Sequence record: ON528725
DNA from: Shigella phage ESh15
Direction: 5' to 3' (one strand)
Length of the DNA stretch: 64,000 nt
The notes under the pieces are model-generated. The model saw only the letters and a program-made list of their open reading frames with translations, was not told the origin of the DNA and did not search any database. Below, piece after piece: positions 1 through 64,000 of the stretch. Positions within the stretch are counted from its first letter, which is position 1. The number at the start of each line of letters is the position of its first letter. The translations under genes were made by a program, and so were the position numbers.

Positions 1-299
1 TCAGATTCCATGAATTCTTTCACCTTAGTGACGAATGTTTTCCAATTATTAATAGAAAAACATTCGTCTTCAGTTTCGATATTAACCCCACTATAAAGCC
101 CGTGATAAAAACGAACTTGAAGGTCTTCGTCAATGTTAATTACAGATGCATGGCCCGGTGGATTGAGCTTCAAAATCTTGTCCAGTTCCATAGGAAGAAT
201 AGTAACAGCATCATCTTCTTGTGTCAGAACGTAAGCGTAACCACGTTTTTCGATACATAAATCACCAAACAACTCAGTTGTTTCAATTACAGTTTTCAT
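1..299 (-). CDS. hypothetical protein, C-terminal end beyond window start
   Basis: ATG at 297-299 (minus) preceded by GGTGA SD; frame stays open to position 1, so no stop inside the window and it is absent from the ORF track. Confidence 0.4.
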   Translation of the reverse strand, partial: MKTVIETTELFGDLCIEKRGYAYVLTQEDDAVTILPMELDKILKLNPPGHASVINIDEDLQVRFYHGLYSGVNIETEDECFSINNWKTFVTKVKEFMES

Positions 300-300
300 A

Positions 301-480
301 TTATTCACCAATTAAAGTTTCAACAAAATTCACCAAATCATTCAGACAAGCATCAACCTGATTTTCATAAAAGTCTTCGTTATCATTTACCGCATGATAA
401 GCTACATCATTCAAATCTGAATCGGCTTCACGTAAGTTACGGATAAGTTCCATCAGTTTATTAGCTTGTTCACGGGTCAT
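301..480 (-). CDS. hypothetical small acidic protein (59 aa)
   Basis: ATG at 478-480 overlapping the stop of the upstream small ORF (ATGA); below track length cutoff; weak SD. Confidence 0.3.
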   Translation of the reverse strand: MTREQANKLMELIRNLREADSDLNDVAYHAVNDNEDFYENQVDACLNDLVNFVETLIGE

Positions 481-587
481 TTTACCATACTCGTTTCAAT
501 AAGATTCACTATGCCGTTTACCATGTTATAAGTAAACATCGGATAATTGTATTGTACTACAACATAAGCGATAAGCAAAAGTTTCAT
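477..587 (-). CDS. hypothetical hydrophobic peptide (36 aa)
   Basis: ATG at 585-587 with GGAG SD, directly downstream of the early promoter cassette at 616-645. Confidence 0.25.
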   Translation of the reverse strand: MKLLLIAYVVVQYNYPMFTYNMVNGIVNLIETSMVK

Positions 588-615
588 TTTGTTCTCCGTT
601 TGTTTTGATAGGACT

Positions 616-645
616 ACTATAACATAGTCCTACCAAGATGTAAAC
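616..645 (-). promoter_or_regulatory. early promoter cassette (-35 GTTTAC, -10 TATAGT inside inverted repeat)
   Basis: plus-strand gtaaac at 640-645 and actataa at 616-622; 8-bp inverted repeat taggacta/tagtccta flanks the -10. Confidence 0.6.
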
Positions 646-851
646 TACCGATTGTGTTTTAAATGTTGATAAAGTTCTTCAACTTGTTTAGGGTCCAAAA
701 CAATTAAGTCATTTTCTTGGCGAAGATAAATCCATCCCTTATCCCCAGGACCATTTTTACAAAACATCACCACCATATCATCATCTTCAGCGCTTTCAGG
801 TAAAAGTTCAAGTACACCGTCTTCAGATTTTCCAGTATAATCGTAAAGCAT
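645..851 (-). CDS. hypothetical acidic protein (68 aa)
   Basis: ATG at 849-851 with GAGGA SD; track ORF extends to 878 (also ATG but no SD). Confidence 0.45.
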   Translation of the reverse strand: MLYDYTGKSEDGVLELLPESAEDDDMVVMFCKNGPGDKGWIYLRQENDLIVLDPKQVEELYQHLKHNR

Positions 852-858
852 AATGTCC

Positions 859-1038
859 TCACATAATCTCGTTAACATACATTTGCAATTCGGTGTGGGC
901 GTCGGCCATCTTTTTCATAGCTCTGTTAATGTCGATGTCTCCATCTTCGCAACCATGAGCATTTTCCCAATCGGATACAGAATTAGCATACTCTTCAATC
1001 AAAAACATCAACTTAGAAATCTTTTCTTTACGTGTCAT
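859..1038 (-). CDS. hypothetical protein (59 aa), rI.-1 position
   Basis: ATG at 1036-1038 with GAGGAG SD; the longer track ORF starts at a non-SD codon. Confidence 0.45.
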   Translation of the reverse strand: MTRKEKISKLMFLIEEYANSVSDWENAHGCEDGDIDINRAMKKMADAHTELQMYVNEIM

Positions 1039-1065
1039 AACGTTCTCCTCTAGTAAGTAAAGACT

Positions 1066-1094
1066 ACTATAACACAACCTGAGGAGAAGTAAAC
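1066..1094 (-). promoter_or_regulatory. early promoter cassette
   Basis: gtaaac at 1089-1094, -10 from plus actata 1066-1071; inverted repeat ttctcctc/gaggagaa pairs the SD region with the spacer. Confidence 0.6.
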
Positions 1095-1105
1095 TGATAG
1101 ATGCC

Positions 1106-1133
1106 AAAAAGCCCCAACCATAAGGAAGGGGCT
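1106..1133 (-). terminator. rho-independent terminator downstream of rI
   Basis: minus-strand hairpin agcccc-12nt-ggggcu followed by UUUUU (plus A-run 1106-1110). Confidence 0.6.
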
Positions 1134-1139
1134 AGTAAA

Positions 1140-1442
1140 TTAGATAGATGTAGGCTCTAATTTTATTTTCATGAACTCAGCAAATTGTCTGGCAGTTTTT
1201 ATGCCTTGTTCATGACATTCAAATGCATCATCACAGGGGCTATTTTTGTAATGCTTTGCCATATACTTATAGAATTTTTCAGAATTCTCGACATTTTGAA
1301 TTTCAAACAAAGTATATACGTTTTTAATCCCTGATTCCATAAAGTTATCAAAATATGGGTCAATATGTGCAGTACCAACGATAGGAGTTGTTGCTGCAAA
1401 AAACCCCAGCATCGCTATGACAGCTATCGCTCTTAAGGCCAT
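1140..1442 (-). CDS. rI: lysis inhibition regulator rI (membrane-anchored periplasmic protein)
   Basis: 100 aa, N-terminal transmembrane segment, resemblance to T4 rI as recalled (MAL..., DPxFDxFMESGI), position next to tk. Confidence 0.7.
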   Translation of the reverse strand: MALRAIAVIAMLGFFAATTPIVGTAHIDPYFDNFMESGIKNVYTLFEIQNVENSEKFYKYMAKHYKNSPCDDAFECHEQGIKTARQFAEFMKIKLEPTSI

Positions 1443-1454
1443 ATAGGCCTCCTG

Positions 1455-1667
1455 TTAATTTTGGCCAGTATTTATTTTTCGCCTTTGGACGGCCTTAACA
1501 TCTGCGAGGTATTTTTCCAGCTTGCGCTTGCGTGTATAATCAGCTTTAGAACCAGTTTGACGGATATCCTCGTTTAAATGAGAAATAGAATGTCCTAATT
1601 CTCTTCGGATTTCATCCAATTGGGTTACAGTAAGATTACGAAGTTGTCTTTCGTTTAATTGCTGCAT
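1455..1667 (-). CDS. hypothetical basic protein (70 aa), rI.1 position
   Basis: ATG at 1665-1667 with AGAGG SD; between tk and rI. Confidence 0.5.
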
Positions 1668-1694
1668 ATATACCTCTTGGTTAGATATTAGTAT

Positions 1695-2276
1695 TTATAA
1701 CAACCCTGTCAAATCATTCCAATGCTTCCGGCATAATGACACGTATCTATCGGTATCACCAATTTCAATTTGACTGCCATCTGTAATTGGAAGTCCGTCT
1801 TCCGTGACTCTAGCTACCATTGTGGCCTTTTTACCACAATGACAGACACCTTTAAGTTCAACAAGCTTATCGGCAATAGCCATTAATGCTTGAGAACCTT
1901 CAAATAGATTACCTTTAAAATCTGTTCGTAGTCCATATGCCATTACTGGCACATTGTATACGTCAACAATACGACTAAGTTGATACACCTTTTCAGTAGT
2001 TAAGAACTGAGCTTCGTCAACAAATACACAGTGAATATCCTTTTGTGCCGCAGCCCATTTATAGAATTCAAAGACATCCATATCTTCGGTAATTATATTG
2101 GCATCCTGACGAATACCAATACGAGAGACTATTTCACCTTTTGAATCACGAGTATCAATAGCCGGTTTAAGAACTAATACACCCATGCCACGTTCTTTAT
2201 AGTTATGTGCGGCAGTAAGTAATGAAGCAGACTTACCAGCGTTCATAGCGGCATAGGTAAAAATTAAACTAGCCAT
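1695..2276 (-). CDS. tk: thymidine kinase
   Basis: 193 aa, P-loop AMNAGKS, zinc-ribbon CHCGKKA...CRKH; T4 Tk length. Confidence 0.9.
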   Translation of the reverse strand: MASLIFTYAAMNAGKSASLLTAAHNYKERGMGVLVLKPAIDTRDSKGEIVSRIGIRQDANIITEDMDVFEFYKWAAAQKDIHCVFVDEAQFLTTEKVYQLSRIVDVYNVPVMAYGLRTDFKGNLFEGSQALMAIADKLVELKGVCHCGKKATMVARVTEDGLPITDGSQIEIGDTDRYVSLCRKHWNDLTGLL

Positions 2277-2285
2277 AAGAGTCCC

Positions 2286-2468
2286 TTATAGTGAATTCAC
2301 ATAGTCAATGAGTTCTTGTTCTTTCCTGTCAAATGATTCCAACAATGCTTGATATTCTTCATCTGTTAAAGGAGCATATTCATCGTACGCATTGGTGGCT
2401 GCTTGCTCATCCAATAGGTCATGGATAAGTTCGAACAGTTTAGCTTTTTCTTCTTTAGTCAATTTCAT
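2286..2468 (-). CDS. hypothetical acidic protein (60 aa)
   Basis: ATG at 2466-2468; tk.1 position. Confidence 0.45.
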   Translation of the reverse strand: MKLTKEEKAKLFELIHDLLDEQAATNAYDEYAPLTDEEYQALLESFDRKEQELIDYVNSL

Positions 2469-2959
2469 TTAGGTTCCCAATCAACAATCACAATTTCTAG
2501 TTTAGTGGAATACGTATCTAAAATCTCTTCGATGACATCCCAGTTTCCACCACCAATACCTGCACCAATTCTTGGCATATAAATTACAGGCTTTGTTATC
2601 TTATTCTTTCCGAATTTATTTAATTCTATTATACAATTCATTAAAGCAGAGTACTCAAAATTAGGTCCCGGCTCAAACTGTGTATAAAGATTAAAGCAAT
2701 AAGCTTTATGGGTCTTAAAATATTTTTCATAAACCGAATAAGACCCGAGTTTAGACTCGTCTCCGAATTCGGTTTGAAGTTTATCGGCTTCCAGAATTTT
2801 TGGATAAGCCTTTGCTAATTGACCTGCTACACCAGCGCCCATTGTATGAAAACAATTACACCCATGAGCAATATTATTACCTTTAGAAAACAGGGCGACA
2901 ATATCGCCCTTGATATAGTTTTTAATCACTTGCTGCAAGTCCTCTAGTATAAGAGTCAA
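2465..2959 (-). CDS. macrodomain-like protein (putative ADP-ribose binding or hydrolase)
   Basis: motifs N-x-x-x-MGAGVAGQL and P-R-IGAGIGGG match the two glycine-rich loops of macro domains; first codon is TTG at 2957-2959 (GGTGGA SD), alternative GTG at 2927-2929. Confidence 0.55.
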   Translation of the reverse strand: MTLILEDLQQVIKNYIKGDIVALFSKGNNIAHGCNCFHTMGAGVAGQLAKAYPKILEADKLQTEFGDESKLGSYSVYEKYFKTHKAYCFNLYTQFEPGPNFEYSALMNCIIELNKFGKNKITKPVIYMPRIGAGIGGGNWDVIEEILDTYSTKLEIVIVDWEPK

Positions 2960-3269
2960 CTAGACGGTCCACCATAGAATTGCATGCTGCCTTATCTTTA
3001 GGTTCCGCCACCGAGCATTCTAATATTTGCCATTTTTTATAGTATCTTTTAATTAAGGTAGACGCCTTGAACCTACTAGACGCCCCATCTTTTTCTCCGT
3101 CTTTATATGCGTATAACAATTTTTGTGAAAAATCTACTTTACACTCTTGACTTTTACCACAATAATCAGACGCCGTTCTGTTTGTATACTCCGTTACATC
3201 AGTATATGTAGTATTAGCAAGAGCGTTAAATGAAACCAAGCCAACTATTAAAGCTAACATTTTGGTCAT
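2922..3269 (-). CDS. small secreted/periplasmic protein with signal peptide (vs position)
   Basis: 115 aa, N-terminal MTKMLALIVGLVSFNALA signal peptide, ATG at 3267-3269. Confidence 0.5.
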   Translation of the reverse strand: MTKMLALIVGLVSFNALANTTYTDVTEYTNRTASDYCGKSQECKVDFSQKLLYAYKDGEKDGASSRFKASTLIKRYYKKWQILECSVAEPKDKAACNSMVDRLVDSYTRGLAASD

Positions 3270-3808
3270 TCTTTTATTTCCAGTAGTTTATTTGATTTAA
3301 GGTAATTAGCCTTTTCTAGGACTTCAGAAGCATATTTACTTCCAGCACTTGTCTTCCATCCCGCATTATATGAGGATATGGCTTTCCTTATATCCCCGTT
3401 ATGTATATTTAACCAATAAGAAAATTCGATATAAGCCCATCTTGCTGAATTAGACCGCTTAGATAGCATTTTCTTAATTTGGGCATCAGTCATATTATAA
3501 CCAAGCTGGTTAATTCTTGCCCTCATTGTTGGTAGATAGTTTTGGAACATTCCATACGCATGGTGACCTTTCTTATCTTTAAGATTAATACCGGCGGATG
3601 ATTCTTGCCATAGTATTGCGGCCATTATGTATCCAAGTCCTTTCTTATGCATATTTTCATGCGTTTTAAATTTTCCGTCCTTAGAAAACTGTTCCCCAAA
3701 CTGATAAGCATAATTCAAGTTATCGAGTTGGACATTACTAAAAGTATGCTCGGAGCTATGTGCTGATAACGAAAGAGCAAATAGACCAGCGAGTAGTGCT
3801 TTTCTCAT
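3266..3808 (-). CDS. periplasmic lytic-transglycosylase-like (SLT domain) protein
   Basis: 180 aa, signal peptide, catalytic-type E-S-S motif (ILWQESSAG) and AYNAG-like SYNAGW motif; GAGGT SD. Confidence 0.6.
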   Translation of the reverse strand: MRKALLAGLFALSLSAHSSEHTFSNVQLDNLNYAYQFGEQFSKDGKFKTHENMHKKGLGYIMAAILWQESSAGINLKDKKGHHAYGMFQNYLPTMRARINQLGYNMTDAQIKKMLSKRSNSARWAYIEFSYWLNIHNGDIRKAISSYNAGWKTSAGSKYASEVLEKANYLKSNKLLEIKE

Positions 3809-3816
3809 GTTTACCT

Positions 3817-4275
3817 CTAGATTTTAATCACTGCTTTAGAAGCTTTTCCTGGTAGTCGTTTACTGTTAATAATAGCCATTCTGCATTGAAGAGTCTTCAT
3901 TTTGAATGCCGGATTTTCGCGACAAACTGTAAGTCCTAACCAAAGATTTCCATCAGTTATTTCTAAACGGCCTGGGCGATATTCGACACCTTCGACAAAA
4001 TCTTCATCAACATCTGGACGTGCCGGCATTGATAAAAATTCTGCAACTTCTTTAACATGATTTTTTACTTTATGAAATAATTCAAAAACGTAATTCTCAT
4101 CTATTTCTCTCTGGATGGCACGATCTAAGAGATGTTGAGAATACTTGATATGAAAGCCTGGTAGTCCAAGAGACTTTGCAGCATCTTTTATACCGGCATT
4201 TATTTTGCGGAACTCCGTTTCAAAGATTCGACGGAGTTTATTACGACGGATAAAAACTTCCGAATTGATAGTCAT
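3817..4275 (-). CDS. regB: RegB site-specific endoribonuclease
   Basis: 152 aa; N-terminus MTIN(S/T)EVFIRRNKLRR and C-terminus CRMAIINS(K/R)RLPGKASKAVIK match T4 RegB as recalled. Confidence 0.85.
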   Translation of the reverse strand: MTINSEVFIRRNKLRRIFETEFRKINAGIKDAAKSLGLPGFHIKYSQHLLDRAIQREIDENYVFELFHKVKNHVKEVAEFLSMPARPDVDEDFVEGVEYRPGRLEITDGNLWLGLTVCRENPAFKMKTLQCRMAIINSKRLPGKASKAVIKI

Positions 4276-4300
4276 TTTGATTTCTCCTCTAGTTGACAGG

Positions 4301-4332
4301 TCTATAGTAACACAACTAGAGGAGAAGTAAAC
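4301..4332 (-). promoter_or_regulatory. early promoter cassette upstream of regB
   Basis: gtaaac 4327-4332; -10 TACTAT from plus tctatagta 4301-4309; 12-bp inverted repeat including the SD. Confidence 0.6.
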
Positions 4333-4336
4333 TACT

Positions 4337-4546
4337 TTATTCTTGGAACGGTGTGAGTTTTCCAGCTATCGAACAAATTTCTACCATCGCAGGATAAAAC
4401 TCTTTCACTTGTTCAAGGCGCTGGACAGCGTACCGCATTTCGCCTTCTTCAAGACAAGCCGCCTGGTCATCGAGCAAATATTTGTGGTAACCTGTACAGG
4501 CTTCGCTAATGATACGTTGGAATTCTTGCAAACTTTCAATTTTCAC
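4337..4546 (-). CDS. hypothetical protein (69 aa), probable GTG start
   Basis: first codon GTG (plus cac 4544-4546) with GAGGA SD, overlapping upstream stop by 1 nt. Confidence 0.4.
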   Translation of the reverse strand: MKIESLQEFQRIISEACTGYHKYLLDDQAACLEEGEMRYAVQRLEQVKEFYPAMVEICSIAGKLTPFQE

Positions 4547-4812
4547 TAGTATTTTTCCTCGGGTCTAAATACTGCACGACAGGCCCACATGCTGGCTTCT
4601 TTTAGATGTTGCTTAGCGTACTTAAGAGCCTGCACTGCATCCATATCTTCTTTGGTTTGTTGCTCTGTTTCATTTTCTTTCAAGATATATGCTTCTTCAA
4701 TCAGAGCATCAAACATCAATCCAAGACGGACTTCAGCATCTTTAATAGCGTTCACTTTACTAATTTTATCATCGGTATGCGGCTTGTAGCCTTTGATGTC
4801 TTCAATTGACAT
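4546..4812 (-). CDS. hypothetical small helical protein (88 aa), vs.4-like position
   Basis: ATG at 4810-4812 with GAGGA SD; track ORF extends further at a non-SD codon. Confidence 0.45.
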   Translation of the reverse strand: MSIEDIKGYKPHTDDKISKVNAIKDAEVRLGLMFDALIEEAYILKENETEQQTKEDMDAVQALKYAKQHLKEASMWACRAVFRPEEKY

Positions 4813-5026
4813 AAGGAATTTCCTCATCGGTGGCAAGGTCATATTCGACCAATTGGATAGGCTCATTAATACCATATCCACGTACAGTGATATCAGTTGT
4901 CGGATAGTTTCCAGTAATATCACCCATTCTAAATGCTTCAATGAATGATTGCTCGCCTGAGCAACTAAACCAGGCGGCAAAACATTTTAAAACATCTTCA
5001 GACCCTTCTATAATCAATTTAGCCAT
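4802..5026 (-). CDS. hypothetical acidic protein (74 aa)
   Basis: ATG at 5024-5026 overlapping the upstream stop (TAATG). Confidence 0.45.
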   Translation of the reverse strand: MAKLIIEGSEDVLKCFAAWFSCSGEQSFIEAFRMGDITGNYPTTDITVRGYGINEPIQLVEYDLATDEEIPYVN

Positions 5027-5388
5027 TATAGACTCTCAGTAAAGGTACGAGCGATAACGTCGCGCTGCTGTTCCGGAGTCAGAGAGTTAAAGCGAACTGC
5101 ATAACCGGATACACGGATGGTCAGTTGCGGATATTTTTCCGGATGCTTAACTGCATCTTCCAGAGTTTCGCGACGCAGAACGTTAACGTTCAGGTGTTGA
5201 CCACCTTCAATTTTAACTTTAGGTTGATGTTCAATTTCAATTTCACGGGCATTCAAACCGTAGAAAATTTCCGGGTCTACAATAGCGTCTTCTTTAAAAG
5301 TCTTAGAGACAATAATCCGGGCTTGAGTACCGTCTTCAAAATAAATAGTGCCTTTGTGTGTGCCTTCAAGAATTTGATATGCTTTCAT
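5026..5388 (-). CDS. autonomous glycyl radical cofactor, GrcA/YfiD-like (T4 Y06I-like)
   Basis: 120 aa; C-terminal glycyl-radical motif RVSGYAVRF; C-terminal ~65 aa look the same as E. coli GrcA as recalled. Confidence 0.8.
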
Positions 5389-5394
5389 ATAACC

Positions 5395-5703
5395 TCAATT
5401 AGAAAATAAATTTATCCAAGTTTTTTCTTTAATCAAAAATGGGTCGGAATTAAACGCCATTAAACTTTGAGTGGTTAATCCCTTAAATGGCCCATCAATA
5501 AATTCCATTTTGAAATGCGGAATACTAGTCATCAACCGTGCATTAGGAGCAGTACAAAGAACCTGCTGCCCTGCGAACGGACCTTTAGTCAAACGATATC
5601 GTTTAGGTTTAAAATGGTAAATCTCGTAATTTTCTACAAGAGCCCTTTTATTGCATACTGGGCTGTTATAACAATACTCAAAAACTTCAATAGTGGTCAT
5701 CAT
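5395..5703 (-). CDS. hypothetical protein (102 aa)
   Basis: ATG ATG at 5698-5703; overlaps upstream stop. Confidence 0.5.
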   Translation of the reverse strand: MMTTIEVFEYCYNSPVCNKRALVENYEIYHFKPKRYRLTKGPFAGQQVLCTAPNARLMTSIPHFKMEFIDGPFKGLTTQSLMAFNSDPFLIKEKTWINLFSN

Positions 5704-6239
5704 TGCATTCCAATCACAAAAAATTGAGGACGAGCATTACCGCCTATGCAATATTTGCTTTTGCAACAGTGTTGGACTGTTTTAATATGTACATTGTAAA
5801 TCTTATCCATATCAGGAGCTTTAATAGGCTCGTCAATTATATACAGAATACGAGAAAGCGTTAATCCACGGAATTTAGAACCTTCATTGCCAATAAAACT
5901 ACGAACAGAATCAGTAAATAAACGGAATCGAATATCGTCGCTAGAATAACGAGAAAATTCTTTTTTAATGTTGCCAACAGAAATTTTAGCATAAGCTGAA
6001 GTATTAGAAAGAACAATAACTGTTCCACCATCATACAGCCAATTAACAGCGAAATTAGTTACTGCGGTCGATTTACCTGATTGTCTGCCGCCGTCTAAAC
6101 GAAGTGTACAGTACTGCTTGAGTACGTCTTCAAATGGTGGGACATAACCGTTCTTACAAATTTCTTCTACTCTAGCATCAGAATGGTGTGTAAAAGCATT
6201 CATCAGGGATAGATAAGGTCCAGTTAAAAATGTTCTCAT
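5700..6239 (-). CDS. P-loop NTPase (Walker A/B) of unknown function
   Basis: 179 aa; Walker A GGRQSGKST, Walker B-like ILYIIDEP; ATG at 6237-6239. Confidence 0.6.
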   Translation of the reverse strand: MRTFLTGPYLSLMNAFTHHSDARVEEICKNGYVPPFEDVLKQYCTLRLDGGRQSGKSTAVTNFAVNWLYDGGTVIVLSNTSAYAKISVGNIKKEFSRYSSDDIRFRLFTDSVRSFIGNEGSKFRGLTLSRILYIIDEPIKAPDMDKIYNVHIKTVQHCCKSKYCIGGNARPQFFVIGMQ

Positions 6240-6412
6240 TTAGTTTCTCTTAAGGTTGGGGCCATTCCGTGGCACATGTTAGGTCCTTCGACTCGCTATG
6301 TAAACCCATTACCGCACTTGGGCTCGACCTTATTACAGGTTGGAAAAGGTACATCACTCAGAGGACTCGACGTTCGTGAGGAGAGGTTGCGTTTCCCTTT
6401 ATTAGGCAAGAA

Positions 6413-6742
6413 TTATACTCTAGGCTTTTGAGCTTGTTTGGTATTGGATTCCCACGCTGCTTTAGTAATTTTGTTAGCGGCATAGCCAAAGGCATTAGAT
6501 AGAACACCTTTAGAGTTGAATACATCCAATCCAATAAGTACACCGGCTGCGTTAAATTTAGGAGCAAAGTATGCATTAGTTTTAGAAAGAGCTTTTTTCA
6601 ATTCAGGGTCTTGAACCAAGCCATCAAAAACGCCTTTACCATTTACTTTATATGTTACTTTAGGATTTTTACCTTCTTCGATAGCAGCTTTCTGTTCCGC
6701 AGATAATGTAACTTCAGTGATAAATTCTTGATACGTTTTCAT
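6413..6742 (-). CDS. internal-protein (IP) candidate with capsid-targeting sequence
   Basis: 109 aa; N-terminus MKTYQEFITE matches the T4 IP capsid-targeting sequence; basic. Confidence 0.65.
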   Translation of the reverse strand: MKTYQEFITEVTLSAEQKAAIEEGKNPKVTYKVNGKGVFDGLVQDPELKKALSKTNAYFAPKFNAAGVLIGLDVFNSKGVLSNAFGYAANKITKAAWESNTKQAQKPRV

Positions 6743-6783
6743 ATGTTTCCTTTAAATGTAAATAGGCCTAAGTATAGGCCTTA

Positions 6784-7362
6784 TTAATTACCACGGGCCG
6801 CATTAGCGACGGCGTAAGCGTACTGAACATTAGCGTCTTTAAACGTACCTTTAGATGTATCTATTTCTGCCTTAAAGCCACCTTTAGCCATAACATCGGC
6901 AAATTCTTTACGGAAAGCCATTGCATCAAGACCTTTCCATGATGATTTATGCTTGGCAAATTCAAGACCAGCGTAGTTGACAGCTTTAGCTAATTTATTA
7001 TCAATAACCCATTTACCGGCTTTAGGCACAAACTTCGGGCCTTTTTGTTTAGAGAACAGTTTTAAATTCCAGCGACGAAGGTCACTGTCGGCTTTAACAA
7101 AAGCTGCGTCTAAGTTACTAGCAACAACATCTTCAATATGAGCAAATTTAAGTCCGTCAACTTCAATATTTAGATCGTTACGCCAGCGTAGTCCTTCCCA
7201 AGCGAAGGCTTTAAAATCAGAAGCCTTTGTAGCTAAGTACCGTTCAATAGGAGCTGTTTTAGGGTCAAAGCCGTTTCCGCCACGATAATTCCACTCGTCC
7301 TTATTAATGCCTTGAGCTTTTCCTGCAAAGGCCTCGGCGATAAATTCTTTATATGTTTTCAT
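6784..7362 (-). CDS. internal-protein (IP) candidate with capsid-targeting sequence (IPIII-sized)
   Basis: 192 aa; N-terminus MKTYKEFIAE. Confidence 0.65.
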   Translation of the reverse strand: MKTYKEFIAEAFAGKAQGINKDEWNYRGGNGFDPKTAPIERYLATKASDFKAFAWEGLRWRNDLNIEVDGLKFAHIEDVVASNLDAAFVKADSDLRRWNLKLFSKQKGPKFVPKAGKWVIDNKLAKAVNYAGLEFAKHKSSWKGLDAMAFRKEFADVMAKGGFKAEIDTSKGTFKDANVQYAYAVANAARGN

Positions 7363-7388
7363 TTTTGTTCCTATTCTTTTAATTTATG

Positions 7389-7703
7389 TTATTCTTTAGG
7401 GAAGTTTTTAGAGTATGCGTCATAAAGTTTATTACCGATGCGACGGAAGACTTTAGCTGCAAAACGGTTTTCAGGGTTTTTAATCATGATTTGCATCATG
7501 TAAGTTCCTGCATCCGAAAGAGCTTCTTCATAGTACCCGTTAATTTCTTTAAGAGTCCTACGTTTACCACCAGGACCATCAACAGTAATTTTCCATTTAC
7601 CTGTAGAAGTGCGGCTCGGTGGCTCAACTTGTTCAATCCAAATATAACCACCTTCAACGCGTTGGTTGGCGGATTCTGCAATAAATTCTTTATACGTTTT
7701 CAT
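7389..7703 (-). CDS. internal-protein (IP) candidate with capsid-targeting sequence
   Basis: 104 aa; N-terminus MKTYKEFIAE; early promoter cassette immediately upstream. Confidence 0.65.
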   Translation of the reverse strand: MKTYKEFIAESANQRVEGGYIWIEQVEPPSRTSTGKWKITVDGPGGKRRTLKEINGYYEEALSDAGTYMMQIMIKNPENRFAAKVFRRIGNKLYDAYSKNFPKE

Positions 7704-7733
7704 TTTTGTTTCCTTGTTTGTTTTGATAGAGTA

Positions 7734-7763
7734 ATTATACCATATTAATACTTAAGCGTAAAC
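7734..7763 (-). promoter_or_regulatory. early promoter (-35 GTTTAC, -10 TATAAT)
   Basis: gtaaac 7758-7763; plus attata 7734-7739 gives minus TATAAT. Confidence 0.55.
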
Positions 7764-7766
7764 AAT

Positions 7767-8027
7767 TTAAGCTTTACCGCCAGAAATAATTCCGAAGTTG
7801 TTAAAATCGTATCCAATATCGTCAACATCTACTTTAGGACTTGCTACAACATAAGCAATTTCACTACGTTTTGCATAGGTGTTGATTTCTTTACCATCGC
7901 CACCTAAGAAAGAATACCCATTACGTTTTAATGAGCCAAAGTCTTCCTCATCACCAATGAAAGCTTTAACTTTAAATTTTGGGTCTTTGGCATCTGCTTC
8001 AGTGATAAATTCTTGATACATTTTCAT
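7767..8027 (-). CDS. internal-protein (IP) candidate with capsid-targeting sequence
   Basis: 86 aa; N-terminus MKMYQEFITE; AAGGA SD. Confidence 0.6.
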   Translation of the reverse strand: MKMYQEFITEADAKDPKFKVKAFIGDEEDFGSLKRNGYSFLGGDGKEINTYAKRSEIAYVVASPKVDVDDIGYDFNNFGIISGGKA

Positions 8028-8033
8028 TTTTCC

Positions 8034-8447
8034 TTAGTAAATTGATTTACCATAGTATTTGTACCAAGTCGGACGTTGAGCAATTTTTTCATCTAAGCGT
8101 GCTTGACTTATCGCAATGGACGCTTCGGACGGGACATAATTATTACGAAATTCGGCAGGGATGTCGGAAATATCCTGGACAGTCGTGTCCTTGATTTTGA
8201 AACCACGTTTCAAACATTCAGCGATTAGCTCGATTTGGCGTAAACGTAAAAATTCGAGTTTGTCGTAAAAGAATGTTACGTGACCCTTGCCTAAGATAAA
8301 TGTTGGAGAGATTTTAAAATCCTTTACACGTTTACCGTTTTGAACATGTTTACGGACTGCACCAAATACGCGTGGTAATTCACGATACTCAGCCATAAGA
8401 TGTTGGTCGGTCAGTTCAGAAACAAGTGTTAAATTGATACGAGTCAT
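8034..8447 (-). CDS. denV: endonuclease V (pyrimidine-dimer DNA glycosylase)
   Basis: 138 aa from ATG at 8445-8447 (GGAGGA SD); [12 protein letters not shown]...AEYRELPR...WYKYYGK match T4 DenV as recalled. Confidence 0.9.
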
Positions 8448-8472
8448 AATTTCCTCCAAGTAGTTGATGAAT

Positions 8473-8504
8473 GTATAGTATCAAAACCCTTGGAGGAAGT
8501 AAAC
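8473..8504 (-). promoter_or_regulatory. early promoter cassette upstream of denV
   Basis: gtaaac 8499-8504; -10 TACTAT; 10-bp inverted repeat ttcctccaag/cttggaggaa pairs the denV SD with the promoter spacer. Confidence 0.6.
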
Positions 8505-8505
8505 A

Positions 8506-8787
8506 CTATTTTTCTGAAGCGCCTGAAATATATTTTTCAAGACGTTGTTTCATCAGCGAGCCGTTCTTAGCGATTTCTTCCGGTTTATCGCACATACGCA
8601 ACAACGCTTCAAGCTTAACGATATCACTGGTGCGCTCAAATTTGCGAGTATCTATCTTACTGGCAAGTTCAGAAATACGTGCTAATAGACTTTCAGCTTC
8701 GACCAAAGCTGCACCTAGCTTAGTTGCAAATGTGTCAGTAGCTTCGTTAAGAATAGATTCTGATAAAAATTCACTATATGTTTTCAT
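8506..8787 (-). CDS. internal-protein (IP) candidate with capsid-targeting sequence
   Basis: 93 aa from ATG 8785-8787 (ATGA overlap with e stop); N-terminus [10 protein letters not shown]; sits between e and denV where T4 has ipIII/ipII. Confidence 0.65.
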
Positions 8788-9272
8788 ATATACGCTTTCC
8801 AAGTTCCTGTTTTAAATGTTGAGATTACGCGTTTCGCGCGATTAGGTGTCTGACGATACCATTTAGATTGGGCTAGATTTACTGCCGCTTCGTCCCAACG
8901 TTTCTGTTGAAGCATACGAAGAGAATTAGTAAAACCGGCGACGCCTGCTACACCCATTTGGAAGACCATATTGACTAATGCACATCGACGAACTGCGTCT
9001 AAAGAATCATATACCGGTTTAAGTTTAGCATTACCCAAGATTCCGCGAACGGCTTTATCAACATCTTCATTAAATAGCTTTTCAGCCTCATCAAGGGTAA
9101 TTGTACCGTTGCATTTACGACCGATCATTCTGTCAAGTTCAGTTTTAGCTACGGCTAAAGACGGGTTCTTTGTTACCAAATGGCCTATGCCAATAGTCCA
9201 AAAGCCTTCGGTGTCTTTGTATAAAGTCAGTCTAAGACCTTCGTCATTACGAAGCATTTCAAATATATTCAT
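8784..9272 (-). CDS. e: lysozyme e (endolysin)
   Basis: 163 aa from ATG 9270-9272; MNIFEMLR(N/I)DEGLRL...TEG matches T4 lysozyme including catalytic E11 and D20. Confidence 0.95.
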
Positions 9273-9274
9273 AA

Positions 9275-9298
9275 TACCTCCCACGTTTATAGGAGGTA
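9275..9298 (-). promoter_or_regulatory. SD-sequestering hairpin in the e leader
   Basis: minus-strand uaccucc-10nt-ggaggua places the GGAGG of e in a stem; loop contains TATAAAC; same architecture as the known T4 lysozyme translational control. Confidence 0.5.
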
Positions 9299-9306
9299 TT
9301 TATTAC

Positions 9307-9765
9307 TTATAGGAGGGTAGTGAGCACCTTATATAATGATTTGCCCATCACATATTCCCATTGAGAAGGTTTAATTAAAGCGAATGCATCAAATTCAGGA
9401 ATTTGTCGTCCGTCTGGGAATGTATGATAGGAATTACAAACACTGTTTCTGAATTGCTCGTGCTCTACAGGGATGGTATATAGGAACAGATGAATATTCT
9501 TATTGTCTGAGTAATGATGTTCACCTAGGTCTTTCAGGAAGGCAGGGTCATATTGTGTAAACCCAGTTTCTTCTTCGCATTCACGAATAGCGGCTTCGAT
9601 AGGAGATTCGCCGGGTTCGACACGGCCTTTAGGAATATCCCACCGATGAGCTAAAGAACCTTTAGGACGAGAACCAGTTACACGCCCCATGAATAACTCT
9701 TTATCTTTTGTCATGAAGATAATACCGGCTGATAGTTCTTTCACTTTATTTTTCTTACTCATCAT
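9307..9765 (-). CDS. nudE: Nudix hydrolase NudE
   Basis: 152 aa; Nudix box GRVEPGESPIEAAIRECEEETG; immediately upstream of e as in T4. Confidence 0.8.
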   Translation of the reverse strand: MMSKKNKVKELSAGIIFMTKDKELFMGRVTGSRPKGSLAHRWDIPKGRVEPGESPIEAAIRECEEETGFTQYDPAFLKDLGEHHYSDNKNIHLFLYTIPVEHEQFRNSVCNSYHTFPDGRQIPEFDAFALIKPSQWEYVMGKSLYKVLTTLL

Positions 9766-9991
9766 CTCGGTCCCATGATTTGGCCATTAATTCGGACATA
9801 AATTCTTCAATGCGCGTTTCTTTAGATGGACTTTCACTATTAGAGACCGCAAGTTTGTAATCTGCAATAGGACTGAACAAATCAAGGTCCATATTAAGAT
9901 CGTCTTTGATTTTTTCTTCTGACACATCTTTATCATATGTGTACAGATAACTATCACATGATTCTGATTTAATGTAAATTGCTATACTCAT
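9755..9991 (-). CDS. hypothetical acidic protein (78 aa)
   Basis: ATG 9989-9991 with AGGAA SD, ATGA overlap with upstream stop. Confidence 0.45.
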   Translation of the reverse strand: MSIAIYIKSESCDSYLYTYDKDVSEEKIKDDLNMDLDLFSPIADYKLAVSNSESPSKETRIEEFMSELMAKSWDRDDE

Positions 9992-10479
9992 CTCAAATTC
10001 CTGCATTCGGTAATAAAACGTTCAACTTCATTATTCTTGGCCTTTATCTTGTCTTTACGTTCCTGTAAACTACTTTTAACAAGATTAATAATGATGCCTA
10101 TAGTACCTCCACCAATAATACCACCAATAATACTTACGATAGTAGATGCTAATAAGATAGCGATAATATCTGGTATGGCAAAGGCGCTTACTTTAGTACT
10201 AAAAAACCATACCGATGGTACAAATATAATCCATCCTGTTATCCATTGGCACTTATTGAAAAACTTTTCAAGCTCAGCTTGAGTTGTTCGTATTACTTCA
10301 TCGATAGGTTGATATCCATTAATGTATCTGTTCACAATAATACCTGCTGGCTGGTCGATTTTAAATTCTTGGCAAATACGTTTCACTAAGTAGGATGGAC
10401 ATCCTGTCCAATCCACTGAATAGTACGAAATACCTTCGTTGCCGTCGTCAATATTAGACCAATATGTTTTGTTAATCAT
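9988..10479 (-). CDS. hypothetical membrane protein
   Basis: 163 aa; Gly/Ile-rich transmembrane segment IIAILLASTIVSIIGGIIGGGTIGIIINLV; GGAAGG SD. Confidence 0.5.
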   Translation of the reverse strand: MINKTYWSNIDDGNEGISYYSVDWTGCPSYLVKRICQEFKIDQPAGIIVNRYINGYQPIDEVIRTTQAELEKFFNKCQWITGWIIFVPSVWFFSTKVSAFAIPDIIAILLASTIVSIIGGIIGGGTIGIIINLVKSSLQERKDKIKAKNNEVERFITECRNLR

Positions 10480-11165
10480 TACCAGCCTTCCATAGGGAAT
10501 TCCAGATAAACTTGAGCATTGACACGAATTTCATTAGTAATCTTTTTAACTCGGTCTGTATTACGAGATACACGTCCGAACCAACGCCATCCGTTACTAA
10601 TTGCACGAGAACCAGTGTGCCATGTTTGCCAATCAAACTGAAGAAGAGTACGGTCTGGAGCTTCCCATTTCTCTAGTTCACCTTTTTCAATTTTTTCGAG
10701 GACTTCTTTGTGCCACTGGCGATAGATAAGTTCGCCATCAGGAATCTGACTGAACTCTGCAGTTCCTGTTGCAAAATGAGTAGGACACACGTCAGCGTTA
10801 ACAAGACCAAGAATATGTTCAGAATGGTAACGAGGGTTGTCATAGTCAGGTTGTCCTGCAGTAATAAAGTGTTGACCAACCGGAATATCCGGGCGTGGTA
10901 CATCGTCATGGTGATAACCTGGTATAGCAGGGTACCAACCAGGCATCAGCATATGAACCCGAGAATCAAATACAACCTGGTCGGTGTTCCAATCATCTGG
11001 CAAGTTCATGATGAAGCTGCGAGTAATAGGACCGCCGTTATTATAAGCAAATTCTAAACTACAGTTGAAGAACATAGGCTCGTTCTTGATTTTATCATTA
11101 GAAATACCGCCGGCAAAACCACCTACTGCACGAGCTTGACTATTAAACACTTTAGAACTATTCAT
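10479..11165 (-). CDS. hypothetical protein (228 aa), His/Asp-rich
   Basis: ATG 11163-11165 with GAGGA SD; contains GYHHDD and HSEH clusters, function not assignable. Confidence 0.55.
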   Translation of the reverse strand: MNSSKVFNSQARAVGGFAGGISNDKIKNEPMFFNCSLEFAYNNGGPITRSFIMNLPDDWNTDQVVFDSRVHMLMPGWYPAIPGYHHDDVPRPDIPVGQHFITAGQPDYDNPRYHSEHILGLVNADVCPTHFATGTAEFSQIPDGELIYRQWHKEVLEKIEKGELEKWEAPDRTLLQFDWQTWHTGSRAISNGWRWFGRVSRNTDRVKKITNEIRVNAQVYLEFPMEGW

Positions 11166-11166
11166 A

Positions 11167-11472
11167 TTATTTTCCTCGACATTCTTTAATGAAATTTTCT
11201 AGATTGGTAGATTCAATAGCTTTTTTACGAGCTTCTGCATGTTCTTCTTCAGACAATTTACATTTATAATTAACCCAGACGTTATGGTCAAAACTAGTCG
11301 TGGCATATAATAACAAAGCCCCGACGAATAATAAAAACGGTGATAAGAATACAAAACCAGGAACACCATCCATATCGTAAGCCTTTTGTAATACTGCAAC
11401 AGAAAGAGTTGCGTAAAAAGGTGATGCAAATATTGTTAAAAGACCAATTCGGTTGGTTTCTGTTAATTTCAT
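11167..11472 (-). CDS. hypothetical membrane protein (101 aa)
   Basis: two predicted transmembrane helices; ATG 11470-11472 with GAGGAG SD. Confidence 0.5.
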   Translation of the reverse strand: MKLTETNRIGLLTIFASPFYATLSVAVLQKAYDMDGVPGFVFLSPFLLFVGALLLYATTSFDHNVWVNYKCKLSEEEHAEARKKAIESTNLENFIKECRGK

Positions 11473-11498
11473 AATATTCTCCTCATGTTTTAATAGGA

Positions 11499-11530
11499 CT
11501 ACTATAACATAGTCCTATAATTGTGTAAAC
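11499..11530 (-). promoter_or_regulatory. early promoter cassette
   Basis: gtaaac 11525-11530, -10 TATAGT, 9-bp inverted repeat ataggacta/tagtcctat. Confidence 0.6.
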
Positions 11531-11542
11531 AGTTTTGTGAAG

Positions 11543-12499
11543 TTATTTGAAAGGTTTTACCATATGGAAATTTTGTTTGAAACGTTTTACATAATCGTCA
11601 TGTCCTAAGCTTTGGTACATACTTACAACTTTGCTGTAGTTTTCCCAAGCGTATTCACGGAACCAGCCTGACGTGATTGAAGTACAGACCTTTTCAAGAG
11701 CCATCATAAAACTATCACGTGGATGGATTTTAAAGTCATTAGGAATCTGAGAACGTTCTAATGCTAGTACACATGATTCTTCGTATACACCGGCCAATTT
11801 GACCATTTCTGGTAATGATTCGAACTTCTCGCGTGAGGTCATGACTTCAGAACCATCTTTCATGTAAAACGTATAAGCAGGGCGGTCTGTTAGTGCAATG
11901 GCTTCGTGAATAGTATCATGATCGTATGTGTAGATGTCATCTTTAAAGAATGCGCTTTTAGAAGTGTCAAGAACCGGGTGAGCATAGTTCAATGTTTCTT
12001 TCTGGCGTTTAAGCATAATTTCAGTAAGTTCATCGTTCAGTGTAACACCTTTACCACGAAGATACTGAATATGGTTCATAGTCTTTAAAAAGAATGGATT
12101 ATTTTTCTTGAAACGATGAGACATCTTAATTGCAAGACACATCTCAGGAGTTGCCCAGTAAAACCCGTTCAAACGATCTTTAGTCAAATTTTTCTTGGCG
12201 TATTTTAAAAGGTCATAAGAAGACGTGAAATCTTCAGGAGTGAGTTCACCAACTAATTCACGGACATTAGTGATTGCCGGAACAATATATGCTTCAAAAT
12301 GAGTTTCGCGTCCATTATGGAAGCATTTGAAAACTTGGACATCAGGGTTATCTTGGTGAACATATACACCCATCATTTGATTTTTGAATGCATTCCAAGA
12401 ACCTTGGTCCGCAATAAAGTCCCAATCACTATTTTTGATAGCGCTAGAATCAATAAGGCCGTGATAGTGAAGTGCACGAGAACCAATAACTAACATCAT
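11543..12499 (-). CDS. hypothetical protein (318 aa)
   Basis: ATG ATG at 12494-12499 with GAGGA SD; N-terminal GS...DWD pattern weakly reminiscent of a nucleotidyltransferase. Confidence 0.55.
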   Translation of the reverse strand: MMLVIGSRALHYHGLIDSSAIKNSDWDFIADQGSWNAFKNQMMGVYVHQDNPDVQVFKCFHNGRETHFEAYIVPAITNVRELVGELTPEDFTSSYDLLKYAKKNLTKDRLNGFYWATPEMCLAIKMSHRFKKNNPFFLKTMNHIQYLRGKGVTLNDELTEIMLKRQKETLNYAHPVLDTSKSAFFKDDIYTYDHDTIHEAIALTDRPAYTFYMKDGSEVMTSREKFESLPEMVKLAGVYEESCVLALERSQIPNDFKIHPRDSFMMALEKVCTSITSGWFREYAWENYSKVVSMYQSLGHDDYVKRFKQNFHMVKPFK

Positions 12500-12524
12500 A
12501 ATAATTTCCTCAAATTTAGATTAC

Positions 12525-12764
12525 TTAAATTTCACGACATGCGATATTATATTCATCCCAGAGGTCATCATGTGAAGCCTCTACCAATGGAACGATTGTA
12601 CCATTTATGTCTTCATTATAAGGACAAATTGTACAGTGCGCATCTTCGAATCGGATGCCTTTGTGTTCAGATTTTTTATAACGCATATCGAATATCTTTG
12701 CAAACTTTTCACGAGTAATAGTTTTAGCAACTACTTCGGTTCCGATACTTTCGTAATAAATCAT
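12525..12764 (-). CDS. hypothetical Cys-containing small protein (79 aa)
   Basis: ATG 12762-12764 with GGAG SD; HCTICP motif. Confidence 0.45.
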   Translation of the reverse strand: MIYYESIGTEVVAKTITREKFAKIFDMRYKKSEHKGIRFEDAHCTICPYNEDINGTIVPLVEASHDDLWDEYNIACREI

Positions 12765-12790
12765 TGTGGACTCCATTTAATTTGATAGGA

Positions 12791-12822
12791 CTACTATAAC
12801 ATAGCCCTATCTTGTTGTAAAC
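12791..12822 (-). promoter_or_regulatory. early promoter cassette
   Basis: gtaaac 12817-12822; -10 TATAGT; inverted repeat with one mismatch. Confidence 0.55.
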
Positions 12823-12827
12823 TGTTT

Positions 12828-13025
12828 TTAGCAAGAATAACTAGATGATACCCAGCCTTGAACAGTAATACTATTATTTGATAACGAGATCGCGTCCTGG
12901 AGATTCAGACCTGCGTTATCTTCAATCCATAATGTAACTTCTTCGCGTTCTTCTGTTGCAATTTGGAACAGGTTTTCCAGAGCAGCTACTGCCGTACGTA
13001 CAGCACAATCTAATTCACGAGACAT
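12828..13025 (-). CDS. small protein, member 3 of tandem GWVSSSxxC family (65 aa)
   Basis: C-terminus QGWVSSSYSC; AAGGA SD junction identical in style to the two upstream paralogs. Confidence 0.5.
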   Translation of the reverse strand: MSRELDCAVRTAVAALENLFQIATEEREEVTLWIEDNAGLNLQDAISLSNNSITVQGWVSSSYSC

Positions 13026-13034
13026 ATTGTTTCC

Positions 13035-13307
13035 TTAGCAAGTGTGAGAAGATGCAACCCAACCGCCATCTTCAAGGCTCAGGTTGTAGTCGTATTGGTA
13101 AACGTCAGCCCATTCAGCATAGCCGTTTTTTGTACAACGTTCAAGATCGGCTTTAAGATGTCCTGGTGAATGATAGGTTCCACCCATACCATAAGCTGGA
13201 TACAAGTCAAATGTTGTGTTTTGTTTATTGGCAATTTCTTTGGCTGCCTCAATAGCTGCATAGATTTTTGCTACGGCTTCAGCCAGTTCGGTTTGTTCTT
13301 TAGACAT
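13035..13307 (-). CDS. small protein, member 2 of tandem GWVSSSxxC family (90 aa)
   Basis: C-terminus DGGWVASSHTC; internal YGMGGTYHSPG motif shared with member 1. Confidence 0.5.
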   Translation of the reverse strand: MSKEQTELAEAVAKIYAAIEAAKEIANKQNTTFDLYPAYGMGGTYHSPGHLKADLERCTKNGYAEWADVYQYDYNLSLEDGGWVASSHTC

Positions 13308-13316
13308 AATGATTCC

Positions 13317-13622
13317 TTAGCACAATGCAGAAGACGAAACCCAAGCACCTTCAGTAATAACGTAACCATTACCTTCACGCTTAACGTCGCCACCATTATT
13401 TTCAATTTCATTTTTCATCCACTGGGATACGATTTCACCCTTAGGATAATAAGTACGACCGCTACCATAATCACCTACAGAAAATGATACAGCATATTGG
13501 TCTGCGATCTTTGTTGCTTCTTCTTCGATACGTTCAGCTTGATTCAGAAGTTTATAAATTGCATCTGAAGCGGATTTGGCATCATTAAACTCTGGCACTT
13601 TAATTTCAATAATCTTACTCAT
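13317..13622 (-). CDS. small protein, member 1 of tandem GWVSSSxxC family (101 aa)
   Basis: C-terminus EGAWVSSSALC; internal YGSGRTYYPKG motif; AAGGA SD. Confidence 0.5.
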   Translation of the reverse strand: MSKIIEIKVPEFNDAKSASDAIYKLLNQAERIEEEATKIADQYAVSFSVGDYGSGRTYYPKGEIVSQWMKNEIENNGGDVKREGNGYVITEGAWVSSSALC

Positions 13623-13680
13623 TTTCTACATTCCTTAATAAAGTTTTCGATTGTTTCATTTTCACGTCTAGCTAGGAGTT

Positions 13681-13710
13681 CATTATAACTAATCATTTGA
13701 GAAGCGTAAA
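13681..13710 (-). promoter_or_regulatory. early promoter (-35 GTTTAC, -10 TTATAAT) for the triplet
   Basis: gtaaac 13705-13710; plus attataa 13681-13687; 17-nt spacer. Confidence 0.55.
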
Positions 13711-13720
13711 CAGCATAAAT

Positions 13721-14113
13721 TCAGTTAAGGCTTTTGCATCTTATCTCCTTAACGAATTCCATGGCTTCATTGTATTCATACTTTTTAACAGCTTCATCAT
13801 ACTGAGCTTGGGCTTTTGCGCACTGAACTTTCCATTCTCTTAATCGGGCTCTGTGATGACGGCCTTGGTGCCAATATCCTGCCCAATTAATAGGCATTAA
13901 TAAAAACGGTACAATAAGTGGTGCGACGAACATTAATGAAAATGCTGCATCAGACGATATAACTTCACTAGAATCTAAAACAGCTCCTATAATCATAAAG
14001 ATTAAAAATGCTAAAGCTAAAATAGGACCAAACAACACCTCATTAGGAATTAATTTACGTTTGTATTCGTATGCCCAGGGCTTAATTGGCATGTACAGGG
14101 TTGGCTTTGACAT
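13721..14113 (-). CDS. hypothetical membrane protein (~130 aa)
   Basis: two predicted TM helices; ATG at 14111-14113 (track start at 14143 is a TTG). Confidence 0.45.
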   Translation of the reverse strand: MSKPTLYMPIKPWAYEYKRKLIPNEVLFGPILALAFLIFMIIGAVLDSSEVISSDAAFSLMFVAPLIVPFLLMPINWAGYWHQGRHHRARLREWKVQCAKAQAQYDEAVKKYEYNEAMEFVKEIRCKSLN

Positions 14114-14684
14114 ATTCTCTACATTCCATAATAAATTGCTCAAGGATTAAATTGTTAGTGAAATTAGGACTAACAACCATAGTTTCATAAAGCGCATCAA
14201 TAGCACTTAAAGCATCAACTCTTTTAAGCAAAGGCTTGCCTTCATACATAGTTTCAGAATCTACGATTAGCGTAAAGTAATATTTTTTATTATCGACTAG
14301 AACTTCAGTATCGATATAAAACATGTTAGACCTTAAAAGCTTATCTCTAAAACCATAATAATCTTCAGAGCGTTCGCTGATATATTCCCATTCAGTGTTT
14401 AAACAACAAACAGACCATGTAGGAGCAACGAAATCAGTGAATCTAATATCATGGTCTGCAACTAGTTTAGCAATAGCTCCGATATCATGAATCATAATAC
14501 CTGGGGCTAATAAAGATTTTCTGCTATGGCTAGCCGTTTTCTCAGTAGTCTCATAAGAAGACGACCAGTACCATTTACGTCCGGTTGCAACATATCGTAA
14601 TGAATCAACTAAAGACGTAGGTGGATTTACCTTATCTCGGAACTCTTCGAACATTGAGTCAATATCATTATTTTGGTTTCGCAT
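14082..14684 (-). CDS. hypothetical protein (200 aa)
   Basis: ATG 14682-14684 with AAGGAG SD (track start at 14705 is TTG). Confidence 0.5.
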   Translation of the reverse strand: MRNQNNDIDSMFEEFRDKVNPPTSLVDSLRYVATGRKWYWSSSYETTEKTASHSRKSLLAPGIMIHDIGAIAKLVADHDIRFTDFVAPTWSVCCLNTEWEYISERSEDYYGFRDKLLRSNMFYIDTEVLVDNKKYYFTLIVDSETMYEGKPLLKRVDALSAIDALYETMVVSPNFTNNLILEQFIMECREYVKANPVHAN

Positions 14685-14703
14685 GTTAACTCCTTTATTA
14701 TCC

Positions 14704-14727
14704 AAAAAAGGAGGACCGGAGTCCTCC
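14704..14727 (-). terminator. rho-independent terminator
   Basis: minus-strand hairpin ggaggac-ucc g-guccucc followed by UUUUUU (plus A-run 14704-14709). Confidence 0.6.
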
Positions 14728-14735
14728 GTATTATT

Positions 14736-15329
14736 TTATTTCAAAGAGTTAATATATTCTTGTACATCAGCAGAAGTTGTTTCGACACCAGCTGGAGTGC
14801 CATTGAATGTTTCAACACGAGTCAGAGTGTCTTCGATATCAACCTTAGTCAGTGCAGCAATTTCGATTACATCATCGGCCGTAGAGATACCAAGGGCATT
14901 GGCTGCTCGAGTTTCACGAATGTATTCGAGTTTGATTGCCAGATTCTGACGAGCATCATCAAGTTCAACCACCTTACGAGCAATTTCAATTCGCATAGCG
15001 GCGTACCCGTCAGCTTTTGTATTAAGTTGTTCGGCTGTTCGACGATACAGAAGTCCAAGCTTAGCATGCATGGTAACATCTTGTCCTTCAGCCAGGAGCT
15101 TACGAATTTCACGTTCTTTAGAAGCGGCTTGCTTGTTCTTTTCATTAACAAGTTCGCGAATACGTTTTTCTTCATTAATAGATTTAACAGAAGCCGTTTT
15201 TAGTTCTTTGATTTGGGTAATCAACTTATCTGCGGCTGCGTTATACTGTTCTTCGACAGTCAGATTTTTAGCCATAGCAGTACCCAGTTTAGTGCGGATG
15301 AATTCAACAAGTTTCTTCAGTGTGTTCAT
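14736..15329 (-). CDS. coiled-coil protein of unknown function (~197 aa)
   Basis: ATG at 15327-15329; long heptad-like helical sequence; no catalytic motif. Confidence 0.5.
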
Positions 15330-15370
15330 ATTATTACCTTTCAATTGGTGGTTTATTATCCAACGAGAGC

Positions 15371-15400
15371 ATTATACTCTGCTCTCAAGAGTTTGTAAAT
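15371..15400 (-). promoter_or_regulatory. early promoter (-35 ATTTAC variant, -10 TATAAT in inverted repeat gagagc/gctctc)
   Basis: plus attata 15371-15376, gtaaat 15395-15400. Confidence 0.5.
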
Positions 15401-15627
15401 TATTTTTTAATCAAATTGACATAAAACTTAGCGTCTTCAGGGTGCATGCCTTCGCAGTATTCTTCAACCATGAACTTCTTAACAGCTTCATAAGGACCAC
15501 TCAGATTAAGCTCAGTTGTCCAAAACTTGGAATCTTGGGCTGAATCGATATGAACTTCAGGGTGTCGGTTGCGAATAACTTCTTCGGTGTATTCATAATC
15601 AACGACATCAATACTAACTTTAGCCAT
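15400..15627 (-). CDS. hypothetical acidic protein (75 aa)
   Basis: ATG 15625-15627 with GAGGAA SD. Confidence 0.45.
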   Translation of the reverse strand: MAKVSIDVVDYEYTEEVIRNRHPEVHIDSAQDSKFWTTELNLSGPYEAVKKFMVEEYCEGMHPEDAKFYVNLIKK

Positions 15628-15652
15628 TTTGTTTTCCTCTTGATTTGATGTG

Positions 15653-15685
15653 ATTACTATAACATAAACTTACTTAGATGTAAAT
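15653..15685 (-). promoter_or_regulatory. early promoter cassette (-35 ATTTAC variant)
   Basis: plus actata 15655-15660, gtaaat 15680-15685. Confidence 0.45.
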
Positions 15686-15838
15686 TATTTCAACGTCACC
15701 TTTAGCTGCTTTATAACCTTCAGCCCAAGATATAACAGAGTTTTTATCTGAGGATTCAAATTCAGGCATTGGACTTTCACCAATATTCACACAGTATGTT
15801 TCTTCATTTTCATCGAACCAAATAATTAAAGTAGTCAT
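15674..15838 (-). CDS. hypothetical small acidic protein (54 aa), below track cutoff
   Basis: ATG 15836-15838 with GGAG SD; leader almost identical to that of the 89-aa gene at 52192-52461. Confidence 0.4.
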   Translation of the reverse strand: MTTLIIWFDENEETYCVNIGESPMPEFESSDKNSVISWAEGYKAAKGDVEIIYI

Positions 15839-15865
15839 TTTGTTTACTCCACTGTAGTTGATAAG

Positions 15866-15900
15866 TCTATAGTATCACCATCCTTGGTGCTTGTACATCA
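15866..15900 (-). promoter_or_regulatory. early promoter cassette (variant -35)
   Basis: -10 TACTAT from plus tatagtatc 15868-15876; leader 15841-15877 matches 52468-52503 with one mismatch. Confidence 0.4.
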
Positions 15901-15906
15901 TTATTT

Positions 15907-16212
15907 TTAATTTTTCCAACTTAACAACTTGTAGTGTCCTTCATTCATACGTGGTTTATCCCAAGAAATACTAATATATGATTCGCTGTCAATAGAAGTC
16001 GCCGGGTTTTTCTCTACCGTAAGACCTTCACTTTCTAACCATTCAATAGTGTTTGCGCATAAATCTGAAGAACACCTCATCGGAAACTGGCAAGATTTTT
16101 CACCTTTAGCTGCAGTGTTATACATCTTTTCTAAAATACGCTTTTGCACGTTTTTAAAAATAGTTTCAGCAGATTCTTCAGATTTTTTATTCAGTTCAGT
16201 GTAAAGACTCAT
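15907..16212 (-). CDS. hypothetical protein (101 aa)
   Basis: ATG 16210-16212 with GAGGAG SD. Confidence 0.45.
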   Translation of the reverse strand: MSLYTELNKKSEESAETIFKNVQKRILEKMYNTAAKGEKSCQFPMRCSSDLCANTIEWLESEGLTVEKNPATSIDSESYISISWDKPRMNEGHYKLLSWKN

Positions 16213-16242
16213 AATATTCTCCTCATGTTTTGATAGGTCTAT

Positions 16243-16269
16243 AATAACACATCTATGGAAGAAGTAAAC
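16243..16269 (-). promoter_or_regulatory. early promoter cassette
   Basis: gtaaac 16264-16269; -10 from plus tctataataaca. Confidence 0.5.
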
Positions 16270-16292
16270 AACTTTTTCAGTAAGTTATAGAC

Positions 16293-16316
16293 CCCCTAAA
16301 GGGGACCGAAGTCCCC
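16293..16316 (-). terminator. GC-rich hairpin after the 16322-16942 gene (weak terminator or stabiliser)
   Basis: ggggac-cgaa-gucccc hairpin immediately after the stop; only a short U tract. Confidence 0.35.
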
Positions 16317-16321
16317 ATTCT

Positions 16322-16942
16322 TTACTTACGAGTTTTTGCATACTGAGCAGCGTCAGCAGCCAAACGACCTGCCTGACGAAGTTTTTCTTTAATCTCATCA
16401 TGAAGTGGTTGAGTATACTTCAAACCTTCGATAGTCAAATAAAGACGATAAAGGTCTGGGGTATCAAGGTTGTTGATATGTTGGCCATTACGAAGAATAT
16501 TAAATTCACGAACGAGTGAAGATGTATCGGATTCAATATCACGAACAAGCGAAGATAGTTGTTTATATTTTTTTTCCAGGCTAGAAGTATCAAACTTAAG
16601 AGCAGGAGCTTTAGGAGTTGCTTTTACTTCCGGCTTAGGCTCAGGTTTTGCTTTAGGGGTCGTAGGTTTAGGAATGGTAGGAGCAGGTTTTACTTTAGGC
16701 GAACCAGATTTAGCAGAAACACCACCACTAACAATATCTTTGAATGCTTTAGAAGCTCTGTAATATTCTTTTTGGCTGGAAGTGTCGATACCGTACATGG
16801 CTTGAACGTTTTTGAAAAACTCTGTACTAGTTTTTGTACCAGAAATAGCATCGTAAGCAGCTTGCCATTTCTCTTTTGTCATACGTACACCGGCTTCGGT
16901 GATTACTTCCGTTTCGGCTAAAAATTCATTAAAAGTATACAT
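16322..16942 (-). CDS. IP-like protein with capsid-targeting-like N-terminus and Pro/Lys-rich linker
   Basis: 206 aa; N-terminus MYTFNEFLAE; central KPAPTIPKPTTPKAKPEPKPEVKATPKAP low-complexity linker. Confidence 0.55.
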   Translation of the reverse strand: MYTFNEFLAETEVITEAGVRMTKEKWQAAYDAISGTKTSTEFFKNVQAMYGIDTSSQKEYYRASKAFKDIVSGGVSAKSGSPKVKPAPTIPKPTTPKAKPEPKPEVKATPKAPALKFDTSSLEKKYKQLSSLVRDIESDTSSLVREFNILRNGQHINNLDTPDLYRLYLTIEGLKYTQPLHDEIKEKLRQAGRLAADAAQYAKTRK

Positions 16943-16987
16943 TGATGGTCCTTAGAAAGTAGGTTTATTGTTTACTATATTTATACA

Positions 16988-17016
16988 AAAAAGCCCCAAC
17001 CTTTCGGAAGGGGCTA
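16988..17016 (-). terminator. rho-independent terminator at the distal end of the tRNA/stable-RNA region
   Basis: minus-strand hairpin agcccc-12nt-ggggcu followed by UUUUUU; near-identical to the terminator at 1106-1133. Confidence 0.6.
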
Positions 17017-17058
17017 TATACCTTGTCGGGGTTTCCACCTACTAAGGCAAGTGTTTGT

Positions 17059-17150
17059 ACGAAACGCCGGGACTCGAACCCGGTTATTAAGCAGTTGACG
17101 CTACTCAATATTTTTAAAAGGCCATATCTCGACCATATCCGAACGTTCCG
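17059..17150 (-). ncRNA. candidate stable RNA with tRNA-like T-arm and acceptor stem (not a canonical tRNA)
   Basis: CCGGG-TTCGAGT-CCCGG T-arm and a 7-bp acceptor pairing CGGAACG/CGTTTCG, but 92 nt with no canonical D or anticodon arm. Confidence 0.3.
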
Positions 17151-17318
17151 TCAAAAACGCTACTCGGCTTACGGCAAAGATATTTCCTCGAATCGATAAT
17201 TCGGTGCGCCGTTTCTGCTGTGATGTAAGGGGATATTAACGAATCATAAAGATTTATTAAGACCAGTCCTTACTCAGGGAACATCAGTCCGACGTCTTGC
17301 CGGTAGCGACCCGGCTTC

Positions 17319-17663
17319 TTATTTTGGCATATCATCAATTTGTTCTCGACGCCGACGCCATAGATTAATCGCTTCATTGGCACATTCTGCGTTTGGTATA
17401 TGACGGCAATAATATAATGATTCGCGTTTCTGGAACCGATGTTGCAATGGAATTTCGTTTAAAAGGTCTTTACGGTCAAAGTATTCAAAACTAGTTAACC
17501 CAGAACGGTTTTTAAGAAACTTCCAATGTCCGAATTCATTTTGAAAATAAACGTAATCAGCGTGTTGATATAACGAATTAATCAACCGGTCGGAAATAAC
17601 TGTATCCTGTTCGTTAAAATAAAACGTTAAATCATGAACTACCAAATAAATATTGCCTTTCAT
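17319..17663 (-). CDS. hypothetical protein (114 aa) within the tRNA region
   Basis: ATG 17661-17663 with GAGGA SD; the track start at 17711 would overlap tRNA-Arg. Confidence 0.45.
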   Translation of the reverse strand: MKGNIYLVVHDLTFYFNEQDTVISDRLINSLYQHADYVYFQNEFGHWKFLKNRSGLTSFEYFDRKDLLNEIPLQHRFQKRESLYYCRHIPNAECANEAINLWRRRREQIDDMPK

Positions 17664-17681
17664 ATTTTCCTCACTTGAAGT

Positions 17682-17758
<77 letters not shown>

Positions 17759-17761
17759 GAT

Positions 17762-17836
17762 TGGTGACCCTGGCTGGTTTCGATCCAGCTACCTATCAGT
17801 TATGAGCTGACAGCTCTCCCATTGAGCTACAGGGCC
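17762..17836 (-). tRNA. tRNA with CAT anticodon (Ile-CAU/lysidine type or Met)
   Basis: hand-folded cloverleaf: acceptor GGCCCTG/CAGGGTC, D-stem GCTC/GAGC, anticodon loop CTCATAA, T-arm GCTGG-ATCGAAA-CCAGC, encoded CCA; 3 nt from tRNA-Arg. Confidence 0.7.
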
Positions 17837-17894
17837 TAAATAACTTTCTATTATGAAAGGCACTTTATAGCACCTTTGGTAATAGAGGGTATGA

Positions 17895-17923
17895 ATTAAT
17901 AATAACACATAATTCTTAAAGCA
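17895..17923 (-). promoter_or_regulatory. candidate MotA-dependent middle promoter upstream of the tRNA genes
   Basis: minus-strand TGCTTTA MotA-box-like element (plus taaagca 17917-17923) ~12 nt upstream of an AT-rich -10. Confidence 0.35.
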
Positions 17924-18431
17924 AATCAATCATTTTAACAGTCGGCAAAACAATTTCTTCTTCAATATAAGCGAATTCAACACGTTCAACTACACGCAAG
18001 AAATCGTAATCATAGTATTCAGAAGCATAGCCAAGAATATCAATAAGTCCTTGAGATATCTCATCGCCTTTCACAAAGAACAGGTCGAATACGCGGGCTT
18101 CGTCTTCTTCAGATTTATCACCAAGGTCTACTTCGATACCAAAGACCTTTTTAATAAATTCCGGTTGGAGTTGGTCTGAGAACAGTCCTTCAACCAAGTA
18201 TTCATAGATTAAAAGCGAGCAATCACTGAATGGTGTATTGCCACAGTAACGTTCAGCTTTAGTGCTGGAATGTCGGCTCTTAAATTTCTTCAAGAGGTAT
18301 TTGAACTGTTGGAGCTCATGCTCTCCCACTTCAAACAATGTTTTGGTTTTATAGTTGTCACCATCATTTTCATAGGTAGTGACATCAATTACGTAGCCCT
18401 TAGGAATTGTACTGCCTAAACAAATATTCAT
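17916..18431 (-). CDS. hypothetical acidic protein (171 aa)
   Basis: ATG 18429-18431. Confidence 0.5.
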   Translation of the reverse strand: MNICLGSTIPKGYVIDVTTYENDGDNYKTKTLFEVGEHELQQFKYLLKKFKSRHSSTKAERYCGNTPFSDCSLLIYEYLVEGLFSDQLQPEFIKKVFGIEVDLGDKSEEDEARVFDLFFVKGDEISQGLIDILGYASEYYDYDFLRVVERVEFAYIEEEIVLPTVKMIDLL

Positions 18432-18435
18432 TTAC

Positions 18436-18726
18436 TCACCGTACCATATTAATGTAATTATATTCAATGCAACGTAATTTCAAAGGATTCTTGAAAATAT
18501 CATATTCAAGAGGGCCTTTTTCTGTTTCAATAAAGAAATCAAAGTTCACACTATTAAATTTGCGGTCTTCCCAAAGTAATTTAACTTGCGAAGATGAACG
18601 GTCGATATAAACCTTTTCAACCTCAAAGTTAGTCAGAATACCGTAGTCATCGACTAGTGCTTTAGCTGCACGTTGATCGCTTTCATATCCATTCTCAACG
18701 GATTTTACCTTAGCATAAAGAATCAT
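18436..18726 (-). CDS. hypothetical protein (96 aa)
   Basis: ATG 18724-18726. Confidence 0.45.
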   Translation of the reverse strand: MILYAKVKSVENGYESDQRAAKALVDDYGILTNFEVEKVYIDRSSSQVKLLWEDRKFNSVNFDFFIETEKGPLEYDIFKNPLKLRCIEYNYINMVR

Positions 18727-19085
18727 GAGTGTTCCACCATTTCAAAGGTATGAGCATCAACAATATGATACCAGTCAAAATTTTCTTCTGCTTTTTTATA
18801 AATTTCGCGAAGAGCCTCAACAGTTTTTCCTGTAGCAACAAGGTCGTTAATACCGCCAAGAGGATAACAGTCGTAACCGGCAAACAGAAGGAAATTAATA
18901 GTTTCTGTAGGGGCCGGATGCAGTGTACCATTGTCATCGACTACTTCAAAGAACATATAACCAGGCGATTTAGATTTAATCCAAGCCCATGCTTGAGCTG
19001 CTGAATCAAATGGTCTGCGTATCAAACGACAATCAGGGTCTTTAGAAGGATTTGCTTCAAAATCCGCATATACATGATATTTCAT
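18723..19085 (-). CDS. hypothetical protein (~120 aa)
   Basis: ATG 19083-19085 with AAGGTGA SD (track start at 19103 is TTG). Confidence 0.45.
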   Translation of the reverse strand: MKYHVYADFEANPSKDPDCRLIRRPFDSAAQAWAWIKSKSPGYMFFEVVDDNGTLHPAPTETINFLLFAGYDCYPLGGINDLVATGKTVEALREIYKKAEENFDWYHIVDAHTFEMVEHS

Positions 19086-19086
19086 T

Positions 19087-19272
19087 TTACTCACCTTTTG
19101 CAATTTTATCCATAACGATAGCGATTAAGCCGATTAGAAATGCTACTACCAATGAGATAGAATTTTCTGTTGTTGTCAGTAGTCCACAAATGAATCCTAC
19201 AAACATCGAAAAACTAAAAGCCATTGAAGCAATTACTACAGCAACATTACGAATCAGTTCAGCGCGTTTCAT
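19087..19272 (-). CDS. hypothetical small membrane protein (61 aa)
   Basis: single TM helix; ATG 19270-19272 with GAGGAG SD. Confidence 0.4.
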   Translation of the reverse strand: MKRAELIRNVAVVIASMAFSFSMFVGFICGLLTTTENSISLVVAFLIGLIAIVMDKIAKGE

Positions 19273-19298
19273 TTTATTCTCCTCAGTAGTTGATAGGG

Positions 19299-19330
19299 TA
19301 ATAGTATCACTACCCTATCTAAAAGTAAAC
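19299..19330 (-). promoter_or_regulatory. early promoter cassette
   Basis: gtaaac 19325-19330; -10 TACTAT; 9-bp inverted repeat gatagggta/taccctatc with compensatory changes relative to other copies. Confidence 0.6.
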
Positions 19331-19341
19331 GGTTTTATAAA

Positions 19342-19650
19342 CTATTTTATTCCGCGTGATGCAATCGTATTCTGCCGTTTAACGCCAGTTTGTTTAAAGT
19401 TATGATTGTCGAGTTGATCGGTACGAGCAACTCCGAATGATGATTTAATCTTAGCTTTAGATCCTTTAGTTATAGAAATAAACATCTCGGGAGCCCCTTT
19501 CTTAAAGTCCGAAGCAATTACTTCAACACCGTTCTTAGCAAGTGACCTCAGAATTGCTTCCGCATACTCATCATCAAGACCCGCTTGAGTATGAATAACG
19601 AATGTCTTTGGTGCAGCTGCTTCACAGATAAATTCTTTAAATGTTTTCAT
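19342..19650 (-). CDS. internal-protein (IP) candidate with capsid-targeting sequence
   Basis: 102 aa; N-terminus MKTFKEFICE; basic. Confidence 0.6.
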   Translation of the reverse strand: MKTFKEFICEAAAPKTFVIHTQAGLDDEYAEAILRSLAKNGVEVIASDFKKGAPEMFISITKGSKAKIKSSFGVARTDQLDNHNFKQTGVKRQNTIASRGIK

Positions 19651-19680
19651 TTTATTTTCCTAATTAATTTTGATAGGACT

Positions 19681-19710
19681 ACTATAACATAGTCCTATCA
19701 GCATGTAAAC
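19681..19710 (-). promoter_or_regulatory. early promoter cassette
   Basis: gtaaac 19705-19710; -10 TATAGT; 11-bp inverted repeat. Confidence 0.6.
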
Positions 19711-19713
19711 TAC

Positions 19714-20001
19714 TTACAGAAGAGTTTTTGCAATAATTTTAAGCTGAGCTACAGAAATATGCTTAGCTTTAAACAGTGCAGTCTCTTCAGCTGGAGAGAT
19801 AACAATAGTAGCGCCATCTTTCTTAGCAGACCATCCATCACCTAAGTAAACAGTACCTTTTACTTCTTCGCCGTCAACCAGACTAATCATTGGTTTACCC
19901 TCACGTCCTTTATTTGCTTTAATAACTTCGGAAGTAAGGGTTGCTTCAGTCAGAGTAGAAACGTTAGCAACAGGTGATATAAATTCTTTATAGGTTTTCA
20001 T
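19714..20001 (-). CDS. internal-protein (IP) candidate, ipI-position and IPI-sized
   Basis: 95 aa; N-terminus MKTYKEFISP; adjacent to 57B as ipI is in T4. Confidence 0.6.
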   Translation of the reverse strand: MKTYKEFISPVANVSTLTEATLTSEVIKANKGREGKPMISLVDGEEVKGTVYLGDGWSAKKDGATIVISPAEETALFKAKHISVAQLKIIAKTLL

Positions 20002-20032
20002 TTTATTTCCTTGAGGTCGTTTATTTGATAGG

Positions 20033-20065
20033 ATGATAGTATCACACCGTCATCCTTATGTAAAC
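20033..20065 (-). promoter_or_regulatory. early promoter cassette
   Basis: gtaaac 20060-20065; -10 TACTAT; 7-bp inverted repeat aggatga/tcatcct. Confidence 0.55.
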
Positions 20066-20078
20066 TGTTTTGTGAAAA

Positions 20079-20764
<686 letters not shown>

Positions 20765-20768
20765 TTTA

Positions 20769-21503
20769 TTACCTTAAGATTGTTTCAATTTTAGAATAAA
20801 GCTCTTCTAAAGAGCCGTCGTTTGTAATAACTAAATCGCCTTCTTCAATAGGCAACCCAGCTTCTGTAATATGTTTATCTGTGGATTCCATACCGGAGCG
20901 AACCACATGAATAACTGTAGCACCCATCGCTCTAGCGGTTTCCATTTCATGGACTTGACGTGTATCGGTTACGACATAGTAATCGAAATCACTTCCAATA
21001 TAATCCATATAGTTTAATGCAAAAAGCTTAACCCAATACATACGGTCAAATAAATTAACGACAACATCCGTACCGAGGGCTTGCATAAGACGGCGGATTG
21101 ACCATGTGTCGTTGATATTATTTATAGCTTCACGCAGGGCTTCATATGGTTTAATATCTAGATATGAATATCCACCTTCTAACGATGATAATACTTTAAC
21201 ATTATTAATTGGTAAATATTGACTTTGTAAATAAATTAGCGTTTCTTCCAATAATTCAATAACATCCAACTTATTGAGATTTAATGGTGTTTCACGATCG
21301 TATCCAACACCTTCAAAGTATTCGTATTTCAACTCGGTGAATACATCAGGGTTTTCAGCATGTTTACGACCCCAGGCTATTGCTAGAGCGTCTTTAATCG
21401 GATATGCTAATTGATATTTTACAGATTTAAAGTTTGAATTGATGTAATCAGCAGTAGTGTCTTTACCACTACGTTTGATGCCACTTAAAAAGATTAGCTC
21501 CAT
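20769..21503 (-). CDS. 1: deoxynucleoside monophosphate kinase
   Basis: 244 aa; N-terminus M(E/K)LIFLSG(I/V)KRSGKDT P-loop as in T4 gp1. Confidence 0.9.
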   Translation of the reverse strand: MELIFLSGIKRSGKDTTADYINSNFKSVKYQLAYPIKDALAIAWGRKHAENPDVFTELKYEYFEGVGYDRETPLNLNKLDVIELLEETLIYLQSQYLPINNVKVLSSLEGGYSYLDIKPYEALREAINNINDTWSIRRLMQALGTDVVVNLFDRMYWVKLFALNYMDYIGSDFDYYVVTDTRQVHEMETARAMGATVIHVVRSGMESTDKHITEAGLPIEEGDLVITNDGSLEELYSKIETILR

Positions 21504-21556
21504 AGGTTTTCCTCATATAATTTATGAGCGATTATAACATACGGAGCTAGAAGCGA

Positions 21557-22141
21557 TTAACGCAAGGAAGGGTGTCTAGAAATGGATTTAGATTCGACCG
21601 CTTGACGTGGTTGTTGAGATACAATGACTTCACCATCTTTTTCTATCGTCATATACGCGAAGTGAATAGTTGCTACGCACGTAACGGCAGGGTCAGAGTC
21701 TTCAGTGTAACTAAATTCAATTTCGCTCAAATCGGAAATCCATGGTTTATAGAAATTTGCCGTCAAAACGACTTCTGTCTTATTGTTGTTTAAAATGTGC
21801 AAAGTAACAAACTCAGGACCATCGGCATGGGCCGTATTATGACCTGTTATATAGTTATTAGTGCTGAGCATCCATTTATACATGTTCATCCAGGACGTCA
21901 TGTCTTCATCAACTATAAATCGTACAATAAAAGGGTCATATTCAAATGTAGTGCCTGCACGCATTGCACGTCCTAACCCCATTGTGCCCGTCACAGTTTC
22001 AACAACAGGAATTCTCACACCAGGTAATGGAGCCGTTTGGGCATTGAGCACAAAACCTGAAGTTCGTGTACTATCCGGGATATCCACAACAAAGTTTGTT
22101 ATATTTGTTTGGTTAAAAATCTGTCTCGCTGGACGAGTCAT
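21557..22141 (-). CDS. 3: gp3 tail completion/sheath stabiliser
   Basis: ATG at 22139-22141 after GAGGTG SD (track start is the GTG inside the SD); position between genes 1 and 2. Confidence 0.7.
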   Translation of the reverse strand: MTRPARQIFNQTNITNFVVDIPDSTRTSGFVLNAQTAPLPGVRIPVVETVTGTMGLGRAMRAGTTFEYDPFIVRFIVDEDMTSWMNMYKWMLSTNNYITGHNTAHADGPEFVTLHILNNNKTEVVLTANFYKPWISDLSEIEFSYTEDSDPAVTCVATIHFAYMTIEKDGEVIVSQQPRQAVESKSISRHPSLR

Positions 22142-22243
22142 AAGCACCTCAAAAACGCTTTAATAAAAATGCAGTATAATGGTTTTAGGTCTCTTCCATT
22201 AATCCGGTTCAACAGAATATCAGAAGAACGGAAGAGAATAGAA

Positions 22244-23065
22244 TTAAGATTTCCAAACAGTATTCGCAGAGAAACGTTTTCCTTTTGACATAAACTGCTG
22301 AGTAGGTAACATGATTATGTTAGCCCAGTCTTTAGGAGCTATTTCTGTTATTGTTCCTCTAATGTGGCCTGGCAGGTATGCTTTAATCATTTTGTCAGCA
22401 CCTTGAAATCCTTTCACCTTGCTCCAGTCTATCTTCAACTTTGTGTTATTAGTAATTGTAGTTGTGCTAGCATATTGCTTCAGCAATTCTTCAAGAAACT
22501 GTTGACGTGCTTTAGGCGGGATATAGTGCAAGTTTAACCCATACATCAAATTATGTTTACCTAATCCTAAATAAATAATCAAAGGATATCGGTCCCAATA
22601 TGGCAGAGTATCTTTATGTTTAGCATCATACACGTAAGTATAAATTTTGCCTGGCGTAGGCTTGACTACTTTATGACCTTTTACACTTTTCTTAATTGTT
22701 TCAACAAACCACTTAGTTGATTTGTTGTTTACTGCTGCGCCTTCATTTCTAATCTTTTCTCGTATTGAACTGCGAAACGAGTTTATCATCAGAAGTTGAC
22801 GTTCTTGTTTATTGAGTTTATTTTTAGGTTTAGATTCAAGCGTTTCAATTTTCTGTGCAGTCTTAATAGATGATGCATATCTAGACATTGCAGATGTAAA
22901 AGACGAGTATTTTATTCCTTTTGATTCTGCAAATGCTTTTGCAGTGATTCCTTTCTCTTTAGCTTTCTTGTATTCTAATCCTATCTCAATCCATTTTCTT
23001 TCATTCATAGACTGAGCAATCTTAGGGGCTTGTACGCCTTCAGATATAATTTGGAATATGCTCAT
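22244..23065 (-). CDS. 2: gp2 DNA end-protector protein
   Basis: 273 aa, basic; synteny 3-2-4. Confidence 0.8.
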
Positions 23066-23067
23066 AA

Positions 23068-23517
23068 TTACCCCTTGTATCCGAGTTTCCTAAGTCCGTC
23101 TTCGGTTAGAACTCGAAATTTTATATTTCTCTTTTCAGCAACAGCTGAAGCAGCTTTCCATTTGTCACAGTTCACAGACCAGGTATATATTTCATTCATA
23201 TAACGTTTCTTTGCTGCGGTAGTAAGATTTGCAGGCTTAATAGGTGGTTGAGTTTCTTTCTTTGGTTTTATTTCTACAAAAAACTCTTGACCTGATGCAT
23301 CTTTCATCCATATGTCCATATAGTATCGACGTTTCTTACCTTCAGCATTACAAAAATATGGAATTACTGCTGTTTCACTACCCCATGCAATAATTTCTGG
23401 ATTTTTATCCAACCATTCGAAAAAGAATTTTTCCCAGTTTGAACGATACGTTATTTTGGTATGGTCTCCACGGTATTTTTTTAAATTTTTTGGGACCCAT
23501 TTACCAGAGTAGGCCAT
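23068..23517 (-). CDS. 4: gp4 head completion protein
   Basis: 149 aa from ATG 23515-23517 with AAGGAGG SD; T4 gp4 is 150 aa. Confidence 0.8.
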
Positions 23518-23528
23518 GTTGTCCTCCT

Positions 23529-23536
23529 TATAAATA
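23529..23536 (+). promoter_or_regulatory. late promoter TATAAATA for gene 53
   Basis: exact TATAAATA 43 nt upstream of the gene 53 start. Confidence 0.7.
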
Positions 23537-23543
23537 GTATTAT

Positions 23544-23551
23544 TATTTATA
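23544..23551 (-). promoter_or_regulatory. late promoter TATAAATA for gene 4 (divergent)
   Basis: plus tatttata is TATAAATA on the minus strand, 27 nt upstream of the gene 4 ATG. Confidence 0.65.
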
Positions 23552-23578
23552 CCAATTTCATATTGGAAGGAGACTATT

Positions 23579-24154
23579 TTGTTATTTACATTCTTCGACC
23601 CAATAGGATATAGTGCTAAAACAGTTGATAAGAATGCACCTACTATTCCTATGACAGACATATTTCGTAACTATAAAGAGTACTTTAAGCGTGTTGCTGC
23701 CAATTATAGATTACGTTCTTATTATATTAAAGGCTCTCCGCGTCCTGAAGAACTAGCAAACATAATTTATGGCAACCCTCAATTATACTGGGTCCTTTTG
23801 ATGTGTAATGATAACTATGACCCATATTATGGTTGGATTACATCTCAGGAAGCAGCGTATCAAGCTTCTATTCAGAAATATGCAAATGCTGGCGGAGACC
23901 AAATTCTTTATCATATTAACGAGAACCGTGAGAAATTTTACAATTTAGTTTCATATCCAGACGAGCCTTTAGTGTGGTACGATAAAGGTGACGAAGCTCG
24001 CAAATATCCGCAATATAAAGGGCCTTTAGCTGCTGTAGATACTTATGAAGCGGCAGTATTAGATAATGAAAAACTTCGTAAAATAAAAATTGTTGCAAAA
24101 GAAGATATAAACTCGTTTATTACTGATTTGATTCGTGAGATGGAGATTGCATAA
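23579..24154 (+). CDS. 53: gp53 baseplate wedge protein
   Basis: 191 aa; MLFTFFDPI...YDPYYGWITSQEAAYQASIQKY matches T4 gp53; first codon is TTG at 23579 with AGGAG SD. Confidence 0.9.
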   Translation: MLFTFFDPIGYSAKTVDKNAPTIPMTDIFRNYKEYFKRVAANYRLRSYYIKGSPRPEELANIIYGNPQLYWVLLMCNDNYDPYYGWITSQEAAYQASIQKYANAGGDQILYHINENREKFYNLVSYPDEPLVWYDKGDEARKYPQYKGPLAAVDTYEAAVLDNEKLRKIKIVAKEDINSFITDLIREMEIA

Positions 24155-25887
24155 TGGAAATGATTAGTAGTAGCCTTAATTGGTTCGTGGGTGTTGTCGA
24201 GGACAGAATGGACCCATTAAAACAAGGGCGAGTTCGAGTTCGAGTCGTTGGTCTTCATCCGGCACAGAGAGCACAAGGTGATGTGCAAGGTATTCCTACA
24301 GAAAAACTTCCATGGATGACTGTTATTCAACCTATTACGTCTGCATCAATGTCAGGTATTGGTGGTTCTGTTACAGGTCCTGTTGAAGGAACTCGAGTAT
24401 ATGGTCATTTCTTAGACAAATGGAAAACAAACGGAATTGTACTTGGTACATATGGCGGAATCGTACGTGAAAAGCCTAATAGACTTGAAGGTTTTTCAGA
24501 CCCGACAGGCCAGTATCCACGACGTTTAGGTAATGATACGAACGTATTAAACCAAGGTGGTGAAGCTGGTTATTATTCAAACTCTAACGTAATTCAAGAT
24601 AACAACTTAGATTATGGTATAAACCCAGATGATACAGATTTAGCAAATATTCCAGAAGATGATGACCCTAATTTTACAATAACAGAAATGTTACGTCGTG
24701 ACGAAGGTCTTCGTGATAAAGTGTATTGGGACCATCTCGGATATCCTACAGTAGGTATTGGACACCTTATCGTAATGGAAAAGACCCGAGATATGTCTCG
24801 AATTAATAAATTGTTATCTGATCAAGTAGGGCGTGAAGTAACAGGAAATCCAGGAACTATTACATTAGAAGAAGCAACAGCGTTATTTGAGAAAGACCTT
24901 GCTAAGATGCAGAAAGACATTCGTTCTAATTCTAAAGTAGGTCCTGTTTATGCTAAAATGAACAGATCTCGTCAAATGGCATTAGAAAACATGTGCTTCC
25001 AAATGGGCGTTGGTGGTGTAGCAAAATTCAATACTATGCTTAAAGCAATGGCCACAGGTGATTGGAAAACTGCATACAAATCTGGGCGCGATTCATTATG
25101 GTTCCAACAGACTAAAGGACGTGCTTCACGCGTAACAACAATTATTTTAACTGGTAACATGGAATCATACGGTGTTCCTGTTAAAACACCACCTTCACCA
25201 GGAGTTGGTGCCGATTTAGTTACTAGAAATACCGATTCAGAAGACCCAGCCGGTCCTCCTGTTCCATTAGATTCACGTATCCTTTTTAAAGAACCGGAAT
25301 CAAGTTATCGCGGTGAGTATCCGTATGTTCATGCTATGGAAACAGAAAGTGGTCATATCCAAGAATTTGACGATACTCCAGGTAATGAACGTTATCGATT
25401 AGTTCATCCAACAGGGTCATATGAGGAAGTTTCTCCATCCGGGCGTCGTACTCGTAAAACTGTAGAAGACCTTTTTGACATCACTAATGGTGATGGGAAC
25501 TTCTTGATTTCTGGTGATAAACTTGTTAACGTTGGTGCTAATGAAATATATTATAACATGGCAGACCGCCTCCATCAAATAGACGGCAATGACACAATCT
25601 TTATTCGTGGTAACCAAACTAAAACTGTTGAAGGCGATGGAACTCTTTACGTTAAGGGTAATATCAAAATAGTTGTTGACGGAAATGCAGATATTCTTGT
25701 TAAAGGTGATGCTAAAACTCAGGTCGAAGGGAATCATGATTACACCGTCAACGGAAACGTTAAATGGACTGTTAATGGTAATGTTGATATGACTGTTGCC
25801 GGGGATTGGGCAGAAACAATGTCTACAATGAGCTCAGTAGCTTCAGGACAATACACTGTTGACGGATCTCGTATTGATATTGGGTAA
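24154..25887 (+). CDS. 5: gp5 baseplate hub and tail lysozyme
   Basis: 577 aa; lysozyme domain (EGLR...GIGHL) and C-terminal VxGxxxx beta-helix repeats. Confidence 0.95.
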   Translation: MEMISSSLNWFVGVVEDRMDPLKQGRVRVRVVGLHPAQRAQGDVQGIPTEKLPWMTVIQPITSASMSGIGGSVTGPVEGTRVYGHFLDKWKTNGIVLGTYGGIVREKPNRLEGFSDPTGQYPRRLGNDTNVLNQGGEAGYYSNSNVIQDNNLDYGINPDDTDLANIPEDDDPNFTITEMLRRDEGLRDKVYWDHLGYPTVGIGHLIVMEKTRDMSRINKLLSDQVGREVTGNPGTITLEEATALFEKDLAKMQKDIRSNSKVGPVYAKMNRSRQMALENMCFQMGVGGVAKFNTMLKAMATGDWKTAYKSGRDSLWFQQTKGRASRVTTIILTGNMESYGVPVKTPPSPGVGADLVTRNTDSEDPAGPPVPLDSRILFKEPESSYRGEYPYVHAMETESGHIQEFDDTPGNERYRLVHPTGSYEEVSPSGRRTRKTVEDLFDITNGDGNFLISGDKLVNVGANEIYYNMADRLHQIDGNDTIFIRGNQTKTVEGDGTLYVKGNIKIVVDGNADILVKGDAKTQVEGNHDYTVNGNVKWTVNGNVDMTVAGDWAETMSTMSSVASGQYTVDGSRIDIG

Positions 25888-25890
25888 TAT

Positions 25891-26406
25891 ATGGCACAAA
25901 TACTTCCTTTAAATACCGACTTAGGAGAAGACATGGAAGGGGCGTCTATTGACGTCCTTTTTACTCCACAGTTAGAAACAACCGAAACTTTAGTGTCAAT
26001 AAATATAATAGATTATGAACCGACACAAGGCATTACGGTAGATGGTAATCATTTATATGGAACATATGAAAGTGTATTTAGCTTTTCTTCAGACGCATTG
26101 AAATATCGATTAAATGATGATTTTAAAACTGCATCTTCATGGGATGATTTACCGAAAGATGAATCCACACAGTTATATTTGTGGAGAGCTCCTCAGAATC
26201 TTCGTAAAGTGTTTAGTTATACGGTTGAAATGATTTATAACTACCAAGAAGAAAGTTCATCAGGCGGTTCTAGAAGTGACTCTGGTACAGAACCTCCACC
26301 GGCTCCAGTACAAAAAACTCTTACTAAGGTTTATACAAAAACTATAGTAGGAAATTGGAGCAAATGGGCACAACAATTACGAAACTATGTTTATATGAGG
26401 CCATAA
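25891..26406 (+). CDS. 5.1: gp5.1-like protein
   Basis: 171 aa; position between 5 and 5.4. Confidence 0.6.
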
Positions 26407-26408
26407 AA

Positions 26409-26702
26409 ATGTCTGGCTTAAGTTACGACAAGTGCGTTACAACAGGTCATGAAGCATGGCCTCCTACTATAATAAATGCTTCCCAATCTAAAGTGTTCAC
26501 CGGCGGTATTCCTGTTCTTGTGGCAGGAGACCAAATAACACCTCATACAGAAATTAAAAAACCATACGAGACTCATGGAGGTGTTACTGAACCTCGTACA
26601 TCTAAAGTATATGTCACCGGTAAAAAAGCCGTTCAAATGGCTGACCCAATTTCATGCGGGGATACTGTTTCTCAGGCCTCGTCAAAAGTCTTTATAAAAT
26701 AG
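26409..26702 (+). CDS. 5.4: gp5.4-like PAAR-type spike tip protein
   Basis: 97 aa from ATG 26409; same length and position as T4 gp5.4. Confidence 0.65.
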
Positions 26703-26710
26703 GAATTAAA

Positions 26711-28684
26711 ATGGCAAACACTCCTGTAAATTATCAGTTAGTCAGAACAGCGAATGCTATTCCCGAGATTTTTATCGGGGGCACATTTGCCGAAATCAAA
26801 CAAAACATTATCGAATGGCTCAATGGACAGAACGAATTTCTTGATTATGATTTTGAAGGTTCACGCTTAAACGTATTGTGCGACCTTTTAGCATATAACA
26901 CTCTTTACATCCAACAGTTCAGTAATAGTGCAGTGTATGAAAGTTTTATGCGTACTGCAAACTTGCGTAGTTCTGTTGTACAAGCGGCTCAAGATAACGG
27001 ATATCTGCCTTCATCTAAATCAGCAGCGCAAACAGAAATTATGCTCACATGTACAGATGCATTAAATAGAAACTATATCACCATTCCACGTGGTACTCGT
27101 TTCTTAGCATATGCTAAAGATACTTCTGTTAACCCGTATAACTTTGTTTCTACTGAAGATGTCATTGTAGTTAAAGACAAAAATAACCAATATTTTCCAC
27201 GTCTTCGATTAGCTCAAGGACGTATTGTTCGCACTGAATTAACATTTGATAGATTAAAACCTATCATTATTCGTGATAAGAATATTGACCGTAATTTGGT
27301 TAAGTTGTATGTTGACGGAGCAGAATGGATTAACTGGACTCGTAAGTCGATGGTTCATGCTGGTTCTACATCAACAATCTATTATATGCGTGAAACTGTT
27401 GATGGTAACACCGAATTTTATTTTGGTGAAGGCGAAATCTCTATTAACACATCAGAAGGTGCGTTAACATCTAACTATATTGGTGGCCTTAAACCTGTTC
27501 AGGGTTCTAAAATCGTAATTGAGTATATTTCTACTAATGGCGCAGATGCTAACGGTGCTGTAGGATTTTCTTATGCTGATACATTAGCTAATATCACGGT
27601 AATCGATATTAATGAGAACCCTAGCAATAACCCAGACTTTGTCGGGGCTGATGGTGGCGGTGACCCTGAAGATATTGAACGTATTCGAGAATTAGGCACA
27701 ATTAAACGCGAAACTCAACAACGTTGTGTAACCGCTTCCGACTATGACACATTCGTCTCTGAGCGGTTTGGTTCTATTATTCAAGCAGTTCAAACATTCA
27801 CAGATTCATCTAAACCAGGGTACGCATATATTGCTGCTAAGCCTAAATCTGGATTGTATTTGACTTCTGTTCAACGCGACGACATCAAAAACTATTTAAA
27901 TGATTATAACTTAGGGACTATTACTCCTGTTGTTATTTCGCCTGATTATTTGTTTATCAAAATGAATATCAAAGTTACATACGCGTTGAATAAACTCCAA
28001 GAATCAGAACAATATCTTGAAGGGCAAATTATTAATAAAATTGACCGTTATTATATTGAAGATGTAGAAATTTTTAACTCATCATTTGCAAAATCTAAAA
28101 TGCTAACTTATGTCGATGATGCAGATATTTCTATTATTGGTTCTTCGGCTACTATTCAAATGGTTCGCGAAGTACAGAACTTTTATAAAACGCCTGAGGC
28201 CGGTATTAAATACAATAATCAGATTAAAGATAGATCGATGGAATCTAATATATTCTCGTTTGATTCGCACAGACCTAATCCAGAAAATGCAAACGAAACT
28301 ATTAAATACGGTGTTCGCATAGTATCTTCCGACCGTAATGACCGTGGCATAGGTCAAGTTATTATTGGTCCATTTGCAGACGGTGATGTTGTTGAAAACG
28401 AAAATATACAACCTTATACAGGTGATGATTTTAATAAACTTACTGTTACTGACGGACGAAACAAATACTATTCAATTGGTGAAGTGAATTATCCTGCCGA
28501 TTCGATTTATTGGAACATTGCTAAAATTGACCTCACTTCAGATCGTTTTGAAGTTCAAACAATTGAACTTTATTCAGACCCTGCAGATGATATTATTTTT
28601 ACAAAGGATGGTTCTTTAATCGTATTCGAAAATGACTTACGTCCTCAGTACTTAACTATAGATTTGGAGCCTATTTCACAATGA
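26711..28684 (+). CDS. 6: gp6 baseplate wedge
   Basis: 657 aa from ATG 26711 (MANTPVNYQL as in T4 gp6). Confidence 0.9.
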   Translation: MANTPVNYQLVRTANAIPEIFIGGTFAEIKQNIIEWLNGQNEFLDYDFEGSRLNVLCDLLAYNTLYIQQFSNSAVYESFMRTANLRSSVVQAAQDNGYLPSSKSAAQTEIMLTCTDALNRNYITIPRGTRFLAYAKDTSVNPYNFVSTEDVIVVKDKNNQYFPRLRLAQGRIVRTELTFDRLKPIIIRDKNIDRNLVKLYVDGAEWINWTRKSMVHAGSTSTIYYMRETVDGNTEFYFGEGEISINTSEGALTSNYIGGLKPVQGSKIVIEYISTNGADANGAVGFSYADTLANITVIDINENPSNNPDFVGADGGGDPEDIERIRELGTIKRETQQRCVTASDYDTFVSERFGSIIQAVQTFTDSSKPGYAYIAAKPKSGLYLTSVQRDDIKNYLNDYNLGTITPVVISPDYLFIKMNIKVTYALNKLQESEQYLEGQIINKIDRYYIEDVEIFNSSFAKSKMLTYVDDADISIIGSSATIQMVREVQNFYKTPEAGIKYNNQIKDRSMESNIFSFDSHRPNPENANETIKYGVRIVSSDRNDRGIGQVIIGPFADGDVVENENIQPYTGDDFNKLTVTDGRNKYYSIGEVNYPADSIYWNIAKIDLTSDRFEVQTIELYSDPADDIIFTKDGSLIVFENDLRPQYLTIDLEPISQ

Positions 28685-31600
28685 CAGTAAAAGCGCCAGC
28701 AGTCACAAGTCTCAGAATATCCAAGTTGTCCGCTAACCAAGTTCAAATACGCTGGGATGACGTTGGTGCTAATTTCTACTATTTTGTAGAAATCGCTGAG
28801 ACTAAAACGGCAGACGGGGAAATAATTCCCCCTGCCAGCTATAGATGGATAAATTTAGGATATACTCCTAATAGCAACTGGTTCGAAAGTAGCTTAGACC
28901 CATTAACTTCTTATATTATTCGTGTATCAACTGCCGCCGAAGGCTTCGAGAGATCTGATTGGGTATATACCGAAATATTTGAATCATTTCAGACTAACGC
29001 GTATACATTTCAACATATGATTGAAATGCAATTGGCCAACACTTTTATTAGAGAAAAATTTACAAATAACAACATGGCTTATGTCGATTTTAATAACGAC
29101 ACTATAATGGCAGCTCTAATGAATGAATCGTTCCAATTTAGCCCTGCTTATGCGGATATTTCATCTATTAAAAATTTCATTATTGGCGAAAATGAGTATC
29201 ATGAAATTCAAGGTTCGATTCAACAGGTGTGTCATGATATAAACCGTGTTTATTTGATGGAATCTGAAGGAATTCTTTATTTGTTTGAACGGTATCAGCC
29301 TGTGGTTAAAGTCTCTAATGATAAGGGACAAACCTGGAAATCGGTTAAATTGTTTAATGACCGTGTAGGGTACCCTGTATCAAGAACAGTGTATTACCAG
29401 ACAGATTACACCACGTATGTTCTTGGGTATGATAAATTATTTTACGGCCGTAAATCAACTGACGTTCGTTGGTCTGCTGATGATGTGAGATTTAGTTCTC
29501 AAGATATAACATTTGCTAAAATTGGTGATCAGTTAAATTTAGGATTTGATGTAGAAATATTTGGTAACTACGCATCATTACCTGCTAACGTATCACGTAT
29601 TGCAGAAGCTATCGTTTGTAATGATGATTATGTATATGTTGCTGCTCGAGATAAAGTTCGGTTTATTAAAACTAGTAATGCCCCTATTGATTCAGACCCG
29701 TTATCTCCAACATATTCCGAACGTTTGTTTGAACAAGAAACATTTAACATCACAGGTAACCCTAAGGCAGTTTGTTATAAAATGGATTCTGTCGGTGGTA
29801 AAATATTTGCACTGATTATCGGTGAAGTTGTTAATCTTAACGATGACCCGAGGACTACTCCTATTGTTGATTCTGCTGATAAGGGTATTTACGTTCTAGA
29901 CCATGATGCTGGCACATTTAAACGTGTGTTTGGTAATACTGAAGAAGAACGCCGTCGTATTGAACCAGGGTACACCAGTATGTCTACTGATGGTGTTGAG
30001 TTATCTATTTCATCTAGTAATTTTAAATTTCTAGAATCGGATATTGTTGATGACCAAAAAACACAAGTCAAGTACGGTTTAATCGGTGCTGTTAAATATG
30101 AGTATCCTCGTGAATGGCTGGCTGATAAACATTATCATATGATGGCATTTATTTCAACTGAAGACTCTCAATGGGAATCGTTCACTCCCCAACCAATGGA
30201 ATACTATGCTGAGCCATTCTTTAGTTATTCTAGAAAGTCTGGTACTCGTTGTTGGATTAATAACTCAGACAAGGCCGTTGTAATTTATTCTGATTTACTT
30301 TACACTAAGGTTATTGAGAATCATCCACTTAGTTCTTCAGACCGTGAAGTTCATGAATATTGGAAGGACGGTGACTGTACAATAGTGATGCCTAACGTAG
30401 ATTTCACTGGATTTAAAAAATATGCTTCCGGTATGATTTTCTATAAATCATCAGGTGAGATTATTTCTTATTATGATTTTAGTTATCGTGTTAGAGATAA
30501 TGTTTCTATAATTTGGAAGCCTACTAATATATTCTTAACAGCATCATTACAAAACCAAGAAAAAGATACCACATGGACTCCTGTAGAAGAGAACGGTATT
30601 GCAGACCCGGATTTACGACCATTGCTCACTACAATGATGCCAGAGTCTTATCTTTTAGATAATACAAACTTTGAAGCATTCTGCGAGGCTTATATTCAGT
30701 ATCTTTCTGACGGTTATGGGACCCATTATAACAACCTTTTAAATCTTATTAAAAATCAATATCCGCGAGAAGAACATGCGTGGGAATACTTATGGTCTGA
30801 GATTTATAAACGAAACATTTACTTAAACGCCGAAAAACGCGATTTAGTGTCTCGTTTCTTTGAATCAAGAAGTTATGACTTCTATTCAACTAAAGGAACT
30901 GAAGCATCATATAAATTCTTGTTTAAAGTGCTTTATAACGAAGATGTTGAAATTGAAATTGAATCTAGTTCCGGGACCGAATATGATATCATCATTGAAT
31001 CTGATTCGTTGACAGAAGATTTGGTCGGACAAACCATATACACCGCGACAGGACGTTGTAATGTGACGTATATCGAGAGAAGTTACTCTAAAGGTAAATT
31101 ACAATGGACCGTAACAATTCACAACCTCTTAGGTCGTTTAATCCAAGGACAGGAAGTTAAAGCTGAAAGACTCCCTGGTTTTGAAGGTGAAATTGTTCGT
31201 GGTATTAAAGGTAAAGAGCTTTCTCAGAACAACATCGATTATATAAATCGTGGTAGAGCATACTACGTAATGAAGATTAAATCTAAACTTCCATCGTCTC
31301 GTTGGAAATCAGACGTATTACGTTTTGTTCATCCGGTTGGATTTGGATTTATCGCAATTACCCTTCTCACAATGTTTATTAACACCGGATTAACACTTAA
31401 ACATGTTGAAACCATTATTAATAAATACAAAAACTATAAGTGGGATTCTGGATTACCGACTAAATATGCAGACCGAGTGGCTAAATTAGACCCACAAGGA
31501 AATGTTGAGTTTGACCCTATTACAGGTAAAGCGATATATGAAATAGGCCCTATGGCTGGTCAAGATTATCCATTGCCTGAAGATTATAACGCTGAAAACA

Positions 31601-31779
31601 ATAACTCCATATTTCAAGGTCAACTTCCATCGGAACGACGTAAACTGATGAGCCCATTATTTGATGCGTCCGGAACAACATTCTCTAGATTTAGAGATTT
31701 AGTTGAACAACGGTTAATCGATAATGTAGGAAATCCAAGAGACCCCGTGAATCCACCACAGGTTAAATTAGATGAATGA
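28681..31779 (+). CDS. 7: gp7 baseplate wedge
   Basis: 1032 aa, identical length to T4 gp7; synteny. Confidence 0.9.
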   Translation: MTVKAPAVTSLRISKLSANQVQIRWDDVGANFYYFVEIAETKTADGEIIPPASYRWINLGYTPNSNWFESSLDPLTSYIIRVSTAAEGFERSDWVYTEIFESFQTNAYTFQHMIEMQLANTFIREKFTNNNMAYVDFNNDTIMAALMNESFQFSPAYADISSIKNFIIGENEYHEIQGSIQQVCHDINRVYLMESEGILYLFERYQPVVKVSNDKGQTWKSVKLFNDRVGYPVSRTVYYQTDYTTYVLGYDKLFYGRKSTDVRWSADDVRFSSQDITFAKIGDQLNLGFDVEIFGNYASLPANVSRIAEAIVCNDDYVYVAARDKVRFIKTSNAPIDSDPLSPTYSERLFEQETFNITGNPKAVCYKMDSVGGKIFALIIGEVVNLNDDPRTTPIVDSADKGIYVLDHDAGTFKRVFGNTEEERRRIEPGYTSMSTDGVELSISSSNFKFLESDIVDDQKTQVKYGLIGAVKYEYPREWLADKHYHMMAFISTEDSQWESFTPQPMEYYAEPFFSYSRKSGTRCWINNSDKAVVIYSDLLYTKVIENHPLSSSDREVHEYWKDGDCTIVMPNVDFTGFKKYASGMIFYKSSGEIISYYDFSYRVRDNVSIIWKPTNIFLTASLQNQEKDTTWTPVEENGIADPDLRPLLTTMMPESYLLDNTNFEAFCEAYIQYLSDGYGTHYNNLLNLIKNQYPREEHAWEYLWSEIYKRNIYLNAEKRDLVSRFFESRSYDFYSTKGTEASYKFLFKVLYNEDVEIEIESSSGTEYDIIIESDSLTEDLVGQTIYTATGRCNVTYIERSYSKGKLQWTVTIHNLLGRLIQGQEVKAERLPGFEGEIVRGIKGKELSQNNIDYINRGRAYYVMKIKSKLPSSRWKSDVLRFVHPVGFGFIAITLLTMFINTGLTLKHVETIINKYKNYKWDSGLPTKYADRVAKLDPQGNVEFDPITGKAIYEIGPMAGQDYPLPEDYNAENNNSIFQGQLPSERRKLMSPLFDASGTTFSRFRDLVEQRLIDNVGNPRDPVNPPQVKLDE

Positions 31780-32776
31780 TTCAAGTGTTATCTATCGTGC
31801 AATAGTTACATCAAAATTTAGAACAGAGAAAATGCTGAATTTTTATAATTCAGTCGGGGATGGAGATGATAAGAACTCCATTTATATTACGTTTGGACGT
31901 TCAGAGCCTTGGGCGTCAAATGAAAATGAGGTGGGCTTCGCCCCACCTTATCCTACAGATTCTGTTCTTGGTGTTACTGATATGTGGACCCATATGATGG
32001 GCACCGTTAAAGTTTTACCTTCAATGTTAGATTCTGTTATTCCTAGACGTGATTGGGGAGATGTGCGATATCCGGACCCTTACACGTTTAGAATTAACGA
32101 TATAGTCGCGTGTAATACTGCTCCGTACAACGCGACAGAAGTTGGAGCCGGTTGGTTAATTTACCGTTGTTTAGACGTCCCTGACGTAGGGCTCTGTTCA
32201 ATAGAATCTTTAGATAATAAAGATGAATGTCTTAAATTAGGTGGTAAATGGACCCCGTCTGTTCGTTCTATGTCTCCTCCTGAAGGCAGAGGCGATGCTA
32301 ATGGGGTTATCGAAACCGGTGATGGATATATTTGGGAATACCTTTATGAGATTCCTGCCGATGTGTCAATTAACCGTTGCACTAATGAATATCTTGTAGT
32401 TCCATGGCCGGAAGAAATTAAAGAAGACCCTACGCGTTGGGGATACGAAAATAACTTAACTTGGCAACAAGATGACTATGGCTTGATTTACCGTGTTAAA
32501 GCCAATACGATGCGGTTTAAAGCATATTTTGATTCTGTTTATTTCCCTGAGGCAGCTTTGCCTGGTAACAAGGGTTTTAGACAGATATCAATTATCACAA
32601 ACCCATTAGAAGCTAAGAAAAATCCAAATGACCCTAATGTTAAAGCAGAAAAGGATTATTACGACCCTAGAGACCTGCAACGTCATTCCGGTGAAATGAT
32701 TTATATGGAAAACCGACCACCTGTTATTATGGCAATGGACCAAACAGAAGAAATTAACATTTTGTTTATGTTTTAA
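31772..32776 (+). CDS. 8: gp8 baseplate wedge
   Basis: 334 aa as T4 gp8; synteny. Confidence 0.9.
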   Translation: MNDSSVIYRAIVTSKFRTEKMLNFYNSVGDGDDKNSIYITFGRSEPWASNENEVGFAPPYPTDSVLGVTDMWTHMMGTVKVLPSMLDSVIPRRDWGDVRYPDPYTFRINDIVACNTAPYNATEVGAGWLIYRCLDVPDVGLCSIESLDNKDECLKLGGKWTPSVRSMSPPEGRGDANGVIETGDGYIWEYLYEIPADVSINRCTNEYLVVPWPEEIKEDPTRWGYENNLTWQQDDYGLIYRVKANTMRFKAYFDSVYFPEAALPGNKGFRQISIITNPLEAKKNPNDPNVKAEKDYYDPRDLQRHSGEMIYMENRPPVIMAMDQTEEINILFMF

Positions 32777-32779
32777 TTA

Positions 32780-32804
32780 GGGAGCCTTCGGGCTCCCATT
32801 TTTG
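32780..32804 (+). terminator. rho-independent terminator after gene 8
   Basis: gggagcc-ttcg-ggctccc followed by ATTTTTG. Confidence 0.7.
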
Positions 32805-32808
32805 TATC

Positions 32809-32816
32809 TATAAATA
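32809..32816 (+). promoter_or_regulatory. late promoter TATAAATA for gene 9
   Basis: exact TATAAATA 33 nt upstream of the gene 9 ATG. Confidence 0.7.
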
Positions 32817-32848
32817 GAATATAATATCGGACAACAAAAGGCAGAATT

Positions 32849-33721
32849 ATGGCATTTTTTAAGCAAACTCCTAAACAATTAATCGATACCGGCGAAATTG
32901 GTAATGCCTCAACAGGTGATATCTTATTCGACGGTGGTAATAAAATAAATGACGATATCAACGCTATTTACAATGCATTTGGCGATCAACGTAAAATGGC
33001 CGTAGCAGATGGAACCGGACCTACAGGTCAAACTATTCATGCCACAGGTTATTATCAAAAAGGAAAGGCGGCCGATTATCAAACTCCTATTAAACCAGGC
33101 ACTATGCATGATATTGATGCTTCTGATGGTGGTGTGATTGTTATTATTGACCGTCCTGAATTAGGTGACTCTGTAGAATTCATAAACTCTAATGGGTCTA
33201 TTTCTGTTAACAATCCTTTAAGTATCCAAGTAACCGATGGTTCAATTAAAGGTGTTCTTAATAATCTTGTTATTTCCACACCTTATACCCATGTTGTTCT
33301 TCGTTGTGTTGAAATTAATGGGCCGACTTCAGTATGGAATTATTCTACTGATAGCATGTTTGGACAGAAAGAATCTCCTGTTGATGGGACTTGGAGTCTT
33401 ACAGGAAACACAGTTTCTATTCCTCTGTTTTATCGCACGGATTATAACATGGCTAAATTGCTTGTTACATGCCAATCCGCTGACGGTAGAAAAATAAAAA
33501 CATGCGAAATAAATATTCTAATAGATACAATTAACTCAGAAGTTCTTTCTACCGAATTTGCAGTAATGCGAGTTGGTAATGTAGATGAAACCGACGAGAT
33601 TGCTAATATTAGCTTTAGTATTATTAACAACTTTGCTACTATGACGATTACATCCGATATTATTGGATTACGTTCAGCAGTTAAAATTATCTCAACTCAG
33701 AAAATTGGGGTCGCTCAATAA
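32849..33721 (+). CDS. 9: gp9 baseplate protein (long tail fibre socket)
   Basis: 290 aa; synteny. Confidence 0.85.
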   Translation: MAFFKQTPKQLIDTGEIGNASTGDILFDGGNKINDDINAIYNAFGDQRKMAVADGTGPTGQTIHATGYYQKGKAADYQTPIKPGTMHDIDASDGGVIVIIDRPELGDSVEFINSNGSISVNNPLSIQVTDGSIKGVLNNLVISTPYTHVVLRCVEINGPTSVWNYSTDSMFGQKESPVDGTWSLTGNTVSIPLFYRTDYNMAKLLVTCQSADGRKIKTCEINILIDTINSEVLSTEFAVMRVGNVDETDEIANISFSIINNFATMTITSDIIGLRSAVKIISTQKIGVAQ

Positions 33722-35526
33722 TGAAACAAAATATTAAAATTGGTAACGTCGTTGATGACGGACAAGGCGATTACCTTCGTCGAGGTGGTGAAAAAATAAA
33801 TGAGAACTTTGACGAAATCTATTATGAATTAGGTGATGGTGAAGTTCCTTATGCAGCTGGTGCATGGAAGACCTATGATGCGGCTGATGGTCTTAATCTT
33901 AAGGCGGCTTGGGGTAAATCTTATGCAATTAATACTACTTCTGGACGGGTTTCGGTAAATCTTCCTAAAGGGACAATTGCAGACTATAATAAAGTTATTC
34001 GTGCTCGTGACGTATTTGCAACTTGGAACATTAACCCTGTTACTTTAATTCCGGCAAACGGAGACACGATTAAAGGTTCTTCATCTCCGGTAGAAATTAA
34101 CGTTCAGTTCTCTGATTTAGAATTAGTTTATTGTGCTCCTGGACGTTGGGAATACATCAAGAACAAACAAATTGATAAAATAGTTAGCTCTGACATTAGT
34201 AATGTTGCTCGTAGAGAATATCTGGTTGAAACCCAAGGCCAGACCGATTTCATGGATGTTTTTAATGGGACCTCTTATAACGTTAACAACATTCGCGTAA
34301 AACATCGTGGCAACGAATTGTATTATGGTGATGTATTCAGTGATAATAGTGATTTTGGTTCTCCAGGCGCTAATCCTGGTGAGCTGGTTGCACTTGATGG
34401 ATTTAATATTAGATTACGCCAACCATGTAATGTTGGGGACACTGTACAAATTGAGACATTCCTAGATGGTGTTTCTCAGTGGCGTAGTTCATATACTCGT
34501 CGCCAAGTTCGCATTTTAGATAGTAAATTGACTGCTAAAAAGTCTATTGATGGAAGTATTTACGTCACTGATTTGAGTACGTTCCGATCTATTCCATTTA
34601 CAGCATTTGGTATTAATCCTACAGAACCACCTAACCCGAATTCATTAGAAGTTCGCTTCAATGGTATTCTCCAAGAATTAGCTGGTACTGTTGGAACTCC
34701 TATTTTCCGTTGTGAAGGTGTAGATGCTGATTCTGAAGAGTCATGCGCTAATCTCGGTGGGACATGGACTCAATCGTATACAGATTATGCGATTGAATAT
34801 ACTGATAATATCCCTAGCGCAATTCTGTTTGACCGTCAATTTGAAGACCAAGACATTATTACCATCACATGGTTTAATAACGATTTAGGAACTCTTCTTG
34901 AAATGGAAGAAATCCTTGATGTCGCTGATGAGAAATATGTTTCTCAAGGGTCTAACATTGAAATTACTGGTGATGTTGCATTAACCGATTTCGATAAAAT
35001 TGGATGGCCTAATGTAGAACCTGTTCCTAAGTATGAACGTGAATTCTCGACTATCTCAGCAATATTTGATACAATTTATCCTGTCGGGACTATTTACGAA
35101 AATGCGGTTAACCCTAATAATCCGGCCACTTATTTAGGTTTTGGTTCGTGGAAAATTTGGGGACAAGGCAAAGTATTAGCAGGTTGGAATGATGACGCGT
35201 CGGATCCTAATTTTGCATTAAATAATAATGACCTTGACATCAATGGTAACCCTACTCATACCGCAGGTGGTACCGTTGGTGTAACAACCATCACATTAGA
35301 AAATGCTGATTTACCAGCTACGCAAACCGATGAAAAGGTTCTTATTTCTGATGATAATGGTACAGTAATTATAGGCGGTTGCCAATATGACCCGGATGCA
35401 GAAGGTCCTATTTACACTAAATATCGTGAAGACCATGCAAAGACTAATGGATCTCATGTTCCAGCGCGTTCTATAACTAATATTCAGCCATCTATAACTG
35501 TATACCGTTGGGTAAGGATTGCATAA
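33721..35526 (+). CDS. 10: gp10 baseplate wedge
   Basis: 601 aa; synteny. Confidence 0.85.
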
Positions 35527-36185
35527 TGACTGTACTTAATACAAAGGCGGGAGTTATTTCCCGTCATGCTGATTTTTTGAATTACAGAAAAAATCCAGCT
35601 CAAATTGATGTTTTAAACAACCAAGCTGTAGGTTCCGTGACTATTTCTCAGTTAGCTCGTGGTTTTTATGATGCTAACGTAGAATCTGCAATAAATGATG
35701 TCCATAATATGGCACGAGCTGATATTGGTACTGTTATCACAAACACTTCAGGCATATCGCCTGAAGGTACAGCACAAGTTGATTATTGGACTTTTTCTGG
35801 TGATGTTCTCGACGATACTTTGGCCCCTGGAACACCGGTCGTTATTAACGTATTTGGACTTGCTGTTAAAGCAACAATCGGTATGACTGATAACGAATTA
35901 ACTGCACAAGTTCGTATAGCTTTACAAGAAGCCATTGCTAATCAAATCGCTATTTCTTCTTATAAAGACCATCCGTCCGAAGGTAATAAACTTCAGGTGA
36001 CATATTTAGATAACCAACGTCATGTGTTGCCAACATACGCTTCGTTTGGTGTAACAATTTCGCAAGAAATTTTGTCTGAAGCAAAATCTGGGTACGGAAC
36101 ATGGAATTTATTGGGTGCCCAAACGGTTACTCTCGATAACCATAATACTCCTACCGTTTTCTACCACTTTGTGAGAGCCTCATGA
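35526..36185 (+). CDS. 11: gp11 baseplate wedge (short tail fibre attachment)
   Basis: 219 aa from ATG 35526; M(T/S)(V/L)LN(T/N)KAGVISR as in T4 gp11. Confidence 0.9.
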
Positions 36186-37765
36186 GTAATAACAATACAT
36201 ACCAACACGTTTCAAACGAATCCATTTACGTTGAATTCGACCCTGTAGGGTCGAATTTTCCAGATACGGTCACTAATGTCCAAGCCGCATTAGCTGCTAT
36301 TTCTCCTTCAGGTGTTAATGGTGTACCGGAAGCAACAACTACTACACCAGGAATTATTCAAATAGCTACTCCACAAGAAGTTATTGATGGATTAGATAAT
36401 AGTAAAGCTGTTACTCCGGCAACACTGAATGCTCGTCTACAATATCCTAATGCAACCGAAACTCAATATGGCTTAACTCGTTATGCTACTGAAGATGAAG
36501 CAGTAACCGGAGCTATTGACGATGCATCAATTACTCCGCTTAAATTGAATCAAAAAATAGACAATGTATTTCAGACAAAAGTGTCAACAGAAGCAACAAA
36601 TGGTGTAATTAAAATTTCAACTTCTGCTGCGGCATTAGCTGGTTCTGATGATACAACGGCAATGACTCCGTTAAAAACGCAACAATTAGCAATTAAACTT
36701 ATTTCGCAAATTGCTCCAAATAATAGTGACGCCACCGAATCTATTACCGGTGTTGTTCGTTTAGCTACAGTTGCACAAGCACAACAAGGCACCCTGCGTG
36801 AAGGCTATGCAATTTCACCTTATACCTTTATGAATTCAGTAGCATCAGAAACTAATAAAGGCGTCGTTAAACTAGGGACACAGACTGAAGTAAATAGTAA
36901 CAACTCTTCAGTTGTAGTGACCGGCGCAACATTAAATGGGCGTGGAGCTACAACTTCTTTACGTGGAGTTGTTCGTTTAACTACACAAGCAGGTAGTCAA
37001 TCAGGTGGTGATGGTTCTTCAGCCCTTGCTTGGAATGCTGATGTTATCCACCAACGAGGCGGACAAACTATTAATGGCACGCTTCGCATTAATAATACGT
37101 TGACGGTTGGTTCTGGTGGAGCTAATATAACTGGTACTGTCAACATGACCGGTGGTTATATTCAGGGCAATCGTATTGTGACTCAAAATGAATTAGACCG
37201 AATTCTTCCAGTCGGTGCTATTACAATGTGGGCAGCAGATAGTTTACCGAGTTCTGACTGGCGCTTCTGTCATGGTGGGACCGTTTCTGCTTCAGAATGT
37301 CCGGTATATGCTTCCAGAATTGGGACCCGATATGGTGGTAGCTCTTCTAACCCGGGCTTGCCTGATATGCGTGGATTATTTGTTCGCGGCTCAGGTCGTG
37401 GTAACCATTTAACTAACCCTAATGTTAATGGTAATGACCAATTTGGTAAACCTCGTCTGGCGGTAGGTTGTACCGGTGGATATGTTGGTGAAGTGCAAAA
37501 ACAACAGATGTCATATCATAAGCATGCTGGTGGTTTTGGCGAACATGATGATTCCGGTGCATTTGGTAATACTCGACGTTCAAACTTTGTTGGTACTCGT
37601 AAAGGACTTGACTGGGATAACCGTTCATATTTTACTAACGACGGATATGAAATTGATCCAGCGTCTCAGCGTAACTCTAAATATACCATGAATCGTCCAG
37701 AATTAATTGGAAATGAAACTCGTCCATGGAATATTTCTTTAAACTATATTATTAAGGTAAAATAA
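36182..37765 (+). CDS. 12: gp12 short tail fibre
   Basis: 527 aa as in T4 gp12. Confidence 0.85.
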
Positions 37766-39213
37766 TGGCTGATATAACTCTGGTAGATTTACCATATGTT
37801 GACGGCCCGCCAGACGCGGGTCAGAGTCGTATTGAATGGATTAAAAACGATGAAGAAATAACAGGTGCTGACACAAAATACGGTTCTGAAGGTGTAATGA
37901 ACCGTCCTATTGTTGAAGTTCAACGTAACGTAGAAGCGTTAGATGTTAATATTAAAACTATAGCATCTTCTTTGAATACAGCCAATGAAGATATTAAAGT
38001 TATTCAAGGTATTTTAGATGTTTCTGGGGATGTTGATGCTCTTGCACAGATAGGCCAGAACACCCAAGATATTGATGTCATTAAAGTCACAGTTCAAACC
38101 CATGCTAGTGAATTGAATGATTTGAATGAACATATTGATGCGAATACTGATGATATTGGTGTTTATAATCAGGAAACAGATTCAGTTTATAGAACGGTTC
38201 GTAACGACCTGCTTTGGATTAAAAATGAATTAGGACAATATACTGGTCAAGATATTAATGGTGTTCCTACTCCAGGAAATGATAGTACTGGTATGAAACG
38301 CCGTATTATGACTAATAGCTCTGTAATTGTTGACCACGGTGTTCGATTAACCGATTTAGAAACTAAATTTGCCGATTCTGATGTTGGCTCTTTAACTATT
38401 GAAGTCGAACACTTGCGCGAAGAAATGGGACCTCGTACTTCTTTCACTACTCCAGTGTTTAGTCGTCTTTCCGGTATTGATTTAACTTTGTCGCGTCAAA
38501 ATGCTGACTTGGACGGCATTAAACAGTCTATTGGGTATCCTAATACGACTTCTATTATTACTACCACTAATGCAAATAGCTCAGCAATAAATGACATTAA
38601 TCTTGAGCTCAATCAATCTGGTGGTATTAAACCTCGTTTGACTACAGTAGAAACTGCCATTGGCTCTGATGATTTACCTACTACAATCCAAGGACGTATT
38701 AAACTCAATACTGATGCTATCGGAGCATTGAATACTGTTGTCGGCTCTGATTCTTCATCGGGATTGCGTTTTAATGTGTCATGGTTAAATAACGTAGTTG
38801 GTGTTGACGCTTCAGGTGGGAAACCGGAACCAGACGGCTCTTTGCTTTATCGTACTCGAGAGCTTGAAGGAACTATCAGTGGGATGAGTAATGACATTCA
38901 GAACATTCAAACTGATGTTGGGACTAATTCCACAGGAATTAAGGGTTCTGTAAACACATTAAATACTCTTATAAATGGCACCAACCCAAATGGTTCGACT
39001 GTTGAAGAACGTGGTATATTGCCTACAGTTAAAAGTCATGATACGACAATTAATAGTTTAACTTCTAGAATTGCTACTCTTGAAACTGATTTGGCCGCTG
39101 CAGAAGCTGAAATCCAAACTCTTAAGGAAGCTGGATATATTGAAGATGCTCCTTCAGACGGTAAATTCTATGTTCGCAAAGATGGTGCATGGGTTGAACT
39201 TCCTACAGCTTAA
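37765..39213 (+). CDS. wac: fibritin (whisker antigen control)
   Basis: 482 aa coiled-coil with C-terminal foldon-like GYIEDAPSDGKFYVRKDGAWVELPTA. Confidence 0.9.
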   Translation: MADITLVDLPYVDGPPDAGQSRIEWIKNDEEITGADTKYGSEGVMNRPIVEVQRNVEALDVNIKTIASSLNTANEDIKVIQGILDVSGDVDALAQIGQNTQDIDVIKVTVQTHASELNDLNEHIDANTDDIGVYNQETDSVYRTVRNDLLWIKNELGQYTGQDINGVPTPGNDSTGMKRRIMTNSSVIVDHGVRLTDLETKFADSDVGSLTIEVEHLREEMGPRTSFTTPVFSRLSGIDLTLSRQNADLDGIKQSIGYPNTTSIITTTNANSSAINDINLELNQSGGIKPRLTTVETAIGSDDLPTTIQGRIKLNTDAIGALNTVVGSDSSSGLRFNVSWLNNVVGVDASGGKPEPDGSLLYRTRELEGTISGMSNDIQNIQTDVGTNSTGIKGSVNTLNTLINGTNPNGSTVEERGILPTVKSHDTTINSLTSRIATLETDLAAAEAEIQTLKEAGYIEDAPSDGKFYVRKDGAWVELPTA

Positions 39214-39218
39214 TGAAA

Positions 39219-39234
39219 AGGGCCTTCGGGCCCT
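39219..39234 (+). terminator. hairpin after wac (weak terminator)
   Basis: gggcc-ttcg-ggccc hairpin right after the wac stop; poor U tract. Confidence 0.4.
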
Positions 39235-39245
39235 AAAGGATTTAT

Positions 39246-40172
39246 ATGTCAGGTTATAATGCACAAAACCCTAAAGAATTAAAGGATGTAATATTACGTC
39301 GTTTAGGCGCTCCTATTGTAAATGTCGAATTAACTACAGACCAAATTTATGATTGTATTTCACGAGCGTTAGAACTTTATGGCGAATACCATTTTGACGG
39401 GTTGAATAAAGGTTTCCATGTATTTTTTGTTGATGACGAAGAAAAATACCGTCACGGCGTATTTGATATGCGTGGTTCTAACGTATTTGCTGTAACAAGA
39501 ATTATAAGAACAAACGTTGGCTCTATTACTTCAATGGATGGTAATGCAACTTATCCATGGTTCACTGATTTCCTTTTAGGAATGGCCGGTGTTTCAGGTG
39601 GTATGGGTAGTAATTGTGGTAAATTCTACGGCCCGAACGCTTTTGGCGCTGACCTCGGGTATTATTCTCAATTAGTATCTTATATGGGTATGCTTCAAGA
39701 TATGATTGCTCCTCTTCCAGACTTTTGGTTTAACTCTGCAAACGAGCAATTAAAAGTAATGGGTAATTTTAGACAGAAAGATGTCATTATCGTTGAATCA
39801 TATGTTCGCTCTTATATCGAGACCCATAAGATGGTAGGAAATACAGTAGGGTATGGTCAGGTCGGTCCTCGTGATTCATGGTCTATTTCTGAACGTTATG
39901 ATAATCCGGACCATAATTTAGTCGGACGTCGAGTTGGTGAAGATCCTGCAACTAAACAAGGCGCATATAACAATCGCTGGGTTAAAGATTATGCAACTGC
40001 ATTAGCTAAAGAGCTTAATGGACAAATTCTTGCTAAACATCAAGGTATGATGTTACCTGGTGGTGTCACTGTTGACGGTGTTCGATTAATTGAAGAAGCT
40101 CGTTTAGAGAAAGAAGCTTTACGAGAAGAGTTATATTTACTGGACCCTCCTGCAGGTATTTTGGTAGGTTAA
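39246..40172 (+). CDS. 13: gp13 neck protein
   Basis: 308 aa; synteny. Confidence 0.85.
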
Positions 40173-40173
40173 T

Positions 40174-40938
40174 ATGGCAACTTATGATAAAAATCTTTTC
40201 GCCAAACTAGAAAATCGTGGTGGGTATTCTCAGACAAATGAGACTGAAATCCTCAATCCATTTGTCAATTTTAATAACTATGAGAATAGTCAGACATTAG
40301 CTGATGTTCTAGTGGCAGAAAGCATACAAATGCGCGGTATTGAATGTTTTTATGTTCCACGTGAATATGTTGCTGTGGACCTTATCTTTGGTGAGGACCT
40401 TAAAAATAAATTTACTAAAGCATGGAAATTTGCAGCATATCTGAACTCATTTGAAGGTTATGAAGGAGCGAAATCGTTCTTCAGCAACTTCGGAATGCAA
40501 GTTCAAGACGAAGTTACATTATCTATTAACCCAGGTCTTTTCAAACACCAGGTCAACAATCAGGAGCCCAAGGAAGGTGATTTAATATACTTCCCAATGG
40601 ACAACAGTTTGTTTGAGATTAACTGGGTTGAACCATATGACCCATTCTATCAAGTAGGTAAAAATGCGATTCGTAAAATTACTGCAGGCAAGTTTATTTA
40701 CTCTGGCGAAGAAATCAATCCGGTGCTTCAGAAAAATGAAGGTATCAATATACCTGAATTTAGTGACTTGGAACTTAACCCTGTTAGAAATCTTGACGGT
40801 ATCCATGACATTAATATCGATGAATATTCTGAAGTTGAGCAAATCAATTCAGAGGCAAGTGAATACGTTGAGCCGTATGTAGTAGTTAACAACCGTGGTA
40901 GACAAAATTCACCATTTGACGATGGGTTTATGAATTAA
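40174..40938 (+). CDS. 14: gp14 neck protein
   Basis: 254 aa; synteny. Confidence 0.85.
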
Positions 40939-40990
40939 TAAATAGATAAGATAAAGCAAACACCGGTCGAAAGGCCGGTTAGGAGAAATG

Positions 40991-41812
40991 ATGTTTGGCT
41001 ATTTTTACAACTCGTCGTTCAGGCGATATATCACAATGATGGGCGATTTGTTTTCAAATATCCAAGTTAACCGTCAATTGTCTACAGGCAATAAATTAAT
41101 TAGAGTTCCTATTACGTATGCATCTAAAGAGCACTTTATGATGAAACTTAATAAATGGACCTCTATAAACTCACAAGAAGATGTGGCTAAAGTCGAAACT
41201 ATTCTACCACGTATAAATCTCCAAATGGTAGATTTCGTTTATAACCCAACGTTTAAAACGAATATATTGAATAACTCTCTTTTGAGTAAATCAACTAAGG
41301 ATATTGTAGACCAATACAACCCATCACCAATTAAAATGATTTTTGAACTGAGCATCTTTACTCGTTATGAAGATGATATGTTCCAAATCGTTGAGCAAAT
41401 TATTCCATATTTTCAGCCGCATTTTAATACGACTATGATTGAGCAATATGGACAGGATATTCCGTTTGAAAGGGATATTAAAGTCGTATGGATGGCAGCA
41501 GCAATGGATGAACAAATAGACGGTGATAATTTATCTCGTCGACGTTTAGAGTGGTCATTAACATTTGAAGTAAATGGATGGATGTATCCTCCGGTAGGCG
41601 CAGCTGAAGGCCTTATTAAAACGACTTATCTTGATTTTCATGCTAATGAACGAGACCTTCAAACAGCCGCCAGCGTTTTTGAATCAGTTGATACAGAAAT
41701 TAAACCGAGAGACGTTGAAGCACAAGATTGGAATGGTGAAGTTGAACAAACTTATACTCATGATATTCCAATCCCGACTCCACCAACCCCTCCTGGTCCT
41801 AGAAAACAATAA
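40991..41812 (+). CDS. 15: gp15 tail sheath stabiliser/terminator
   Basis: 273 aa from ATG 40991; MFGYFYNSSFRRY as in T4 gp15. Confidence 0.9.
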   Translation: MFGYFYNSSFRRYITMMGDLFSNIQVNRQLSTGNKLIRVPITYASKEHFMMKLNKWTSINSQEDVAKVETILPRINLQMVDFVYNPTFKTNILNNSLLSKSTKDIVDQYNPSPIKMIFELSIFTRYEDDMFQIVEQIIPYFQPHFNTTMIEQYGQDIPFERDIKVVWMAAAMDEQIDGDNLSRRRLEWSLTFEVNGWMYPPVGAAEGLIKTTYLDFHANERDLQTAASVFESVDTEIKPRDVEAQDWNGEVEQTYTHDIPIPTPPTPPGPRKQ

Positions 41813-44138
<2,326 letters not shown>

Positions 44139-44165
44139 AAATAAAGCAAATTAAGAGGAATTAAA

Positions 44166-46148
44166 ATGGCACTTCTCTCTCCGGGCGTTGAGCTCAAAGA
44201 AACTACCGTACAGAGTACTGTAGTTAATAACTCCACTGGTACTGCTGCCCTGGCTGGAAAATTCCAATGGGGACCTGCATTCCAGATTAAACAAATCACT
44301 GATGAAGTTGCATTAGTTGATATGTTTGGTACTCCTAATACGGATACAGCAGATTATTTCATGTCTGCTATGAACTTCCTTCAATATGGTAATGACCTTC
44401 GTGTTGTACGTGCGGTTGATCGTGATACTGCTAAGAACTCATCTCCTGTAGCAGGCAATATTGAATTCACAATCTCTGCTGCTGGTAGTAACTATGCAGT
44501 TGGTGATAAAATTATCGTTAAGTATTTGACCGAAACTGTTGAAGCAGATGGTTATGTCACTTCAGTTGATGTCGATGGTAAAATTCTTAACATTTATATC
44601 CCGACTGGTAAAATTATTGCTCGTGCAAAAGAAATTAATGAATATCCAGCATTGGGTTCTAACTGGACTGCCGAAGTTGCCAGTTCTTCTTCTGGACTCT
44701 CTGGCGTTATTACAATTGGTTCTATCGTAACCGATTCGGGTATTCTGTTAACTGAAGTTGAAACTTCTGAAGAAGCTATTACTTCTCTAACTTTCCAAGA
44801 ATCTATTAAAAAATATGGCGTCCCAGGCGTAGTTGCTCTTTATCCTGGTGAACTTGGCGACCAGCTCGAAATTGAAATCGTATCTAAAGCAGACTATGAC
44901 AAAGGTGCTTCAGCCCAGTTAAAAATTTATCCTGATGGTGGTACTCGTGCATCTACTGCTAAAGCAATCTTTGGGTATGGTCCACAAACTGATGACCAAT
45001 ATGCAATTATCGTTCGTCGTAACGATGCTGTAGTTCAGAGCGTAGTTCTTTCTACTAAACGTGGTGAACGCGATATTTATGGTAGTAATATCTTTATTGA
45101 TGATTTCTTTGCTAAAGGCGCAAGCAATTATATTTTCGCTACTGCACAAGGTTGGCCAAAAGGTTTCTCTGGCGTAATCAAACTGAGTGGTGGCTTATCA
45201 TCTAATGAAACGGTTGACGCTGGTGATTTAATGGAAGCTTGGGATTTGTTTGCTGACCGCGAATCTGTTAATGCGCAGTTGTTTATTGCTGGTTCTTGTG
45301 CAGGTGAATCTTTAGAAGTTGCTTCCACGGTTCAGAAACATGTTGTAGCAATTGGTGATTCTCGCCAAGATTGTTTGGTTCTTTGCTCACCGCCACGTGC
45401 AACTATAGTTGGTATTCCTGTTAATCGTGCAGTTGATAATCTGGTTGATTGGCGTACTGCGTCAGGAACTTACACTGATAATAACTTTAATGTAAGTTCT
45501 ACTTATGCTGCTATTGACGGTAACTATAAATATCAATATGACAAATATAATGACGTGAATCGTTGGGTTCCATTAGCTGCTGATATCGCTGGTCTTTGTG
45601 CTCGTACAGACAATATTTCTCAGCCTTGGATGTCTCCAGCCGGTTATAACCGTGGACAAATTCTTAACGTTATTAAGCTTGCAATTGAAACTCGTCAACC
45701 ACAGCGTGATCGTTTGTATCAGGAAGCTATTAACCCTGTTACTGGTACTGGTGGTGATGGGTATGTTCTGTATGGTGATAAAACTGCCACTTCCGTTCCT
45801 TCGCCATTTGACCGTATTAACGTTCGTCGTTTGTTCAATATGGTTAAAACGAACATTGGTTCAGCATCTAAATATCGCCTGTTTGAATTGAACAACGCAT
45901 TTACCCGTTCTTCTTTCCGTACAGAGACTTCTCAATATCTACAGGGTATTAAAGCTCTCGGTGGTGTATATAACTTTAAAGTTGTTTGTGATACTACCAA
46001 TAACACCCCAGCAGTTATCGACCGTAATGAATTTGTAGCTACTTTCTACTTACAACCTGCCCGCTCGATAAATTATATTACGTTGAACTTTGTAGCAACA
46101 GCAACTGGTGCCGATTTCGACGAACTAATTGGTGCTGTAGGTGGTTAA
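44166..46148 (+). CDS. 18: tail sheath protein gp18
   Basis: 660 aa; MALLSPG(V/I)EL... as in T4 gp18. Confidence 0.95.
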   Translation: MALLSPGVELKETTVQSTVVNNSTGTAALAGKFQWGPAFQIKQITDEVALVDMFGTPNTDTADYFMSAMNFLQYGNDLRVVRAVDRDTAKNSSPVAGNIEFTISAAGSNYAVGDKIIVKYLTETVEADGYVTSVDVDGKILNIYIPTGKIIARAKEINEYPALGSNWTAEVASSSSGLSGVITIGSIVTDSGILLTEVETSEEAITSLTFQESIKKYGVPGVVALYPGELGDQLEIEIVSKADYDKGASAQLKIYPDGGTRASTAKAIFGYGPQTDDQYAIIVRRNDAVVQSVVLSTKRGERDIYGSNIFIDDFFAKGASNYIFATAQGWPKGFSGVIKLSGGLSSNETVDAGDLMEAWDLFADRESVNAQLFIAGSCAGESLEVASTVQKHVVAIGDSRQDCLVLCSPPRATIVGIPVNRAVDNLVDWRTASGTYTDNNFNVSSTYAAIDGNYKYQYDKYNDVNRWVPLAADIAGLCARTDNISQPWMSPAGYNRGQILNVIKLAIETRQPQRDRLYQEAINPVTGTGGDGYVLYGDKTATSVPSPFDRINVRRLFNMVKTNIGSASKYRLFELNNAFTRSSFRTETSQYLQGIKALGGVYNFKVVCDTTNNTPAVIDRNEFVATFYLQPARSINYITLNFVATATGADFDELIGAVGG

Positions 46149-46180
46149 TAAGACGTCTGATGGGCTATTTCGGTAGCCCA

Positions 46181-46188
46181 TATAAATA
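46181..46188 (+). promoter_or_regulatory. late promoter TATAAATA for gene 19
   Basis: exact TATAAATA in the 18-19 intergenic region, directly after hairpin tgggcta-tttcgg-tagccca. Confidence 0.65.
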
Positions 46189-46260
46189 TACTATATCGTT
46201 TAAAAATTAATTCTATGGGCATCCGGTTAATCCTAAGCCCATATTACTACAGAGGCTAAT

Positions 46261-46752
46261 ATGTTTGTAGATGACGTAACTCGTGCCTTCGAATCAGGTG
46301 ATTTCGCTCGCCCTAACCTGTTCGAAGTAGAAATCTCTTATCTTGGGCAAAACTTTAGCTTCCAGTGTCGTGCTACGGCTCTTCCTGCTGCGATCGTTGA
46401 AAAGGTTCCTGTTTCTTATATGAACCGTAAAATTAACGTGGCCGGTGATCGTACATTTGATGATTGGACTATTACAGTAATGAACGATGATGCTCATAGC
46501 ATTCGTCAGAAATTTGTTGATTGGCAAGGTATTGCAGCAGGACAAGGTAATGAAATTACCGGTGGTAAACCTGCTGAATATAAAAAGACCGCTATCGTTC
46601 GTCAATTTGCTCGTGATGCTAAAACGGTCACTAAAGAAGTTGAAATTGTCGGCTTGTGGCCTACTAACGTTGGCGAAGTATCTCTTGACTGGGACAGCAA
46701 TAACGAGATTGAAACGTTCGAAGTAACTCTTGCTCTTGATTGGTGGGAATAA
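46261..46752 (+). CDS. 19: tail tube protein gp19
   Basis: 163 aa as in T4 gp19. Confidence 0.95.
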   Translation: MFVDDVTRAFESGDFARPNLFEVEISYLGQNFSFQCRATALPAAIVEKVPVSYMNRKINVAGDRTFDDWTITVMNDDAHSIRQKFVDWQGIAAGQGNEITGGKPAEYKKTAIVRQFARDAKTVTKEVEIVGLWPTNVGEVSLDWDSNNEIETFEVTLALDWWE

Positions 46753-46800
46753 TCTGGTTGGGGAGAAATCCCCAGCTTCCCGTGATGACGGAGAAGTCCA

Positions 46801-46808
46801 TATAAATA
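46801..46808 (+). promoter_or_regulatory. late promoter TATAAATA for gene 20
   Basis: exact TATAAATA 29 nt upstream of the gene 20 ATG. Confidence 0.7.
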
Positions 46809-46836
46809 TAACTATAATTCCCATTCGGAGAATACA

Positions 46837-48408
46837 ATGAAATTTAATATCTTAAGTTTGTTTGCTCCATGGGCAAAAATGGACGAACGTGATTACAAAG
46901 ACCAAGAAAAAGAAAATTTAGAATCGATCACCTCACCAAAATTAGATGACGGCGCTAAAGAATACGAAGTATCTGAAAATGAAGCACAGCAAACATATAA
47001 TGCTATGTTTCAGAGAATGTTCGGTAGCCAAGAACCAGGGCTCAAATCAACGCGTGAATTAATCGATACGTATCGAAATTTGATGACGAACTATGAAGTG
47101 GATAATGCAGTCTCTGAAATAGTTTCCGATGCTATCGTATATGAAGATGATACAGAAGTCGTTTCTATAAATTTAGACAACACAAAATTTAGTCCAAATA
47201 TCAAATCAATGATGTTGGATGAATTTAACGAAGTGTTAAATCATTTATCTTTCCAACGTAAAGGTTCAGACCATTTTAGACGTTGGTATGTAGATTCTCG
47301 AATTTTCTTCCATAAAATTATTGACCCTAAACGCCCTAAAGAAGGTATTAAAGAGCTTCGTCGTTTAGACCCACGTCAAGTTCAATATGTCCGTGAAGTT
47401 ATTACAACCACTGAAGCCGGTGTTAAAATAGTCAAGGGTTATAAAGAATATTTCATTTATGACACATCACACGAATCTTATGCTTGTGATGGTCGCATAT
47501 ATGAAGCTGGCACAAAAATAAAAATCCCTAAAGCCGCGATTGTTTATGCTCATTCTGGTTTAGTTGATTGTTGTGGTAAAAATATCATTGGTTATTTGCA
47601 TCGGGCTATTAAGCCGGCGAACCAATTAAAACTTCTTGAAGATGCCGTCGTAATTTATCGTATTACTCGTGCTCCAGATCGTCGTGTATGGTACGTTGAT
47701 ACAGGTAATATGCCTTCAAGAAAAGCAGCAGAACATATGCAACATGTTATGAATACGATGAAAAACCGTATTGCGTATGATGCTACTACAGGCAAGATTA
47801 AAAACCAGCAGCATATTATGTCGATGACCGAAGATTATTGGTTACAACGACGTGATGGTAAAGCAGTAACAGAAGTTGATACATTACCAGGTGCAGATAA
47901 TACTGGAAATATGGAAGATGTACGTTGGTTCCGTAATGCGCTTTATATGGCTTTACGTATTCCTATTACCCGTATTCCAAGCGACCAAGGTGGTATACAG
48001 TTTGATGCTGGTACTTCTATTACACGAGATGAATTGTCATTTGGTAAATTTATTCGTGAGCTGCAACATAAATTTGAAGAGATATTCCTAGACCCGCTTA
48101 AAACTAATTTAATTCTTAAAGGAATTATTACAGAAGATGAGTGGAATGATGAAATAAATAATATTAAGATAAAATTTCATCGGGATAGTTATTTCTCGGA
48201 ATTAAAGGATGCTGAGATTCTGGAGCGTCGCATTAATATGCTTCAGATGGCCGAACCATTTATTGGTAAATATATTTCTCACAGAACAGCTATGAAAGAT
48301 ATTCTTCAGATGTCTGACGAGGAAATTGAACAAGAGGCTAAGCAAATTGAAGAAGAGTCGAAAGAGGCTCGTTTCCAAGACCCCGACCAAGAACAAGAGG
48401 ATTTTTAA
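46837..48408 (+). CDS. 20: portal vertex protein gp20
   Basis: 523 aa; synteny. Confidence 0.95.
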
Positions 48409-48641
48409 TGGACGATTTAATTCAAGCTATTAAATCAAACGACCTCGTTGCTACTCGAAAGTTTTTTGAAAGTGCAATGGCAGAAAAAACGGTTCGTTTG
48501 ATTGAAGCACGCAAAGCAGAAATCGCTTCTCAATTTTTGATTGAAGGCGAAGAACCTGAAGAAGAAGAAAAGAAAGCTTCGGAAGACGACGCTGATGAAG
48601 GCGATGACGACGAAGACGAAGATGATGAGGACGACGAATAA
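48408..48641 (+). CDS. 67: prohead core protein gp67
   Basis: 77 aa with acidic C-terminal tail; position after gene 20. Confidence 0.8.
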
Positions 48642-49066
48642 TGTATCTTATCCCTGAATCTTATGAATTGGTACTCGAAAATGTCGAAGCACTTATTCCT
48701 GAAGCACAGGGCCGAATCGATGCATTGTCTTCCGCTCTCGATATTGACGATATAAATACTATTATCGAGAACATGCTTGAAACTGAAACGGATTTAGCTG
48801 TTGCAATGGCTTCCATTATTAATGAAGAACAGTTAAATGAGTTTATCGTTAAACATGTTTCTTCTCGTGGTGAAGTCACCCGCACTAAAGACCGTAAAAC
48901 TCGTGAACGTAACGCGTTCCAAACAACCGGTCTTTCTAAAGCAAAACGTAGACAAATCGCTCGTAAGGTCGTTAAAGCTAAAAAAGCTAACCCTTCAGGC
49001 CAAGTTAAAGGCATGCGTAAGCGTAAAAAAGCTCTTAAACGTCGTAAAGCATTAGGATTAAGCTAA
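48641..49066 (+). CDS. 68: prohead core protein gp68
   Basis: 141 aa, basic C-terminus; synteny. Confidence 0.8.
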
Positions 49067-49707
49067 TGAATAAACCCGAGTTACTTATTGAAACTTGGGG
49101 TCAACCCGGTGAGATTATTGATGGCGTTCCAATGTTGGAATCTCATGATGGAAAAGATTCTGGCTTAAAACCAGGGCTTTATATAGAAGGTATTTTTCTT
49201 CAGGCAGAGGTTGTTAACCGAAATAAACGTTTATATCCTAAACGCGTTTTGGAAAAAGCAGTAAGTGACTATATTAAAGAACAAGTCGCAACCAAACAAG
49301 CCCTTGGAGAATTAAACCATCCACCTCGCGCAAATGTTGACCCTATGCAAGCCGCTATCATTATTGAAGATATGTGGTGGAAAGGAAACGATGTATATGG
49401 ACGCGCTAGAATTATTGAAGGCGACCATGGTCCCGGCGATAAATTAGCTGCTAATATACGAGCTGGTTGGATTCCAGGTGTTTCCTCTCGTGGTCTTGGT
49501 TCTTTAACCGACACCAATAAAGGGTACCGTATCGTGAACGAAGGATTTAAATTAACCGTCGGCGTAGATGCCGTATGGGGACCTTCTGCTCCAGATGCTT
49601 GGGTTACTCCTAAACAAATATCAGAATCAGAAAATTCGGTGGAAATCACCAAAAACAGTGCTGATGAAGCATTTAAAGCTCTCGCAGAGAGTTTAAAAGC
49701 ATTATAA
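49066..49707 (+). CDS. 21: prohead core scaffold and protease gp21
   Basis: 213 aa; synteny 68-21-22. Confidence 0.9.
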   Translation: MNKPELLIETWGQPGEIIDGVPMLESHDGKDSGLKPGLYIEGIFLQAEVVNRNKRLYPKRVLEKAVSDYIKEQVATKQALGELNHPPRANVDPMQAAIIIEDMWWKGNDVYGRARIIEGDHGPGDKLAANIRAGWIPGVSSRGLGSLTDTNKGYRIVNEGFKLTVGVDAVWGPSAPDAWVTPKQISESENSVEITKNSADEAFKALAESLKAL

Positions 49708-49710
49708 ATA
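49703..49710 (+). promoter_or_regulatory. late promoter TATAAATA for gene 22
   Basis: exact TATAAATA overlapping the gene 21 stop, 31 nt upstream of gene 22. Confidence 0.7.
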
Positions 49711-49740
49711 ATAATGTAATCTAAACCACAGGACACTAAA

Positions 49741-50553
49741 ATGATCAAAGAACAACTTTTGAAAGAAGCTCAGAATATCGAGACTTCAGTTGCTCTTAAT
49801 AGTGTTTTCGAATCAGTAGAACTGTCTCCGGACGTTAAAGCTAATTTCAGCACTGTATTCGAAGCCACCGTTAAGCAGGAAGCAGTCAAACTAGCTGAAT
49901 CTCATATCAAAGCTATCGCCGAAAAAGCCGAAGAAGAAGTTGAAAAGGCTAAAGAAGATGCTGAAGAGAAAGCTGATAAAAAATTGGCTGAACAAGCTTC
50001 TAAATTCCTGGACCATCTTGCAAAAGAATGGCTCGCAGAAAACCAAATCGCAGTTGATAAAGGCATTAAAGCTGATTTGTTTGAATCCATGCTTGGTGGT
50101 CTGAAAGAACTGTTTGTTGAACATAACGTTGTTGTTCCAGAAGAATCTGTAGATGTTGTAGCAGAAATGGAAGAAGAGCTGGCCGAACATAAAGAAGAAA
50201 CCGCTCGTTTGTTCGAAGAAGTTACCAAACGTGATGCATATATCAATTACGTTCAGCGTGAAACCGCTATTAATGAAAGCGTAAAAGACCTGACTGAATC
50301 TCAGAAAGAAAAAGTTATTGGCCTGGTTGAAGGTATGGATTATTCTGACGCATTTGGTACTAAGTTAACTGCTATTGTAGAAATGGTTAAAGGTTCTACT
50401 AAAGAAGAAGCCGCTATTACCGAAAGTATAAATACAGTTGACAATGACGCTGCCGGTCTTAATTTTGTTGCCGAAGCAGTTGACACTACCACAACTCAGG
50501 TAGAACAGAATTCTAATGTAAGTTTATATGCGAAAGTCGCATCTCGTTTCTAA
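49741..50553 (+). CDS. 22: prohead core scaffold protein gp22
   Basis: 270 aa acidic coiled-coil; synteny. Confidence 0.9.
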   Translation: MIKEQLLKEAQNIETSVALNSVFESVELSPDVKANFSTVFEATVKQEAVKLAESHIKAIAEKAEEEVEKAKEDAEEKADKKLAEQASKFLDHLAKEWLAENQIAVDKGIKADLFESMLGGLKELFVEHNVVVPEESVDVVAEMEEELAEHKEETARLFEEVTKRDAYINYVQRETAINESVKDLTESQKEKVIGLVEGMDYSDAFGTKLTAIVEMVKGSTKEEAAITESINTVDNDAAGLNFVAEAVDTTTTQVEQNSNVSLYAKVASRF

Positions 50554-50570
50554 TTTAAAGGTTAACACAA

Positions 50571-52139
50571 ATGACTACTATCAAAACTAAAGCTCAGCTC
50601 GTAGACAAATGGAAAGAACTGCTGGAAGGTGAAGGCCTGCCGGAAATCGCTAATAGCAAGCAGGCTATTATCGCTAAAATCTTCGAAAACCAGGAAAAAG
50701 ATTTCGAAGTATCCCCTGAATATAAAGACGAGAAAATCGCTCAGGCATTTGGTTCTTTCTTGACCGAAGCTGAAATTGGTGGTGACCACGGTTATAATGC
50801 TCAGAACATCGCAGCAGGTCAAACCTCTGGTGCAGTAACCCAAATTGGGCCGGCAGTTATGGGTATGGTTCGTCGTGCTATTCCTAATCTGATTGCTTTT
50901 GATATTTGTGGTGTTCAGCCTATGAACAGCCCGACCGGTCAGGTATTTGCTCTCCGTGCAGTATATGGTAAAGACCCTATCGCTGCTGGCGCTAAAGAAG
51001 CTTTCCATCCGATGTATGCTCCGGATGCAATGTTCTCTGGTCAGGGTGCTGCTAAGAAATTCCCAGCTCTGGCTGCTAGCACACAAACCACAGTAGGTGA
51101 TATCTATACTCACTTCTTCCAGGAAACTGGTACTGTATATCTGCAAGCTTCTGTTCAAGTAACAATCGATGCCGGTGCAACTGATGCTGCTAAATTAGAT
51201 GCCGAAGTTAAGAAACAAATGGAAGCTGGTGCACTGGTAGAAATCGCTGAAGGTATGGCTACTTCTATCGCTGAACTCCAGGAAGGTTTCAACGGTTCTA
51301 CCGATAACCCATGGAATGAAATGGGCTTCCGTATCGATAAACAAGTTATCGAAGCTAAATCTCGCCAGCTGAAAGCTGCTTACTCTATCGAATTAGCACA
51401 AGACCTCCGTGCAGTACACGGTATGGATGCTGATGCTGAACTGAGCGGTATTCTGGCTACAGAAATTATGCTAGAAATCAACCGTGAAGTTGTTGATTGG
51501 ATTAACTACTCAGCACAGGTTGGTAAATCTGGTATGACCCTGACTCCGGGTTCTAAAGCCGGTGTATTTGACTTCCAGGACCCGATTGATATCCGTGGTG
51601 CTCGTTGGGCCGGTGAAAGCTTTAAATCTCTGTTGTTCCAGATTGATAAAGAAGCAGTTGAAATTGCTCGTCAAACCGGTCGTGGTGAAGGTAACTTCAT
51701 TATCGCTTCCCGTAACGTAGTTAACGTACTGGCTTCAGTTGATACTGGTATTTCTTACGCTGCACAGGGTCTGGCTTCTGGTTTTAATACCGACACTACT
51801 AAGTCTGTATTTGCCGGTGTACTTGGTGGTAAATACCGCGTATACATCGACCAGTATGCTAAACAGGATTACTTCACCGTTGGTTACAAAGGCGCTAACG
51901 AAATGGATGCAGGTATCTACTATGCTCCTTACGTTGCACTTACCCCACTGCGTGGTTCCGATCCTAAGAACTTCCAGCCGGTAATGGGCTTTAAAACTCG
52001 TTACGGTATCGGTGTTAACCCGTTTGCTGAAAGTTCCCTGCAGGCTCCAGGTGCTCGCATCCAGTCCGGTATGCCGTCTATCCTGAACAGCCTTGGTAAG
52101 AACGCTTACTTCCGCCGTGTATATGTAAAAGGCATCTAA
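50571..52139 (+). CDS. 23: major capsid protein gp23
   Basis: 522 aa; nearly identical to T4 gp23 over long stretches as recalled. Confidence 0.98.
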   Translation: MTTIKTKAQLVDKWKELLEGEGLPEIANSKQAIIAKIFENQEKDFEVSPEYKDEKIAQAFGSFLTEAEIGGDHGYNAQNIAAGQTSGAVTQIGPAVMGMVRRAIPNLIAFDICGVQPMNSPTGQVFALRAVYGKDPIAAGAKEAFHPMYAPDAMFSGQGAAKKFPALAASTQTTVGDIYTHFFQETGTVYLQASVQVTIDAGATDAAKLDAEVKKQMEAGALVEIAEGMATSIAELQEGFNGSTDNPWNEMGFRIDKQVIEAKSRQLKAAYSIELAQDLRAVHGMDADAELSGILATEIMLEINREVVDWINYSAQVGKSGMTLTPGSKAGVFDFQDPIDIRGARWAGESFKSLLFQIDKEAVEIARQTGRGEGNFIIASRNVVNVLASVDTGISYAAQGLASGFNTDTTKSVFAGVLGGKYRVYIDQYAKQDYFTVGYKGANEMDAGIYYAPYVALTPLRGSDPKNFQPVMGFKTRYGIGVNPFAESSLQAPGARIQSGMPSILNSLGKNAYFRRVYVKGI

Positions 52140-52163
52140 TCTTAATTGATTAAATCTTATTTT

Positions 52164-52195
52164 GGGAGACTTCGGTCTCCCATTTTTGGTTTTAT
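52164..52195 (+). terminator. rho-independent terminator after gene 23
   Basis: gggagac-ttcg-gtctccc followed by ATTTTTGGTTTT. Confidence 0.8.
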
Positions 52196-52461
52196 TTCTG
52201 TGCAATTTTGATGTAAGTTTTCAAAATATTTTGCCAATTAGGCATACCTTCTTGGACATATGCCGGAGAACCGTCTTTGTTTTTGAATGATGCAAGTTTA
52301 TCAGTGGCCCAATAACCTTTAGCTCGAGCTTCAGAATCAACTTTCATCCATACTTTGTTGAAGGCATTACCATTAACTTTTGCACCGTATTTTTCTACTA
52401 ACTTAACGGCTTCAGCTTCCAGAACTTTTAAAGTATCTCTTAAGAAACGTGCTTTAGTCAT
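52192..52461 (-). CDS. hypothetical basic protein (89 aa) between genes 23 and 24
   Basis: minus-strand ORF with GAGGAG SD and its own early-promoter cassette; occupies the locus where T4 carries segD. Confidence 0.5.
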   Translation of the reverse strand: MTKARFLRDTLKVLEAEAVKLVEKYGAKVNGNAFNKVWMKVDSEARAKGYWATDKLASFKNKDGSPAYVQEGMPNWQNILKTYIKIAQK

Positions 52462-52488
52462 TTTGTTTACTCCTCTGTAGTTGATAAG

Positions 52489-52521
52489 TCTATAGTATCA
52501 CATACCAAATACGTTGTAAAC
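52489..52521 (-). promoter_or_regulatory. early promoter cassette inside the late region
   Basis: gtaaac 52516-52521, -10 TACTAT; leader 52468-52503 matches 15841-15877 with one mismatch. Confidence 0.55.
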
Positions 52522-52527
52522 AATCTT

Positions 52528-52535
52528 TATAAATA
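52528..52535 (+). promoter_or_regulatory. late promoter TATAAATA for gene 24
   Basis: exact TATAAATA 27 nt upstream of the gene 24 ATG. Confidence 0.7.
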
Positions 52536-52561
52536 ATCTATATCACATAAGGAAAAATGCA

Positions 52562-53842
52562 ATGAGTAAAATCCAAAAATTATTGCGTGAATCTACAACG
52601 TCTACTAGCAACTCAATCGGTCGCCCAAATCTCGTTGCTTTGACTCGCGCTACGACTAAATTAATATATTCTGACATTGTGGCAACACAAAGAACTAACC
52701 AACCTGTTGCTGCTTTTTATGGTATTAAATATCTTAACCCAGACAACGAATTAACATTTAAAACTGGTGCTACTTATGCAGGTGAAGCTGGATATGTAGA
52801 CCGAGAAAAAATTACTGAGCTCACAGAAGAATCAAAAGCCACACTAAATAAAGGTGATTTTTTCAAATATAATAATATCGTCTATAAAGTGTTAGAAGAT
52901 ACACCGTTTGCAGATATTCAGGAAAGTGATCTAGAATTAGCTCTTCAGATTGCGGTCGTTCATTTAAAGGTACGGTTATTTTCGGATGCAGCGGTAACAA
53001 GCAAATTTGAAAGCTCTGGTAGCGAAATTTCTGATGCAAGATTCCAGATTAATAAATGGCAAACTTCAGTCAAATCTCGTAAACTTAAAACCGGCCTCAC
53101 GGTTGAATTAGCGCAAGATTTAGAAGCGAATGGATTTGATGCCCCTAACTTCTTAGAAGATTTGCTTGCTACTGAAATGGCTGATGAAATTAATAAAGAT
53201 ATTCTTCAATCTTTAATTACTGTATCGAAACGTTATAAAGTTACTGGAATTACTGACACCGGATTTATTGACTTGAGCTATGCGTCTGCTCCGGAAGCAG
53301 GTCGTTCGTTATATCGAATGGTGTGTGAAATGGTATCACACATTCAAAAAGAGTCAACTTATACTGCAACGTTTTGTGTAGCTTCAGCTCGTGCAGCTGC
53401 TATTCTTGCTGCTTCGGGTTGGTTAAAACATAAGCCGGAAGATGATAAGTATCTTTCACAAAATGCTTATGGATTCTTGGCAAATGGATTACCTCTTTAC
53501 TGCGATACCAACAGTCCGTTAGATTATGTTATTGTGGGTGTTGTAGAAAATATCGGCGAAAAAGAGATTGTAGGGTCCATCTTTTATGCTCCATACACTG
53601 AAGGAATGGATTTAGACGACCCGGAACATGTTGGTGCATTTAAAGTTGTAGTTGATCCGGAAAGCTTACAACCGTCTATAGGTTTATTGGTTAGATATGC
53701 TTTATCAGCAAATCCTTACACAGTAGCAAAAGATGAAAAAGAAGCGAGAGTAATTGATGGCGGGGACATGGATAAAATGGCAGGACGTTCAGACTTGTCT
53801 GTTTTACTCGGTGTTAAATTGCCTAAAATTATTATAGATTAA
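52562..53842 (+). CDS. 24: capsid vertex protein gp24
   Basis: 426 aa, paralog of gp23; synteny. Confidence 0.95.
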   Translation: MSKIQKLLRESTTSTSNSIGRPNLVALTRATTKLIYSDIVATQRTNQPVAAFYGIKYLNPDNELTFKTGATYAGEAGYVDREKITELTEESKATLNKGDFFKYNNIVYKVLEDTPFADIQESDLELALQIAVVHLKVRLFSDAAVTSKFESSGSEISDARFQINKWQTSVKSRKLKTGLTVELAQDLEANGFDAPNFLEDLLATEMADEINKDILQSLITVSKRYKVTGITDTGFIDLSYASAPEAGRSLYRMVCEMVSHIQKESTYTATFCVASARAAAILAASGWLKHKPEDDKYLSQNAYGFLANGLPLYCDTNSPLDYVIVGVVENIGEKEIVGSIFYAPYTEGMDLDDPEHVGAFKVVVDPESLQPSIGLLVRYALSANPYTVAKDEKEARVIDGGDMDKMAGRSDLSVLLGVKLPKIIID

Positions 53843-53843
53843 T

Positions 53844-53871
53844 AAAAAGGGACCGTAAGGTCCCTTTTTCG
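53844..53871. terminator. bidirectional rho-independent terminator between gene 24 and rnlB
   Basis: gggacc-gtaa-ggtccc flanked by AAAAA on one side and TTTTT on the other. Confidence 0.75.
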
Positions 53872-54870
53872 TTATGATACTAATTCAATCCATGCAGGAC
53901 GCAGAACATCTTGCACCATTCGGACTAATTCTTTCTTAACAAGATTCGGATTATCAGATGATGTTAATACAATACCTTCACGAGAAGTTTCTTCCAGAAT
54001 ATCTTGAACAGTCAATCCCATCACTTTGCCAAAATCTTTCGGCGTTACAGTCCCAATCTTAGAAATAACATTATTAACACGATTTAATGTAACATAACAA
54101 GCTAGAACATCAAGCAAGTTTTTGTCAATTTCGGTTAATGGAACCTGAGTTTTAATAGGCTTATCAGACTTTTTCTTTTCACTAAATTTAGAGTTCTTGC
54201 ACTTAATAGCTACACGAGTACCGTTTGGCAGCCATTTAGGGAAACAAGGCTTCAGAACATAACCTTCCGCAGTATTATCACCAATAACATTAGCATCAAA
54301 TACGCAATTATTTGCTTCGACAAGGTCTTCCGATGCCGTAGCGTTATAAGCGGCTAAAACGGAATCAAGGTCATTTGGAATCATGATAAGAGCATCAAAT
54401 GTTCCACGGCCAAGCATTGGTGCCATTTTAAAACCGAATTCATTACAGAAATCTTGCATTTCGTAATCGGTCAAATACGTATTATCACCACTTTCTGTAT
54501 TGATAATGATATCGAACACATAAAAATCTTTTTCACCGTAGTCAACACCTTTCTGGATTCCACCACCAGCGAATTCACCGAATACTTGATATGATACGGC
54601 TCGAGCTGTGTACATGAATTCCTGAACGGCTTTAATAGCTTTATCATACTTCTTGAGTACGATTTCATAACCATAAAAATCTTCTGCTGGAAGAATAGGG
54701 CCTGTGCGCTTGGCGCATGTGACGTTGTCACGTTCAATTATTAACGAGAAGTTAGTCCCATGGATTTTCTCACGTGCTACCCAAACACCAGTAGTCAAAC
54801 CATTAGTGTAGAGTTTTTCAATAAACTTAGAGTTGTAGTGGTTTTCAAGACTGCTGTATTTCTTAAACAT
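53872..54870 (-). CDS. rnlB: RNA ligase 2
   Basis: 332 aa; ligase motif I KIHGTN; N-terminus [21 protein letters not shown] and C-terminus RPAWIELVS match T4 Rnl2 as recalled. Confidence 0.95.
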
Positions 54871-54962
54871 AAATCACCATTATAAATAATAATATCAAAA
54901 TAATTAGCAGAGACTCTATCTCCGACCAGATGTTTAATTTGAATGGATAGAACCTAGATTCA

Positions 54963-54989
54963 TTATACCATCAAAAAATGTAAAGCATA
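54963..54989 (-). promoter_or_regulatory. MotA-dependent middle promoter for rnlB
   Basis: minus-strand ATGCTTTAC MotA box (plus 54981-54989) 13 nt upstream of TATAAT (plus 54963-54968). Confidence 0.55.
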
Positions 54990-55241
54990 TTAGAACTTGA
55001 TTTCTATCCAATGCCCATCACGTTGGTCATGATTAATTTTGTACTGAAAGCCATTATCACGAAGCCATTGACCTACTTGCTCGGTGATAGTTAAATCATT
55101 CTTTGATGGATAGTACGTGAATTGTGTCTGACCTTTGTCAGCGGCTTTCTCTGCCATCACAGAGAAGTTAGTAATAAAATCACTCAACAAATTAGCTTTA
55201 GTGGCCAGAGCCCTTTCTCTTAATTCCTGTGCAAAACTCAT
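54990..55241 (-). CDS. 24.2: hypothetical protein 24.2 (83 aa)
   Basis: ATG 55239-55241; synteny with T4 24.2. Confidence 0.55.
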   Translation of the reverse strand: MSFAQELRERALATKANLLSDFITNFSVMAEKAADKGQTQFTYYPSKNDLTITEQVGQWLRDNGFQYKINHDQRDGHWIEIKF

Positions 55242-55432
55242 TTCTTCACCTTTTTGTTAATCAAACGTTTACGGTATACAACTTTTTCTTTTGCTTTAAA
55301 CTTTGACCGAGCTGTCTCGGCTTTAGTCCATAGTAATCCAACTTCTTTAGGTTGTAAACCAATTTTTTGAGCAATTTCTACGAATGAAAATCCCGCCTCG
55401 TGTAATGTATAAACTTCAACTTCAGCTCTCAT
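55238..55432 (-). CDS. 24.3: small helix-turn-helix-like basic protein 24.3 (64 aa)
   Basis: ATG 55430-55432 (track start is TTG); FSFVEIAQKIGLQPKEV resembles an HTH. Confidence 0.5.
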   Translation of the reverse strand: MRAEVEVYTLHEAGFSFVEIAQKIGLQPKEVGLLWTKAETARSKFKAKEKVVYRKRLINKKVKK

Positions 55433-55500
55433 AATCAATCCTGTATTATTTGGTTTGTGCCATTATATACATCGATCTCAAGTTGTGTTTTGTATGCTTT

Positions 55501-55527
55501 AAAAACGAAGAAAGGGGCCGAAGCCCC
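55501..55527 (-). terminator. rho-independent terminator after hoc
   Basis: minus-strand ggggcuucggcccc hairpin followed by UUUCUUCGUUUUU. Confidence 0.65.
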
Positions 55528-55533
55528 TTACGA

Positions 55534-56664
55534 TTATGGATATGTATAGATGATACCAGTTTCCAAAGCAGTTTTATGGATGATGTATCCATTACGTGAT
55601 TCTTGAACATCAACTTCTGGATAGTCTTTCAACATCTTTTGGAGAGTGTAACGATGCAAGTAGTACTTACTATCTGGATCGTCAGTTTTCCAATCTTTAC
55701 CTTCTTCAGTCATTTTTTGGATTTCATCCATAACCCACCAACCGCACCAGATGTAAGCTGAAGTACGGTGTGGAAGAGGATGAACATAAGGCAATTCACC
55801 TTCTGGTTCCGGAGCAACTTTATCAGTCACTTGAACTTGACCTTCTGCTGTAATAGTTTTGCTATCATAATCAGCAGCAGTAACAGTTGCAGTAACTTCA
55901 ATAGTTTGACTTCCAACAGATGAAGTATCAACGGTATATACATTAGTCGACCCTTCTACAGGAGAAGAATCTTTCTTCCATGAATATGCAATTTGCGCTT
56001 CTTCTGGAGCATCAGTGACATTAGCGGTAAATGTAGCTGAAGCATCTTGCTGAACGTTAATAGAAGGAGGAGTCAATGTAACCTGTGGATTCATTGTCTT
56101 CTTATTAACCGTTAATGATACTTCATTCGAAGTAACTTCCTTTGCATCATAATCTGTCGCAGTTACTTGGGCTACACATTTAATTCTTTTTACACCACTT
56201 GTAGTTGGAGTATAGCTAAATGTAGAGTTAGTTTCTCCACCAACCTGTGAATCATCTACATACCACTGATACGTAGCAGATGCTCCAGCCGGTTGAGAAG
56301 CTAAGGCAGCAGTAAATTGAACTGGGGTTCCAATTACTCCAGCTGAAGGACTATTGGGAGTTACTGCCAACGTAGTTGTCTGAGTTTTATTTTTAACCGT
56401 GATAGTCGTAGTAATTTCTGCTGTTTCTGCGTCAGTATCAGGAATAGTATTTGTTGCAACAACTTTAATTGTTTTTGTTCCAGCAGGTCCTTTTAACACA
56501 TAATCAAAAGTTTCTGCCGATCCTACTTGAGGAGCACCGTCTACACTCCATGCATAGGTAATAGTTCCACCTCCAGTTTCACCACTTGGAGTAGCAGTAA
56601 ACTGCTTAGTCTCATCGATAACTCCAGTAGGTGTTTTAGGAGTTATATCAACTGTAAAAGCCAT
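55534..56664 (-). CDS. hoc: highly immunogenic outer capsid protein Hoc
   Basis: 376 aa as in T4; Thr/Val-rich Ig-like repeats and C-terminal capsid-binding domain; AAGGA SD. Confidence 0.85.
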   Translation of the reverse strand: MAFTVDITPKTPTGVIDETKQFTATPSGETGGGTITYAWSVDGAPQVGSAETFDYVLKGPAGTKTIKVVATNTIPDTDAETAEITTTITVKNKTQTTTLAVTPNSPSAGVIGTPVQFTAALASQPAGASATYQWYVDDSQVGGETNSTFSYTPTTSGVKRIKCVAQVTATDYDAKEVTSNEVSLTVNKKTMNPQVTLTPPSINVQQDASATFTANVTDAPEEAQIAYSWKKDSSPVEGSTNVYTVDTSSVGSQTIEVTATVTAADYDSKTITAEGQVQVTDKVAPEPEGELPYVHPLPHRTSAYIWCGWWVMDEIQKMTEEGKDWKTDDPDSKYYLHRYTLQKMLKDYPEVDVQESRNGYIIHKTALETGIIYTYP

Positions 56665-56673
56665 AAGTTATCC

Positions 56674-57342
56674 TTATTTTAATGTTACGAAAGAAGAATT
56701 ACGAGTTTCACGAATTAGAACTGATCCATCGCGATTAATATAATAAATTAAGCTAAATAATGTTTGGTGAGCAGAAGCATGCACAAAACTAGTTGGGCGA
56801 GATTTCCAATCTGGGGTTTCGGCTATCCATTGATAAATCCACCAAGGAACAGTGACATATCCTGGGCCTTTGCCTAATTTAATGAGTGTAGGACTAAAAT
56901 TTTCAGGCAGAACAAAATTTACTTCTTTATTTACTTCTGTCTCAGGCTCTTTTTCAGATTCAACAACCTGAGTAATTGCTTCTTCGAATTTATCATGGTC
57001 GAATTCTTTTTCTTGTTCGACAACTTCTAATACTTCAACTTGTTCTGTTGGAGAATCAAACAACAGAATAGCTTCTTCTTTAACTTCTTCGTTGGTGAAA
57101 TTAACACCGTCCACATCATCTGCGGCAGTAATTAAATCGGTGATAGATAATCCATCAGTTTCAGGTAATGGTTCATCAGCCAGTGCGTTAAGAGCTTCTT
57201 CGATATCAATAACAATATTATCGAATGATTTTGTTTTCTTAACACTAATGCCAAATTGTTCTGCATATTCAAACAGTTTAGCTTTGGCTTCCTTTTTATC
57301 AGAAAGAGCACGTAACTCTTCAATATAGTCTTTATCGATCAT
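56674..57342 (-). CDS. inh: Inh, inhibitor of prohead protease
   Basis: 222 aa; position between hoc and uvsW. Confidence 0.7.
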   Translation of the reverse strand: MIDKDYIEELRALSDKKEAKAKLFEYAEQFGISVKKTKSFDNIVIDIEEALNALADEPLPETDGLSITDLITAADDVDGVNFTNEEVKEEAILLFDSPTEQVEVLEVVEQEKEFDHDKFEEAITQVVESEKEPETEVNKEVNFVLPENFSPTLIKLGKGPGYVTVPWWIYQWIAETPDWKSRPTSFVHASAHQTLFSLIYYINRDGSVLIRETRNSSFVTLK

Positions 57343-57355
57343 GGTATTTCCTCAT

Positions 57356-57363
57356 TATAAATA
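57356..57363 (+). promoter_or_regulatory. late promoter TATAAATA for uvsW
   Basis: exact TATAAATA 30 nt upstream of the uvsW ATG. Confidence 0.7.
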
Positions 57364-57392
57364 TAACTATATTTATTACATGGTAATTTGAC

Positions 57393-58907
57393 ATGACTGA
57401 CATTAAAGTACATTTTTATGATTTTAGTCACGTTCGCATTGAATGCGACGAAAGTACGTTTTACGAACTTCGTGACTTTTTTAGCTTTGAAGCTGACGGG
57501 TATAAATTTAACCCAAAATATCGCTATGGGCAATGGGATGGTAGAATTCGACTTTTAGATTACAATCGTTTGTTACCATATGGACTTGTAGGACAAATAA
57601 AAAAGTTCTGTAACAATATGAGTTATTCTGTATGGATTGACCCTAAAATCTTTGAGACTGAAGACCTTACTAGGGAAGATTTTGACGCATGGCTTTCTAA
57701 ACAAGAAATTTATTCAGGCAACGCCAAAATCGAACCACATTGGTATCAAAAAGATGCAGTATATGAAGGTCTAGTTAATCGTCGTCGAATTTTAAACCTT
57801 CCGACATCAGCAGGTAAATCACTAATCCAAGCACTTTTAGCTCGGTATTATCTAGAGAACTATGAAGGTAAAATTCTCATTATCGTCCCTACAACAGCAT
57901 TGACAACCCAGATGGCTAATGATTTTGTTGATTATCGCTTGTTTAGTCATTCGATGATTAAGAAAATTGGCGGTGGTGCTGATAAAGCGGACAAATCTAA
58001 AAACGACGCTCCAATTATTGTTGGCACATGGCAAACGGTAGTTAAGCAGCCTAAAGAATGGTTCTCTCAGTTCGGTATGATGATGAACGATGAATGCCAC
58101 TTAGCAACAGGCAAAAGTATTTCTTCAATCATCTCAGGATTAAATAATTGCATGTTTAAATTCGGTTTATCTGGCTCATTAAGAGACGGAAAAGCCAATG
58201 TAATGCAGTACGTAGGCATGTTCGGCGAAATCTTCCGTCCTGTTAGCACGTCTAAATTAATGGAAGACGGACAGGTAACTGAGCTTAAGATTAATAGTAT
58301 TTTCCTTCGTTATCCAGACGAATTCGCCACCAAATTAAAAGGTAAAACATACCAAGAAGAAGTTAAAATTATTACCGGACTAAAACGACGCACAAAGTGG
58401 ATTGCTCAACTTTCAGTCAAATTGGCTAAGAAAGACGAGAACGCCTTTGTAATGTTTAAACACGTTACACACGGTAAAGAAATATTTGAAGCTATTAAAG
58501 AGCTTGGATACGAAAAAGTTTATTACGTATCAGGTGAAGTTGATACTGAAACACGTAACGCGCTTAAAGTCATGGCAGAAAATGGTAAAGGCATTATTAT
58601 CGTCGCATCATATGGAGTATTCTCTACTGGTATTTCAGTCAAGAATCTTCATCATGTTATTTTTGCCCATGGTGTTAAATCAAAAATTATCGTACTTCAA
58701 ACCGTAGGTCGCGTGCTTCGTAAGCATGGTTCTAAAGCTGTTGCTACAGTTTGGGATCTCATTGATGACGCAGGTGTAAAACCTAAATCATTAAATACTA
58801 AAAAGAAGTATACTCATCTTAATTACTTGTTAAAACACGGTATTGATCGTATCCAACGTTACGCTGATGAGAAATTTAACTATGTAATGAAAACAATTAA
58901 TTTATAA
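57393..58907 (+). CDS. uvsW: UvsW DNA/RNA helicase
   Basis: 504 aa; Walker A LPTSAGKS and DECH box (MMNDECHLA). Confidence 0.9.
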   Translation: MTDIKVHFYDFSHVRIECDESTFYELRDFFSFEADGYKFNPKYRYGQWDGRIRLLDYNRLLPYGLVGQIKKFCNNMSYSVWIDPKIFETEDLTREDFDAWLSKQEIYSGNAKIEPHWYQKDAVYEGLVNRRRILNLPTSAGKSLIQALLARYYLENYEGKILIIVPTTALTTQMANDFVDYRLFSHSMIKKIGGGADKADKSKNDAPIIVGTWQTVVKQPKEWFSQFGMMMNDECHLATGKSISSIISGLNNCMFKFGLSGSLRDGKANVMQYVGMFGEIFRPVSTSKLMEDGQVTELKINSIFLRYPDEFATKLKGKTYQEEVKIITGLKRRTKWIAQLSVKLAKKDENAFVMFKHVTHGKEIFEAIKELGYEKVYYVSGEVDTETRNALKVMAENGKGIIIVASYGVFSTGISVKNLHHVIFAHGVKSKIIVLQTVGRVLRKHGSKAVATVWDLIDDAGVKPKSLNTKKKYTHLNYLLKHGIDRIQRYADEKFNYVMKTINL

Positions 58908-58932
58908 GGGCTTCGGCCCTTAGGAGATAAAA

Positions 58933-59166
58933 ATGGTACTTGAATTTAAACAATTTTTATACGAAGCATCTATTGACGAATTCATGGGTAAAATTGCTAA
59001 TTGTCATACCTTAGAAGGGCTTGAAGAATTGGAAGCTTATTATAAGAAACGTATAAAAGAAACGGAATTAAAAGATACAGATGATATTTCTGTCAGGGAT
59101 GCCTTAGCAGGTAAGCGTGCCGAACTTGAAGGCGACGATGATGAGGATGAGGAAGAAGACTTCTAA
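58933..59166 (+). CDS. uvsW.1: UvsW.1 small acidic protein
   Basis: 77 aa with poly-acidic C-terminus; directly after uvsW. Confidence 0.7.
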   Translation: MVLEFKQFLYEASIDEFMGKIANCHTLEGLEELEAYYKKRIKETELKDTDDISVRDALAGKRAELEGDDDEDEEEDF

Positions 59167-59170
59167 TTAA

Positions 59171-59198
59171 AAAAAGGCCCGACCTTTTTGGAAGGGCC
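59171..59198 (-). terminator. rho-independent terminator after uvsY.-2
   Basis: minus-strand ggccc-13nt-gggcc hairpin followed by UUUUUUU. Confidence 0.5.
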
Positions 59199-59223
59199 AA
59201 AACCATAGGCAAAAAAGGTAACA

Positions 59224-59391
59224 CTATAGTAAAAGTTGGGTTTCGTTCAATTGCTCTTCTGAACTTTCTGAAACCGGTAATTGTTGGACATAATTATAAC
59301 AAGGACCAGGATGTGCTGGACCTTTGTCTGTTTCAACAACCAATGCAGAATCGATTGGAGTTTTACAGACAACACAAATCTTATCTGACAT
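59224..59391 (-). CDS. UvsY.-2-position Cys-rich small protein (55 aa), missed by the ORF track
   Basis: ATG 59389-59391 with GGAGG SD; CVVC...C motif; minus-strand TATAAATA 30 nt upstream. Confidence 0.5.
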   Translation of the reverse strand: MSDKICVVCKTPIDSALVVETDKGPAHPGPCYNYVQQLPVSESSEEQLNETQLLL

Positions 59392-59420
59392 GATTGCCTC
59401 CTAAGTTGAAATTACATATC

Positions 59421-59428
59421 TATTTATA
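59421..59428 (-). promoter_or_regulatory. late promoter TATAAATA (minus) for the small ORF at 59224-59391
   Basis: plus tatttata 59421-59428. Confidence 0.55.
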
Positions 59429-59648
59429 CAACTCGCATGCACATATCGATACCCATATCTTTTGTATAAAAATACTCGTCGATGTACCCGGCAAACTTCC
59501 CTTTAATATAAAGGACGTCTTCGCCACAAGGGTGGTCTGCCAGAATACGAATATCCTGACGACGTAGACGATACTTTTCCATTAAGAATTTAATTTCAGT
59601 TTCAAATTCTTCATCATTATTAAAGGCATCTTCAATTGAATAACGCAT
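59424..59648 (-). CDS. UvsY.-1-position protein (74 aa)
   Basis: ATG 59646-59648, overlapping the uvsY stop. Confidence 0.6.
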   Translation of the reverse strand: MRYSIEDAFNNDEEFETEIKFLMEKYRLRRQDIRILADHPCGEDVLYIKGKFAGYIDEYFYTKDMGIDMCMRVV

Positions 59649-60061
59649 TATTGCCCCGCTTCAAATTCTCGCATATCCTGGATATGTTTAAGTGCAAAAC
59701 TACGAGACTTGACTGCGTCAAGTGCACCACTACAGAACTCAAGTAAAATTCCCCAGTATTGTAAAGTAGTCTCTATTTTAAGCACATCTTTATCTGCAGC
59801 CAGGACAGTTTTCATTTCAGATTTCTCATATCGGTCCATACTGAATTCATCACCGTCACCTCGTCCCGAGTAGTAGTCTAATCTTGCTTTTAGAGCAGTT
59901 TTCTTCTGAGTCTCTATACGCAGCATTTCTTTACGAATAAATGAGTGCTTACGTAGCCATTTGCTATATAACTTAACATTATTCGCCGTCTCATATTGCA
60001 ACTTTGTCGTATCAATAGCTAAGTCTGCGTCTAACTCTTCCTGTAAATCTTCCAGCTTCAT
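59648..60061 (-). CDS. uvsY: UvsY recombination mediator
   Basis: 137 aa from ATG 60059-60061 (T4 UvsY length); MKLEDLQEELD N-terminus. Confidence 0.85.
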   Translation of the reverse strand: MKLEDLQEELDADLAIDTTKLQYETANNVKLYSKWLRKHSFIRKEMLRIETQKKTALKARLDYYSGRGDGDEFSMDRYEKSEMKTVLAADKDVLKIETTLQYWGILLEFCSGALDAVKSRSFALKHIQDMREFEAGQ

Positions 60062-60116
60062 AATGTTCTCTCTTTTAACTAATAATCTCCCGGCTGTATC
60101 GGAAGGACCTAAAACC

Positions 60117-60142
60117 ATTATACATAGGTTGCCTTGAAGCAT
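60117..60142 (-). promoter_or_regulatory. MotA-dependent middle promoter for uvsY
   Basis: minus-strand ATGCTTCA MotA box 12 nt upstream of TATAAT (plus attata 60117-60122). Confidence 0.55.
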
Positions 60143-60540
60143 TACACTCTATTGCTTGACGCTAACTGAAGTTTAATTTGTTCAATATCGTCAGGGTTGT
60201 CTACGACCGAAAATCTAATCTCTACTATAACCGTATAGTCATCATATACTGGCGTTACACTTACAGAAAGTTTGTCGATGCGTGGCTCATAGTTACGAAC
60301 AGCTGCCTGGATATTACGCTCAATCGTATCGGCTGTAAGTGGTGTCATGTTCTCGAAAAGTTCATCAACCAAATCGCATCCAAATTCAGGGTCGAAGGGG
60401 CGTGAGCCTTTTCTAGTTGTCACTATGCCAAGAAGACTATTTTTAATAGAACGAAGTCCTACAGAACGAGCAACGTCCTTGTTCCAATCCATACGCATTT
60501 CTGGGTCGATATCTGAATAAAGTTTATTGATATTAGACAT
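60142..60540 (-). CDS. 25: gp25 baseplate wedge
   Basis: 132 aa as in T4 gp25. Confidence 0.9.
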   Translation of the reverse strand: MSNINKLYSDIDPEMRMDWNKDVARSVGLRSIKNSLLGIVTTRKGSRPFDPEFGCDLVDELFENMTPLTADTIERNIQAAVRNYEPRIDKLSVSVTPVYDDYTVIVEIRFSVVDNPDDIEQIKLQLASSNRV

Positions 60541-61166
60541 TATAATAACTCAAAGAATTCTTTGAGGCCTCGTATTGTGTGAACGTGTGACGCCCCACAT
60601 TTGGGACATTTAATAGGGGTTGCCAGATAAATTGATGGCGATACCAAAAGATTTTTAATATTGATCATGTCATCTTCAGTTATAAGGCCGTAAAGGTCGT
60701 TTATTTCTGCTTCAGTTAAATCTTCAACAGGGATGGACTCTCCATTGACAAAAACAGCCTCAATACATGAAGCAATCATTAATGCGATATTTTTATCGTC
60801 AAATAATTTAGGTTGACGGAACTTAATTTTAATACCACTGAACGAATACCAGGGATCGGCCTGTTCATCTAATTGAGTGTGCAATAAATTCATATAGACT
60901 TGAAATGAATGCCCACAGGAACAATTCCAGGTGTGTTCTTGATTCACTTCACCTAATGAATGTGCCCACAGATTTACTAACAATAGCTCGGCTTCTTGTT
61001 TAGACAAGTTTTTAGCATTAGAGCAATTAGTGATAATATTGTTCACTGCTGATTCAATAGTACCGGTAGCACGAGCACCTATGAGCCCTAAATATTCTTT
61101 TAAAGTAAAGGCTCTACAATTCACTTCTTTATCGCCTAAACGTACGGTAAACGTATATTTGTACAT
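60540..61166 (-). CDS. 26: gp26 baseplate hub
   Basis: 208 aa as in T4 gp26. Confidence 0.85.
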   Translation of the reverse strand: MYKYTFTVRLGDKEVNCRAFTLKEYLGLIGARATGTIESAVNNIITNCSNAKNLSKQEAELLLVNLWAHSLGEVNQEHTWNCSCGHSFQVYMNLLHTQLDEQADPWYSFSGIKIKFRQPKLFDDKNIALMIASCIEAVFVNGESIPVEDLTEAEINDLYGLITEDDMINIKNLLVSPSIYLATPIKCPKCGASHVHTIRGLKEFFELL

Positions 61167-61184
61167 GTTAACTCCTTTATTGTG

Positions 61185-61192
61185 TATTTATA
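61185..61192 (-). promoter_or_regulatory. late promoter TATAAATA (minus) for genes 26-25
   Basis: plus tatttata 61185-61192 overlapping the divergent plus-strand promoter. Confidence 0.6.
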
Positions 61193-61196
61193 AATA
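61189..61196 (+). promoter_or_regulatory. late promoter TATAAATA for gene 51
   Basis: exact TATAAATA 18 nt upstream of the gene 51 ATG. Confidence 0.65.
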
Positions 61197-61213
61197 ATAG
61201 AAAAGGAGTAATT

Positions 61214-61966
61214 ATGGCTAATATAATTCGTTGTAAATTACCGGATGGTGTTCATCGTTTTAAGCCGTTCACTGTGGCGGATTATAGAGACTTTTTACTA
61301 GTTAGAAATGATATCGAACATCGTTCGCCACAAGAACAAAAAGAAATAATTGCCGATCTGATTGATGATTATTTTGGCGAGTACCCTAAAACATGGCAAC
61401 CATTTATATTCCTGCAAGTTTTTGCAGGCTCTATAGGCAAAACAAAAGTTCCCGTTATTTTCACTTGCCCTAAATGCTCTAAAGAAAAAACTGCACCATT
61501 TGAGATATATCAAAAAGAACTAGTCGAACCTGAACTTGATGTTGCTGGTATAAAAATACGTTTTTCTTTCCCTGAAAAGTTTTATGACAACAAAGCATTA
61601 ATGATAAGTGAAAACATAAAAGAAATATATTATAATGATGAATGGTATCCATGGAATGATTTGACTGAAGAGAACCAAATCCAAGTAATAGAAGCAATAG
61701 ACATTGACTCTCTCGAGAAGGTTATTGCTTCTATGAACCCTATTAATTTGACCCTTAGATTAGGTTGTTGTGAACGCCATGTTAAAACATATACTGATAT
61801 CTTAGAGGTTTTTAAATTGTTAGTTAACCCTGATGAGATTTTTACATTCTATCAGATAAACCATTCACTAGTAAAGAGTCAATACACATTGGATTCTATT
61901 ATGCAAATGATTCCTGTTGAACGTGGTATTGCTTTAACATTAGTAGAAAAGGACCATAAAAAATGA
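61214..61966 (+). CDS. 51: gp51 baseplate hub assembly catalyst
   Basis: 250 aa; divergent from gene 26 as in T4. Confidence 0.85.
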
Positions 61967-63135
61967 CAGTATTCCAACGTCCAGGATATCCTAACTTAAG
62001 CGTTAAATTATACCAAGATTATTCGGCTTGGCAAGAAAATAGATATGTTGAACTCGCAGCAACAATAACAACTTTAACCATGCGAGATTCGCTATATGGA
62101 AGAAATGAAGGGATTCTTCAATTTTATGACACTAAAAACATCCACACTAAAATGGATGGTAGACAGATAGTCCAAATCTCTGTTTCAAATTCAAACACAC
62201 CTCTTCAAGTTAGAACTCGAATTTATGGATGTAGACATTATTCTGTGTCTGTGGACTCAAAAGGTGACAATATTATTGCAATTGAGCTTGGAACAATACA
62301 TTCTATAGAGAATCTTAAATTTGGACGACCATTCTTCCCAGACGCAGGAGAATCTATACGTGAAATGTTAGGTGTCATATATAAAGACCGTACGTTAATT
62401 ACTCCGCCAATAAACACTATTAATGCTTATGTTCCTGATATTCCTTGGACAAGCACATTTGATGATTATTTGGCATATGTCAGAGAATTAGGACTTGCTA
62501 CAGCGAGTGATAAGTTCGTATTCGTATGGCAAGATATTTTAGGCGTAAACATGATTGACTACGATACTCTTATTGGTCAGGAAGGCATTAAGATGATTGT
62601 AGGTGAGCCAAATACTGTAGGTCAGTATATTCAAGAGCTTGAGTATCCATTAGTATGGGATTTTACCTGGATGACTAAAGCCAACCAATTTACAAGAGAC
62701 CCTATTAAAAACGCCACGATATTCGCCCATTCATTTTTAGATACATCTATTCCGGTTATTGTTACAGGTGATGGTGATAATGCTATTCTTGTGTCAAGAT
62801 CTGGTGGATATTCCGAAATGACCTATCGTAATGGATTTGAAGAAGCAAGTCGTCTTCAGACAATGGCTCAATACGACGGATATGCTAAATGCACTACTAC
62901 AGGTAATTTTAACATAACGCCTGCTACTAAAATTATATTTGTTGACCAAAAGAACCAATTCAAATCCGAATTTTACGTGGATGAAGTTATTCATGAGTTA
63001 TCAAATAACAACTCACAAACTCATCTGTACATGTTTACCAACTCAATGGTGTTAGAACCTGTTAACCCAGTTAAGGTTAAAAATGAACTTAAATCTGATT
63101 CTACCTCTAAAGAAAATAATTCTACCACAGTCTAA
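61963..63135 (+). CDS. 27: gp27 baseplate hub
   Basis: 390 aa; synteny. Confidence 0.9.
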
Positions 63136-63616
63136 TAAAAAGGTAATGATTCCTAAATTAGGGCTCAAACATTATAATCTTTTAAAGGACGTTAAAGGTC
63201 CTGACGAAAACATGAAAATCTTAGCTGATTCTATTTGTAAAAATATGAGTCCCGCAGATTTTGATTTTGCATGTCTACACATATTGGAATTTAATAACAA
63301 ACTTAAGTCTGAAGTTGAAAAAGACGGATTCACATATAAACTAGATGACGTCTATGTATGCCAACGAACAGAATTCCAATTCCAAGGCAATACTTTTTAT
63401 TTTAGACCTCCAGGCAAATTTGAACAATTCGCTACAATCAGTGAAATGTTATCAAATTGCTTAATAAAAGTTAATGACGAAGAGAAAGAAATTTCTTTCC
63501 TTGAGATGCCTGCTTTTGTAATCAAATGGGCAGAAGACCTTTCGACAACTATTGCTATTCCAGGCCCTAATGGCCCTATTAAGGGTATAGCAGAAATTAT
63601 TGGATTGCTTGAATGA
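63083..63616 (+). CDS. 28: gp28 baseplate hub distal subunit
   Basis: 177 aa as in T4 gp28; overlaps the 3' end of gene 27. Confidence 0.8.
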
Positions 63617-64000
63617 AACCTGAAGAAATGAAATCCATGCGTAGAAATAAGGTCATTGCCGATAATAAACCACAAAAAGTAGCTGCAACAGCAGCTACCG
63701 ATTCATTAGAAGCATTGAATGATATTTCATCAAAACTAGACGATGTCCAAGCCGCGTCTGAACTCACATCGCAAAGTGTAGAAGATAAAGGCAATGGAAT
63801 TATTGAATCAATTGGAGACTTAAAGAATTCGACAGATAATACTGCTGAAGGCACAGAGCTTATCGCAGAAGTTATTGAAAAACAAACTGAAGTCACTAAA
63901 AGTATAAATGAAGTTTCTAGTGCAATAAGCTCTAAGTTAGACCGATTAGCTACATTATTAGAGCAAAAATTACAAACATCTACCGCTATTCAAAATACAG
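63613..64000 (+). CDS. 29: gp29 tail tape-measure/hub protein, N-terminal part (continues beyond window)
   Basis: N-terminus MK(P/S)E(E/N)M(K/S)(S/T)MRR(N/R)KVIAD resembles T4 gp29; no stop before the window end. Confidence 0.85.
   Translation, partial: MKPEEMKSMRRNKVIADNKPQKVAATAATDSLEALNDISSKLDDVQAASELTSQSVEDKGNGIIESIGDLKNSTDNTAEGTELIAEVIEKQTEVTKSINEVSSAISSKLDRLATLLEQKLQTSTAIQNT

Follow-up and report, generated by a model that had tools for sequence, protein, structure and literature searches.

Early-promoter cassettes with variable hairpins around the -10 element in an RB69-like phage

The window, a 64,000-nucleotide stretch of Shigella phage ESh15 (ON528725), comes from an RB69-like (Mosigvirus) T4-type coliphage, the region having ~96% identity to Mosigvirus genomes. 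A repeated module occurs in the window as 15 minus-strand family copies and one looser promoter, and the mobD–tk–regB–denV–e–ipI hyperplastic region holds 14 module copies. A PWM scan of both strands of the window found no further family copies; the earlier note had counted “at least 16”. The looser site is at 13682–13711. The arrangement GTTTAC-N14–20-TATAGT was counted seven times, as against 0.11 expected. At each location given earlier, a -35/-10 pair is followed by a Shine-Dalgarno (SD) sequence and then an ATG, all on the minus strand. The copies have in common GTTTAC, a 17–18-nt spacer, TGnTAnnnT, and a CTATCAA start box. They had been called near-identical, but pairwise identity across a 62-nt block averages only 51% (range 34–76%). 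GTTTAC and GAGGAG, previously ascribed to every copy, are found in 12 of 15 (exact matches) and in just six of 15, respectively; GGAG is present in ten of 15 and a TGn-extended -10 in 14 of 15.

Genes 3' of the cassettes include regB, denV, the ip genes, mobD.2, frd.3, e.6, and tRNA.4. Each copy appears to be a sigma-70-type early promoter joined to the next small early gene's 5' UTR and ribosome-binding site, and with these parts fused the whole intergenic space is taken up by a cassette of ~60–75 bp. The consensus of T4 early promoters has been reviewed (Hinton 2010, PMC2988021), and 57 early promoters were predicted in RB69 (Nolan et al. 2006, PMC1524935). Like these, the window copies have a GTTTAC -35, a TGn-extended -10, an A-rich stretch at -40 to -44, and a preference for C at -3 to -1, and are sited before T4 early-gene orthologues and novel ORFs. 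This match in consensus and position supports the identification, also made earlier, of the copies as T4-type early promoters. Such promoters have been described as linear sequence, with no inverted repeats or stem-loops in Nolan et al. (PMC1524935), whereas many of the window cassettes contain a hairpin of one of two designs. Class A helices join the spacer to the start box and the 3' end of the -10. In class B (regB, denV, and mobD.2a), an anti-SD segment directly after the -35 pairs with the SD. The features, all on the minus strand, are as follows.

585–645, minus: cassette 1, class A, before a 36-aa ORF like mobD.2 (-35 at 645–640, its G overlapped by the TAG stop of the upstream gene; TGT-TATAGT at 621–616; GGAG at ~597; ATG at 587–585); fold energy -18.3 kcal/mol, z = -5.0, better than 11 of 11 chimeras
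1036–1094, minus: cassette 2, class B with a bulge, before a mobD.2a-like gene (59 aa); TTCTCCTC, directly after the -35, pairs with the SD GAGGAGAA; terminator-like CCCC..GGGG plus T-run directly upstream
4273–4332, minus: cassette 3, class B, SD of regB (152 aa) sequestered; 14-bp helix of TTCTCCTCTAGTTG with CAACTAGAGGAGAA; fold energy -21.6, z = -5.1
7701–7763, minus: cassette 4, TGG-TATAAT, before a gene for an internal protein that starts with the capsid-targeting sequence MKTYKEFI
8445–8504, minus: cassette 5, class B, SD of denV (137 aa) sequestered; helix of TTCCTCCAAG with CTTGGAGGAA; fold energy -19.1, z = -6.2
9274–9299, minus: SD hairpin of gene e (lysozyme), ATACCTCC / GGAGGTAT, with late-promoter-like TATAAA in the loop
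11470–11530, minus: cassette 6, class A, TATAGGACTAT / GTAGTCCTAT, before a RB69ORF133c homologue
12762–12822, minus: cassette 7, class A with a G·T wobble, GATAGGGCTAT / GTAGTCCTATC, before a RB69ORF135c homologue; fold energy -16.1, z = -4.5
13682–13711, minus: looser early-promoter-like site, GTTTAC-N18-TATAAT, without the CTATCAA box
15327–15400, minus: cassette 8, class A with different arms, TTGAGAGC / GCTCTCGTTGG, before e.6 (197 aa); -35 ATTTAC, -10 TATAAT without TGn; fold energy -14.4, z = -3.0
15625–15685, minus: cassette 9, ATTTAC and TGT-TATAGT, before frd.3 (75 aa)
15836–15898, minus: cassette 10, weak -35 ATGTAC and TGA-TACTAT, before a 54-aa ORF; 3' half almost identical to that of cassette 15
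16210–16269, minus: cassette 11, before a RB69ORF146c homologue; weak anti-SD pairing of TTCTTC with GAGGAGAA, including one wobble; CCCC/GGGG stem-loop upstream
19270–19330, minus: cassette 12, class A, GATAGGGTA / TACCCTATC, before tRNA.4 (61 aa); SD context GGAGAATAAAA matches the RegB target consensus (PMC1702504)
19648–19710, minus: cassette 13, class A, GATAGGACTAT / GTAGTCCTATC, before a 102-aa internal-protein-like gene that is absent from JS09, moskry, SSE1, and PTK
19999–20065, minus: cassette 14, class A, AGGATGA / TCATCCT, before ipI (95 aa); fold energy -12.8, z = -2.0
52459–52521, minus: cassette 15, isolated in the late region, before an 89-aa ORF between capsid genes 23 and 24; a predicted promoter for this minus-strand ORF

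The earlier note had placed the -10 of every copy in an inverted repeat, quoting the arm pairs taggacta/tagtccta, gatagggta/taccctatc, and ttcctccaag/cttggaggaa, all of which are present. Native folding was compared with that of half-swapped (chimeric) cassettes. Nine copies have a significant inverted repeat around the -10 (616, 4304, 8475, 11501, 12793, 15371, 19301, 19681, and 20036), with z-scores of -2 to -6 and native pairing better than all chimeric half-swaps. The copy at 1066 (cassette 2) is borderline because of its fold energy (-13.5, z = -1.4), for a total of 9–10 of 15. By the fold and chimera controls, five copies have no significant inverted repeat: 7734 (cassette 4; fold energy -4.4, z = -0.1), 15656 (cassette 9; hairpin absent, fold energy -2.1), 15869 (cassette 10), 16241 (cassette 11; fold energy -8.0, z = -0.6), and 52492 (cassette 15; GTTTAC/GTAAAC pairing only, not significant). 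As these five of 15 cassettes lack the hairpin, promoter function does not require structure.

The same preference for native pairing was evident outside the window. Among 106 unique IMG/VR promoters, the reverse complement of the four nucleotides (N4) after the -10 occurs in the spacer of 32, as compared to 7.9 expected (maximum of 19 in 2000 permutations), with at least eight different tetramers among the cases. In 298 unbiased T4-type cassettes, helices of at least 7 bp across the -10 are found in 26% of native versus 4% of permuted or chimeric sequences, spacer-to-SD helices of at least 7 bp in 9% versus 2%, and fold energies of -12 kcal/mol or lower in 43% versus 13%. Covariation in a single register over all 106 promoters is modest (pairing 55.6% versus 52.8% in controls; score 0.182 versus 0.150); the stem is limited to a subset of them, in varying registers. 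T4 itself has class B sites at regB, denV, alc, alt.-3, motB.2, nrdC.8, and ndd.4, with a variant at modB, and class A sites at motB, dmd, mobD.2, ipI, ipII, and trna.4.

T4 and IMG/VR orthologues retain the helix of cassette 3, with differing arms. Among orthologues of regB and denV, pairing begins directly after the -35, always with the anti-SD (T)TCTCC, and is prolonged by at least eight different covarying arm extensions, among them TCTAGTTG/CAACTAGA, TCTTGACTG/CAGTTAAGA, TCTTTATG/CATAAAGA, TGTAAGT/ACTTACA, GTTTG/CAAAC, and TGTG/CACA; denV orthologues alone have at least six different arm solutions. Native folds average -19.1 kcal/mol, versus -11.4 for chimeras. In some denV orthologues the SD has another partner, made up of the first transcribed bases and the 3' end of the -10, which is predicted to have the same logical outcome as class B. 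The arms thus covary between copies, between orthologues, and across ~300 T4-type promoters, and the claim that the structure is under selection holds in each of these sets. These data also bear on whether the palindromes are operators, at which a dimeric phage or host DNA-binding protein turns off early promoters. How T4 early promoters shut off is unknown (PMC2988021, PMC3014915), and a repressor would be expected to bind where the repeat lies, over the -10 and start site. However, arms that differ wholly between copies and orthologues yet stay complementary are the signature of a nucleic-acid helix and not of a protein recognition site. The repeat is also absent from one-third of the cassettes, its registers vary, and G·T pairs are tolerated, making operators highly improbable.

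Where a helix has a single interruption, this is G·T 28 times and A·C six times (G·T share in chimera controls, 52%; p = 4e-4), an excess of G·T that may be inflated by non-independent orthologues or by strand-specific mutation bias in the purine-rich sense strand. The predominance of G·T over A·C points to selection on the sense-strand RNA.

The predicted transcript start is the A of CTATCAA. With the 5' arm upstream of the -10, transcripts started at the cassette would lack that arm, so the hairpin would form only in RNA reading through from an upstream promoter. The earlier note had proposed such read-through-specific pairing of the SD, and the placement of the arms in the sequence agrees with it. 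In class B, where the 3' arm is the SD (copies 1066, 4304, and 8475, in line with the “several” noticed before), that gene would not be translated from read-through RNA, whose GGAG would probably be protected from RegB. RNA structure inhibits RegB, and the T4 denV SD is RegB-resistant in vivo (PMC1702504), although Durand et al. ascribe this resistance to sequence 3' of GGAG and not to structure (in vitro transcripts). RNA from the gene's own early promoter would be translated. If only this RNA is, expression would be bound to the early promoter's short life; the regB early promoter shuts off at 2–3 min (PMC3014915). Class A hairpins follow the stop codon of the upstream gene and precede the SD of the downstream one. 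They are most likely insulators on read-through RNA, either as attenuators or as 3' barriers stabilizing the upstream cistron after cleavage. As dispersed repeats, the cassettes would further allow homologous recombination to delete, insert, or swap the genes they flank. We consider this combination probable as a whole: early-promoter cassettes with read-through-only hairpins, SD control in class B, insulation in class A, and recombination between repeats.

Much of this is known from PeSL elements, which the earlier note had recognized as similar. These were described in RB49/phi1 (Arbiol et al. 2010, PMC2839356), where T-even analogues built on T4 early promoters are mentioned, and in T4/PST and KVP40/nt-1 (Comeau et al. 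2014, PMC4122927); elements at the IP locus of T-even phages go back, according to the PeSL papers, to Repoila et al. 1994. As in the window, an A-rich region, early promoter, stem-loop, SD, and start codon fill the intergenic space, and the elements cluster in hyperplastic regions before small nonessential genes. Stem-loops are often placed over the -10 or between it and the -35, the stems contain G·T pairs, and indel junctions between close relatives fall in the cassettes. Given this match to PeSL and T-even early-promoter cassettes, the observation is largely known. The PeSL papers did not analyze Mosigvirus, the genus of the window phage, and are silent on SD pairing (“translation” and “ribosome” are absent from the 2010 text, PMC2839356). 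T4/PST stems are placed just upstream of the promoter in the 2014 figure legend (PMC4122927), whereas window and T4 stems straddle the -10.

In the original PeSL model, the hairpins are mainly terminators or attenuators that stop upstream transcription and isolate each gene transcriptionally. Arbiol et al. 2010 (PMC2839356) found lacZ expression to fall as much with one RB49 stem-loop as with rrnB T1; the hairpins also lie between genes and would be present in read-through RNA only, and the sense-strand G·T bias is compatible with any RNA-level role. However, RB49 stems are polyG/polyC, whereas window stems are AT-rich and variable. None is followed by a T-run; the 8 nt past the stems are A-rich (e.g., AAATTAAA and TAAAACAT), and a terminator scan did not call them. 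Nor does termination need arms on the SD, as class B has, and the lasting covariation around GGAG in regB and denV is better explained by translation control. A mainly terminating role is thus rather unlikely.

SD sequestration around an early promoter has been described less, and is a mirror image of the gene e mechanism. Hairpins that sequester the ribosome-binding site and have an internal promoter are known for T4 genes e, soc, 49, and I-TevI (Uzan and Miller 2010, PMC3014915). There, as proposed for class B, the SD is in a helix with the proximal promoter inside the hairpin, and translation is limited to proximal transcripts, which lack the 5' arm, with long transcripts silent. Relatives conserve the structure, and the window has its own example at 9274–9299, the matching hairpin reported earlier. 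The internal promoter of gene e-type hairpins is late (TATAAATA), delaying translation to late times. In contrast, the cassettes have an early sigma-70-type promoter, which would restrict translation to the immediate-early period; class B would thus follow gene e logic in the opposite temporal class. Early-promoter cases are absent from the review, which terms the regB promoter “a typical early promoter” (PMC3014915).

The earlier note had suggested comparing breakpoints with related genomes. Against seven relatives, indel junctions lie inside cassettes in 8–10 of 21 events, and the cassettes, covering ~9% of the region, hold about one-third of distinct breakpoints. This enrichment is strong relative to sequence length and weak relative to gene boundaries, of which ~25% carry a cassette. 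The earlier reading as a whole is supported, with copy number, identity, and the universality of GAGGAG and the inverted repeat overstated. Junctions inside cassettes could also mean that the inverted repeats are DNA-level recombination signals, with cruciforms or single-strand hairpins recognized by a phage recombination or junction-cleaving protein that drives shuffling. A cruciform needs pairing of both strands, however, and each sense-strand G·T is an A·C on the opposite strand (28:6). Junctions also occur at hairpin-less cassettes (e.g., 15869 and 16241), and they are located in shared promoter boxes (GTTTAC and CCTATCAA) and a capsid-targeting-sequence repeat, outside the variable arms, a pattern that ordinary homologous recombination fits. 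A dedicated DNA signal is therefore improbable. As to single events, JS09, moskry, and SSE1 have an extra 262-bp gene with a cassette on each side, and cassette 6 (11501) is a chimera of those two cassettes; the gene at 19342–19650 has crossovers in the CCTATCAA box region. A 250-bp indel junction versus four relatives adjoins the GTTTAC of the looser site at 13682–13711.

Over nucleotides 1–20000, the window shares ~96% identity with RB69-like Mosigvirus coliphages such as moskry, JS09, p000v, and SSE1. Mapped onto the JS09 annotation, the minus-strand early genes run in the order mobD.1–rI–tk–vs–regB–vs.x–ip–denV–e–nudE–…–frd.3–tRNA–ipI–57B–57A–1, and this stretch from mobD.1 to gene 1 belongs to the hyperplastic regions of T4-type genomes. 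Plus-strand late structural genes come next, with gene 23 at 50571–52139 and gene 24 at 52562–53842. A position weight matrix (PWM) built from the copies and applied to both strands identified exactly 15 cassettes, each a minus-strand early promoter with 5' UTR, Shine-Dalgarno sequence (SD), and ATG, and no other site above 12 bits. Fourteen of the 15 lie within 585–20065, and one, at 52459–52521, adjoins a short ORF lying antisense between genes 23 and 24; the PWM found no cassette on either strand in the rest of the late genes (the remaining 40 kb). The intervals listed in the earlier note are all real, each having a minus-strand -35/-10 pair followed by an SD and ATG. Its count of at least 16 reduces to 15 family members, the sixteenth being only a looser promoter (GTTTAC-N18-TATAAT) at 13682–13711 that lacks the start box. 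The copies had also been called near-identical, which they are not (mean pairwise identity 51% over 62 nt, maximum 76%), and GAGGAG, attributed to every copy, is present in six of 15 (GGAG in ten). The interpretation drawn from them was essentially right. An Rfam scan of the whole window at the gathering threshold returned two tRNAs alone, and the cassettes match no family.

Aligned on the -10, the cassettes share an A-rich upstream stretch, GTTTAC, a spacer of 17–18 nt, and TGnTA(T/C)(A/T)(A/G)T. GTTTAC is exact in 12 of 15 (one or two mismatches in the other three), the spacer length holds in all 15, and the TGn extension in 14; GTTTAC-N14-20-TATAGT has seven matches, as compared with 0.11 expected. 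As judged by eye, A-rich runs (AAAACA, AAAATA, AAAAAG) abut the upstream side of the -35 in most copies. A (C)CTATCAA box is kept at the predicted transcription start position and is followed by a short leader, the SD, and ATG. The cassettes thus have the features of the T4-type early promoter (Pe), namely the -35, spacer, and extended -10, the A-rich UP-like region, and a position and orientation 5' of early genes. The genes 3' of them (regB, denV, ipI, mobD.2, mobD.2a, frd.3, e.6, and tRNA.4) are co-oriented orthologues of T4 early genes, before which T4 promoters occupy the same positions. The first transcribed bases form two conserved leader families, ATCAACTAC… and ATCAAAAC… (window 8466–8474, 19292–19300, 52483–52491, and 4295–4303), both of which also occur in the T4 promoters of denV, trna.4, e.8, and nrdC.10. 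Conservation past the start site suggests a role for the mRNA 5' end, for example in initiation efficiency, in stability, or as a processing site.

Each cassette was folded from the -35 to the ATG and compared with dinucleotide shuffles and with chimeras whose 5' and 3' halves came from two unrelated copies. Nine copies, named here by coordinate, form a strong hairpin around the -10 (-12 to -22 kcal/mol, z -2 to -6), and in these the native sequence beats every chimera. Copy 1066 is borderline, and five copies have no significant hairpin against shuffles and chimeras, consisting of promoter and SD only. The inverted repeat around the -10 that had been ascribed to the whole family is therefore present in 9–10 of the 15 and absent from five. 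Pairing follows two designs. In class A, one arm lies in the spacer and the other is made up of the final bases of the -10, a variable tetramer, and the CCTATC start box; the SD is unpaired, and the stem lies between the upstream stop codon and the SD (in copy 616, this stop codon overlaps the -35). In class B, an anti-SD segment immediately 3' of the -35 pairs with the SD. The class B 5' arm begins 0–2 nt past the -35 hexamer, and the -10 is in the loop (the start site is predicted). The suggestion that the SD serves as the downstream arm in several copies is borne out by the class B helices before regB, denV, and mobD.2a.

Cassettes of the window (all minus strand) and their arms
616, 4304, 8475, 11501, 12793, 15371, 19301, 19681, 20036: strong hairpin around the -10
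1066: borderline hairpin
7734, 15656, 15869, 16241, 52492: promoter and SD only
Class A arm pairs: GATAGGACTAT/GTAGTCCTATC; GATAGGGTA/TACCCTATC; AGGATGA/TCATCCT; GAGAGC/GCTCTC
Class B, regB (copy 4304): TTCTCCTCTAGTTG/CAACTAGAGGAGAA, 14 bp, -21.6 kcal/mol
Class B, denV (copy 8475): TTCCTCCAAG/CTTGGAGGAA, 10 bp, -19.1 kcal/mol
Class B, mobD.2a (copy 1066): TTCTCCTC/GAGGAGAA, bulged helix, -13.5 kcal/mol

Selection on this complementarity was assessed in two samples of T4-type promoters. IMG/VR was scanned with GTTTAC-N18-TAYWRT-N4-CTATCAA, a pattern that fixes neither the spacer nor the tetramer following the -10. The reverse complement of the free tetramer is found in the spacer in 32 of 106 unique matches, as compared with 7.9 expected by permutation (maximum 19 in 2000), and at least eight different tetramers are involved. 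In the same 106 promoters, fixed-register pairing shows a modest excess (55.6% versus 52.8% in the control, reached in 0 of 500 shuffles), as does the covariation score (0.182 versus 0.150, reached in 1 of 500 shuffles). The fixed-register excess is modest because the register varies from stem to stem and no more than about one-third of the promoters have a stem; the free-tetramer permutation was more informative than the fixed-register pair count. The second sample comprised 298 unique T4-type cassettes, collected irrespective of gene.

Pairing in 298 T4-type cassettes, native sequences versus permuted or chimeric ones
Perfect helix spanning the -10 (≥7 bp): 26% versus 4%
Spacer-to-SD helix of ≥7 bp: 9% versus 2%
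Fold energy ≤-12 kcal/mol: 43% versus 13%

The regB and denV loci of IMG/VR show how the arms change while pairing is kept. Pairs were counted by an ungapped helix search with chimera controls; a MAFFT alignment of the leaders was not used, since it put the arms out of register. An SD-sequestering helix precedes regB in the RB69-like group, T4, and three further lineages, with different arms in each, and denV leaders have at least six arm solutions. The helix always starts 0–2 nt after the -35 with (T)TCTCC, followed by covarying extensions, and native folds average -19.1 kcal/mol versus -11.4 for chimeras. In a second denV architecture, the partner of the SD is formed by the 3' end of the -10 together with the first transcribed bases; this helix would likewise be missing from the gene's own transcript. 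One regB lineage of IMG/VR (loci L141 and L142) combines the two: ~70 nt before the gene, a class A stem (GGGCCATG/TATGGCCC) enclosing the -10 sits within a class B helix (TTTCCTT/AAGGAGA), and therefore both designs can share one cassette. The proposal that the structure is under selection is thus upheld by native folds that beat chimeras, by tetramer complementarity, and by the covarying regB and denV arms. The cassettes are real, non-random, and under selection on RNA structure, and they belong to the T4-type early-promoter class with stem-loops (PeSL).

A scan of the early regions of T4 itself (NC_000866) gave 34 promoter-gene cassettes, about half of which fold at ≤-13 kcal/mol. Class B occurs at regB, denV, alc, alt.-3, motB.2, nrdC.8, and ndd.4, with a variant at modB, and class A at motB, dmd, mobD.2, ipI, ipII, trna.4, 30.7, and cd.2. 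As T4 carries both designs, the hairpin is a general property of T-even early promoters and not peculiar to the window. Nearly identical long SD-sequestering helices (CCCTCGTGTTGTGT…ACATAACATGAGG) occur at T4 alc (gene start 136278) and alt.-3 (123032). At T4 modB (gene start 13130), the 5' arm consists of the -10 and the first transcribed bases, paired with the SD and AUG.

Helix interruptions bear on whether RNA or DNA is the selected form. Each sense-strand G·T corresponds to an A·C on the opposite strand. In helices of six or more Watson-Crick pairs, the unique single interruptions with a pair on either side comprise 28 of G·T or T·G and six of A·C or C·A (chimeras 52% G·T; p = 4e-4), a count in which orthologues are non-independent and to which strand-specific mutation bias could add. 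The bias speaks for selection acting on a single-stranded sense sequence, in the simplest case read-through RNA, and against a protein operator or a two-strand cruciform. The operator reading is rejected because the arm sequences vary, and a cruciform is disfavored by the G·T versus A·C asymmetry itself. As to intrinsic (Rho-independent) termination, the stems are AT-rich with A-rich tails, a terminator scan of the window did not call them, and they are not canonical terminators because no T-run follows any stem. By contrast, a perfect GC-rich palindrome at 14710–14727, GGAGGACTCCGGTCCTCC, followed by TTTTTT on the minus strand, is canonical and terminator-like, with the same reading on both strands.

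A read-through RNA hairpin would have a particular consequence. With its 5' arm upstream of the -10, it could not form in a transcript started at the cassette, but only in RNA arriving from upstream. Such RNA is to be expected, since the genes of the region are all co-oriented and most cassettes have no upstream terminator. In class B, the SD would be paired in the read-through RNA, and translation of regB, denV, and other class B genes would be tied to early promoters whose activity ends within minutes. Read-through RNA made later would be silent for these genes, including, for denV, late RNA from gene e just upstream. The class A stem might act in attenuation, as proposed for PeSLs, or might shield the upstream cistron from 3' exonucleases after cleavage.

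This logic has established precedents in T4 genes e, soc, 49, and I-TevI, in which a late promoter lies inside the hairpin (PMC3014915). Class B resembles these in placing the SD in a stable helix of the long transcript and a proximal promoter inside the hairpin. However, the gene e type encloses a late gp55 promoter (TATAAATA), whereas class B in the window encloses an early promoter of the sigma-70 type. Class B thus works like a gene e-type gate without being a member as usually defined. The window's own gene e is a true member of this promoter-in-hairpin family: its hairpin, noticed earlier, is located at 9274–9299 and has a late-promoter-like TATAAA in the loop. An early-promoter licence of this kind would be the gene e mechanism mirrored in time. 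Structure inhibits RegB, which cuts its own SD and in vivo leaves that of T4 denV intact (PMC1702504, PMC3014915), behavior that fits SD gating but is not proof of it. The SD context of the tRNA.4 cassette (19274–19287), GGAGAATAAAA, matches the published RegB/S1 consensus GGAGRAYARAA exactly, and class B SDs deviate from it (regB, GGAGAAATCAA; denV, GGAGGAAATTA).

We put forward tentatively, as a possibility we consider rather unlikely, that in T-even phages anti-SD hairpins at early promoters are a general, conserved means of licensing RNA according to the promoter from which it started. Only RNA from a gene's own promoter would be translatable and accessible to RegB, for a defined immediate-early subset (in T4, RegB, DenV, Alc, ModB, and others); read-through early, middle, and late RNA would be silent, limiting synthesis to the first minutes. 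A sizeable share of early genes may be translated from their own promoter only, including the toxic regB and, in T4, alc. If true, this would be one contribution to the sharp and still unexplained halt in early protein synthesis and would matter for engineering T4-type phages or reusing such promoters as parts. Conserved SD gating by early promoters is directly testable in T4.

The cassettes themselves are already known as a kind. Prediction of RB69 early promoters in 2006 gave 57 sites without mention of repeats (PMC1524935). In RB49 and phi1, cassettes of early promoter and stem-loop were named PeSLs, with the stem mostly in the -35/-10 spacer or overlapping the -10, and were found to mediate mini-circle formation and gene shuffling; the same paper attributes to Repoila et al. 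(1994) analogous elements at T-even internal-protein loci that have AT-rich stems and are built on T4 early promoters (PMC2839356). The concept was widened to T4/PST in 2014 (PMC4122927). Neither PeSL paper mentions SD pairing (PMC2839356, PMC4122927), and a review of T4 post-transcriptional control lists late-promoter cases only (PMC3014915). The early-promoter licence is absent from the PeSL papers and reviews consulted, and it may have been described earlier by Miller et al. (2003), by Repoila et al. (1994), or by Piesiniene et al. (2004). As a design, class B may be under-described.

The likeness to PeSLs proposed earlier is confirmed by the combination of early promoter, stable stem-loop, SD, and start codon (9–10 of 15), by location in a hyperplastic region beside small variable ORFs (14 of 15 within 585–20065), and by indel or replacement junctions between relatives at cassettes. 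Comparison of the window with seven Mosigvirus genomes yielded 21 distinct indel or replacement events, 8–10 of which have a junction in a cassette or within 30 bp of one. Cassettes account for ~9% of the sequence length and are found at ~25% of gene boundaries. The anticipated enrichment of breakpoints is thus clear relative to sequence length, but modest and not clearly significant relative to gene boundaries. The junction sequences themselves are more telling than the enrichment figures. The 11501 cassette is a chimera: its upstream flank and -35 match one JS09 cassette, its spacer, -10, and leader match the one after it, and this JS09 pair flanks a 262-bp gene missing from the window. An extra internal-protein gene of the window (19342–19650) lies between cassettes 19681 and 19301, where JS09 has one hybrid cassette. 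Inter-cassette recombination that adds or removes whole expressed modules explains the differences in gene content among otherwise 96%-identical phages, and the cassettes also explain the head-to-tail packing of dozens of small early genes, each with a strong promoter and ribosome site.

Other junctions lie at simple gene overlaps or in a second dispersed repeat formed by the starts of internal-protein genes, ATGAAAAC(G/A/C)T(A/T)TAAAGAATTTAT…, which encodes the capsid-targeting sequence MKT(Y/F)KEFI.

Capsid-targeting repeat in the window
6712–6757
7674–7729
7996–8031
19619–19662
19979–20013

An indel junction relative to four relatives (6751|7339) has a 33-bp overlap inside this repeat; therefore, recombination at the internal-protein locus uses a coding repeat besides the promoter. 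The two tRNA genes, both on the minus strand (17685–17758 and 17765–17836; Rfam RF00005, 71 and 59 bits), form a locus that varies in relatives, with one or two tRNAs and, in p000v, a homing endonuclease. Indel junctions at 17682–17831 sit at tRNA gene borders, away from cassettes. At the promoter without a CTATCAA box (13682–13723; GTTTAC-N18-TATAAT), a 250-bp insertion of four relatives (e.3/e.4 region) starts exactly at GTTTAC, and a deletion in the window may have fused two units here. The ORF between capsid genes 23 and 24 (52192–52521, minus strand, 89 amino acids) is antisense to them and has its own early-promoter cassette. The 3' half of this cassette (52455–52501) matches the JS09 orthologue of window copy 15869 at all 47 nt, suggesting that a cassette half was copied between distant sites.

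What the first reader, a model, noticed from the sequence alone, without database searches (positions are those of the whole stretch)
2465..2959. Macrodomain-like protein near tk
The 164-aa protein has two glycine-rich loops arranged as in macro domains (NxxxMGAGVAGQL and PRIGAGIGGGNW), which bind or hydrolyse ADP-ribose. Bacterial defences such as DarTG and some retron and Thoeris-type pathways use ADP-ribosylation or ADP-ribose-derived signals, so a phage macrodomain could reverse them; it could also balance the phage's own Alt/ModA/ModB ADP-ribosyltransferases. Its first codon appears to be TTG or GTG rather than ATG.
Basis: inference. Interest (0 to 1): 0.6.

Follow-up and report, generated by a model that had tools for sequence, protein, structure and literature searches.

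The report
T-even phage macrodomain AdfM (Tk.4)

Summary

A November 2025 preprint found tk.4 as the single T4 gene needed to grow on a DarTG2 host and renamed it adfM. Public records already call this protein "macro domain protein".

One detail goes beyond the literature I read. The catalytic lysine of DarG (K80) and TARG1 (K84) is an invariant glutamine here (260 of 260 homologues), as in SCO6735, a thymidine-ADP-ribose hydrolase whose Gln85 is essential. The PhiKZ protein also named AdfM keeps the lysine. T-even AdfM therefore probably uses the lysine-independent SCO6735-type mechanism, and in the papers I read its enzyme activity is inferred, not shown.

The parts
2465..2929 (-). Coding sequence of the macrodomain protein (154 aa plus TGA stop), the Mosigvirus orthologue of T4 tk.4 / adfM
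   Evidence: ORF. 84% identity over 153 aa to T4 Tk.4 NP_049723. Same coordinates annotated as 'macro domain protein' in phage moha. Pfam Macro above threshold. AF2 pLDDT 95.7.
2927..2929 (-). GTG start codon, most probable
   Evidence: T4 has ATG at the identical codon. Homologues start 'MI' here. tblastn matches begin at residue 11 of the 164-aa reading.
2940..2944 (-). Shine-Dalgarno GAGGA, 10 nt upstream of the GTG and inside the 3' end of vs
   Evidence: Read directly from the sequence. T4 has GAGGA 11 nt upstream of its ATG.
2930..2959 (-). In-frame upstream extension from the TTG at 2959; probably not translated as part of this protein, since it lies within the vs coding sequence
   Evidence: No homologue covers these 10 codons. 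vs ends at 2922.
2855..2866 (-). H22-G-C-N25 motif, aligned with His24 and Asn27 of SCO6735 and Asn22 of DarG
   Evidence: hhalign to SCO6735. MAFFT. N25 in 258/260 and H22 in 253/260 homologues.
2822..2842 (-). First glycine-rich loop M30-GAGVAG36, the ADP-ribose diphosphate-binding loop 1 of macrodomains
   Evidence: Read from the sequence. G33 invariant in the 64-sequence alignment and 259/260 in the larger set; G31 227/260.
2678..2692 (-). N80-L-Y-T-Q84 strand end. Q84 occupies the position of the catalytic Lys80 of DarG, Lys84 of TARG1 and the essential Gln85 of SCO6735
   Evidence: hhalign. MAFFT. Q 260/260, Y82 260/260 and N80 259/260.
2540..2575 (-). Second glycine-rich loop P119-RIGAGIGGGNW130 (loop 2). 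G126 sits at the position of TARG1 Asp125
   Evidence: Read from the sequence. Alignments.
2922..3269 (-). Upstream neighbour vs (valyl-tRNA synthetase modifier). Its last 8 nt overlap the macrodomain start (GTGATTAA)
   Evidence: Annotation of moha and T4. Sequence.
2286..2468 (-). Downstream neighbour, a 60-aa DUF7438 protein (tk.1-tk.3 region). Its ATG overlaps the macrodomain TGA stop (ATGA)

Best explanation
The gene encodes a stand-alone 154-aa macrodomain of the ALC1/TARG1-like class. It is the Mosigvirus orthologue of T4 Tk.4, now named AdfM (anti-DarT factor macrodomain). It lies on the same strand as vs, a small DUF7438 gene and tk, with overlapping stop and start codons that suggest translational coupling. 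Its most likely job is to act as an orphan antitoxin against DarTG2. The host toxin DarT2 attaches ADP-ribose to thymidine in single-stranded phage DNA, and this protein removes it so that replication can continue. Shown here: the fold, the class, orthology with T4 tk.4 and conservation of the pocket. Shown by others: T4 lacking tk.4 becomes sensitive to DarTG2. Inferred: that protection works by hydrolysis of thymidine-ADP-ribose. Also inferred: that the chemistry follows the lysine-independent route described for SCO6735, in which a glutamine (Q84 here), held by an asparagine (N25), positions the distal ribose and a backbone-held water starts the reaction, rather than the catalytic lysine of DarG.

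For: Orthology. The protein is 84% identical to T4 Tk.4 over its full length. The gene order tk - small ORFs - this gene - vs - vs.1 - regB is the same as in T4.

Function of the orthologue. T4 tk.4 was the single hit in a DarTG2 screen, and the knock-out was sensitised (10.1101/2025.11.20.689424). T4 lacking adfA and adfN remained DarTG2-resistant, which had predicted such a factor (PMC11825919).

Mechanism. Q84 aligns with DarG K80, TARG1 K84 and SCO6735 Q85. N25 aligns with N27 and H22 with H24 of SCO6735. Q84 is present in 260/260 homologues. SCO6735 cleaves thymidine-linked ADP-ribose on ssDNA and rescues E. coli from DarT. Its Q85A and Q85E mutants are dead and N27S is nearly dead (PMC9411070).
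Against: No biochemical assay of any T-even AdfM is reported in the papers I could read; the preprint itself says enzymatic removal only 'seems likely'. The genetic evidence is for T4, not for this 84%-identical allele, and comes from a preprint. The canonical catalytic lysine is absent. The longer 'mobile loop' of SCO6735, carrying Lys89, whose mutation considerably lowers its activity on DNA, is 5 residues shorter here. Val25 of SCO6735 is Gly23 here, although only its backbone is invoked in the mechanism. My model contains no ligand, and I could not inspect side-chain geometry.
Confidence: 0.75

Rival explanations
1. The protein counters DarTG2 without catalysis. It binds and blocks DarT2 directly, or binds ADP-ribosylated DNA, using the macrodomain only as a binding module.
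For: The catalytic lysine of DarG and TARG1 is missing. Catalytically dead SCO6735 Q85A, DarG K80A and TARG1 K84A all still inhibit DarT in vitro, and SCO6735 does so most strongly (PMC9411070). Another phage factor, ICP1 AdfB, is proposed to work through direct interaction with DarT (PMC11481870).
Against: Every residue that SCO6735 needs for catalysis (Gln, Asn, His) is kept in 253-260 of 260 homologues, which fits an active enzyme better than a pure binder. The protein lacks the C-terminal DarT-binding domain of DarG. A stoichiometric binder would be expected to track particular DarT2 variants, yet this family occurs in about 2,800 phage records from many host genera.
Confidence: 0.12
2. 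It is a small-molecule ADP-ribose derivative processing enzyme, as in the historical annotations 'phosphatase, A1pp motif', 'Poa1p-like' and 'O-acetyl-ADP-ribose deacetylase'. It would clear ADP-ribose-1''-phosphate or O-acetyl-ADP-ribose, and DarTG2 protection would be secondary.
Against: Poa1p has Ser, not Gln, at the Q84 position and lacks N80. The only phenotype found for T4 tk.4 is DarTG2-specific. I found no 2'-phosphotransferase or sirtuin gene next to this gene that would generate such substrates.
Confidence: 0.08
3. It reverses or tunes the phage's own Alt/ModA/ModB ADP-ribosylation of host proteins or RNA, or it destroys ADP-ribose-derived immune signals such as those of Thoeris.
For: Macro domains do occur in Thoeris ThsA as signal sensors (8r66 and 8v6q appear among distant matches).
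Confidence: 0.04

Closest known systems
T4 Tk.4 = AdfM (anti-DarT factor macrodomain; bioRxiv 10.1101/2025.11.20.689424)
   Same: It is 84% identical over the full length. It has the same position between vs and tk and the same start codon position and Shine-Dalgarno sequence. All conserved pocket residues are shared.
   Different: The start codon is GTG instead of ATG. The vs stop overlaps by 8 nt instead of 4. G127 replaces the K of T4 in loop 2; G is the family consensus. One small ORF separates it from tk, against three in T4. This allele has not been tested experimentally.
Streptomyces coelicolor SCO6735 (PDB 5E3B) and Bacteroides BT1257 (2AFC/2FG1): Gln-type ALC1-like macrodomains
   Different: Identity is only 23-31%. 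The mobile loop is 5-6 residues shorter and lacks Lys89. Gly23 stands where SCO6735 has Val25. SCO6735 and BT1257 are cellular proteins, whereas this one is from a phage.
DarG antitoxin of DarTG2 (M. tuberculosis 5M3I, T. aquaticus 5M31/5M3E)
   Different: It has Gln in place of the catalytic Lys80. There is no C-terminal DarT-binding domain: the match covers positions 4-148 of the 338-position model and scores 32.5 bits against a cut-off of 250. There is no adjacent darT gene.
PhiKZ gp104, also named AdfM (Cell Rep 2026; PMC13309987)
   Same: It is a phage stand-alone macrodomain that counters DarTG2. For PhiKZ, removal of ADP-ribose from DNA was shown in vitro.
   Different: The PhiKZ type keeps the DarG-like motifs V-N-x-V-G-V-M-G and F-P-T-K, with N23 and K78. 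It is only 19% identical to this protein. A tblastn search with the T. aquaticus DarG macrodomain finds the PhiKZ type in 265 phage records (chimalliviruses, phiEco32-like phages and others), with no T-even phage among the 30 records sampled across the ranking. The Tk.4 type is in 2,799 records. They are two lineages that share one name.
Human TARG1/OARD1 (4J5S)
   Same: It is the top Foldseek match (E 1.9e-10), with hhalign probability 98.3. TARG1 also cleaves thymidine-ADP-ribose (PMC12879935).
   Different: The TARG1 catalytic pair Lys84/Asp125 is Gln84/Gly126 here.

Membership tests
Macro domain (Pfam PF01661) | Profile score above the curated gathering threshold | tested here: met
   27.7 bits against 22, covering profile positions 2-117 of 118.
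Macro domain (Pfam PF01661) | Mixed alpha/beta macro fold superimposable on solved macrodomains | tested here: met
Macro domain (Pfam PF01661) | Binding of ADP-ribose | not testable with these tools
ALC1/TARG1-like macrodomain class | Closest structural and sequence neighbours are TARG1, DarG, SCO6735/BT1257, ALC1 and Poa1p rather than MacroD, PARG or viral Mac1 | tested here: met
T4 Tk.4 / AdfM orthologous group | Full-length high identity and conserved gene position | tested here: met
   84% identity over 153 aa. Position between vs and the tk cluster.
T4 Tk.4 / AdfM orthologous group | Required for growth on a DarTG2-carrying host | not testable with these tools
   Shown only for T4 (10.1101/2025.11.20.689424).
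DarG antitoxin (NCBIfam NF048014; PADLOC DarG) | Catalytic lysine (Lys80 of T. aquaticus and M. tuberculosis DarG) | tested here: not met
   Gln84 occupies this column, and it is Gln in 260/260 homologues.
DarG antitoxin (NCBIfam NF048014; PADLOC DarG) | Two-domain architecture with a C-terminal DarT-binding domain, scoring above the equivalog cut-off | tested here: not met
   The protein is 154 aa. The match covers only positions 4-148 of 338 and scores 32.5 bits against 250. In PADLOC it covers positions 4-145 of 329.
DarG antitoxin (NCBIfam NF048014; PADLOC DarG) | Encoded next to a darT toxin gene | tested here: not met
   The neighbours are vs and a DUF7438 gene.
SCO6735-type (Gln-type) thymidine-ADP-ribose hydrolases | Gln at the catalytic-lysine position, supported by an Asn (Gln85 and Asn27 in SCO6735) | tested here: met
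   Q84 and N25 align with Gln85 and Asn27, and H22 aligns with His24.
SCO6735-type (Gln-type) thymidine-ADP-ribose hydrolases | Extended mobile loop with Lys89/Lys94 that clamps DNA | tested here: not met
   The loop is 5 residues shorter and no equivalent lysines align.
SCO6735-type (Gln-type) thymidine-ADP-ribose hydrolases | Hydrolysis of N3-thymidine-linked ADP-ribose on ssDNA | not testable with these tools
   This needs an enzyme assay.
Poa1p-type ADP-ribose-1''-phosphate phosphatase | Poa1p active-site residues (His23 and Ser30 were the residues mutated in the solved structures) and overall similarity | tested here: inconclusive

The most novel reading that the evidence does not exclude
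T-even AdfM is not a captured DarG antitoxin. It belongs to a separate, very large branch of ALC1-like macrodomains defined by H-G-C-N ... N-x-Y-T-Q, which removes base-linked ADP-ribose without any catalytic lysine, by the SCO6735-type substrate-assisted mechanism. Like SCO6735 it may also erase uridine-ADP-ribose on RNA or Glu/Asp-linked protein marks, which would make it a broader eraser than an anti-DarT2 factor alone. Two unrelated phage solutions, this Gln-type and the Lys-type of PhiKZ, would then be hidden under the one name AdfM.
Probability: 0.35. Interest if true: 0.45.

Novelty: already known. Interest (0 to 1): 0.25.

Why it matters
The finding tells an annotator that this gene should be labelled adfM (anti-DarTG2 macrodomain) rather than 'phosphatase' or 'hypothetical protein'. 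It also shows that records which start the gene at the internal ATG truncate the active site. For the field, the useful point is mechanistic. The family occurs in about 2,800 phage genomes and has 8,910 cluster representatives at E <= 1e-10, and it carries an invariant glutamine where DarG and TARG1 have their catalytic lysine. The assumption that it simply copies DarG chemistry should therefore be tested. The protein would also make a compact, easily expressed model for lysine-independent reversal of base ADP-ribosylation.

Tried and rejected
TTG at 2959 as the start was rejected. It follows an in-frame stop directly, lies 38 nt inside vs, and no homologue covers those residues. The TTG at 2938 was also rejected because it is only 1 nt from the Shine-Dalgarno sequence.

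Filing the protein as DarG was rejected: the catalytic lysine, the C-terminal domain and a neighbouring darT gene are all absent.

Filing it as a MacroD/YmdB-type O-acetyl-ADP-ribose deacetylase, which is the name JGI gives to many homologues, was rejected. E. coli YmdB (1SPV) and other MacroD-type structures are much weaker matches.

ICP1 AdfB was checked as a possible relative, but the paper describes it as acting probably through direct interaction with DarT, not as a macrodomain enzyme.

The phmmer pairwise alignment to BT1257 misplaces the NLYTQ strand because of the loop-length difference. I therefore relied on hhalign and MAFFT.

I tried to read LeRoux et al. 2022 (PMC9250638) to learn how RB69 behaves on DarTG2, but the paper is not held.

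I looked for informative domain fusions among longer homologues. I found only one NUDIX fusion and one DUF4326 fusion, and no DarT-binding domain.

The hairpin inside the 5' end of the gene was considered as a terminator. It is not conserved in phiR1-RT, and its folding z-score is modest, so the question is left open.

Full report
**1. Observation**

The window holds an ORF at 2465-2959 on the minus strand, 164 aa if read from a TTG. It lies 189 nt upstream of tk in the direction of transcription. tk is at 1695-2276 and matches Pfam TK at E 1e-56.

**2. Identity of the window and the gene**

The region 1600-4400 is 98.3% identical to Escherichia phage moha, a Mosigvirus (RB69-like Tevenvirinae). 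It matches more than 150 related genomes at 95-99%.

In moha the same gene is annotated 'macro domain protein' at coordinates that correspond to window 2465-2929. Other records call it 'phosphatase', 'Poa1p-like family protein' or 'hypothetical protein'.

The gene order is tk, a 60-aa DUF7438 gene, this gene, vs, vs.1, regB. This is the order of T4 tk, tk.1-tk.3, tk.4, vs, vs.1, regB. The protein is 84% identical to T4 Tk.4 over 153 residues without gaps.

**3. Start codon**

- The TTG at 2959 is only the first start-like codon after an in-frame TAG, and it lies 38 nt inside vs.
- tblastn matches to other phages begin at residue 11 of the 164-aa reading.
- All aligned homologues begin 'MI' at that point.
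- T4 has ATG at precisely that codon, preceded by GAGGA 11 nt upstream.
- The window has GTG at 2929-2927, preceded by GAGGA at 2944-2940.

The protein is therefore 154 aa. Its start overlaps the vs stop (GTGATTAA), and its TGA stop overlaps the ATG of the next gene (ATGA). This arrangement suggests translational coupling. One record, vB_EcoM_NBG1, starts the gene at the internal ATG instead and loses the first 28 residues, including the H-G-C-N motif.

**4. Is it a macrodomain?**

Yes.

- Pfam Macro scores 27.7 bits against a gathering score of 22 and covers the whole profile.
- phmmer against PDB sequences finds BT1257 (E 4e-11), Poa1p (1e-8), SCO6735, TARG1 and DarG.
- A profile of 64 homologues raises these to E 6e-17 to 9e-12.
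- AlphaFold2 with that alignment gives pLDDT 95.7 and pTM 0.91.
- Foldseek against the PDB puts TARG1, Poa1p, DarG and BT1257 on top.

The protein belongs to the ALC1/TARG1-like class.

**5. What it does**

Full-text search found the T4 orthologue in a November 2025 preprint (10.1101/2025.11.20.689424). In a transposon screen of T4 on E. coli carrying DarTG2, tk.4 was the single significant hit. A clean deletion sensitised T4, and the authors renamed the gene adfM. They stated that enzymatic removal of ADP-ribose from DNA 'seems likely'.

This fills a gap left by an earlier paper, which showed that T4 lacking adfA and adfN is still resistant to DarTG2 (PMC11825919).

The only matches of the window protein in the defence-system library and in NCBIfam are DarG. 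In both cases only the macrodomain half of the model is matched, and the score is far below the equivalog cut-off. The protein is an orphan antitoxin-like macrodomain, not a DarG.

**6. Mechanism**

I recovered the real sequences of M. tuberculosis and T. aquaticus DarG, BT1257 and SCO6735 from the PDB search outputs and aligned them to the family.

- hhalign gives 98% probability to DarG, TARG1 and SCO6735 alike.
- In all three alignments, and in an independent MAFFT alignment, Gln84 of the window protein stands in the column of DarG Lys80, TARG1 Lys84 and SCO6735 Gln85.
- Asn25 and His22 match SCO6735 Asn27 and His24.
- Gly126 stands where TARG1 has Asp125; DarG also has Gly there.
- In 260 homologues, including 140 additional representatives from a full HMMER scan of 1.84 billion cluster representatives, the glutamine is present in 260/260, Tyr82 in 260/260, Asn80 in 259/260 and Asn25 in 258/260.

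SCO6735 is a proven thymidine-ADP-ribose hydrolase that rescues E. coli from DarT. Its Q85A and Q85E mutants are inactive and N27S is nearly inactive. The proposed mechanism uses the glutamine to hold the distal ribose and a backbone-positioned water to start the reaction (PMC9411070). SCO6735 also removes uridine-linked ADP-ribose from RNA (PMC13036486).

I therefore expect the T-even protein to be an active hydrolase of this lysine-independent type. There are differences from SCO6735. The mobile loop is 5 residues shorter and lacks Lys89, and Gly23 replaces Val25.

**7. Relation to the other 'AdfM'**

A 2026 paper gave the same name to PhiKZ gp104 and showed de-ADP-ribosylation in vitro. That protein has Asn23 and Lys78, like DarG (PMC13309987).

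A PhiKZ-like copy (phage OMKO1) is only 19% identical to the window protein and carries F-P-T-K. tblastn with the DarG macrodomain finds this Lys-type in 265 phage records, mostly chimalliviruses and phiEco32-like phages, with no T-even phage among the 30 records sampled across the ranking. The Tk.4 type is found in 2,799 records.

The two AdfMs are separate lineages of the same class.

**8. Rivals**

- A purely binding or inhibitory role is possible, because dead SCO6735, DarG and TARG1 still inhibit DarT in vitro. However, near-invariant conservation of the catalytic-type residues argues for an enzyme.
- Reversal of Alt/ModA/ModB marks and destruction of Thoeris signals have no support.

**9. 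Verdict**

It describes a gene that is already annotated as a macro domain protein and whose T4 orthologue has been assigned the proposed function. Novelty is 'already known' and interest is low.

The residual value lies in three points: the Gln-for-Lys active site, the lack of published enzymology for the T-even protein, and the annotation problems caused by the GTG start.

Noticed in passing
window 2892-2910 (-), codons 7-13 of the macrodomain gene: There is a perfect 8-bp hairpin, AGGGCGATATTGTCGCCCT, followed by GTTTTCT. It is flagged as terminator-like and is unique in the window. The same hairpin is present in T4 and in phage ESh28 but not in Yersinia phage phiR1-RT. The folding z-score is only -2.1. 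The vB_EcoM_NBG1 record annotates it as a terminator. It could be an attenuator or RNA-stability element between vs and adfM, or a by-product of the codons for KGDIVAL.
   Followed up: partly
L006 718-1098 (phage vB_EcoM_NBG1), equivalent to window 2465-2845: In at least one Mosigvirus record the gene is called from the internal ATG (126 aa). This removes the first strand and the H-G-C-N motif, apparently because the true start is GTG.
   Followed up: yes
L003 1470-1980 (Shigella phage ESh28) compared with T4 L002 4340-4460: ESh28 has the T4-identical end of vs and the first 49 nt of the macrodomain gene, including the hairpin, but the rest of the protein is only 58% identical to the window protein. 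Across T-even phages the gene falls into identity classes of 95-99%, 80-90% and below 60%. This suggests allele replacement by recombination at this locus.
   Followed up: partly
window 2286-2468 (-); T4 L002 3347-3926; L003 1952-2719: The number of small ORFs between the macrodomain gene and tk varies. There is one here (DUF7438, 60 aa), three in T4 (tk.1-tk.3), four in ESh28 and none in phiR1-RT.
   Followed up: no
window 2922-3269 (-), gene vs: The gene immediately upstream, vs, has no Pfam match. The same preprint that named adfM reports vs as the most strongly depleted T4 gene in minimal glucose medium.
   Followed up: no
window 3266-3808 (-), vs.1 homologue: This 180-aa protein with an N-terminal hydrophobic leader is labelled 'endoribonuclease' in phage moha, 'SLT transglycosylase' in phage vB_Eco_F27 and 'hypothetical protein' in T4. 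It has no Pfam match at E <= 0.001. The moha label looks like a mis-transfer from regB.
   Followed up: no
window 17682-17836 (-): There are two adjacent tRNA genes, tRNA-Arg(TCT) and tRNA-Met(CAT), and they are the only ones in the 64-kb window.
   Followed up: no
proteins P0244 and P0213, metagenomic homologues: Rare members of the Gln-type family are fused to a C-terminal NUDIX domain (P0244) or an N-terminal DUF4326 domain (P0213). This hints at links with other ADP-ribose or nucleotide-processing activities.
   Followed up: no

Follow-up and report, generated by a model that had tools for sequence, protein, structure and literature searches.

The vs.6 Gene and Its Neighborhood

Within the window, which is the whole stretch of 64,000 nucleotides of phage DNA that was analyzed, a GrcA-like coding sequence occupies positions 5026..5388 on the minus strand. 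The open reading frame (ORF) starts with ATG, has its own stop codon and its own ribosome-binding site (GAGGT at 5392..5396, minus strand, read from the sequence 4 nt upstream of the ATG), and specifies a product of 120 aa; the small ORFs on either side are unrelated to it. Four genes follow each other on this strand in the order vs.8 (5700..6239), vs.7 (5395..5703), vs.6 (5026..5388) and vs.5 (4802..5026), with the vs.7-like ORF ending at 5395, beside the Shine-Dalgarno sequence of vs.6. As regB is located at 3817..4275 and a denV-type ORF near 8393, vs.6 lies between them. The sequence-only reading had named a T4 homolog, Y06I, from this regB–denV interval, and T4 vs.6 is indeed annotated there, with the same synteny as here. 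The vs.8–vs.7–vs.6–vs.5 arrangement is also present in RB69, Sf21 and PD112, which places the gene in the T4 vs.6 orthologous group on the combined evidence of the ORF list, Pfam, PDB matches and synteny. Annotations of Sf21, T4 and RB69 call the ortholog vs.6 or GrcA, and RefSeq uses GrcA for T4 and RB69.

At the DNA level, vs.6 is 93.7% identical to its T4 counterpart and 99.4% identical to that of phiE142. The phage is an RB69-like coliphage (Mosigvirus), and its vs.6 is the ortholog of T4 vs.6 (Y06I; NP_049730.1). The two proteins have the same gene position and the same length of 120 aa, and 113/120 residues are identical; of the seven substitutions, six fall in the N-terminal half and the seventh is R73, where T4 has H73. 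The gene and its function are already known, the T4 ortholog having been annotated and characterized. A promoter and terminator scan of 4300..6800 returned counts at shuffle level and nothing usable.

vs.6 Encodes a Small Glycyl Radical Protein of the GrcA Family

The product has been described from the letters as a GrcA-like 120-aa protein with RVSGYAVRF toward its end. That description is borne out by the ORF, by a match to the Pfam Gly_radical family (PF01228; E = 2e-18) and by the PDB match to E. coli GrcA (6OWR; E = 2e-42). PflB is also matched (1H16; E = 3e-26), with residues 57 to 120 aligned to 696 to 759. The RVSGYAVRF motif spans residues 92 to 100, and Gly95 is the predicted radical glycine; its codon lies at 5104..5106 (minus strand), as located from RVSGY in the translation. 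In the alignment to 6OWR and 1H16, Gly95 is equivalent to GrcA Gly102 and to PflB Gly734, the latter being the radical site of pyruvate formate-lyase (PFL) (PMC8683613).

Like the other GrcA/YfiD/Y06I proteins (IPR011140), the vs.6 product stands alone as a small protein (about 14 kDa, 120 to 130 aa). Its C-terminal domain, with the RVSGYAV loop, is homologous to PflB 693–759, and 48/60 residues of the radical domain are identical to PflB 700–759. The two have in common a beta strand, a Gly loop, a C-terminal helix and the same 13-letter motif (1H16/2PFL), and YfiD 61–127 folds like PFL 693–759 (PMC8683613). Unlike the PflB domain, which is the tail of a 759-residue enzyme, the phage protein is free-standing, and the phage tract DNA is only about 80 to 84% identical to pflB, a figure taken from a related phage tract. 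Ahead of this domain lie about 60 residues that profile comparison identifies as a GrcA-type N-terminal half, homologous but diverged. With 159.1 bits, the protein falls short of the cut-off of the NCBIfam GrcA equivalog model TIGR04365 (spare_glycyl), which is 170, because its N-terminal half is diverged.

The Structured Domain Is Host DNA

The sequence-only reading took the last ~65 residues to be those of E. coli GrcA. For the last 60 this is exact, E61–L120 being 100% identical to the final 60 residues (68 to 127) of E. coli GrcA/YfiD (WP_000627807; P68066); beyond them it does not hold, the first mismatches upstream of the identical block being residue 60 (I vs. V) and residue 59 (K vs. 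R). The phage protein is also 7 residues shorter than GrcA. The DNA behind the identical block is nearly host DNA. Gene nt 179 to 353 (5036..5210, minus strand; residues 60/61 to 117/118), which encode the structured glycyl-radical domain, match the K-12-type grcA of 1,249 complete E. coli genomes at 174/175 nt (99.4%). The sole difference, at gene nt 264 (5125..5125, minus strand), is a synonymous G to A change in codon 88, and a 100% match to the tract was found in no E. coli genome. The reading had named similarity restricted to the short motif as the outcome that would speak against it; alignment with E. coli GrcA and T4 Y06I gave instead 60 residues and 174/175 nt alike in the former case and 113/120 residues with 93.7% DNA identity in the latter.

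Site tables, dS, megablast, GC content and a neighbor-joining (NJ) tree were used to characterize the tract. It differs from E. coli at 1 nt, from another Escherichia species at 4, from Citrobacter at 16 and from other genera at 16 or more. The phage–E. coli dS in the tract is 0.023, compared with 0.42 for E. coli–Citrobacter, 0.55 for E. coli–Klebsiella and 1.24 for E. coli–Salmonella, and phages EC-F1 and L094, with an identical protein domain, give dS values of 1.4 to 1.8. In the NJ tree the tract and Escherichia form one clade (99.4% bootstrap); at synonymous sites the tract is nested within the host clade. The nearest relative switches sharply at nt 178/179; the Fisher test gave p = 2.5e-12 for this step, a value that is only approximate because the mismatches for nt 133 to 178 were printed as 21 and entered as 17. 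Among 5,426 E. coli genomes, the tract was the only megablast match of window positions 1–25000.

A comparison of codon usage between the two halves, which the earlier reading had proposed, set them apart. The tract has a GC content of 49.1% (nt 179 to 353) in a phage of 38% GC, and codons 61 to 117, at 49.7%, are among the highest 0.6% of windows taken from the ORFs of the phage. Their usage is host-style, with CTG for 5/5 Leu and CCG for 3/3 Pro, and CGC is host-style as well. The N-terminal half, at 36.0% GC, has phage-type codons (CAI 0.733, 79th percentile).

On its right the tract is limited by the last 10 nt of vs.6 (5026..5035, minus strand). Comparison of the 3′ ends revealed phage-specific synonymous changes, from GAA AGC CTG to GAG AGT CTA, and the vs.5 ATG overlaps the vs.6 stop codon (TAATG). 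The changes create a GAGAG element that resembles a Shine-Dalgarno sequence for vs.5 and may act in ribosome binding. Those at nt 354 and 357 are common to most T4-like phages examined, Klebsiella phages included. This phage-specific 3′ end was seen in no E. coli genome, which points to transfer from host to phage.

The N-Terminal Half Is Diverged and under Purifying Selection

The remainder of vs.6 (5211..5388, minus strand) was analyzed by hhalign, dN/dS, GC content and codon use. As the earlier reading had noticed, this half differs from that of E. coli GrcA, with only about 29% identity; it is nevertheless related to bacterial GrcA N-termini in profile–profile comparison (hhalign probability 95.5%, E = 1.5e-8). 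When this phage is compared with T4, the half has a dN of 0.048 and a dS of 0.40, and the ratio of about 0.12 indicates purifying selection. From these comparisons the N-terminal half is best described as an old, diverged GrcA homolog. In YfiD, residues 1 to 60 are disordered yet required for binding and activation (PMC8683613).

Phage Tracts Follow Different Host Alleles and Species

Coliphage tracts correspond to more than one E. coli allele. The tracts of the window phage and RB69 have 219C, the K-12 allele, and that of T4, within the same tract boundaries, is the 219T allele found in 2,419 E. coli genomes, altered by a single nonsynonymous change. The PD112 tract has 204A, 219T, 285A and 336T in common with an O157:H7 allele (91% bootstrap). 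Between the T4 and RB69 lineages the tract is 97 to 99% identical, whereas flanking genes are 65 to 85% identical, the flanking values being approximate because they come from a multi-locus MAFFT alignment of 3-kb loci that is rough in the indel-rich flanks. RB69 is described in PMC6024577 as unable to recombine with T4.

The T4-like phages of Klebsiella carry a different tract. Those of Jiaodavirus are 6 to 9 nt from K. pneumoniae grcA and 21 to 24 nt from E. coli, have the Klebsiella residues L77 and E81, and form a clade with K. pneumoniae (92% bootstrap). In all, 106 phage records are 95 to 99% identical to K. pneumoniae grcA; K. aerogenes grcA was left out of the distances because an extra A shifts the frame of the available copy. 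A Salmonella-type tract, which would be expected in Salmonella T4-likes, was absent, 0 of 50,697 phage records exceeding 90% identity to Salmonella grcA, and host tracking is for this reason not general. The tracts of the Pseudotevenvirus/Slopekvirus phages of Klebsiella or Enterobacter (KPN12i, EC-F1 and phiKp13) are long diverged, with 27 to 36 differences and no close bacterial donor in the grcA panel, and they served as a control for protein constraint acting by itself. In phiKp13, the Klebsiella residues L77 and E81 occur on diverged DNA, as either an old conversion or convergence would produce.

Three E. coli alleles among coliphages and a K. pneumoniae-type tract in Jiaodavirus amount to more than one independent exchange. 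The number of events, estimated from a handful of sequences, is a minimum, because phage-to-phage recombination could spread one captured allele within a genus. Conversion may have taken place in nature or during laboratory propagation, the two being alike in these data.

Several apparent tracts were set aside. IMG/VR locus L111 resembled a Yersinia-like phage tract (16 nt from Y. artesiana grcA), but a full bacterial grcA (MITGIQITK...) adjoining ung lies upstream, which identifies bacterial DNA in a contig labeled viral. Loci L152–L161 were likewise rejected as phage tracts, being pflB 3′ ends.

Origin of the Tract

The mosaic structure of vs.6, the host origin of its tract and the multiple sources of that tract are observed directly; that recombination, in the form of gene conversion, produced the tract is what we infer from them. 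Our main reading, to which we assign a probability of roughly 80%, is that vs.6 is a mosaic gene for a PFL spare part whose tract derives from recurrent host-to-phage gene conversion with grcA. A GrcA N-terminus would have been acquired anciently, would since have become highly diverged, and would be kept by purifying selection. Nucleotides 179 to 353 would have been overwritten recently through homologous recombination with the grcA of an infected host. This overwriting would have been repeated, from different E. coli alleles in the genetically isolated T4-type and RB69-type coliphages and from a K. pneumoniae-type allele in the Klebsiella T4-likes. The tract would end where it does because homology ends there: its left boundary would be the junction of the disordered and structured domains, and its right boundary the point at which the overlapping translation signals of vs.5 must stay. 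Marker rescue from plasmids into T4 is established.

The sequence-only reading had offered recent exchange or strong constraint, and both are in evidence, constraint from saturated dS at the same 60 aa and exchange from the near-identical E. coli DNA. Constraint without recent exchange, in which purifying selection to fit host PflB and PflA would suffice to keep the C-terminus identical, is nonetheless very unlikely. It would account for a tract dN of about 0 everywhere and for a 60-aa sequence that is invariant in E. coli, Citrobacter, Trabulsiella, Edwardsiella, Serratia, Pectobacterium and distant T4-like phages, but constraint on a protein leaves its synonymous sites free to change. Other genera and phages encode the identical sequence with 15 to 30 differences (dS 0.4 to 1.8), as opposed to 1 here, and synonymous variants specific to E. 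coli, and even to single alleles, are copied in phage tracts. An older exchange, namely one ancient capture of the 3′ half of Escherichia grcA by a T-even ancestor followed by vertical or phage–phage descent and slow evolution, is unlikely, though less so. It would fit the start of all 632/632 coliphage matches at grcA position 200–202 and the few 3′-end changes common to all T4-like phages examined; a common breakpoint is, however, expected anyway because homology ends there. One capture does not explain why Jiaodavirus tracts group with K. pneumoniae rather than with coliphages, why three coliphage tracts match three segregating E. coli alleles, or why the tract is 97 to 99% identical across lineages that, according to PMC6024577, do not recombine and whose neighboring genes are at 65 to 85%. 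Host–phage clades at 99%, 92% and 91% bootstrap in the present tree also contradict it.

The chance that the tract is an artifact, with host reads mis-assembled into the phage genome, or that it passed from phage to host, is close to negligible. Phage preparations are subject to contamination with host DNA and the GC content of the tract is host-like, yet the same in-frame junctions are present in >600 independently sequenced phages, including the T4 and RB69 references, and phage-specific sequence stands on both sides of the tract within one ORF. Against transfer from phage to host, bacterial grcA follows species relationships, with its N-terminal part diverging to match, and the phage-type 3′ end is missing from every E. 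coli genome. Recurrent conversion from the host leads to a broader proposition: that vs.6 evolves in concert with host grcA, its 175-nt block being continually overwritten by the allele of the last host. We give slightly better than even odds to recurrent conversion being both right and so far undescribed. In the searchable literature, neither DNA-level identity nor gene conversion is stated for vs.6, although an earlier mention may exist.

Function and Partner Enzyme

Two PFL spare parts have been validated, YfiD and T4 Y06I (PMC8683613). T4 Y06I is activated by PFL activase and rescues O2-cleaved PFL (Wagner et al. 2001, pmid 11444864, as relayed in PMC8683613), so that the suggested rescue of oxygen-damaged PFL is, for the T4 ortholog, a published finding. 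By orthology with T4 Y06I, the vs.6 product of this phage is predicted to be a PFL spare part. Host activase PflA would turn Gly95 into a radical, and the radical domain would dock in a host PFL whose own radical domain had been cut off by oxygen. Conversion of pyruvate to acetyl-CoA and formate, and hence fermentative ATP production, could thereby keep running in a microaerobic infected cell. Such a cell would presumably no longer be able to make its own GrcA, and the phage would presumably benefit.

It had also been proposed that the protein supports the phage anaerobic ribonucleotide reductase. That the vs.6 product serves NrdD or another glycyl radical enzyme in place of PFL is distinctly unlikely. 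Pfam Gly_radical covers NrdD too, vs.6 was suggested in an early comparative study to act in nucleotide metabolism (PMC1524935), and spare parts for other glycyl radical enzymes have been speculated on (PMC8683613). The domain is nonetheless of the GrcA/PflB type, identical to GrcA and close to PflB over its 60 residues, and NrdD chains account for 0 of the 33 PDB matches at E ≤ 1e-3; within the window, no nrdD-type motif was found. The T4 ortholog rescues PFL in vitro (Wagner 2001, as cited in PMC8683613), and a partner in the host agrees with the way the tract follows host grcA alleles. A dual role is conceivable.

Implications and Relation to Known Systems

As first stated, the finding adds little, since T4 Y06I is textbook-level knowledge and RefSeq names the RB69 and T4 copies GrcA. 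Worth keeping is that the DNA of the structured domain comes from the host and has been renewed repeatedly, from different alleles and species, so that vs.6 illustrates cleanly, in nature, how a virulent phage recombines homologously with the host chromosome. The tract might also serve to assign T4-like phages to their hosts in a simple way, E. coli-type as opposed to Klebsiella-type. That the N-terminal recognition half diverges whereas the radical domain does not indicates which half of a spare part tolerates change, and this tolerance is relevant to how spare parts could be engineered for other glycyl radical enzymes that are sensitive to oxygen. If concerted evolution with host grcA is true, strictly virulent phages that degrade host DNA would keep one standing recombination channel with the chromosome. 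The tract would then be a built-in record of the recent host species, or even lineage, readable in isolates and metagenomes for host assignment, and it would offer a natural assay of host-to-phage recombination rates.

The setting of the phage gene differs from that of its bacterial relative. Host grcA is monocistronic and regulated by FNR/ArcA, whereas vs.6 belongs to an early-region operon and is translationally coupled to vs.5. A parallel may be the psbA and psbD genes of cyanophages, for which Zeidner in 2005 and Sullivan in 2006 reportedly described mosaics formed by intragenic host–phage recombination. In both cases a virulent T4-like phage carries a metabolic gene of host origin that has a patchwork structure and clusters by host. 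Unlike psbA and psbD, vs.6 resides in enterobacterial T-even phages, with no other match to host DNA in the 25 kb tested, and its patch, which stops where homology is lost, is a fixed block of 175 nt near-identical to current host alleles.

The vs.6 Gene and Its Function

The vs.6 ORF (window 5026..5388, minus strand) encodes a 120-residue protein; its ribosome-binding site, GAGGT, lies 4 nt 5′ of the ORF, and its stop codon shares bases with the start codon of the following ORF (TAATG). Across its first 20 kb, the window is ∼96% identical to the Mosigvirus phages moskry, JS09, and p000v, and the gene itself is 99.4% identical to that of phiE142 and 93.7% identical to that of T4. In annotated relatives, which call the gene vs.6 or "autonomous glycyl radical cofactor GrcA," the order vs.8-vs.7-vs.6-vs.5...regB runs to one side and denV lies on the other. 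The sequence-only reading had placed a T4 homolog, Y06I, in the regB–denV interval. Indeed, T4 Vs.6 is Y06I, and T4, the relatives, and the window share the same gene order; in the window, regB occupies 3817..4275 and a denV-type ORF lies near 8393.

The vs.6 protein contains a Gly_radical domain (Pfam, E = 2e-18), with Gly95 in the glycyl-radical loop. Its top solved-structure match was E. coli GrcA (6OWR; E = 2e-42, residues 21 to 120 versus 27 to 127), followed by pyruvate formate-lyase (PFL; 1H16/2PFL, residues 57 to 120 versus 696 to 759), and the NCBIfam GrcA equivalog model scored 159.1 bits, slightly under its 170-bit cut-off. In PMC8683613, Knappe's group is credited with showing that E. 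coli YfiD (GrcA) and T4 Y06I are radicalized by PFL activase and that both reactivate O2-cleaved PFL; these are the sole two validated spare-part proteins to date (PMC8683613). With T4 Y06I so characterized, both gene and function count as known and annotated. A lytic phage may benefit by keeping PFL, and hence fermentative ATP, running in the microaerobic gut after host expression is shut off. Support of a phage anaerobic ribonucleotide reductase (NrdD) had also been proposed. No NrdD chain was present among the 33 solved-structure matches, and our analysis lends this role no support; a dual role is possible. A six-frame search of window 1..64000 for RV[SC]GY returned a single copy and no nrdD-type RVCGY, and a phage anaerobic reductase gene, if present, sits outside the 64-kb window.

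The C-Terminal Half Is Host DNA

The C-terminal identity to E. coli GrcA, first put at ∼65 residues, is exact but spans 60 (residues 61 to 120, corresponding to GrcA 68 to 127). It had been ascribed to recent exchange or strong constraint, and both apply. The same 60 residues are found in GrcA of Citrobacter, Trabulsiella, Edwardsiella, Serratia, and Pectobacterium and in distant T4-like phages (comparison loci L094–L096 and EC-F1); at the DNA level, those phages depart from E. coli at 28 to 30 of 183 positions. Taken alone, identity of the protein points to constraint.

The DNA carries the evidence for exchange. Over gene nt 179 to 353 (window 5036..5210), the tract differs from K-12-type grcA at one of 175 nt, synonymously, from another Escherichia species at 4, and from Citrobacter, the nearest other genus, at 16. 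On codons 61 to 117, dS between the window and E. coli is 0.023, compared with 0.42, 0.55, and 1.24 between E. coli and Citrobacter, K. pneumoniae, and Salmonella, respectively, and 1.4 to 1.8 between E. coli and phages with the identical protein. Among 5,426 complete E. coli genomes, 1,249 are identical at 174/175 positions and none at 175/175; apart from the tract, the window's first 25 kb gave no megablast match to any E. coli genome. Similarity changes abruptly at nt 178/179 (Fisher p = 2.5e-12, approximate because the 17/46 upstream mismatches entered against 1/175 disagree with a count of 21 for nt 133 to 178). The tract has a GC content of 49.1%, above both the N-terminal part (36.0%) and the window (37.9%); codons 61 to 117, at 49.7%, rank within the top 0.6% when windows of equal size are taken from the phage's long ORFs. 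All five tract Leu codons are CTG (phage usage 9%) and all three Pro codons CCG (16%), and the phage-usage codon index falls from 0.733 in the N-terminal half to 0.612 in the tract, this being the comparison of the two halves that the sequence-only reading had proposed. The tract nests at the matching tip within the bacterial tree, its composition is host-like, and the phage-specific 3′ end occurs in none of the E. coli genomes; transfer was therefore from host to phage. The original observation is thus confirmed and its interpretation essentially right.

Directly after the stop codon, at window 5018..5025 (minus strand), the phage reads TGGCTAAAT and E. coli, after the grcA stop, GGCTTAAGT, so the megablast host match reaches 5018 in some genomes. 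This resemblance may be coincidental or a remnant of the host sequence 3′ of grcA.

Repeated Acquisition from Different Donors

A total of 632 phage records match E. coli grcA at 95 to 99% identity; the left end is constant, at grcA position 200 to 202, and the match continues from there. A site table and allele searches distinguished three E. coli donor alleles: that of T4, with the 219T variant (2,419 E. coli genomes), to which T4 adds one nonsynonymous change, R73H; that of the window and RB69, with the K-12-type 219C; and that of PD112, which has four variants (204A, 219T, 285A, and 336T) in common with an O157:H7 allele. Between RB69-type and T4-type phages, flanking genes are ∼65 to 85% identical and the tract 97 to 99%, yet these two types do not recombine with each other (PMC6024577).

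Donors also differ in species. Jiaodavirus Klebsiella phages JD18, Nispero, and KMI11 have the gene and tract boundaries of the coliphages, with a tract 6 to 9 nt from K. pneumoniae grcA and 21 to 24 nt from that of E. coli, carrying the Klebsiella-specific residues L77 and E81; 106 phage records are 95 to 99% identical to K. pneumoniae grcA. A neighbor-joining tract tree recovered Escherichia with coliphages (bootstrap 99.4%), K. pneumoniae with Jiaodavirus (92.4%), and PD112 with the O157 allele (91.2%), and placed Pseudotevenvirus and Slopekvirus copies in a distinct, long-branched phage clade. These data demonstrate that host DNA itself makes up the "host-identical" half, gained repeatedly from differing alleles and species. 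No phage record was >90% identical to Salmonella grcA, and several Klebsiella and Enterobacter T4-likes carry old tracts; host tracking is thus not universal. DNA-level identity or conversion at this locus is undescribed in the literature searched, whose reach excludes key older papers. Host/phage mosaic metabolic genes are a known category, and the host-DNA origin is a modest, possibly unreported addition to a known gene.

The vs.6 gene of Klebsiella phage phiKp_13 (Slopekvirus; L175) encodes the Klebsiella-type L77 and E81 on DNA 32 nt from K. pneumoniae grcA, reflecting either an eroded old conversion or convergence on the Klebsiella partner enzyme. In Klebsiella phage KPV15 (L167, 1325..1686), the vs.6 annotation is split into two short ORFs (150 and 156 nt), and K. 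aerogenes NCTC10006 grcA (L170) has an additional A in an A-run; these frameshifts are either true pseudogenes or sequencing errors. IMG/VR "viral" contigs (L111 and L152–L161) were rejected as phage homologs, being bacterial grcA (beside ung) or the pflB 3′ end, likely host flanks of prophage calls.

The N-Terminal Half and a Proposed Conversion Mechanism

Upstream of residue 61, the vs.6 protein and E. coli GrcA look unrelated on plain alignment (the sequence-only reading had noted that this half differs), but a profile of phage N termini matches one of bacterial GrcA N termini in hhalign, with 29% identity across 48 columns (probability 95.5%, E = 1.5e-8); the entire gene is therefore a GrcA homolog. 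Intermediate N termini are visible in some metagenomic phage versions (e.g., locus L101). Compared with T4, this half has a dN of 0.048 and a dS of 0.40, indicative of purifying selection. YfiD residues 1 to 60 are disordered yet required for binding of cleaved PFL and efficient activation, and residues 61 to 127 form a structured domain that folds like PFL 693 to 759 (PMC8683613). The phage-gene switch point lies a few residues inside this disordered/structured boundary.

The simplest account would be that a pre-existing phage homolog is repeatedly gene-converted by the grcA of its current host. Constraint on the protein would preserve enough DNA similarity to start recombination, and every conversion, by renewing near-identity, would ease the next. 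Recombination is highly active in T4-type phages, which can rescue markers from plasmid DNA that contains cytosine; such host-to-phage conversion is thus plausible. The left tract limit, nt 178/179, is where homology ends. At the right limit, the last 10 nt contain synonymous changes (GAA AGC CTG to GAG AGT CTA in the window) common to most T4-like phages examined, yielding a GAGAG element 6 to 10 nt ahead of the overlapping vs.5 start codon that may be kept by selection for vs.6–vs.5 translational coupling.

Neighboring ORFs

The ORF in the vs.4 position (4546..4980, minus strand) matches the Acb2/Tad1 hairpin domain of Pfam (E = 3e-17); the T4 vs.4 product is the anti-CBASS sponge Acb2. Its called start is TTG, and the true start is probably an internal ATG (MSIEDIKGY...). 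The vs.8-like ORF (5700..6239, minus strand) contains the Walker-A-like sequence GGRQSGKST and matches Terminase_6N weakly, below threshold (E = 0.009), hinting at a P-loop NTPase. Four minus-strand ORFs (6413..6742, 6784..7362, 7389..7703, and one starting at 20001) begin with MKTY[QK]EFI, the capsid-targeting-sequence type of N terminus of T4 internal proteins; three of them form a tandem array between vs.8 and denV.

Follow-up and report, generated by a model that had tools for sequence, protein, structure and literature searches.

The window analysed here, a 64,000-nucleotide stretch of Shigella phage ESh15 (sequence record ON528725), belongs to an RB69-like T-even phage (Mosigvirus). Five genes for internal proteins (IPs) lie on its minus strand at 6413-6742, 6784-7362, 7389-7703, 7767-8027 and 8506-8787, and the coordinates, strand and N-termini that a first-pass annotation had claimed for them were all verified. 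The array is flanked by e, nudE, denV and vs.8. Of the two polymorphic IP loci known in T-even phages, e-denV-vs.8 and ipI adjoining 57B, it represents the first. Within it, denV (8034-8447, minus strand), which encodes the pyrimidine-dimer glycosylase endonuclease V (Pfam Pyr_excise, E=4e-14; phrog_1183, E=3.5e-62), forms a fixed anchor gene. Exact copies of all five IP sequences are present in public databases, the variable cargo domains have matches in 90-496 phage genomes, and PHROG families annotated as internal head or virion proteins cover three of the five genes.

The gene upstream of denV encodes an Ip5 homolog of 93 aa (8506-8787, minus strand; phrog_3499 'internal head protein', E=1e-46). 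In the mechanical ORF list its frame runs to a TTG at 8802; the start that yields the capsid-targeting sequence (CTS) is the ATG at 8787, which overlaps the stop codon of the lysozyme gene e (ATGA). The protein is 89% identical to a VR20 product annotated as 'ip5, similar to bacteriophage T6 Ip5', the T6 name being taken via that annotation. Its mature part is 100% identical to RB69 ORF127c, a second site (LNE) is present at residue 15, and matches are found in 496 phage records.

Downstream of denV, the minus-strand gene at 7767-8027 encodes an 86-aa IP without an IpN name, which begins MKMYQEFITE and belongs to phrog_2667 'internal head protein' (E=1e-21). It is the equivalent of RB69 ORF125c (96%), itself annotated 'internal head protein', and of VR20 gp119 (74%), with matches in 214 phage records. 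The following gene (7389-7703, minus strand) encodes Ip10, a 104-aa protein beginning MKTYKEFIAE that shares a 90%-identity cluster with CAA84455, 'Ip10 [Enterobacteria phage Pol]'. It is 72% identical both to 'Ip10 [Shigella phage SP18]' and to VR20 ip10, and its matches extend to 189 phage records, among them Enterobacter phage CC31 at 48%.

The gene at 6784-7362 (minus strand) encodes an IpIII ortholog of 192 aa, again beginning MKTYKEFIAE, which matches phrog_5341 over its full length (E=2e-117) and T4 IpIII with 94% identity over 178 aa (E=2e-125). The T4 counterpart is found upstream of denV, and here the gene is on the downstream side. The last cassette (6413-6742, minus strand; MKTYQEFITE) encodes a 109-aa CTS protein of the RB69 ORF123c family. 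This protein falls in phrog_3966, a family of unknown function, is 98% identical to ORF123c, and shares 38% with the CTS-bearing ORF054 found at the same position in the Dhakavirus AnYang. It has matches in 90 phage records, and all inspected records and cluster members label ORF123c family proteins 'hypothetical' or 'uncharacterized'. When the mature part was used in an exhaustive HMMER search, its own family was recovered together with an AnYang-like 119-aa CTS protein. Giant repeat proteins, which made up all the other hits, were rejected as homologs because a 28-bit match repeated 9-12 times inflates their E-values.

The shared N-terminus had been proposed to be the CTS of T4 internal proteins, and the experimentally important residues of that sequence are indeed all retained. 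M1, K2, Y4, E6 and F7 occur in all five proteins, whose leaders resemble the T4-type MKTYQEFIAE, and residues 8-10 (ITE, IAE, IAE, ITE and LSE) form the gp21 cleavage motif (I/L)-x-E in every case. Suppression and truncation experiments have mapped the CTS residues, with Y4 and F7 serving targeting and I/L8 and E10 gp21 processing, and in T4 these 10 residues are enough to package GFP, a nuclease and further foreign proteins (PMC9026906). In a six-frame search of the window, the pattern MK[TM]Y.EF matched six times against 0.0007 matches expected by chance; a relaxed pattern combined with the ORF list raised the number of CTS genes to seven, all at the starts of minus-strand ORFs. Mean pairwise nucleotide identity is 82% over codons 1-10, 36% over the 30 nt upstream and 31% over codons 11-20, the common block covering precisely the opening 30 nt of each gene. 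Upstream of it only the Shine-Dalgarno sequence is conserved. The earlier statement that the proteins diverge completely after residue 10 holds at the sequence level, with BLASTP comparisons giving E>1 and a direct comparison of the 109-aa protein with Ip10 giving E=0.2. PHROGs nonetheless places the genes at 6413-6742 and 7389-7703 together in phrog_3966; given the non-significant direct comparison, we rejected the 109-aa protein as an Ip10 relative.

Two additional CTS genes, overlooked in the first-pass annotation, lie at the second IP locus, which adjoins the 57B/57A homologs. The first (19342-19650, minus strand, ipI locus) encodes an Ip7-like CTS protein of 102 aa beginning MKTFKEFICE, 48% identical to VR20 ip7 and named 'internal head protein [phi25-307]'. 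The second (19714-20001, minus strand) encodes an IpI ortholog of 95 aa, 94% identical to T4 IpI, with a 19-residue propeptide ending in LTE. The position of this LTE at residues 17-19 agrees with where the solved chain of IPI* (PDB 2JUB) begins; that chain matches residues 20-95 of the ortholog (E=6e-42). The window also encodes the T4-type gp21 prohead protease that removes the CTS (49066-49707, plus strand; Pfam Peptidase_S77, E=3e-107) and the gp22 scaffolding protein, which forms the core that is the CTS destination (49741-50553, plus strand; Pfam T4_CASP, E=1.5e-89), as well as gp20, gp23 and gp24.

A common N-terminus of this kind might instead be a mere translation-initiation or mRNA element, such as a downstream box, with no role in packaging. 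In favour of this reading, all of the genes are short, with A-rich starts (ATGAAAAC) and Shine-Dalgarno sequences. Yet the conservation runs precisely from the ATG to codon 10, where gp21 cuts, and the interior of the CTS carries 12 synonymous codon differences while Y4, F7, I/L8 and E10 are invariant, which places the conservation at the protein level. The invariant residues are moreover those mapped by experiment within a segment sufficient for foreign-protein packaging, and two of the seven CTS genes encode 94% orthologs of proven packaged proteins. We therefore regard a pure initiation element as scarcely credible.

It is highly probable, in our assessment, that the five genes are cassettes of a hypervariable T-even IP locus, whose products are packaged, processed and injected, likely act against nucleases, and are exchanged by recombination at the CTS. 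Judging from the T4 experiments and the conserved sequence, the CTS would direct each protein, while the prohead is being assembled, to the scaffolding core of gp22. The gp21 protease would then cut after (I/L)-x-E at residue 10, or in Ip5 perhaps at residue 15, leaving a small mature protein that would remain in the head and enter the host with the DNA. Once injected, these proteins would most likely serve as stoichiometric and immediate inhibitors of host type IV nucleases of the GmrSD family, whose substrate would be the sugar-modified hydroxymethylcytosine DNA of the phages. Injected head proteins are met by host immunity before any other phage molecules.

The suggestion that such proteins are anti-defence candidates agrees with published data, in which Ip1, Ip2 and Ip3 each inhibit their own, distinct GmrSD type IV restriction enzyme, the target of T4 Ip3 being GmrSD-ECOR17 (PMC12373910). 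IpIII is required on ECOR17, and a CTS-less form expressed in the host is active. GmrSD-type inhibition by the IpIII ortholog is strongly implied by analogy, because it has been shown for T4 Ip1, Ip2 and Ip3. For Ip5, Ip10 and the 86-aa and 109-aa proteins, nuclease inhibition is only inferred. Variants ip4-10, assayed against 15 GmrSD groups in a screen with glucosyl-hmC phages, gave no reproducible inhibition (PMC12373910), a result that can also be read as support for a chiefly structural or physico-chemical role, in which the packaged proteins act as DNA counter-ions or scaffold fillers and not in anti-defence. The packaged DNA of T4 holds approximately 1000 embedded IP molecules, and three of the five mature proteins studied here are basic (pI 9.6-9.7, net charge +5 to +9), like T4 IpII and IpIII. 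Against this reading, the mature 86-aa protein has an acidic pI (4.95) and Ip5 a neutral one, and each T4 IP that has been tested proved to have a specific anti-restriction target. Viable phages that are 97% identical also carry almost any combination of the cassettes, an observation at odds with a required structural role. On balance we consider a mainly structural role unlikely, although it is the most serious of the competing accounts.

About 800 T-even genomes match this locus. It was compared in T4, RB69, VR20, AnYang, phi25-307, S143_2, phiC120, p000v, APCEc01 and W143, in which the order e ... denV ... vs.8 is kept with two to six CTS genes per genome. The RB69 cluster ORF123c-ORF127c has the same order as ours (e - Ip5 - denV - 86-aa IP - Ip10 - ... 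- vs.8) at 95-100% protein identity, and differs in that the present phage has IpIII as an additional gene between Ip10 and the ORF123c-type gene. Phage phi25-307 adds both IpIII and IpII, phiC120 is without Ip10, p000v is without ORF123c, and W143 is without ORF123c but has IpII. Equivalent clusters also occur in other Mosigvirus genomes and in Gaprivervirus (VR20) and Dhakavirus (AnYang).

Adjacent, co-oriented genes, two of which share a PHROGs family, could also descend from a single IP gene that was recently amplified in tandem at this site and whose copies then diverged rapidly, a lineage-specific expansion as the first-pass annotation had implied. Such an origin is very unlikely, as no two cargo bodies are significantly similar and close relatives differ by the presence or absence of whole cassettes. 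Each cargo also has its own orthologs, at 48-94%, in Tequatrovirus, Gaprivervirus, Dhakavirus or Enterobacter phage CC31, and the cargo families therefore predate this lineage.

The 100 nt upstream of the gene at 6413-6742 share 96% identity with the sequence preceding IpII in phi25-307 and only 23% with that preceding the ORF123c homolog in the same phage, so that an IpII-type upstream region is joined to an ORF123c-type body. The recombinant junction falls in the 30 nt coding for the CTS (6713-6742, minus strand), where nt 18 is that of the IpII copy and nt 24 that of the ORF123c copy, placing the switch inside the CTS. Three junction types, one in this phage and two in relatives, combine an upstream region and a cargo from different reference cassettes with the switch across the CTS, and we therefore propose that cassettes are gained and lost through recombination between CTS repeats. 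The 30-nt CTS-coding segments would serve as direct repeats in homologous recombination, by which whole cargo cassettes may be deleted or inserted, the sequences being compatible with either direction; recombination of these repeats would explain why the array differs among otherwise 97%-identical phages. The chimeric junctions offer a concrete picture of cargo swapping via a 30-nt leader.

The five-gene array is real but already known, and it is no new kind of system. Comparison with T4 confirmed that its locus holds ipIII and ipII and no other IP gene. The further proposal that denV is followed by four additional cargo genes for novel injected proteins is not supported: one is IpIII, 94% identical to its T4 counterpart and relocated, and another is Ip10. 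Nor is the remainder of the array novel, since Ip5 is encoded upstream of denV, the same cluster is found in RB69 with related ones in other Tevenvirinae genera, and the locus has been published as one of two hypervariable IP loci. At least 10 IP variants, and later more than 30 (Comeau et al. 2007), have been described in T-even phages, and the names Ip4-Ip10 go back to Repoila et al. (1994, EMBO J), as quoted in PMC12373910, PMC9026906 and PMC2839356.

The proteins resemble T4 IpI, IpII and IpIII in their CTS, their (I/L)xE motif, their two loci, their mature size of 8-20 kDa and their mostly basic character, whereas IpII is missing from this phage and Ip5, Ip10 and the 86-aa and 109-aa cargos are without a T4 counterpart. 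They also resemble the Ip4-Ip10 group, with Ip10, Ip5 and an Ip7-like protein present and hypervariable cargo placed behind a constant leader at two polymorphic loci; they differ from it in the 109-aa (ORF123c) and 86-aa (ORF125c) families, for which no IpN name appears in the records inspected. It is a tentative possibility, which we would not favour at present, that these two families are injected inhibitors of targets outside the GmrSD screen, candidates being nucleases or sensors of Mosigvirus arabinosyl-hmC DNA, and that the 30-nt CTS repeat, in place of the promoter and stem-loop elements proposed earlier, is the crossover site.

Outside the T-even group, the P1 Dar proteins and the ejection proteins of P22, T7 and SPN3US/phiKZ are likewise head cargo that enters the cell together with the phage DNA and protects it from restriction at the outset of infection. 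They are unrelated to the IPs in sequence. The Dar proteins act against type I restriction-modification, follow a different incorporation hierarchy and are not known to carry a short, transferable leader like the T4 CTS. RB69-like phages are frequent in phage therapy and biocontrol work, and for these phages the locus provides a reasonable set of candidate anti-defence proteins that had been recognised before.

HMM and structure-prediction searches of the cargos, which the first-pass annotation had suggested as a check, supported the internal-protein assignment through the PHROG head families of three of the five genes and yielded neither domain relatives nor usable models. Pfam, NCBIfam and PADLOC gave no match for any cargo domain, and a PDB sequence search of the cargos returned no relatives, its sole match being IPI* for the IpI ortholog. 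Word-indexed homolog searches recovered very close relatives only (2, 11 and 3 clusters), and AlphaFold2 models of the 86-aa protein (mean pLDDT 53, from a 5-sequence alignment) and of Ip10 (47, from 3 sequences) were too poor for use. A literature search for virion proteome or N-terminal data covering these proteins in Mosigvirus found none.

No canonical late promoter (TATAAATA) occurs on the minus strand near the cluster, and supply of the proteins for head assembly would therefore have to come from read-through, from early or middle expression, or from near-consensus sites that precede e. The region's best promoter-like match is an early-type site upstream of Ip10 (7734-7762, minus strand; TTTACG-17-TATAAT with TG), which agrees with the consensus at 10 of 12 positions. 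As shuffled sequences contain at least as many sites of this kind, it counts as no more than a consensus match. Rfam reported nothing beyond two tRNAs, and no structure was found in the 173-nt gap at 6240-6412. A short GC-rich hairpin (6764-6781, minus strand) lies between IpIII and the 109-aa cassette, and the spacer that contains it precedes IpII instead in phi25-307.

The endonuclease V gene denV, recognised by Pfam Pyr_excise and phrog_1183, is flanked by five minus-strand genes that open with the 10-residue capsid-targeting sequence (CTS) of T4 internal proteins (IPs): 6413-6742 (109 aa, MKTYQEFITE), 6784-7362 (192 aa, MKTYKEFIAE), 7389-7703 (104 aa, MKTYKEFIAE), 7767-8027 (86 aa, MKMYQEFITE) and 8506-8787 (93 aa counted from ATG). 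The first-pass annotation had described five genes that share their first ~10 residues and then diverge, and both observations were confirmed. A six-frame search of the window returned six motif matches against 0.0007 expected by chance. Past residue 10 the five proteins show no detectable pairwise similarity (BLASTP E>1), with E=0.2 in direct comparison of the pair that PHROGs groups together (6413-6742 and 7389-7703). The common block corresponds exactly to the first 30 nt of each gene, where the genes average 82% pairwise nucleotide identity; the 30 nt before the ATG average 36% and codons 11-20 average 31%. The block contains 12 synonymous differences among the five genes, and upstream only the Shine-Dalgarno sequence is conserved, a pattern which argues that selection acts on the peptide rather than on an mRNA element.

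In T4, IpIII residues 1-10 suffice for head incorporation, with CTS residues 4 and 7 carrying targeting information and 8 and 10 processing information (PMC9026906), and foreign proteins can be carried by the CTS first into the head and later into the infected cell (PMC9026906; PMC3012670). Y4, F7, I/L8 and E10 are retained in all five ORFs. The window also encodes gp21, the prohead protease that removes the CTS (49066-49707, Peptidase_S77), the scaffolding core protein gp22 (49741-50553), portal gp20 and capsid proteins gp23 and gp24. By homology, the mechanism is well understood: the five proteins would be targeted to the head, cleaved after the CTS and injected with the DNA, and the earlier reading of them as injected cargos was right. 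The predicted mature products span 8-20 kDa. Three have a basic pI of 9.6-9.7, Ip5 (8506-8787) is neutral and the 86-aa protein is acidic (pI 4.95). We found no virion proteome in the literature that covers the five proteins.

The proposal that four of these genes are new additions to the T4 arrangement did not hold. The locus region is 97% identical to the Mosigvirus (RB69-like Tevenvirinae) phages S143_2 and phi25-307 and matches 830 phage records. One of the four (6784-7362) is IpIII itself (94% to T4, E=2e-125; phrog_5341), and two others of the five belong to named families. The protein from 7389-7703 shares a 90% cluster with 'Ip10 [Enterobacteria phage Pol]' (CAA84455) and has 72% identity to SP18 Ip10, and likewise to VR20 ip10. 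That from 8506-8787 is 89% to VR20 'ip5, similar to T6 Ip5', and its mature part is identical to that of RB69 ORF127c. The 86-aa protein (7767-8027) is equivalent to RB69 ORF125c and VR20 gp119, both labelled 'internal head protein' in RefSeq. The 109-aa protein (6413-6742) is 98% identical to RB69 ORF123c, whose family is 'hypothetical' in all records inspected, none calling it an IP (phrog_3966, 'unknown function'); a CTS-bearing homolog (38%) occupies the equivalent position in Dhakavirus AnYang. Among 50,697 phage records searched, the mature parts matched in 90 (109-aa protein), 189 (Ip10), 214 (86-aa protein) and 496 (Ip5) genomes. The same cluster was already deposited with the RB69 genome; the five-gene feature is real, but the phenomenon is already known.

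A relaxed pattern and the ORF list bring the CTS genes in the window to seven, all minus-strand ORF starts, once a second IP locus adjoining the 57B/57A homologs is counted. It comprises an IpI ortholog (19714-20001, minus strand, 94% to T4) and an Ip7-like protein (19342-19650, minus strand, MKTFKEFICE, 48% to VR20 ip7). PDB 2JUB (IPI*) aligns to residues 20-95 of the former, fitting cleavage after LTE19. All seven proteins are present as exact sequences in public databases (e.g. Shigella phage ESh15, Av-05, mar005P1).

Several annotation details accompany these genes. The Ip5 ATG overlaps the stop codon of the lysozyme gene e (ATGA, 8784-8787), which suggests that its translation is coupled to e. 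The 86-aa gene has its ATG 7 nt past the denV stop (7767-8034); in public data its 90%-identity cluster also takes in DenV proteins, and the IP region is labelled 'pyrimidine dimer DNA glycosylase' in at least one record, an annotation or clustering artefact. The deposited RB69 record (NC_004928) carries altered versions of three IP genes. In ORF127c, the Ip5 homolog (6923-7204), a compensated frameshift runs through the CTS, MKTYMNFYQNLSLNE, so that E6, F7 and E10 are lost and LNE15 is kept; ORF123c (5450-5779) carries E10A; and ORF124c (Ip10, 5848-6120) is shortened to 90 aa. Each of these changes is either a mutation of the lab strain or an error from old sequencing.

Layouts of the locus vary among phages. 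T4 has e-IpIII-IpII-denV-vs.8, RB69 and APCEc01 e-Ip5-denV-86aa-Ip10-ORF123c-vs.8, and VR20 e-ip5-denV-ip10-gp119-ip7-vs.8. AnYang has six CTS genes, as does phi25-307 (e-Ip5-denV-86aa-Ip10-IpIII-IpII-ORF123c-vs.8); the window and S143_2 share the phi25-307 layout minus IpII, phiC120 lacks Ip10, p000v lacks ORF123c, and W143 lacks ORF123c with IpII present. Plasticity of the two IP loci was earlier ascribed to promoter/stem-loop elements (PMC2839356). We typed the junctions of every cassette (45 nt upstream and 60 nt after the CTS) against phi25-307 and found three chimeric types: IpII-upstream with ORF123c body (the window at 6713-6742, S143_2 and phiC120), IpIII-upstream with ORF123c body (RB69 and APCEc01), and Ip10-upstream with IpIII body (phiC120). 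The 100 nt upstream of 6742 in the window are 96% identical to the phi25-307 IpII upstream region but only 23% to that of the phi25-307 ORF123c homolog, and inside the CTS (6713-6742) the IpII copy is matched at nt 18 and the ORF123c copy at nt 24. The CTS is the only sequence common to the exchange partners, which places the likely crossovers in or at the 30-nt direct repeats and indicates that the CTS-coding repeats are a putative recombination site for cassette reassortment. Such explicit evidence is mildly interesting.

Each of the T4 proteins Ip1, Ip2 and Ip3 inhibits a single type IV restriction enzyme of the GmrSD family, a different one in each case and without cross-protection, and ten more ip genes (including ip4-10) gave no reproducible interaction with 15 GmrSD groups (PMC12373910). 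GmrSD enzymes attack the DNA of RB69, which contains arabinosyl-hmC (PMC6024577). IpIII is needed on ECOR17, where CTS-less IpIII is also effective when host-expressed. An inhibitor role is therefore the best supported, in which injected cargos would act as immediate, stoichiometric inhibitors of modification-dependent nucleases. This function is strongly implied for the IpIII ortholog; for Ip5, Ip10 and the 86-aa and 109-aa proteins we only infer it. The cargo domains had no match in Pfam, NCBIfam, PADLOC or PDB, and AlphaFold models of the 86-aa protein and Ip10 were unusable (pLDDT 53 and 47, respectively). Residues 11-41 of the 109-aa protein (6620-6712), VTLSAEQKAAIEEGKNPKVTYKVNGKGVFDG, weakly resemble a giant bacterial repeat-protein unit, ITVTADAKSRAYGDANPALTYQVGGSGLVNG, at 28 bits/unit; the presence of 9-12 repeats makes the library E-values look stronger than they are, and the likeness is probably due to chance. 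The targets of non-T4 cargos, above all the ORF123c family, are mildly interesting.

The canonical T4 late promoter, TATAAATA, is absent from the gene strand near the IP cluster (1692-16978, minus strand). The only sites there carry one mismatch, e.g. TATAAGTA at 9311, upstream of e, whereas the perfect sequence occurs twice upstream of the T4 e gene; late-infection supply of the IPs is not evident from sequence. A somewhat GC-richer, 173-nt non-coding gap (6240-6412) separates the vs.8 homolog from the last IP gene; it has no Rfam match, is less structured than its shuffles (z +1.8) and holds an early-promoter-like TTTACA-17-TAACAT. The vs.8 homolog itself (5700-6239, minus strand; phrog_1488, unknown function) gives weak P-loop, AAA and terminase-N-like matches (Pfam E ~0.01) and a match to phrog_2, terminase large subunit (E=9e-7). 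At 17682-17836 the window has only two tRNA genes, Arg-tct and Met-cat, whereas T4 carries an eight-tRNA cluster with segB and two small RNAs.
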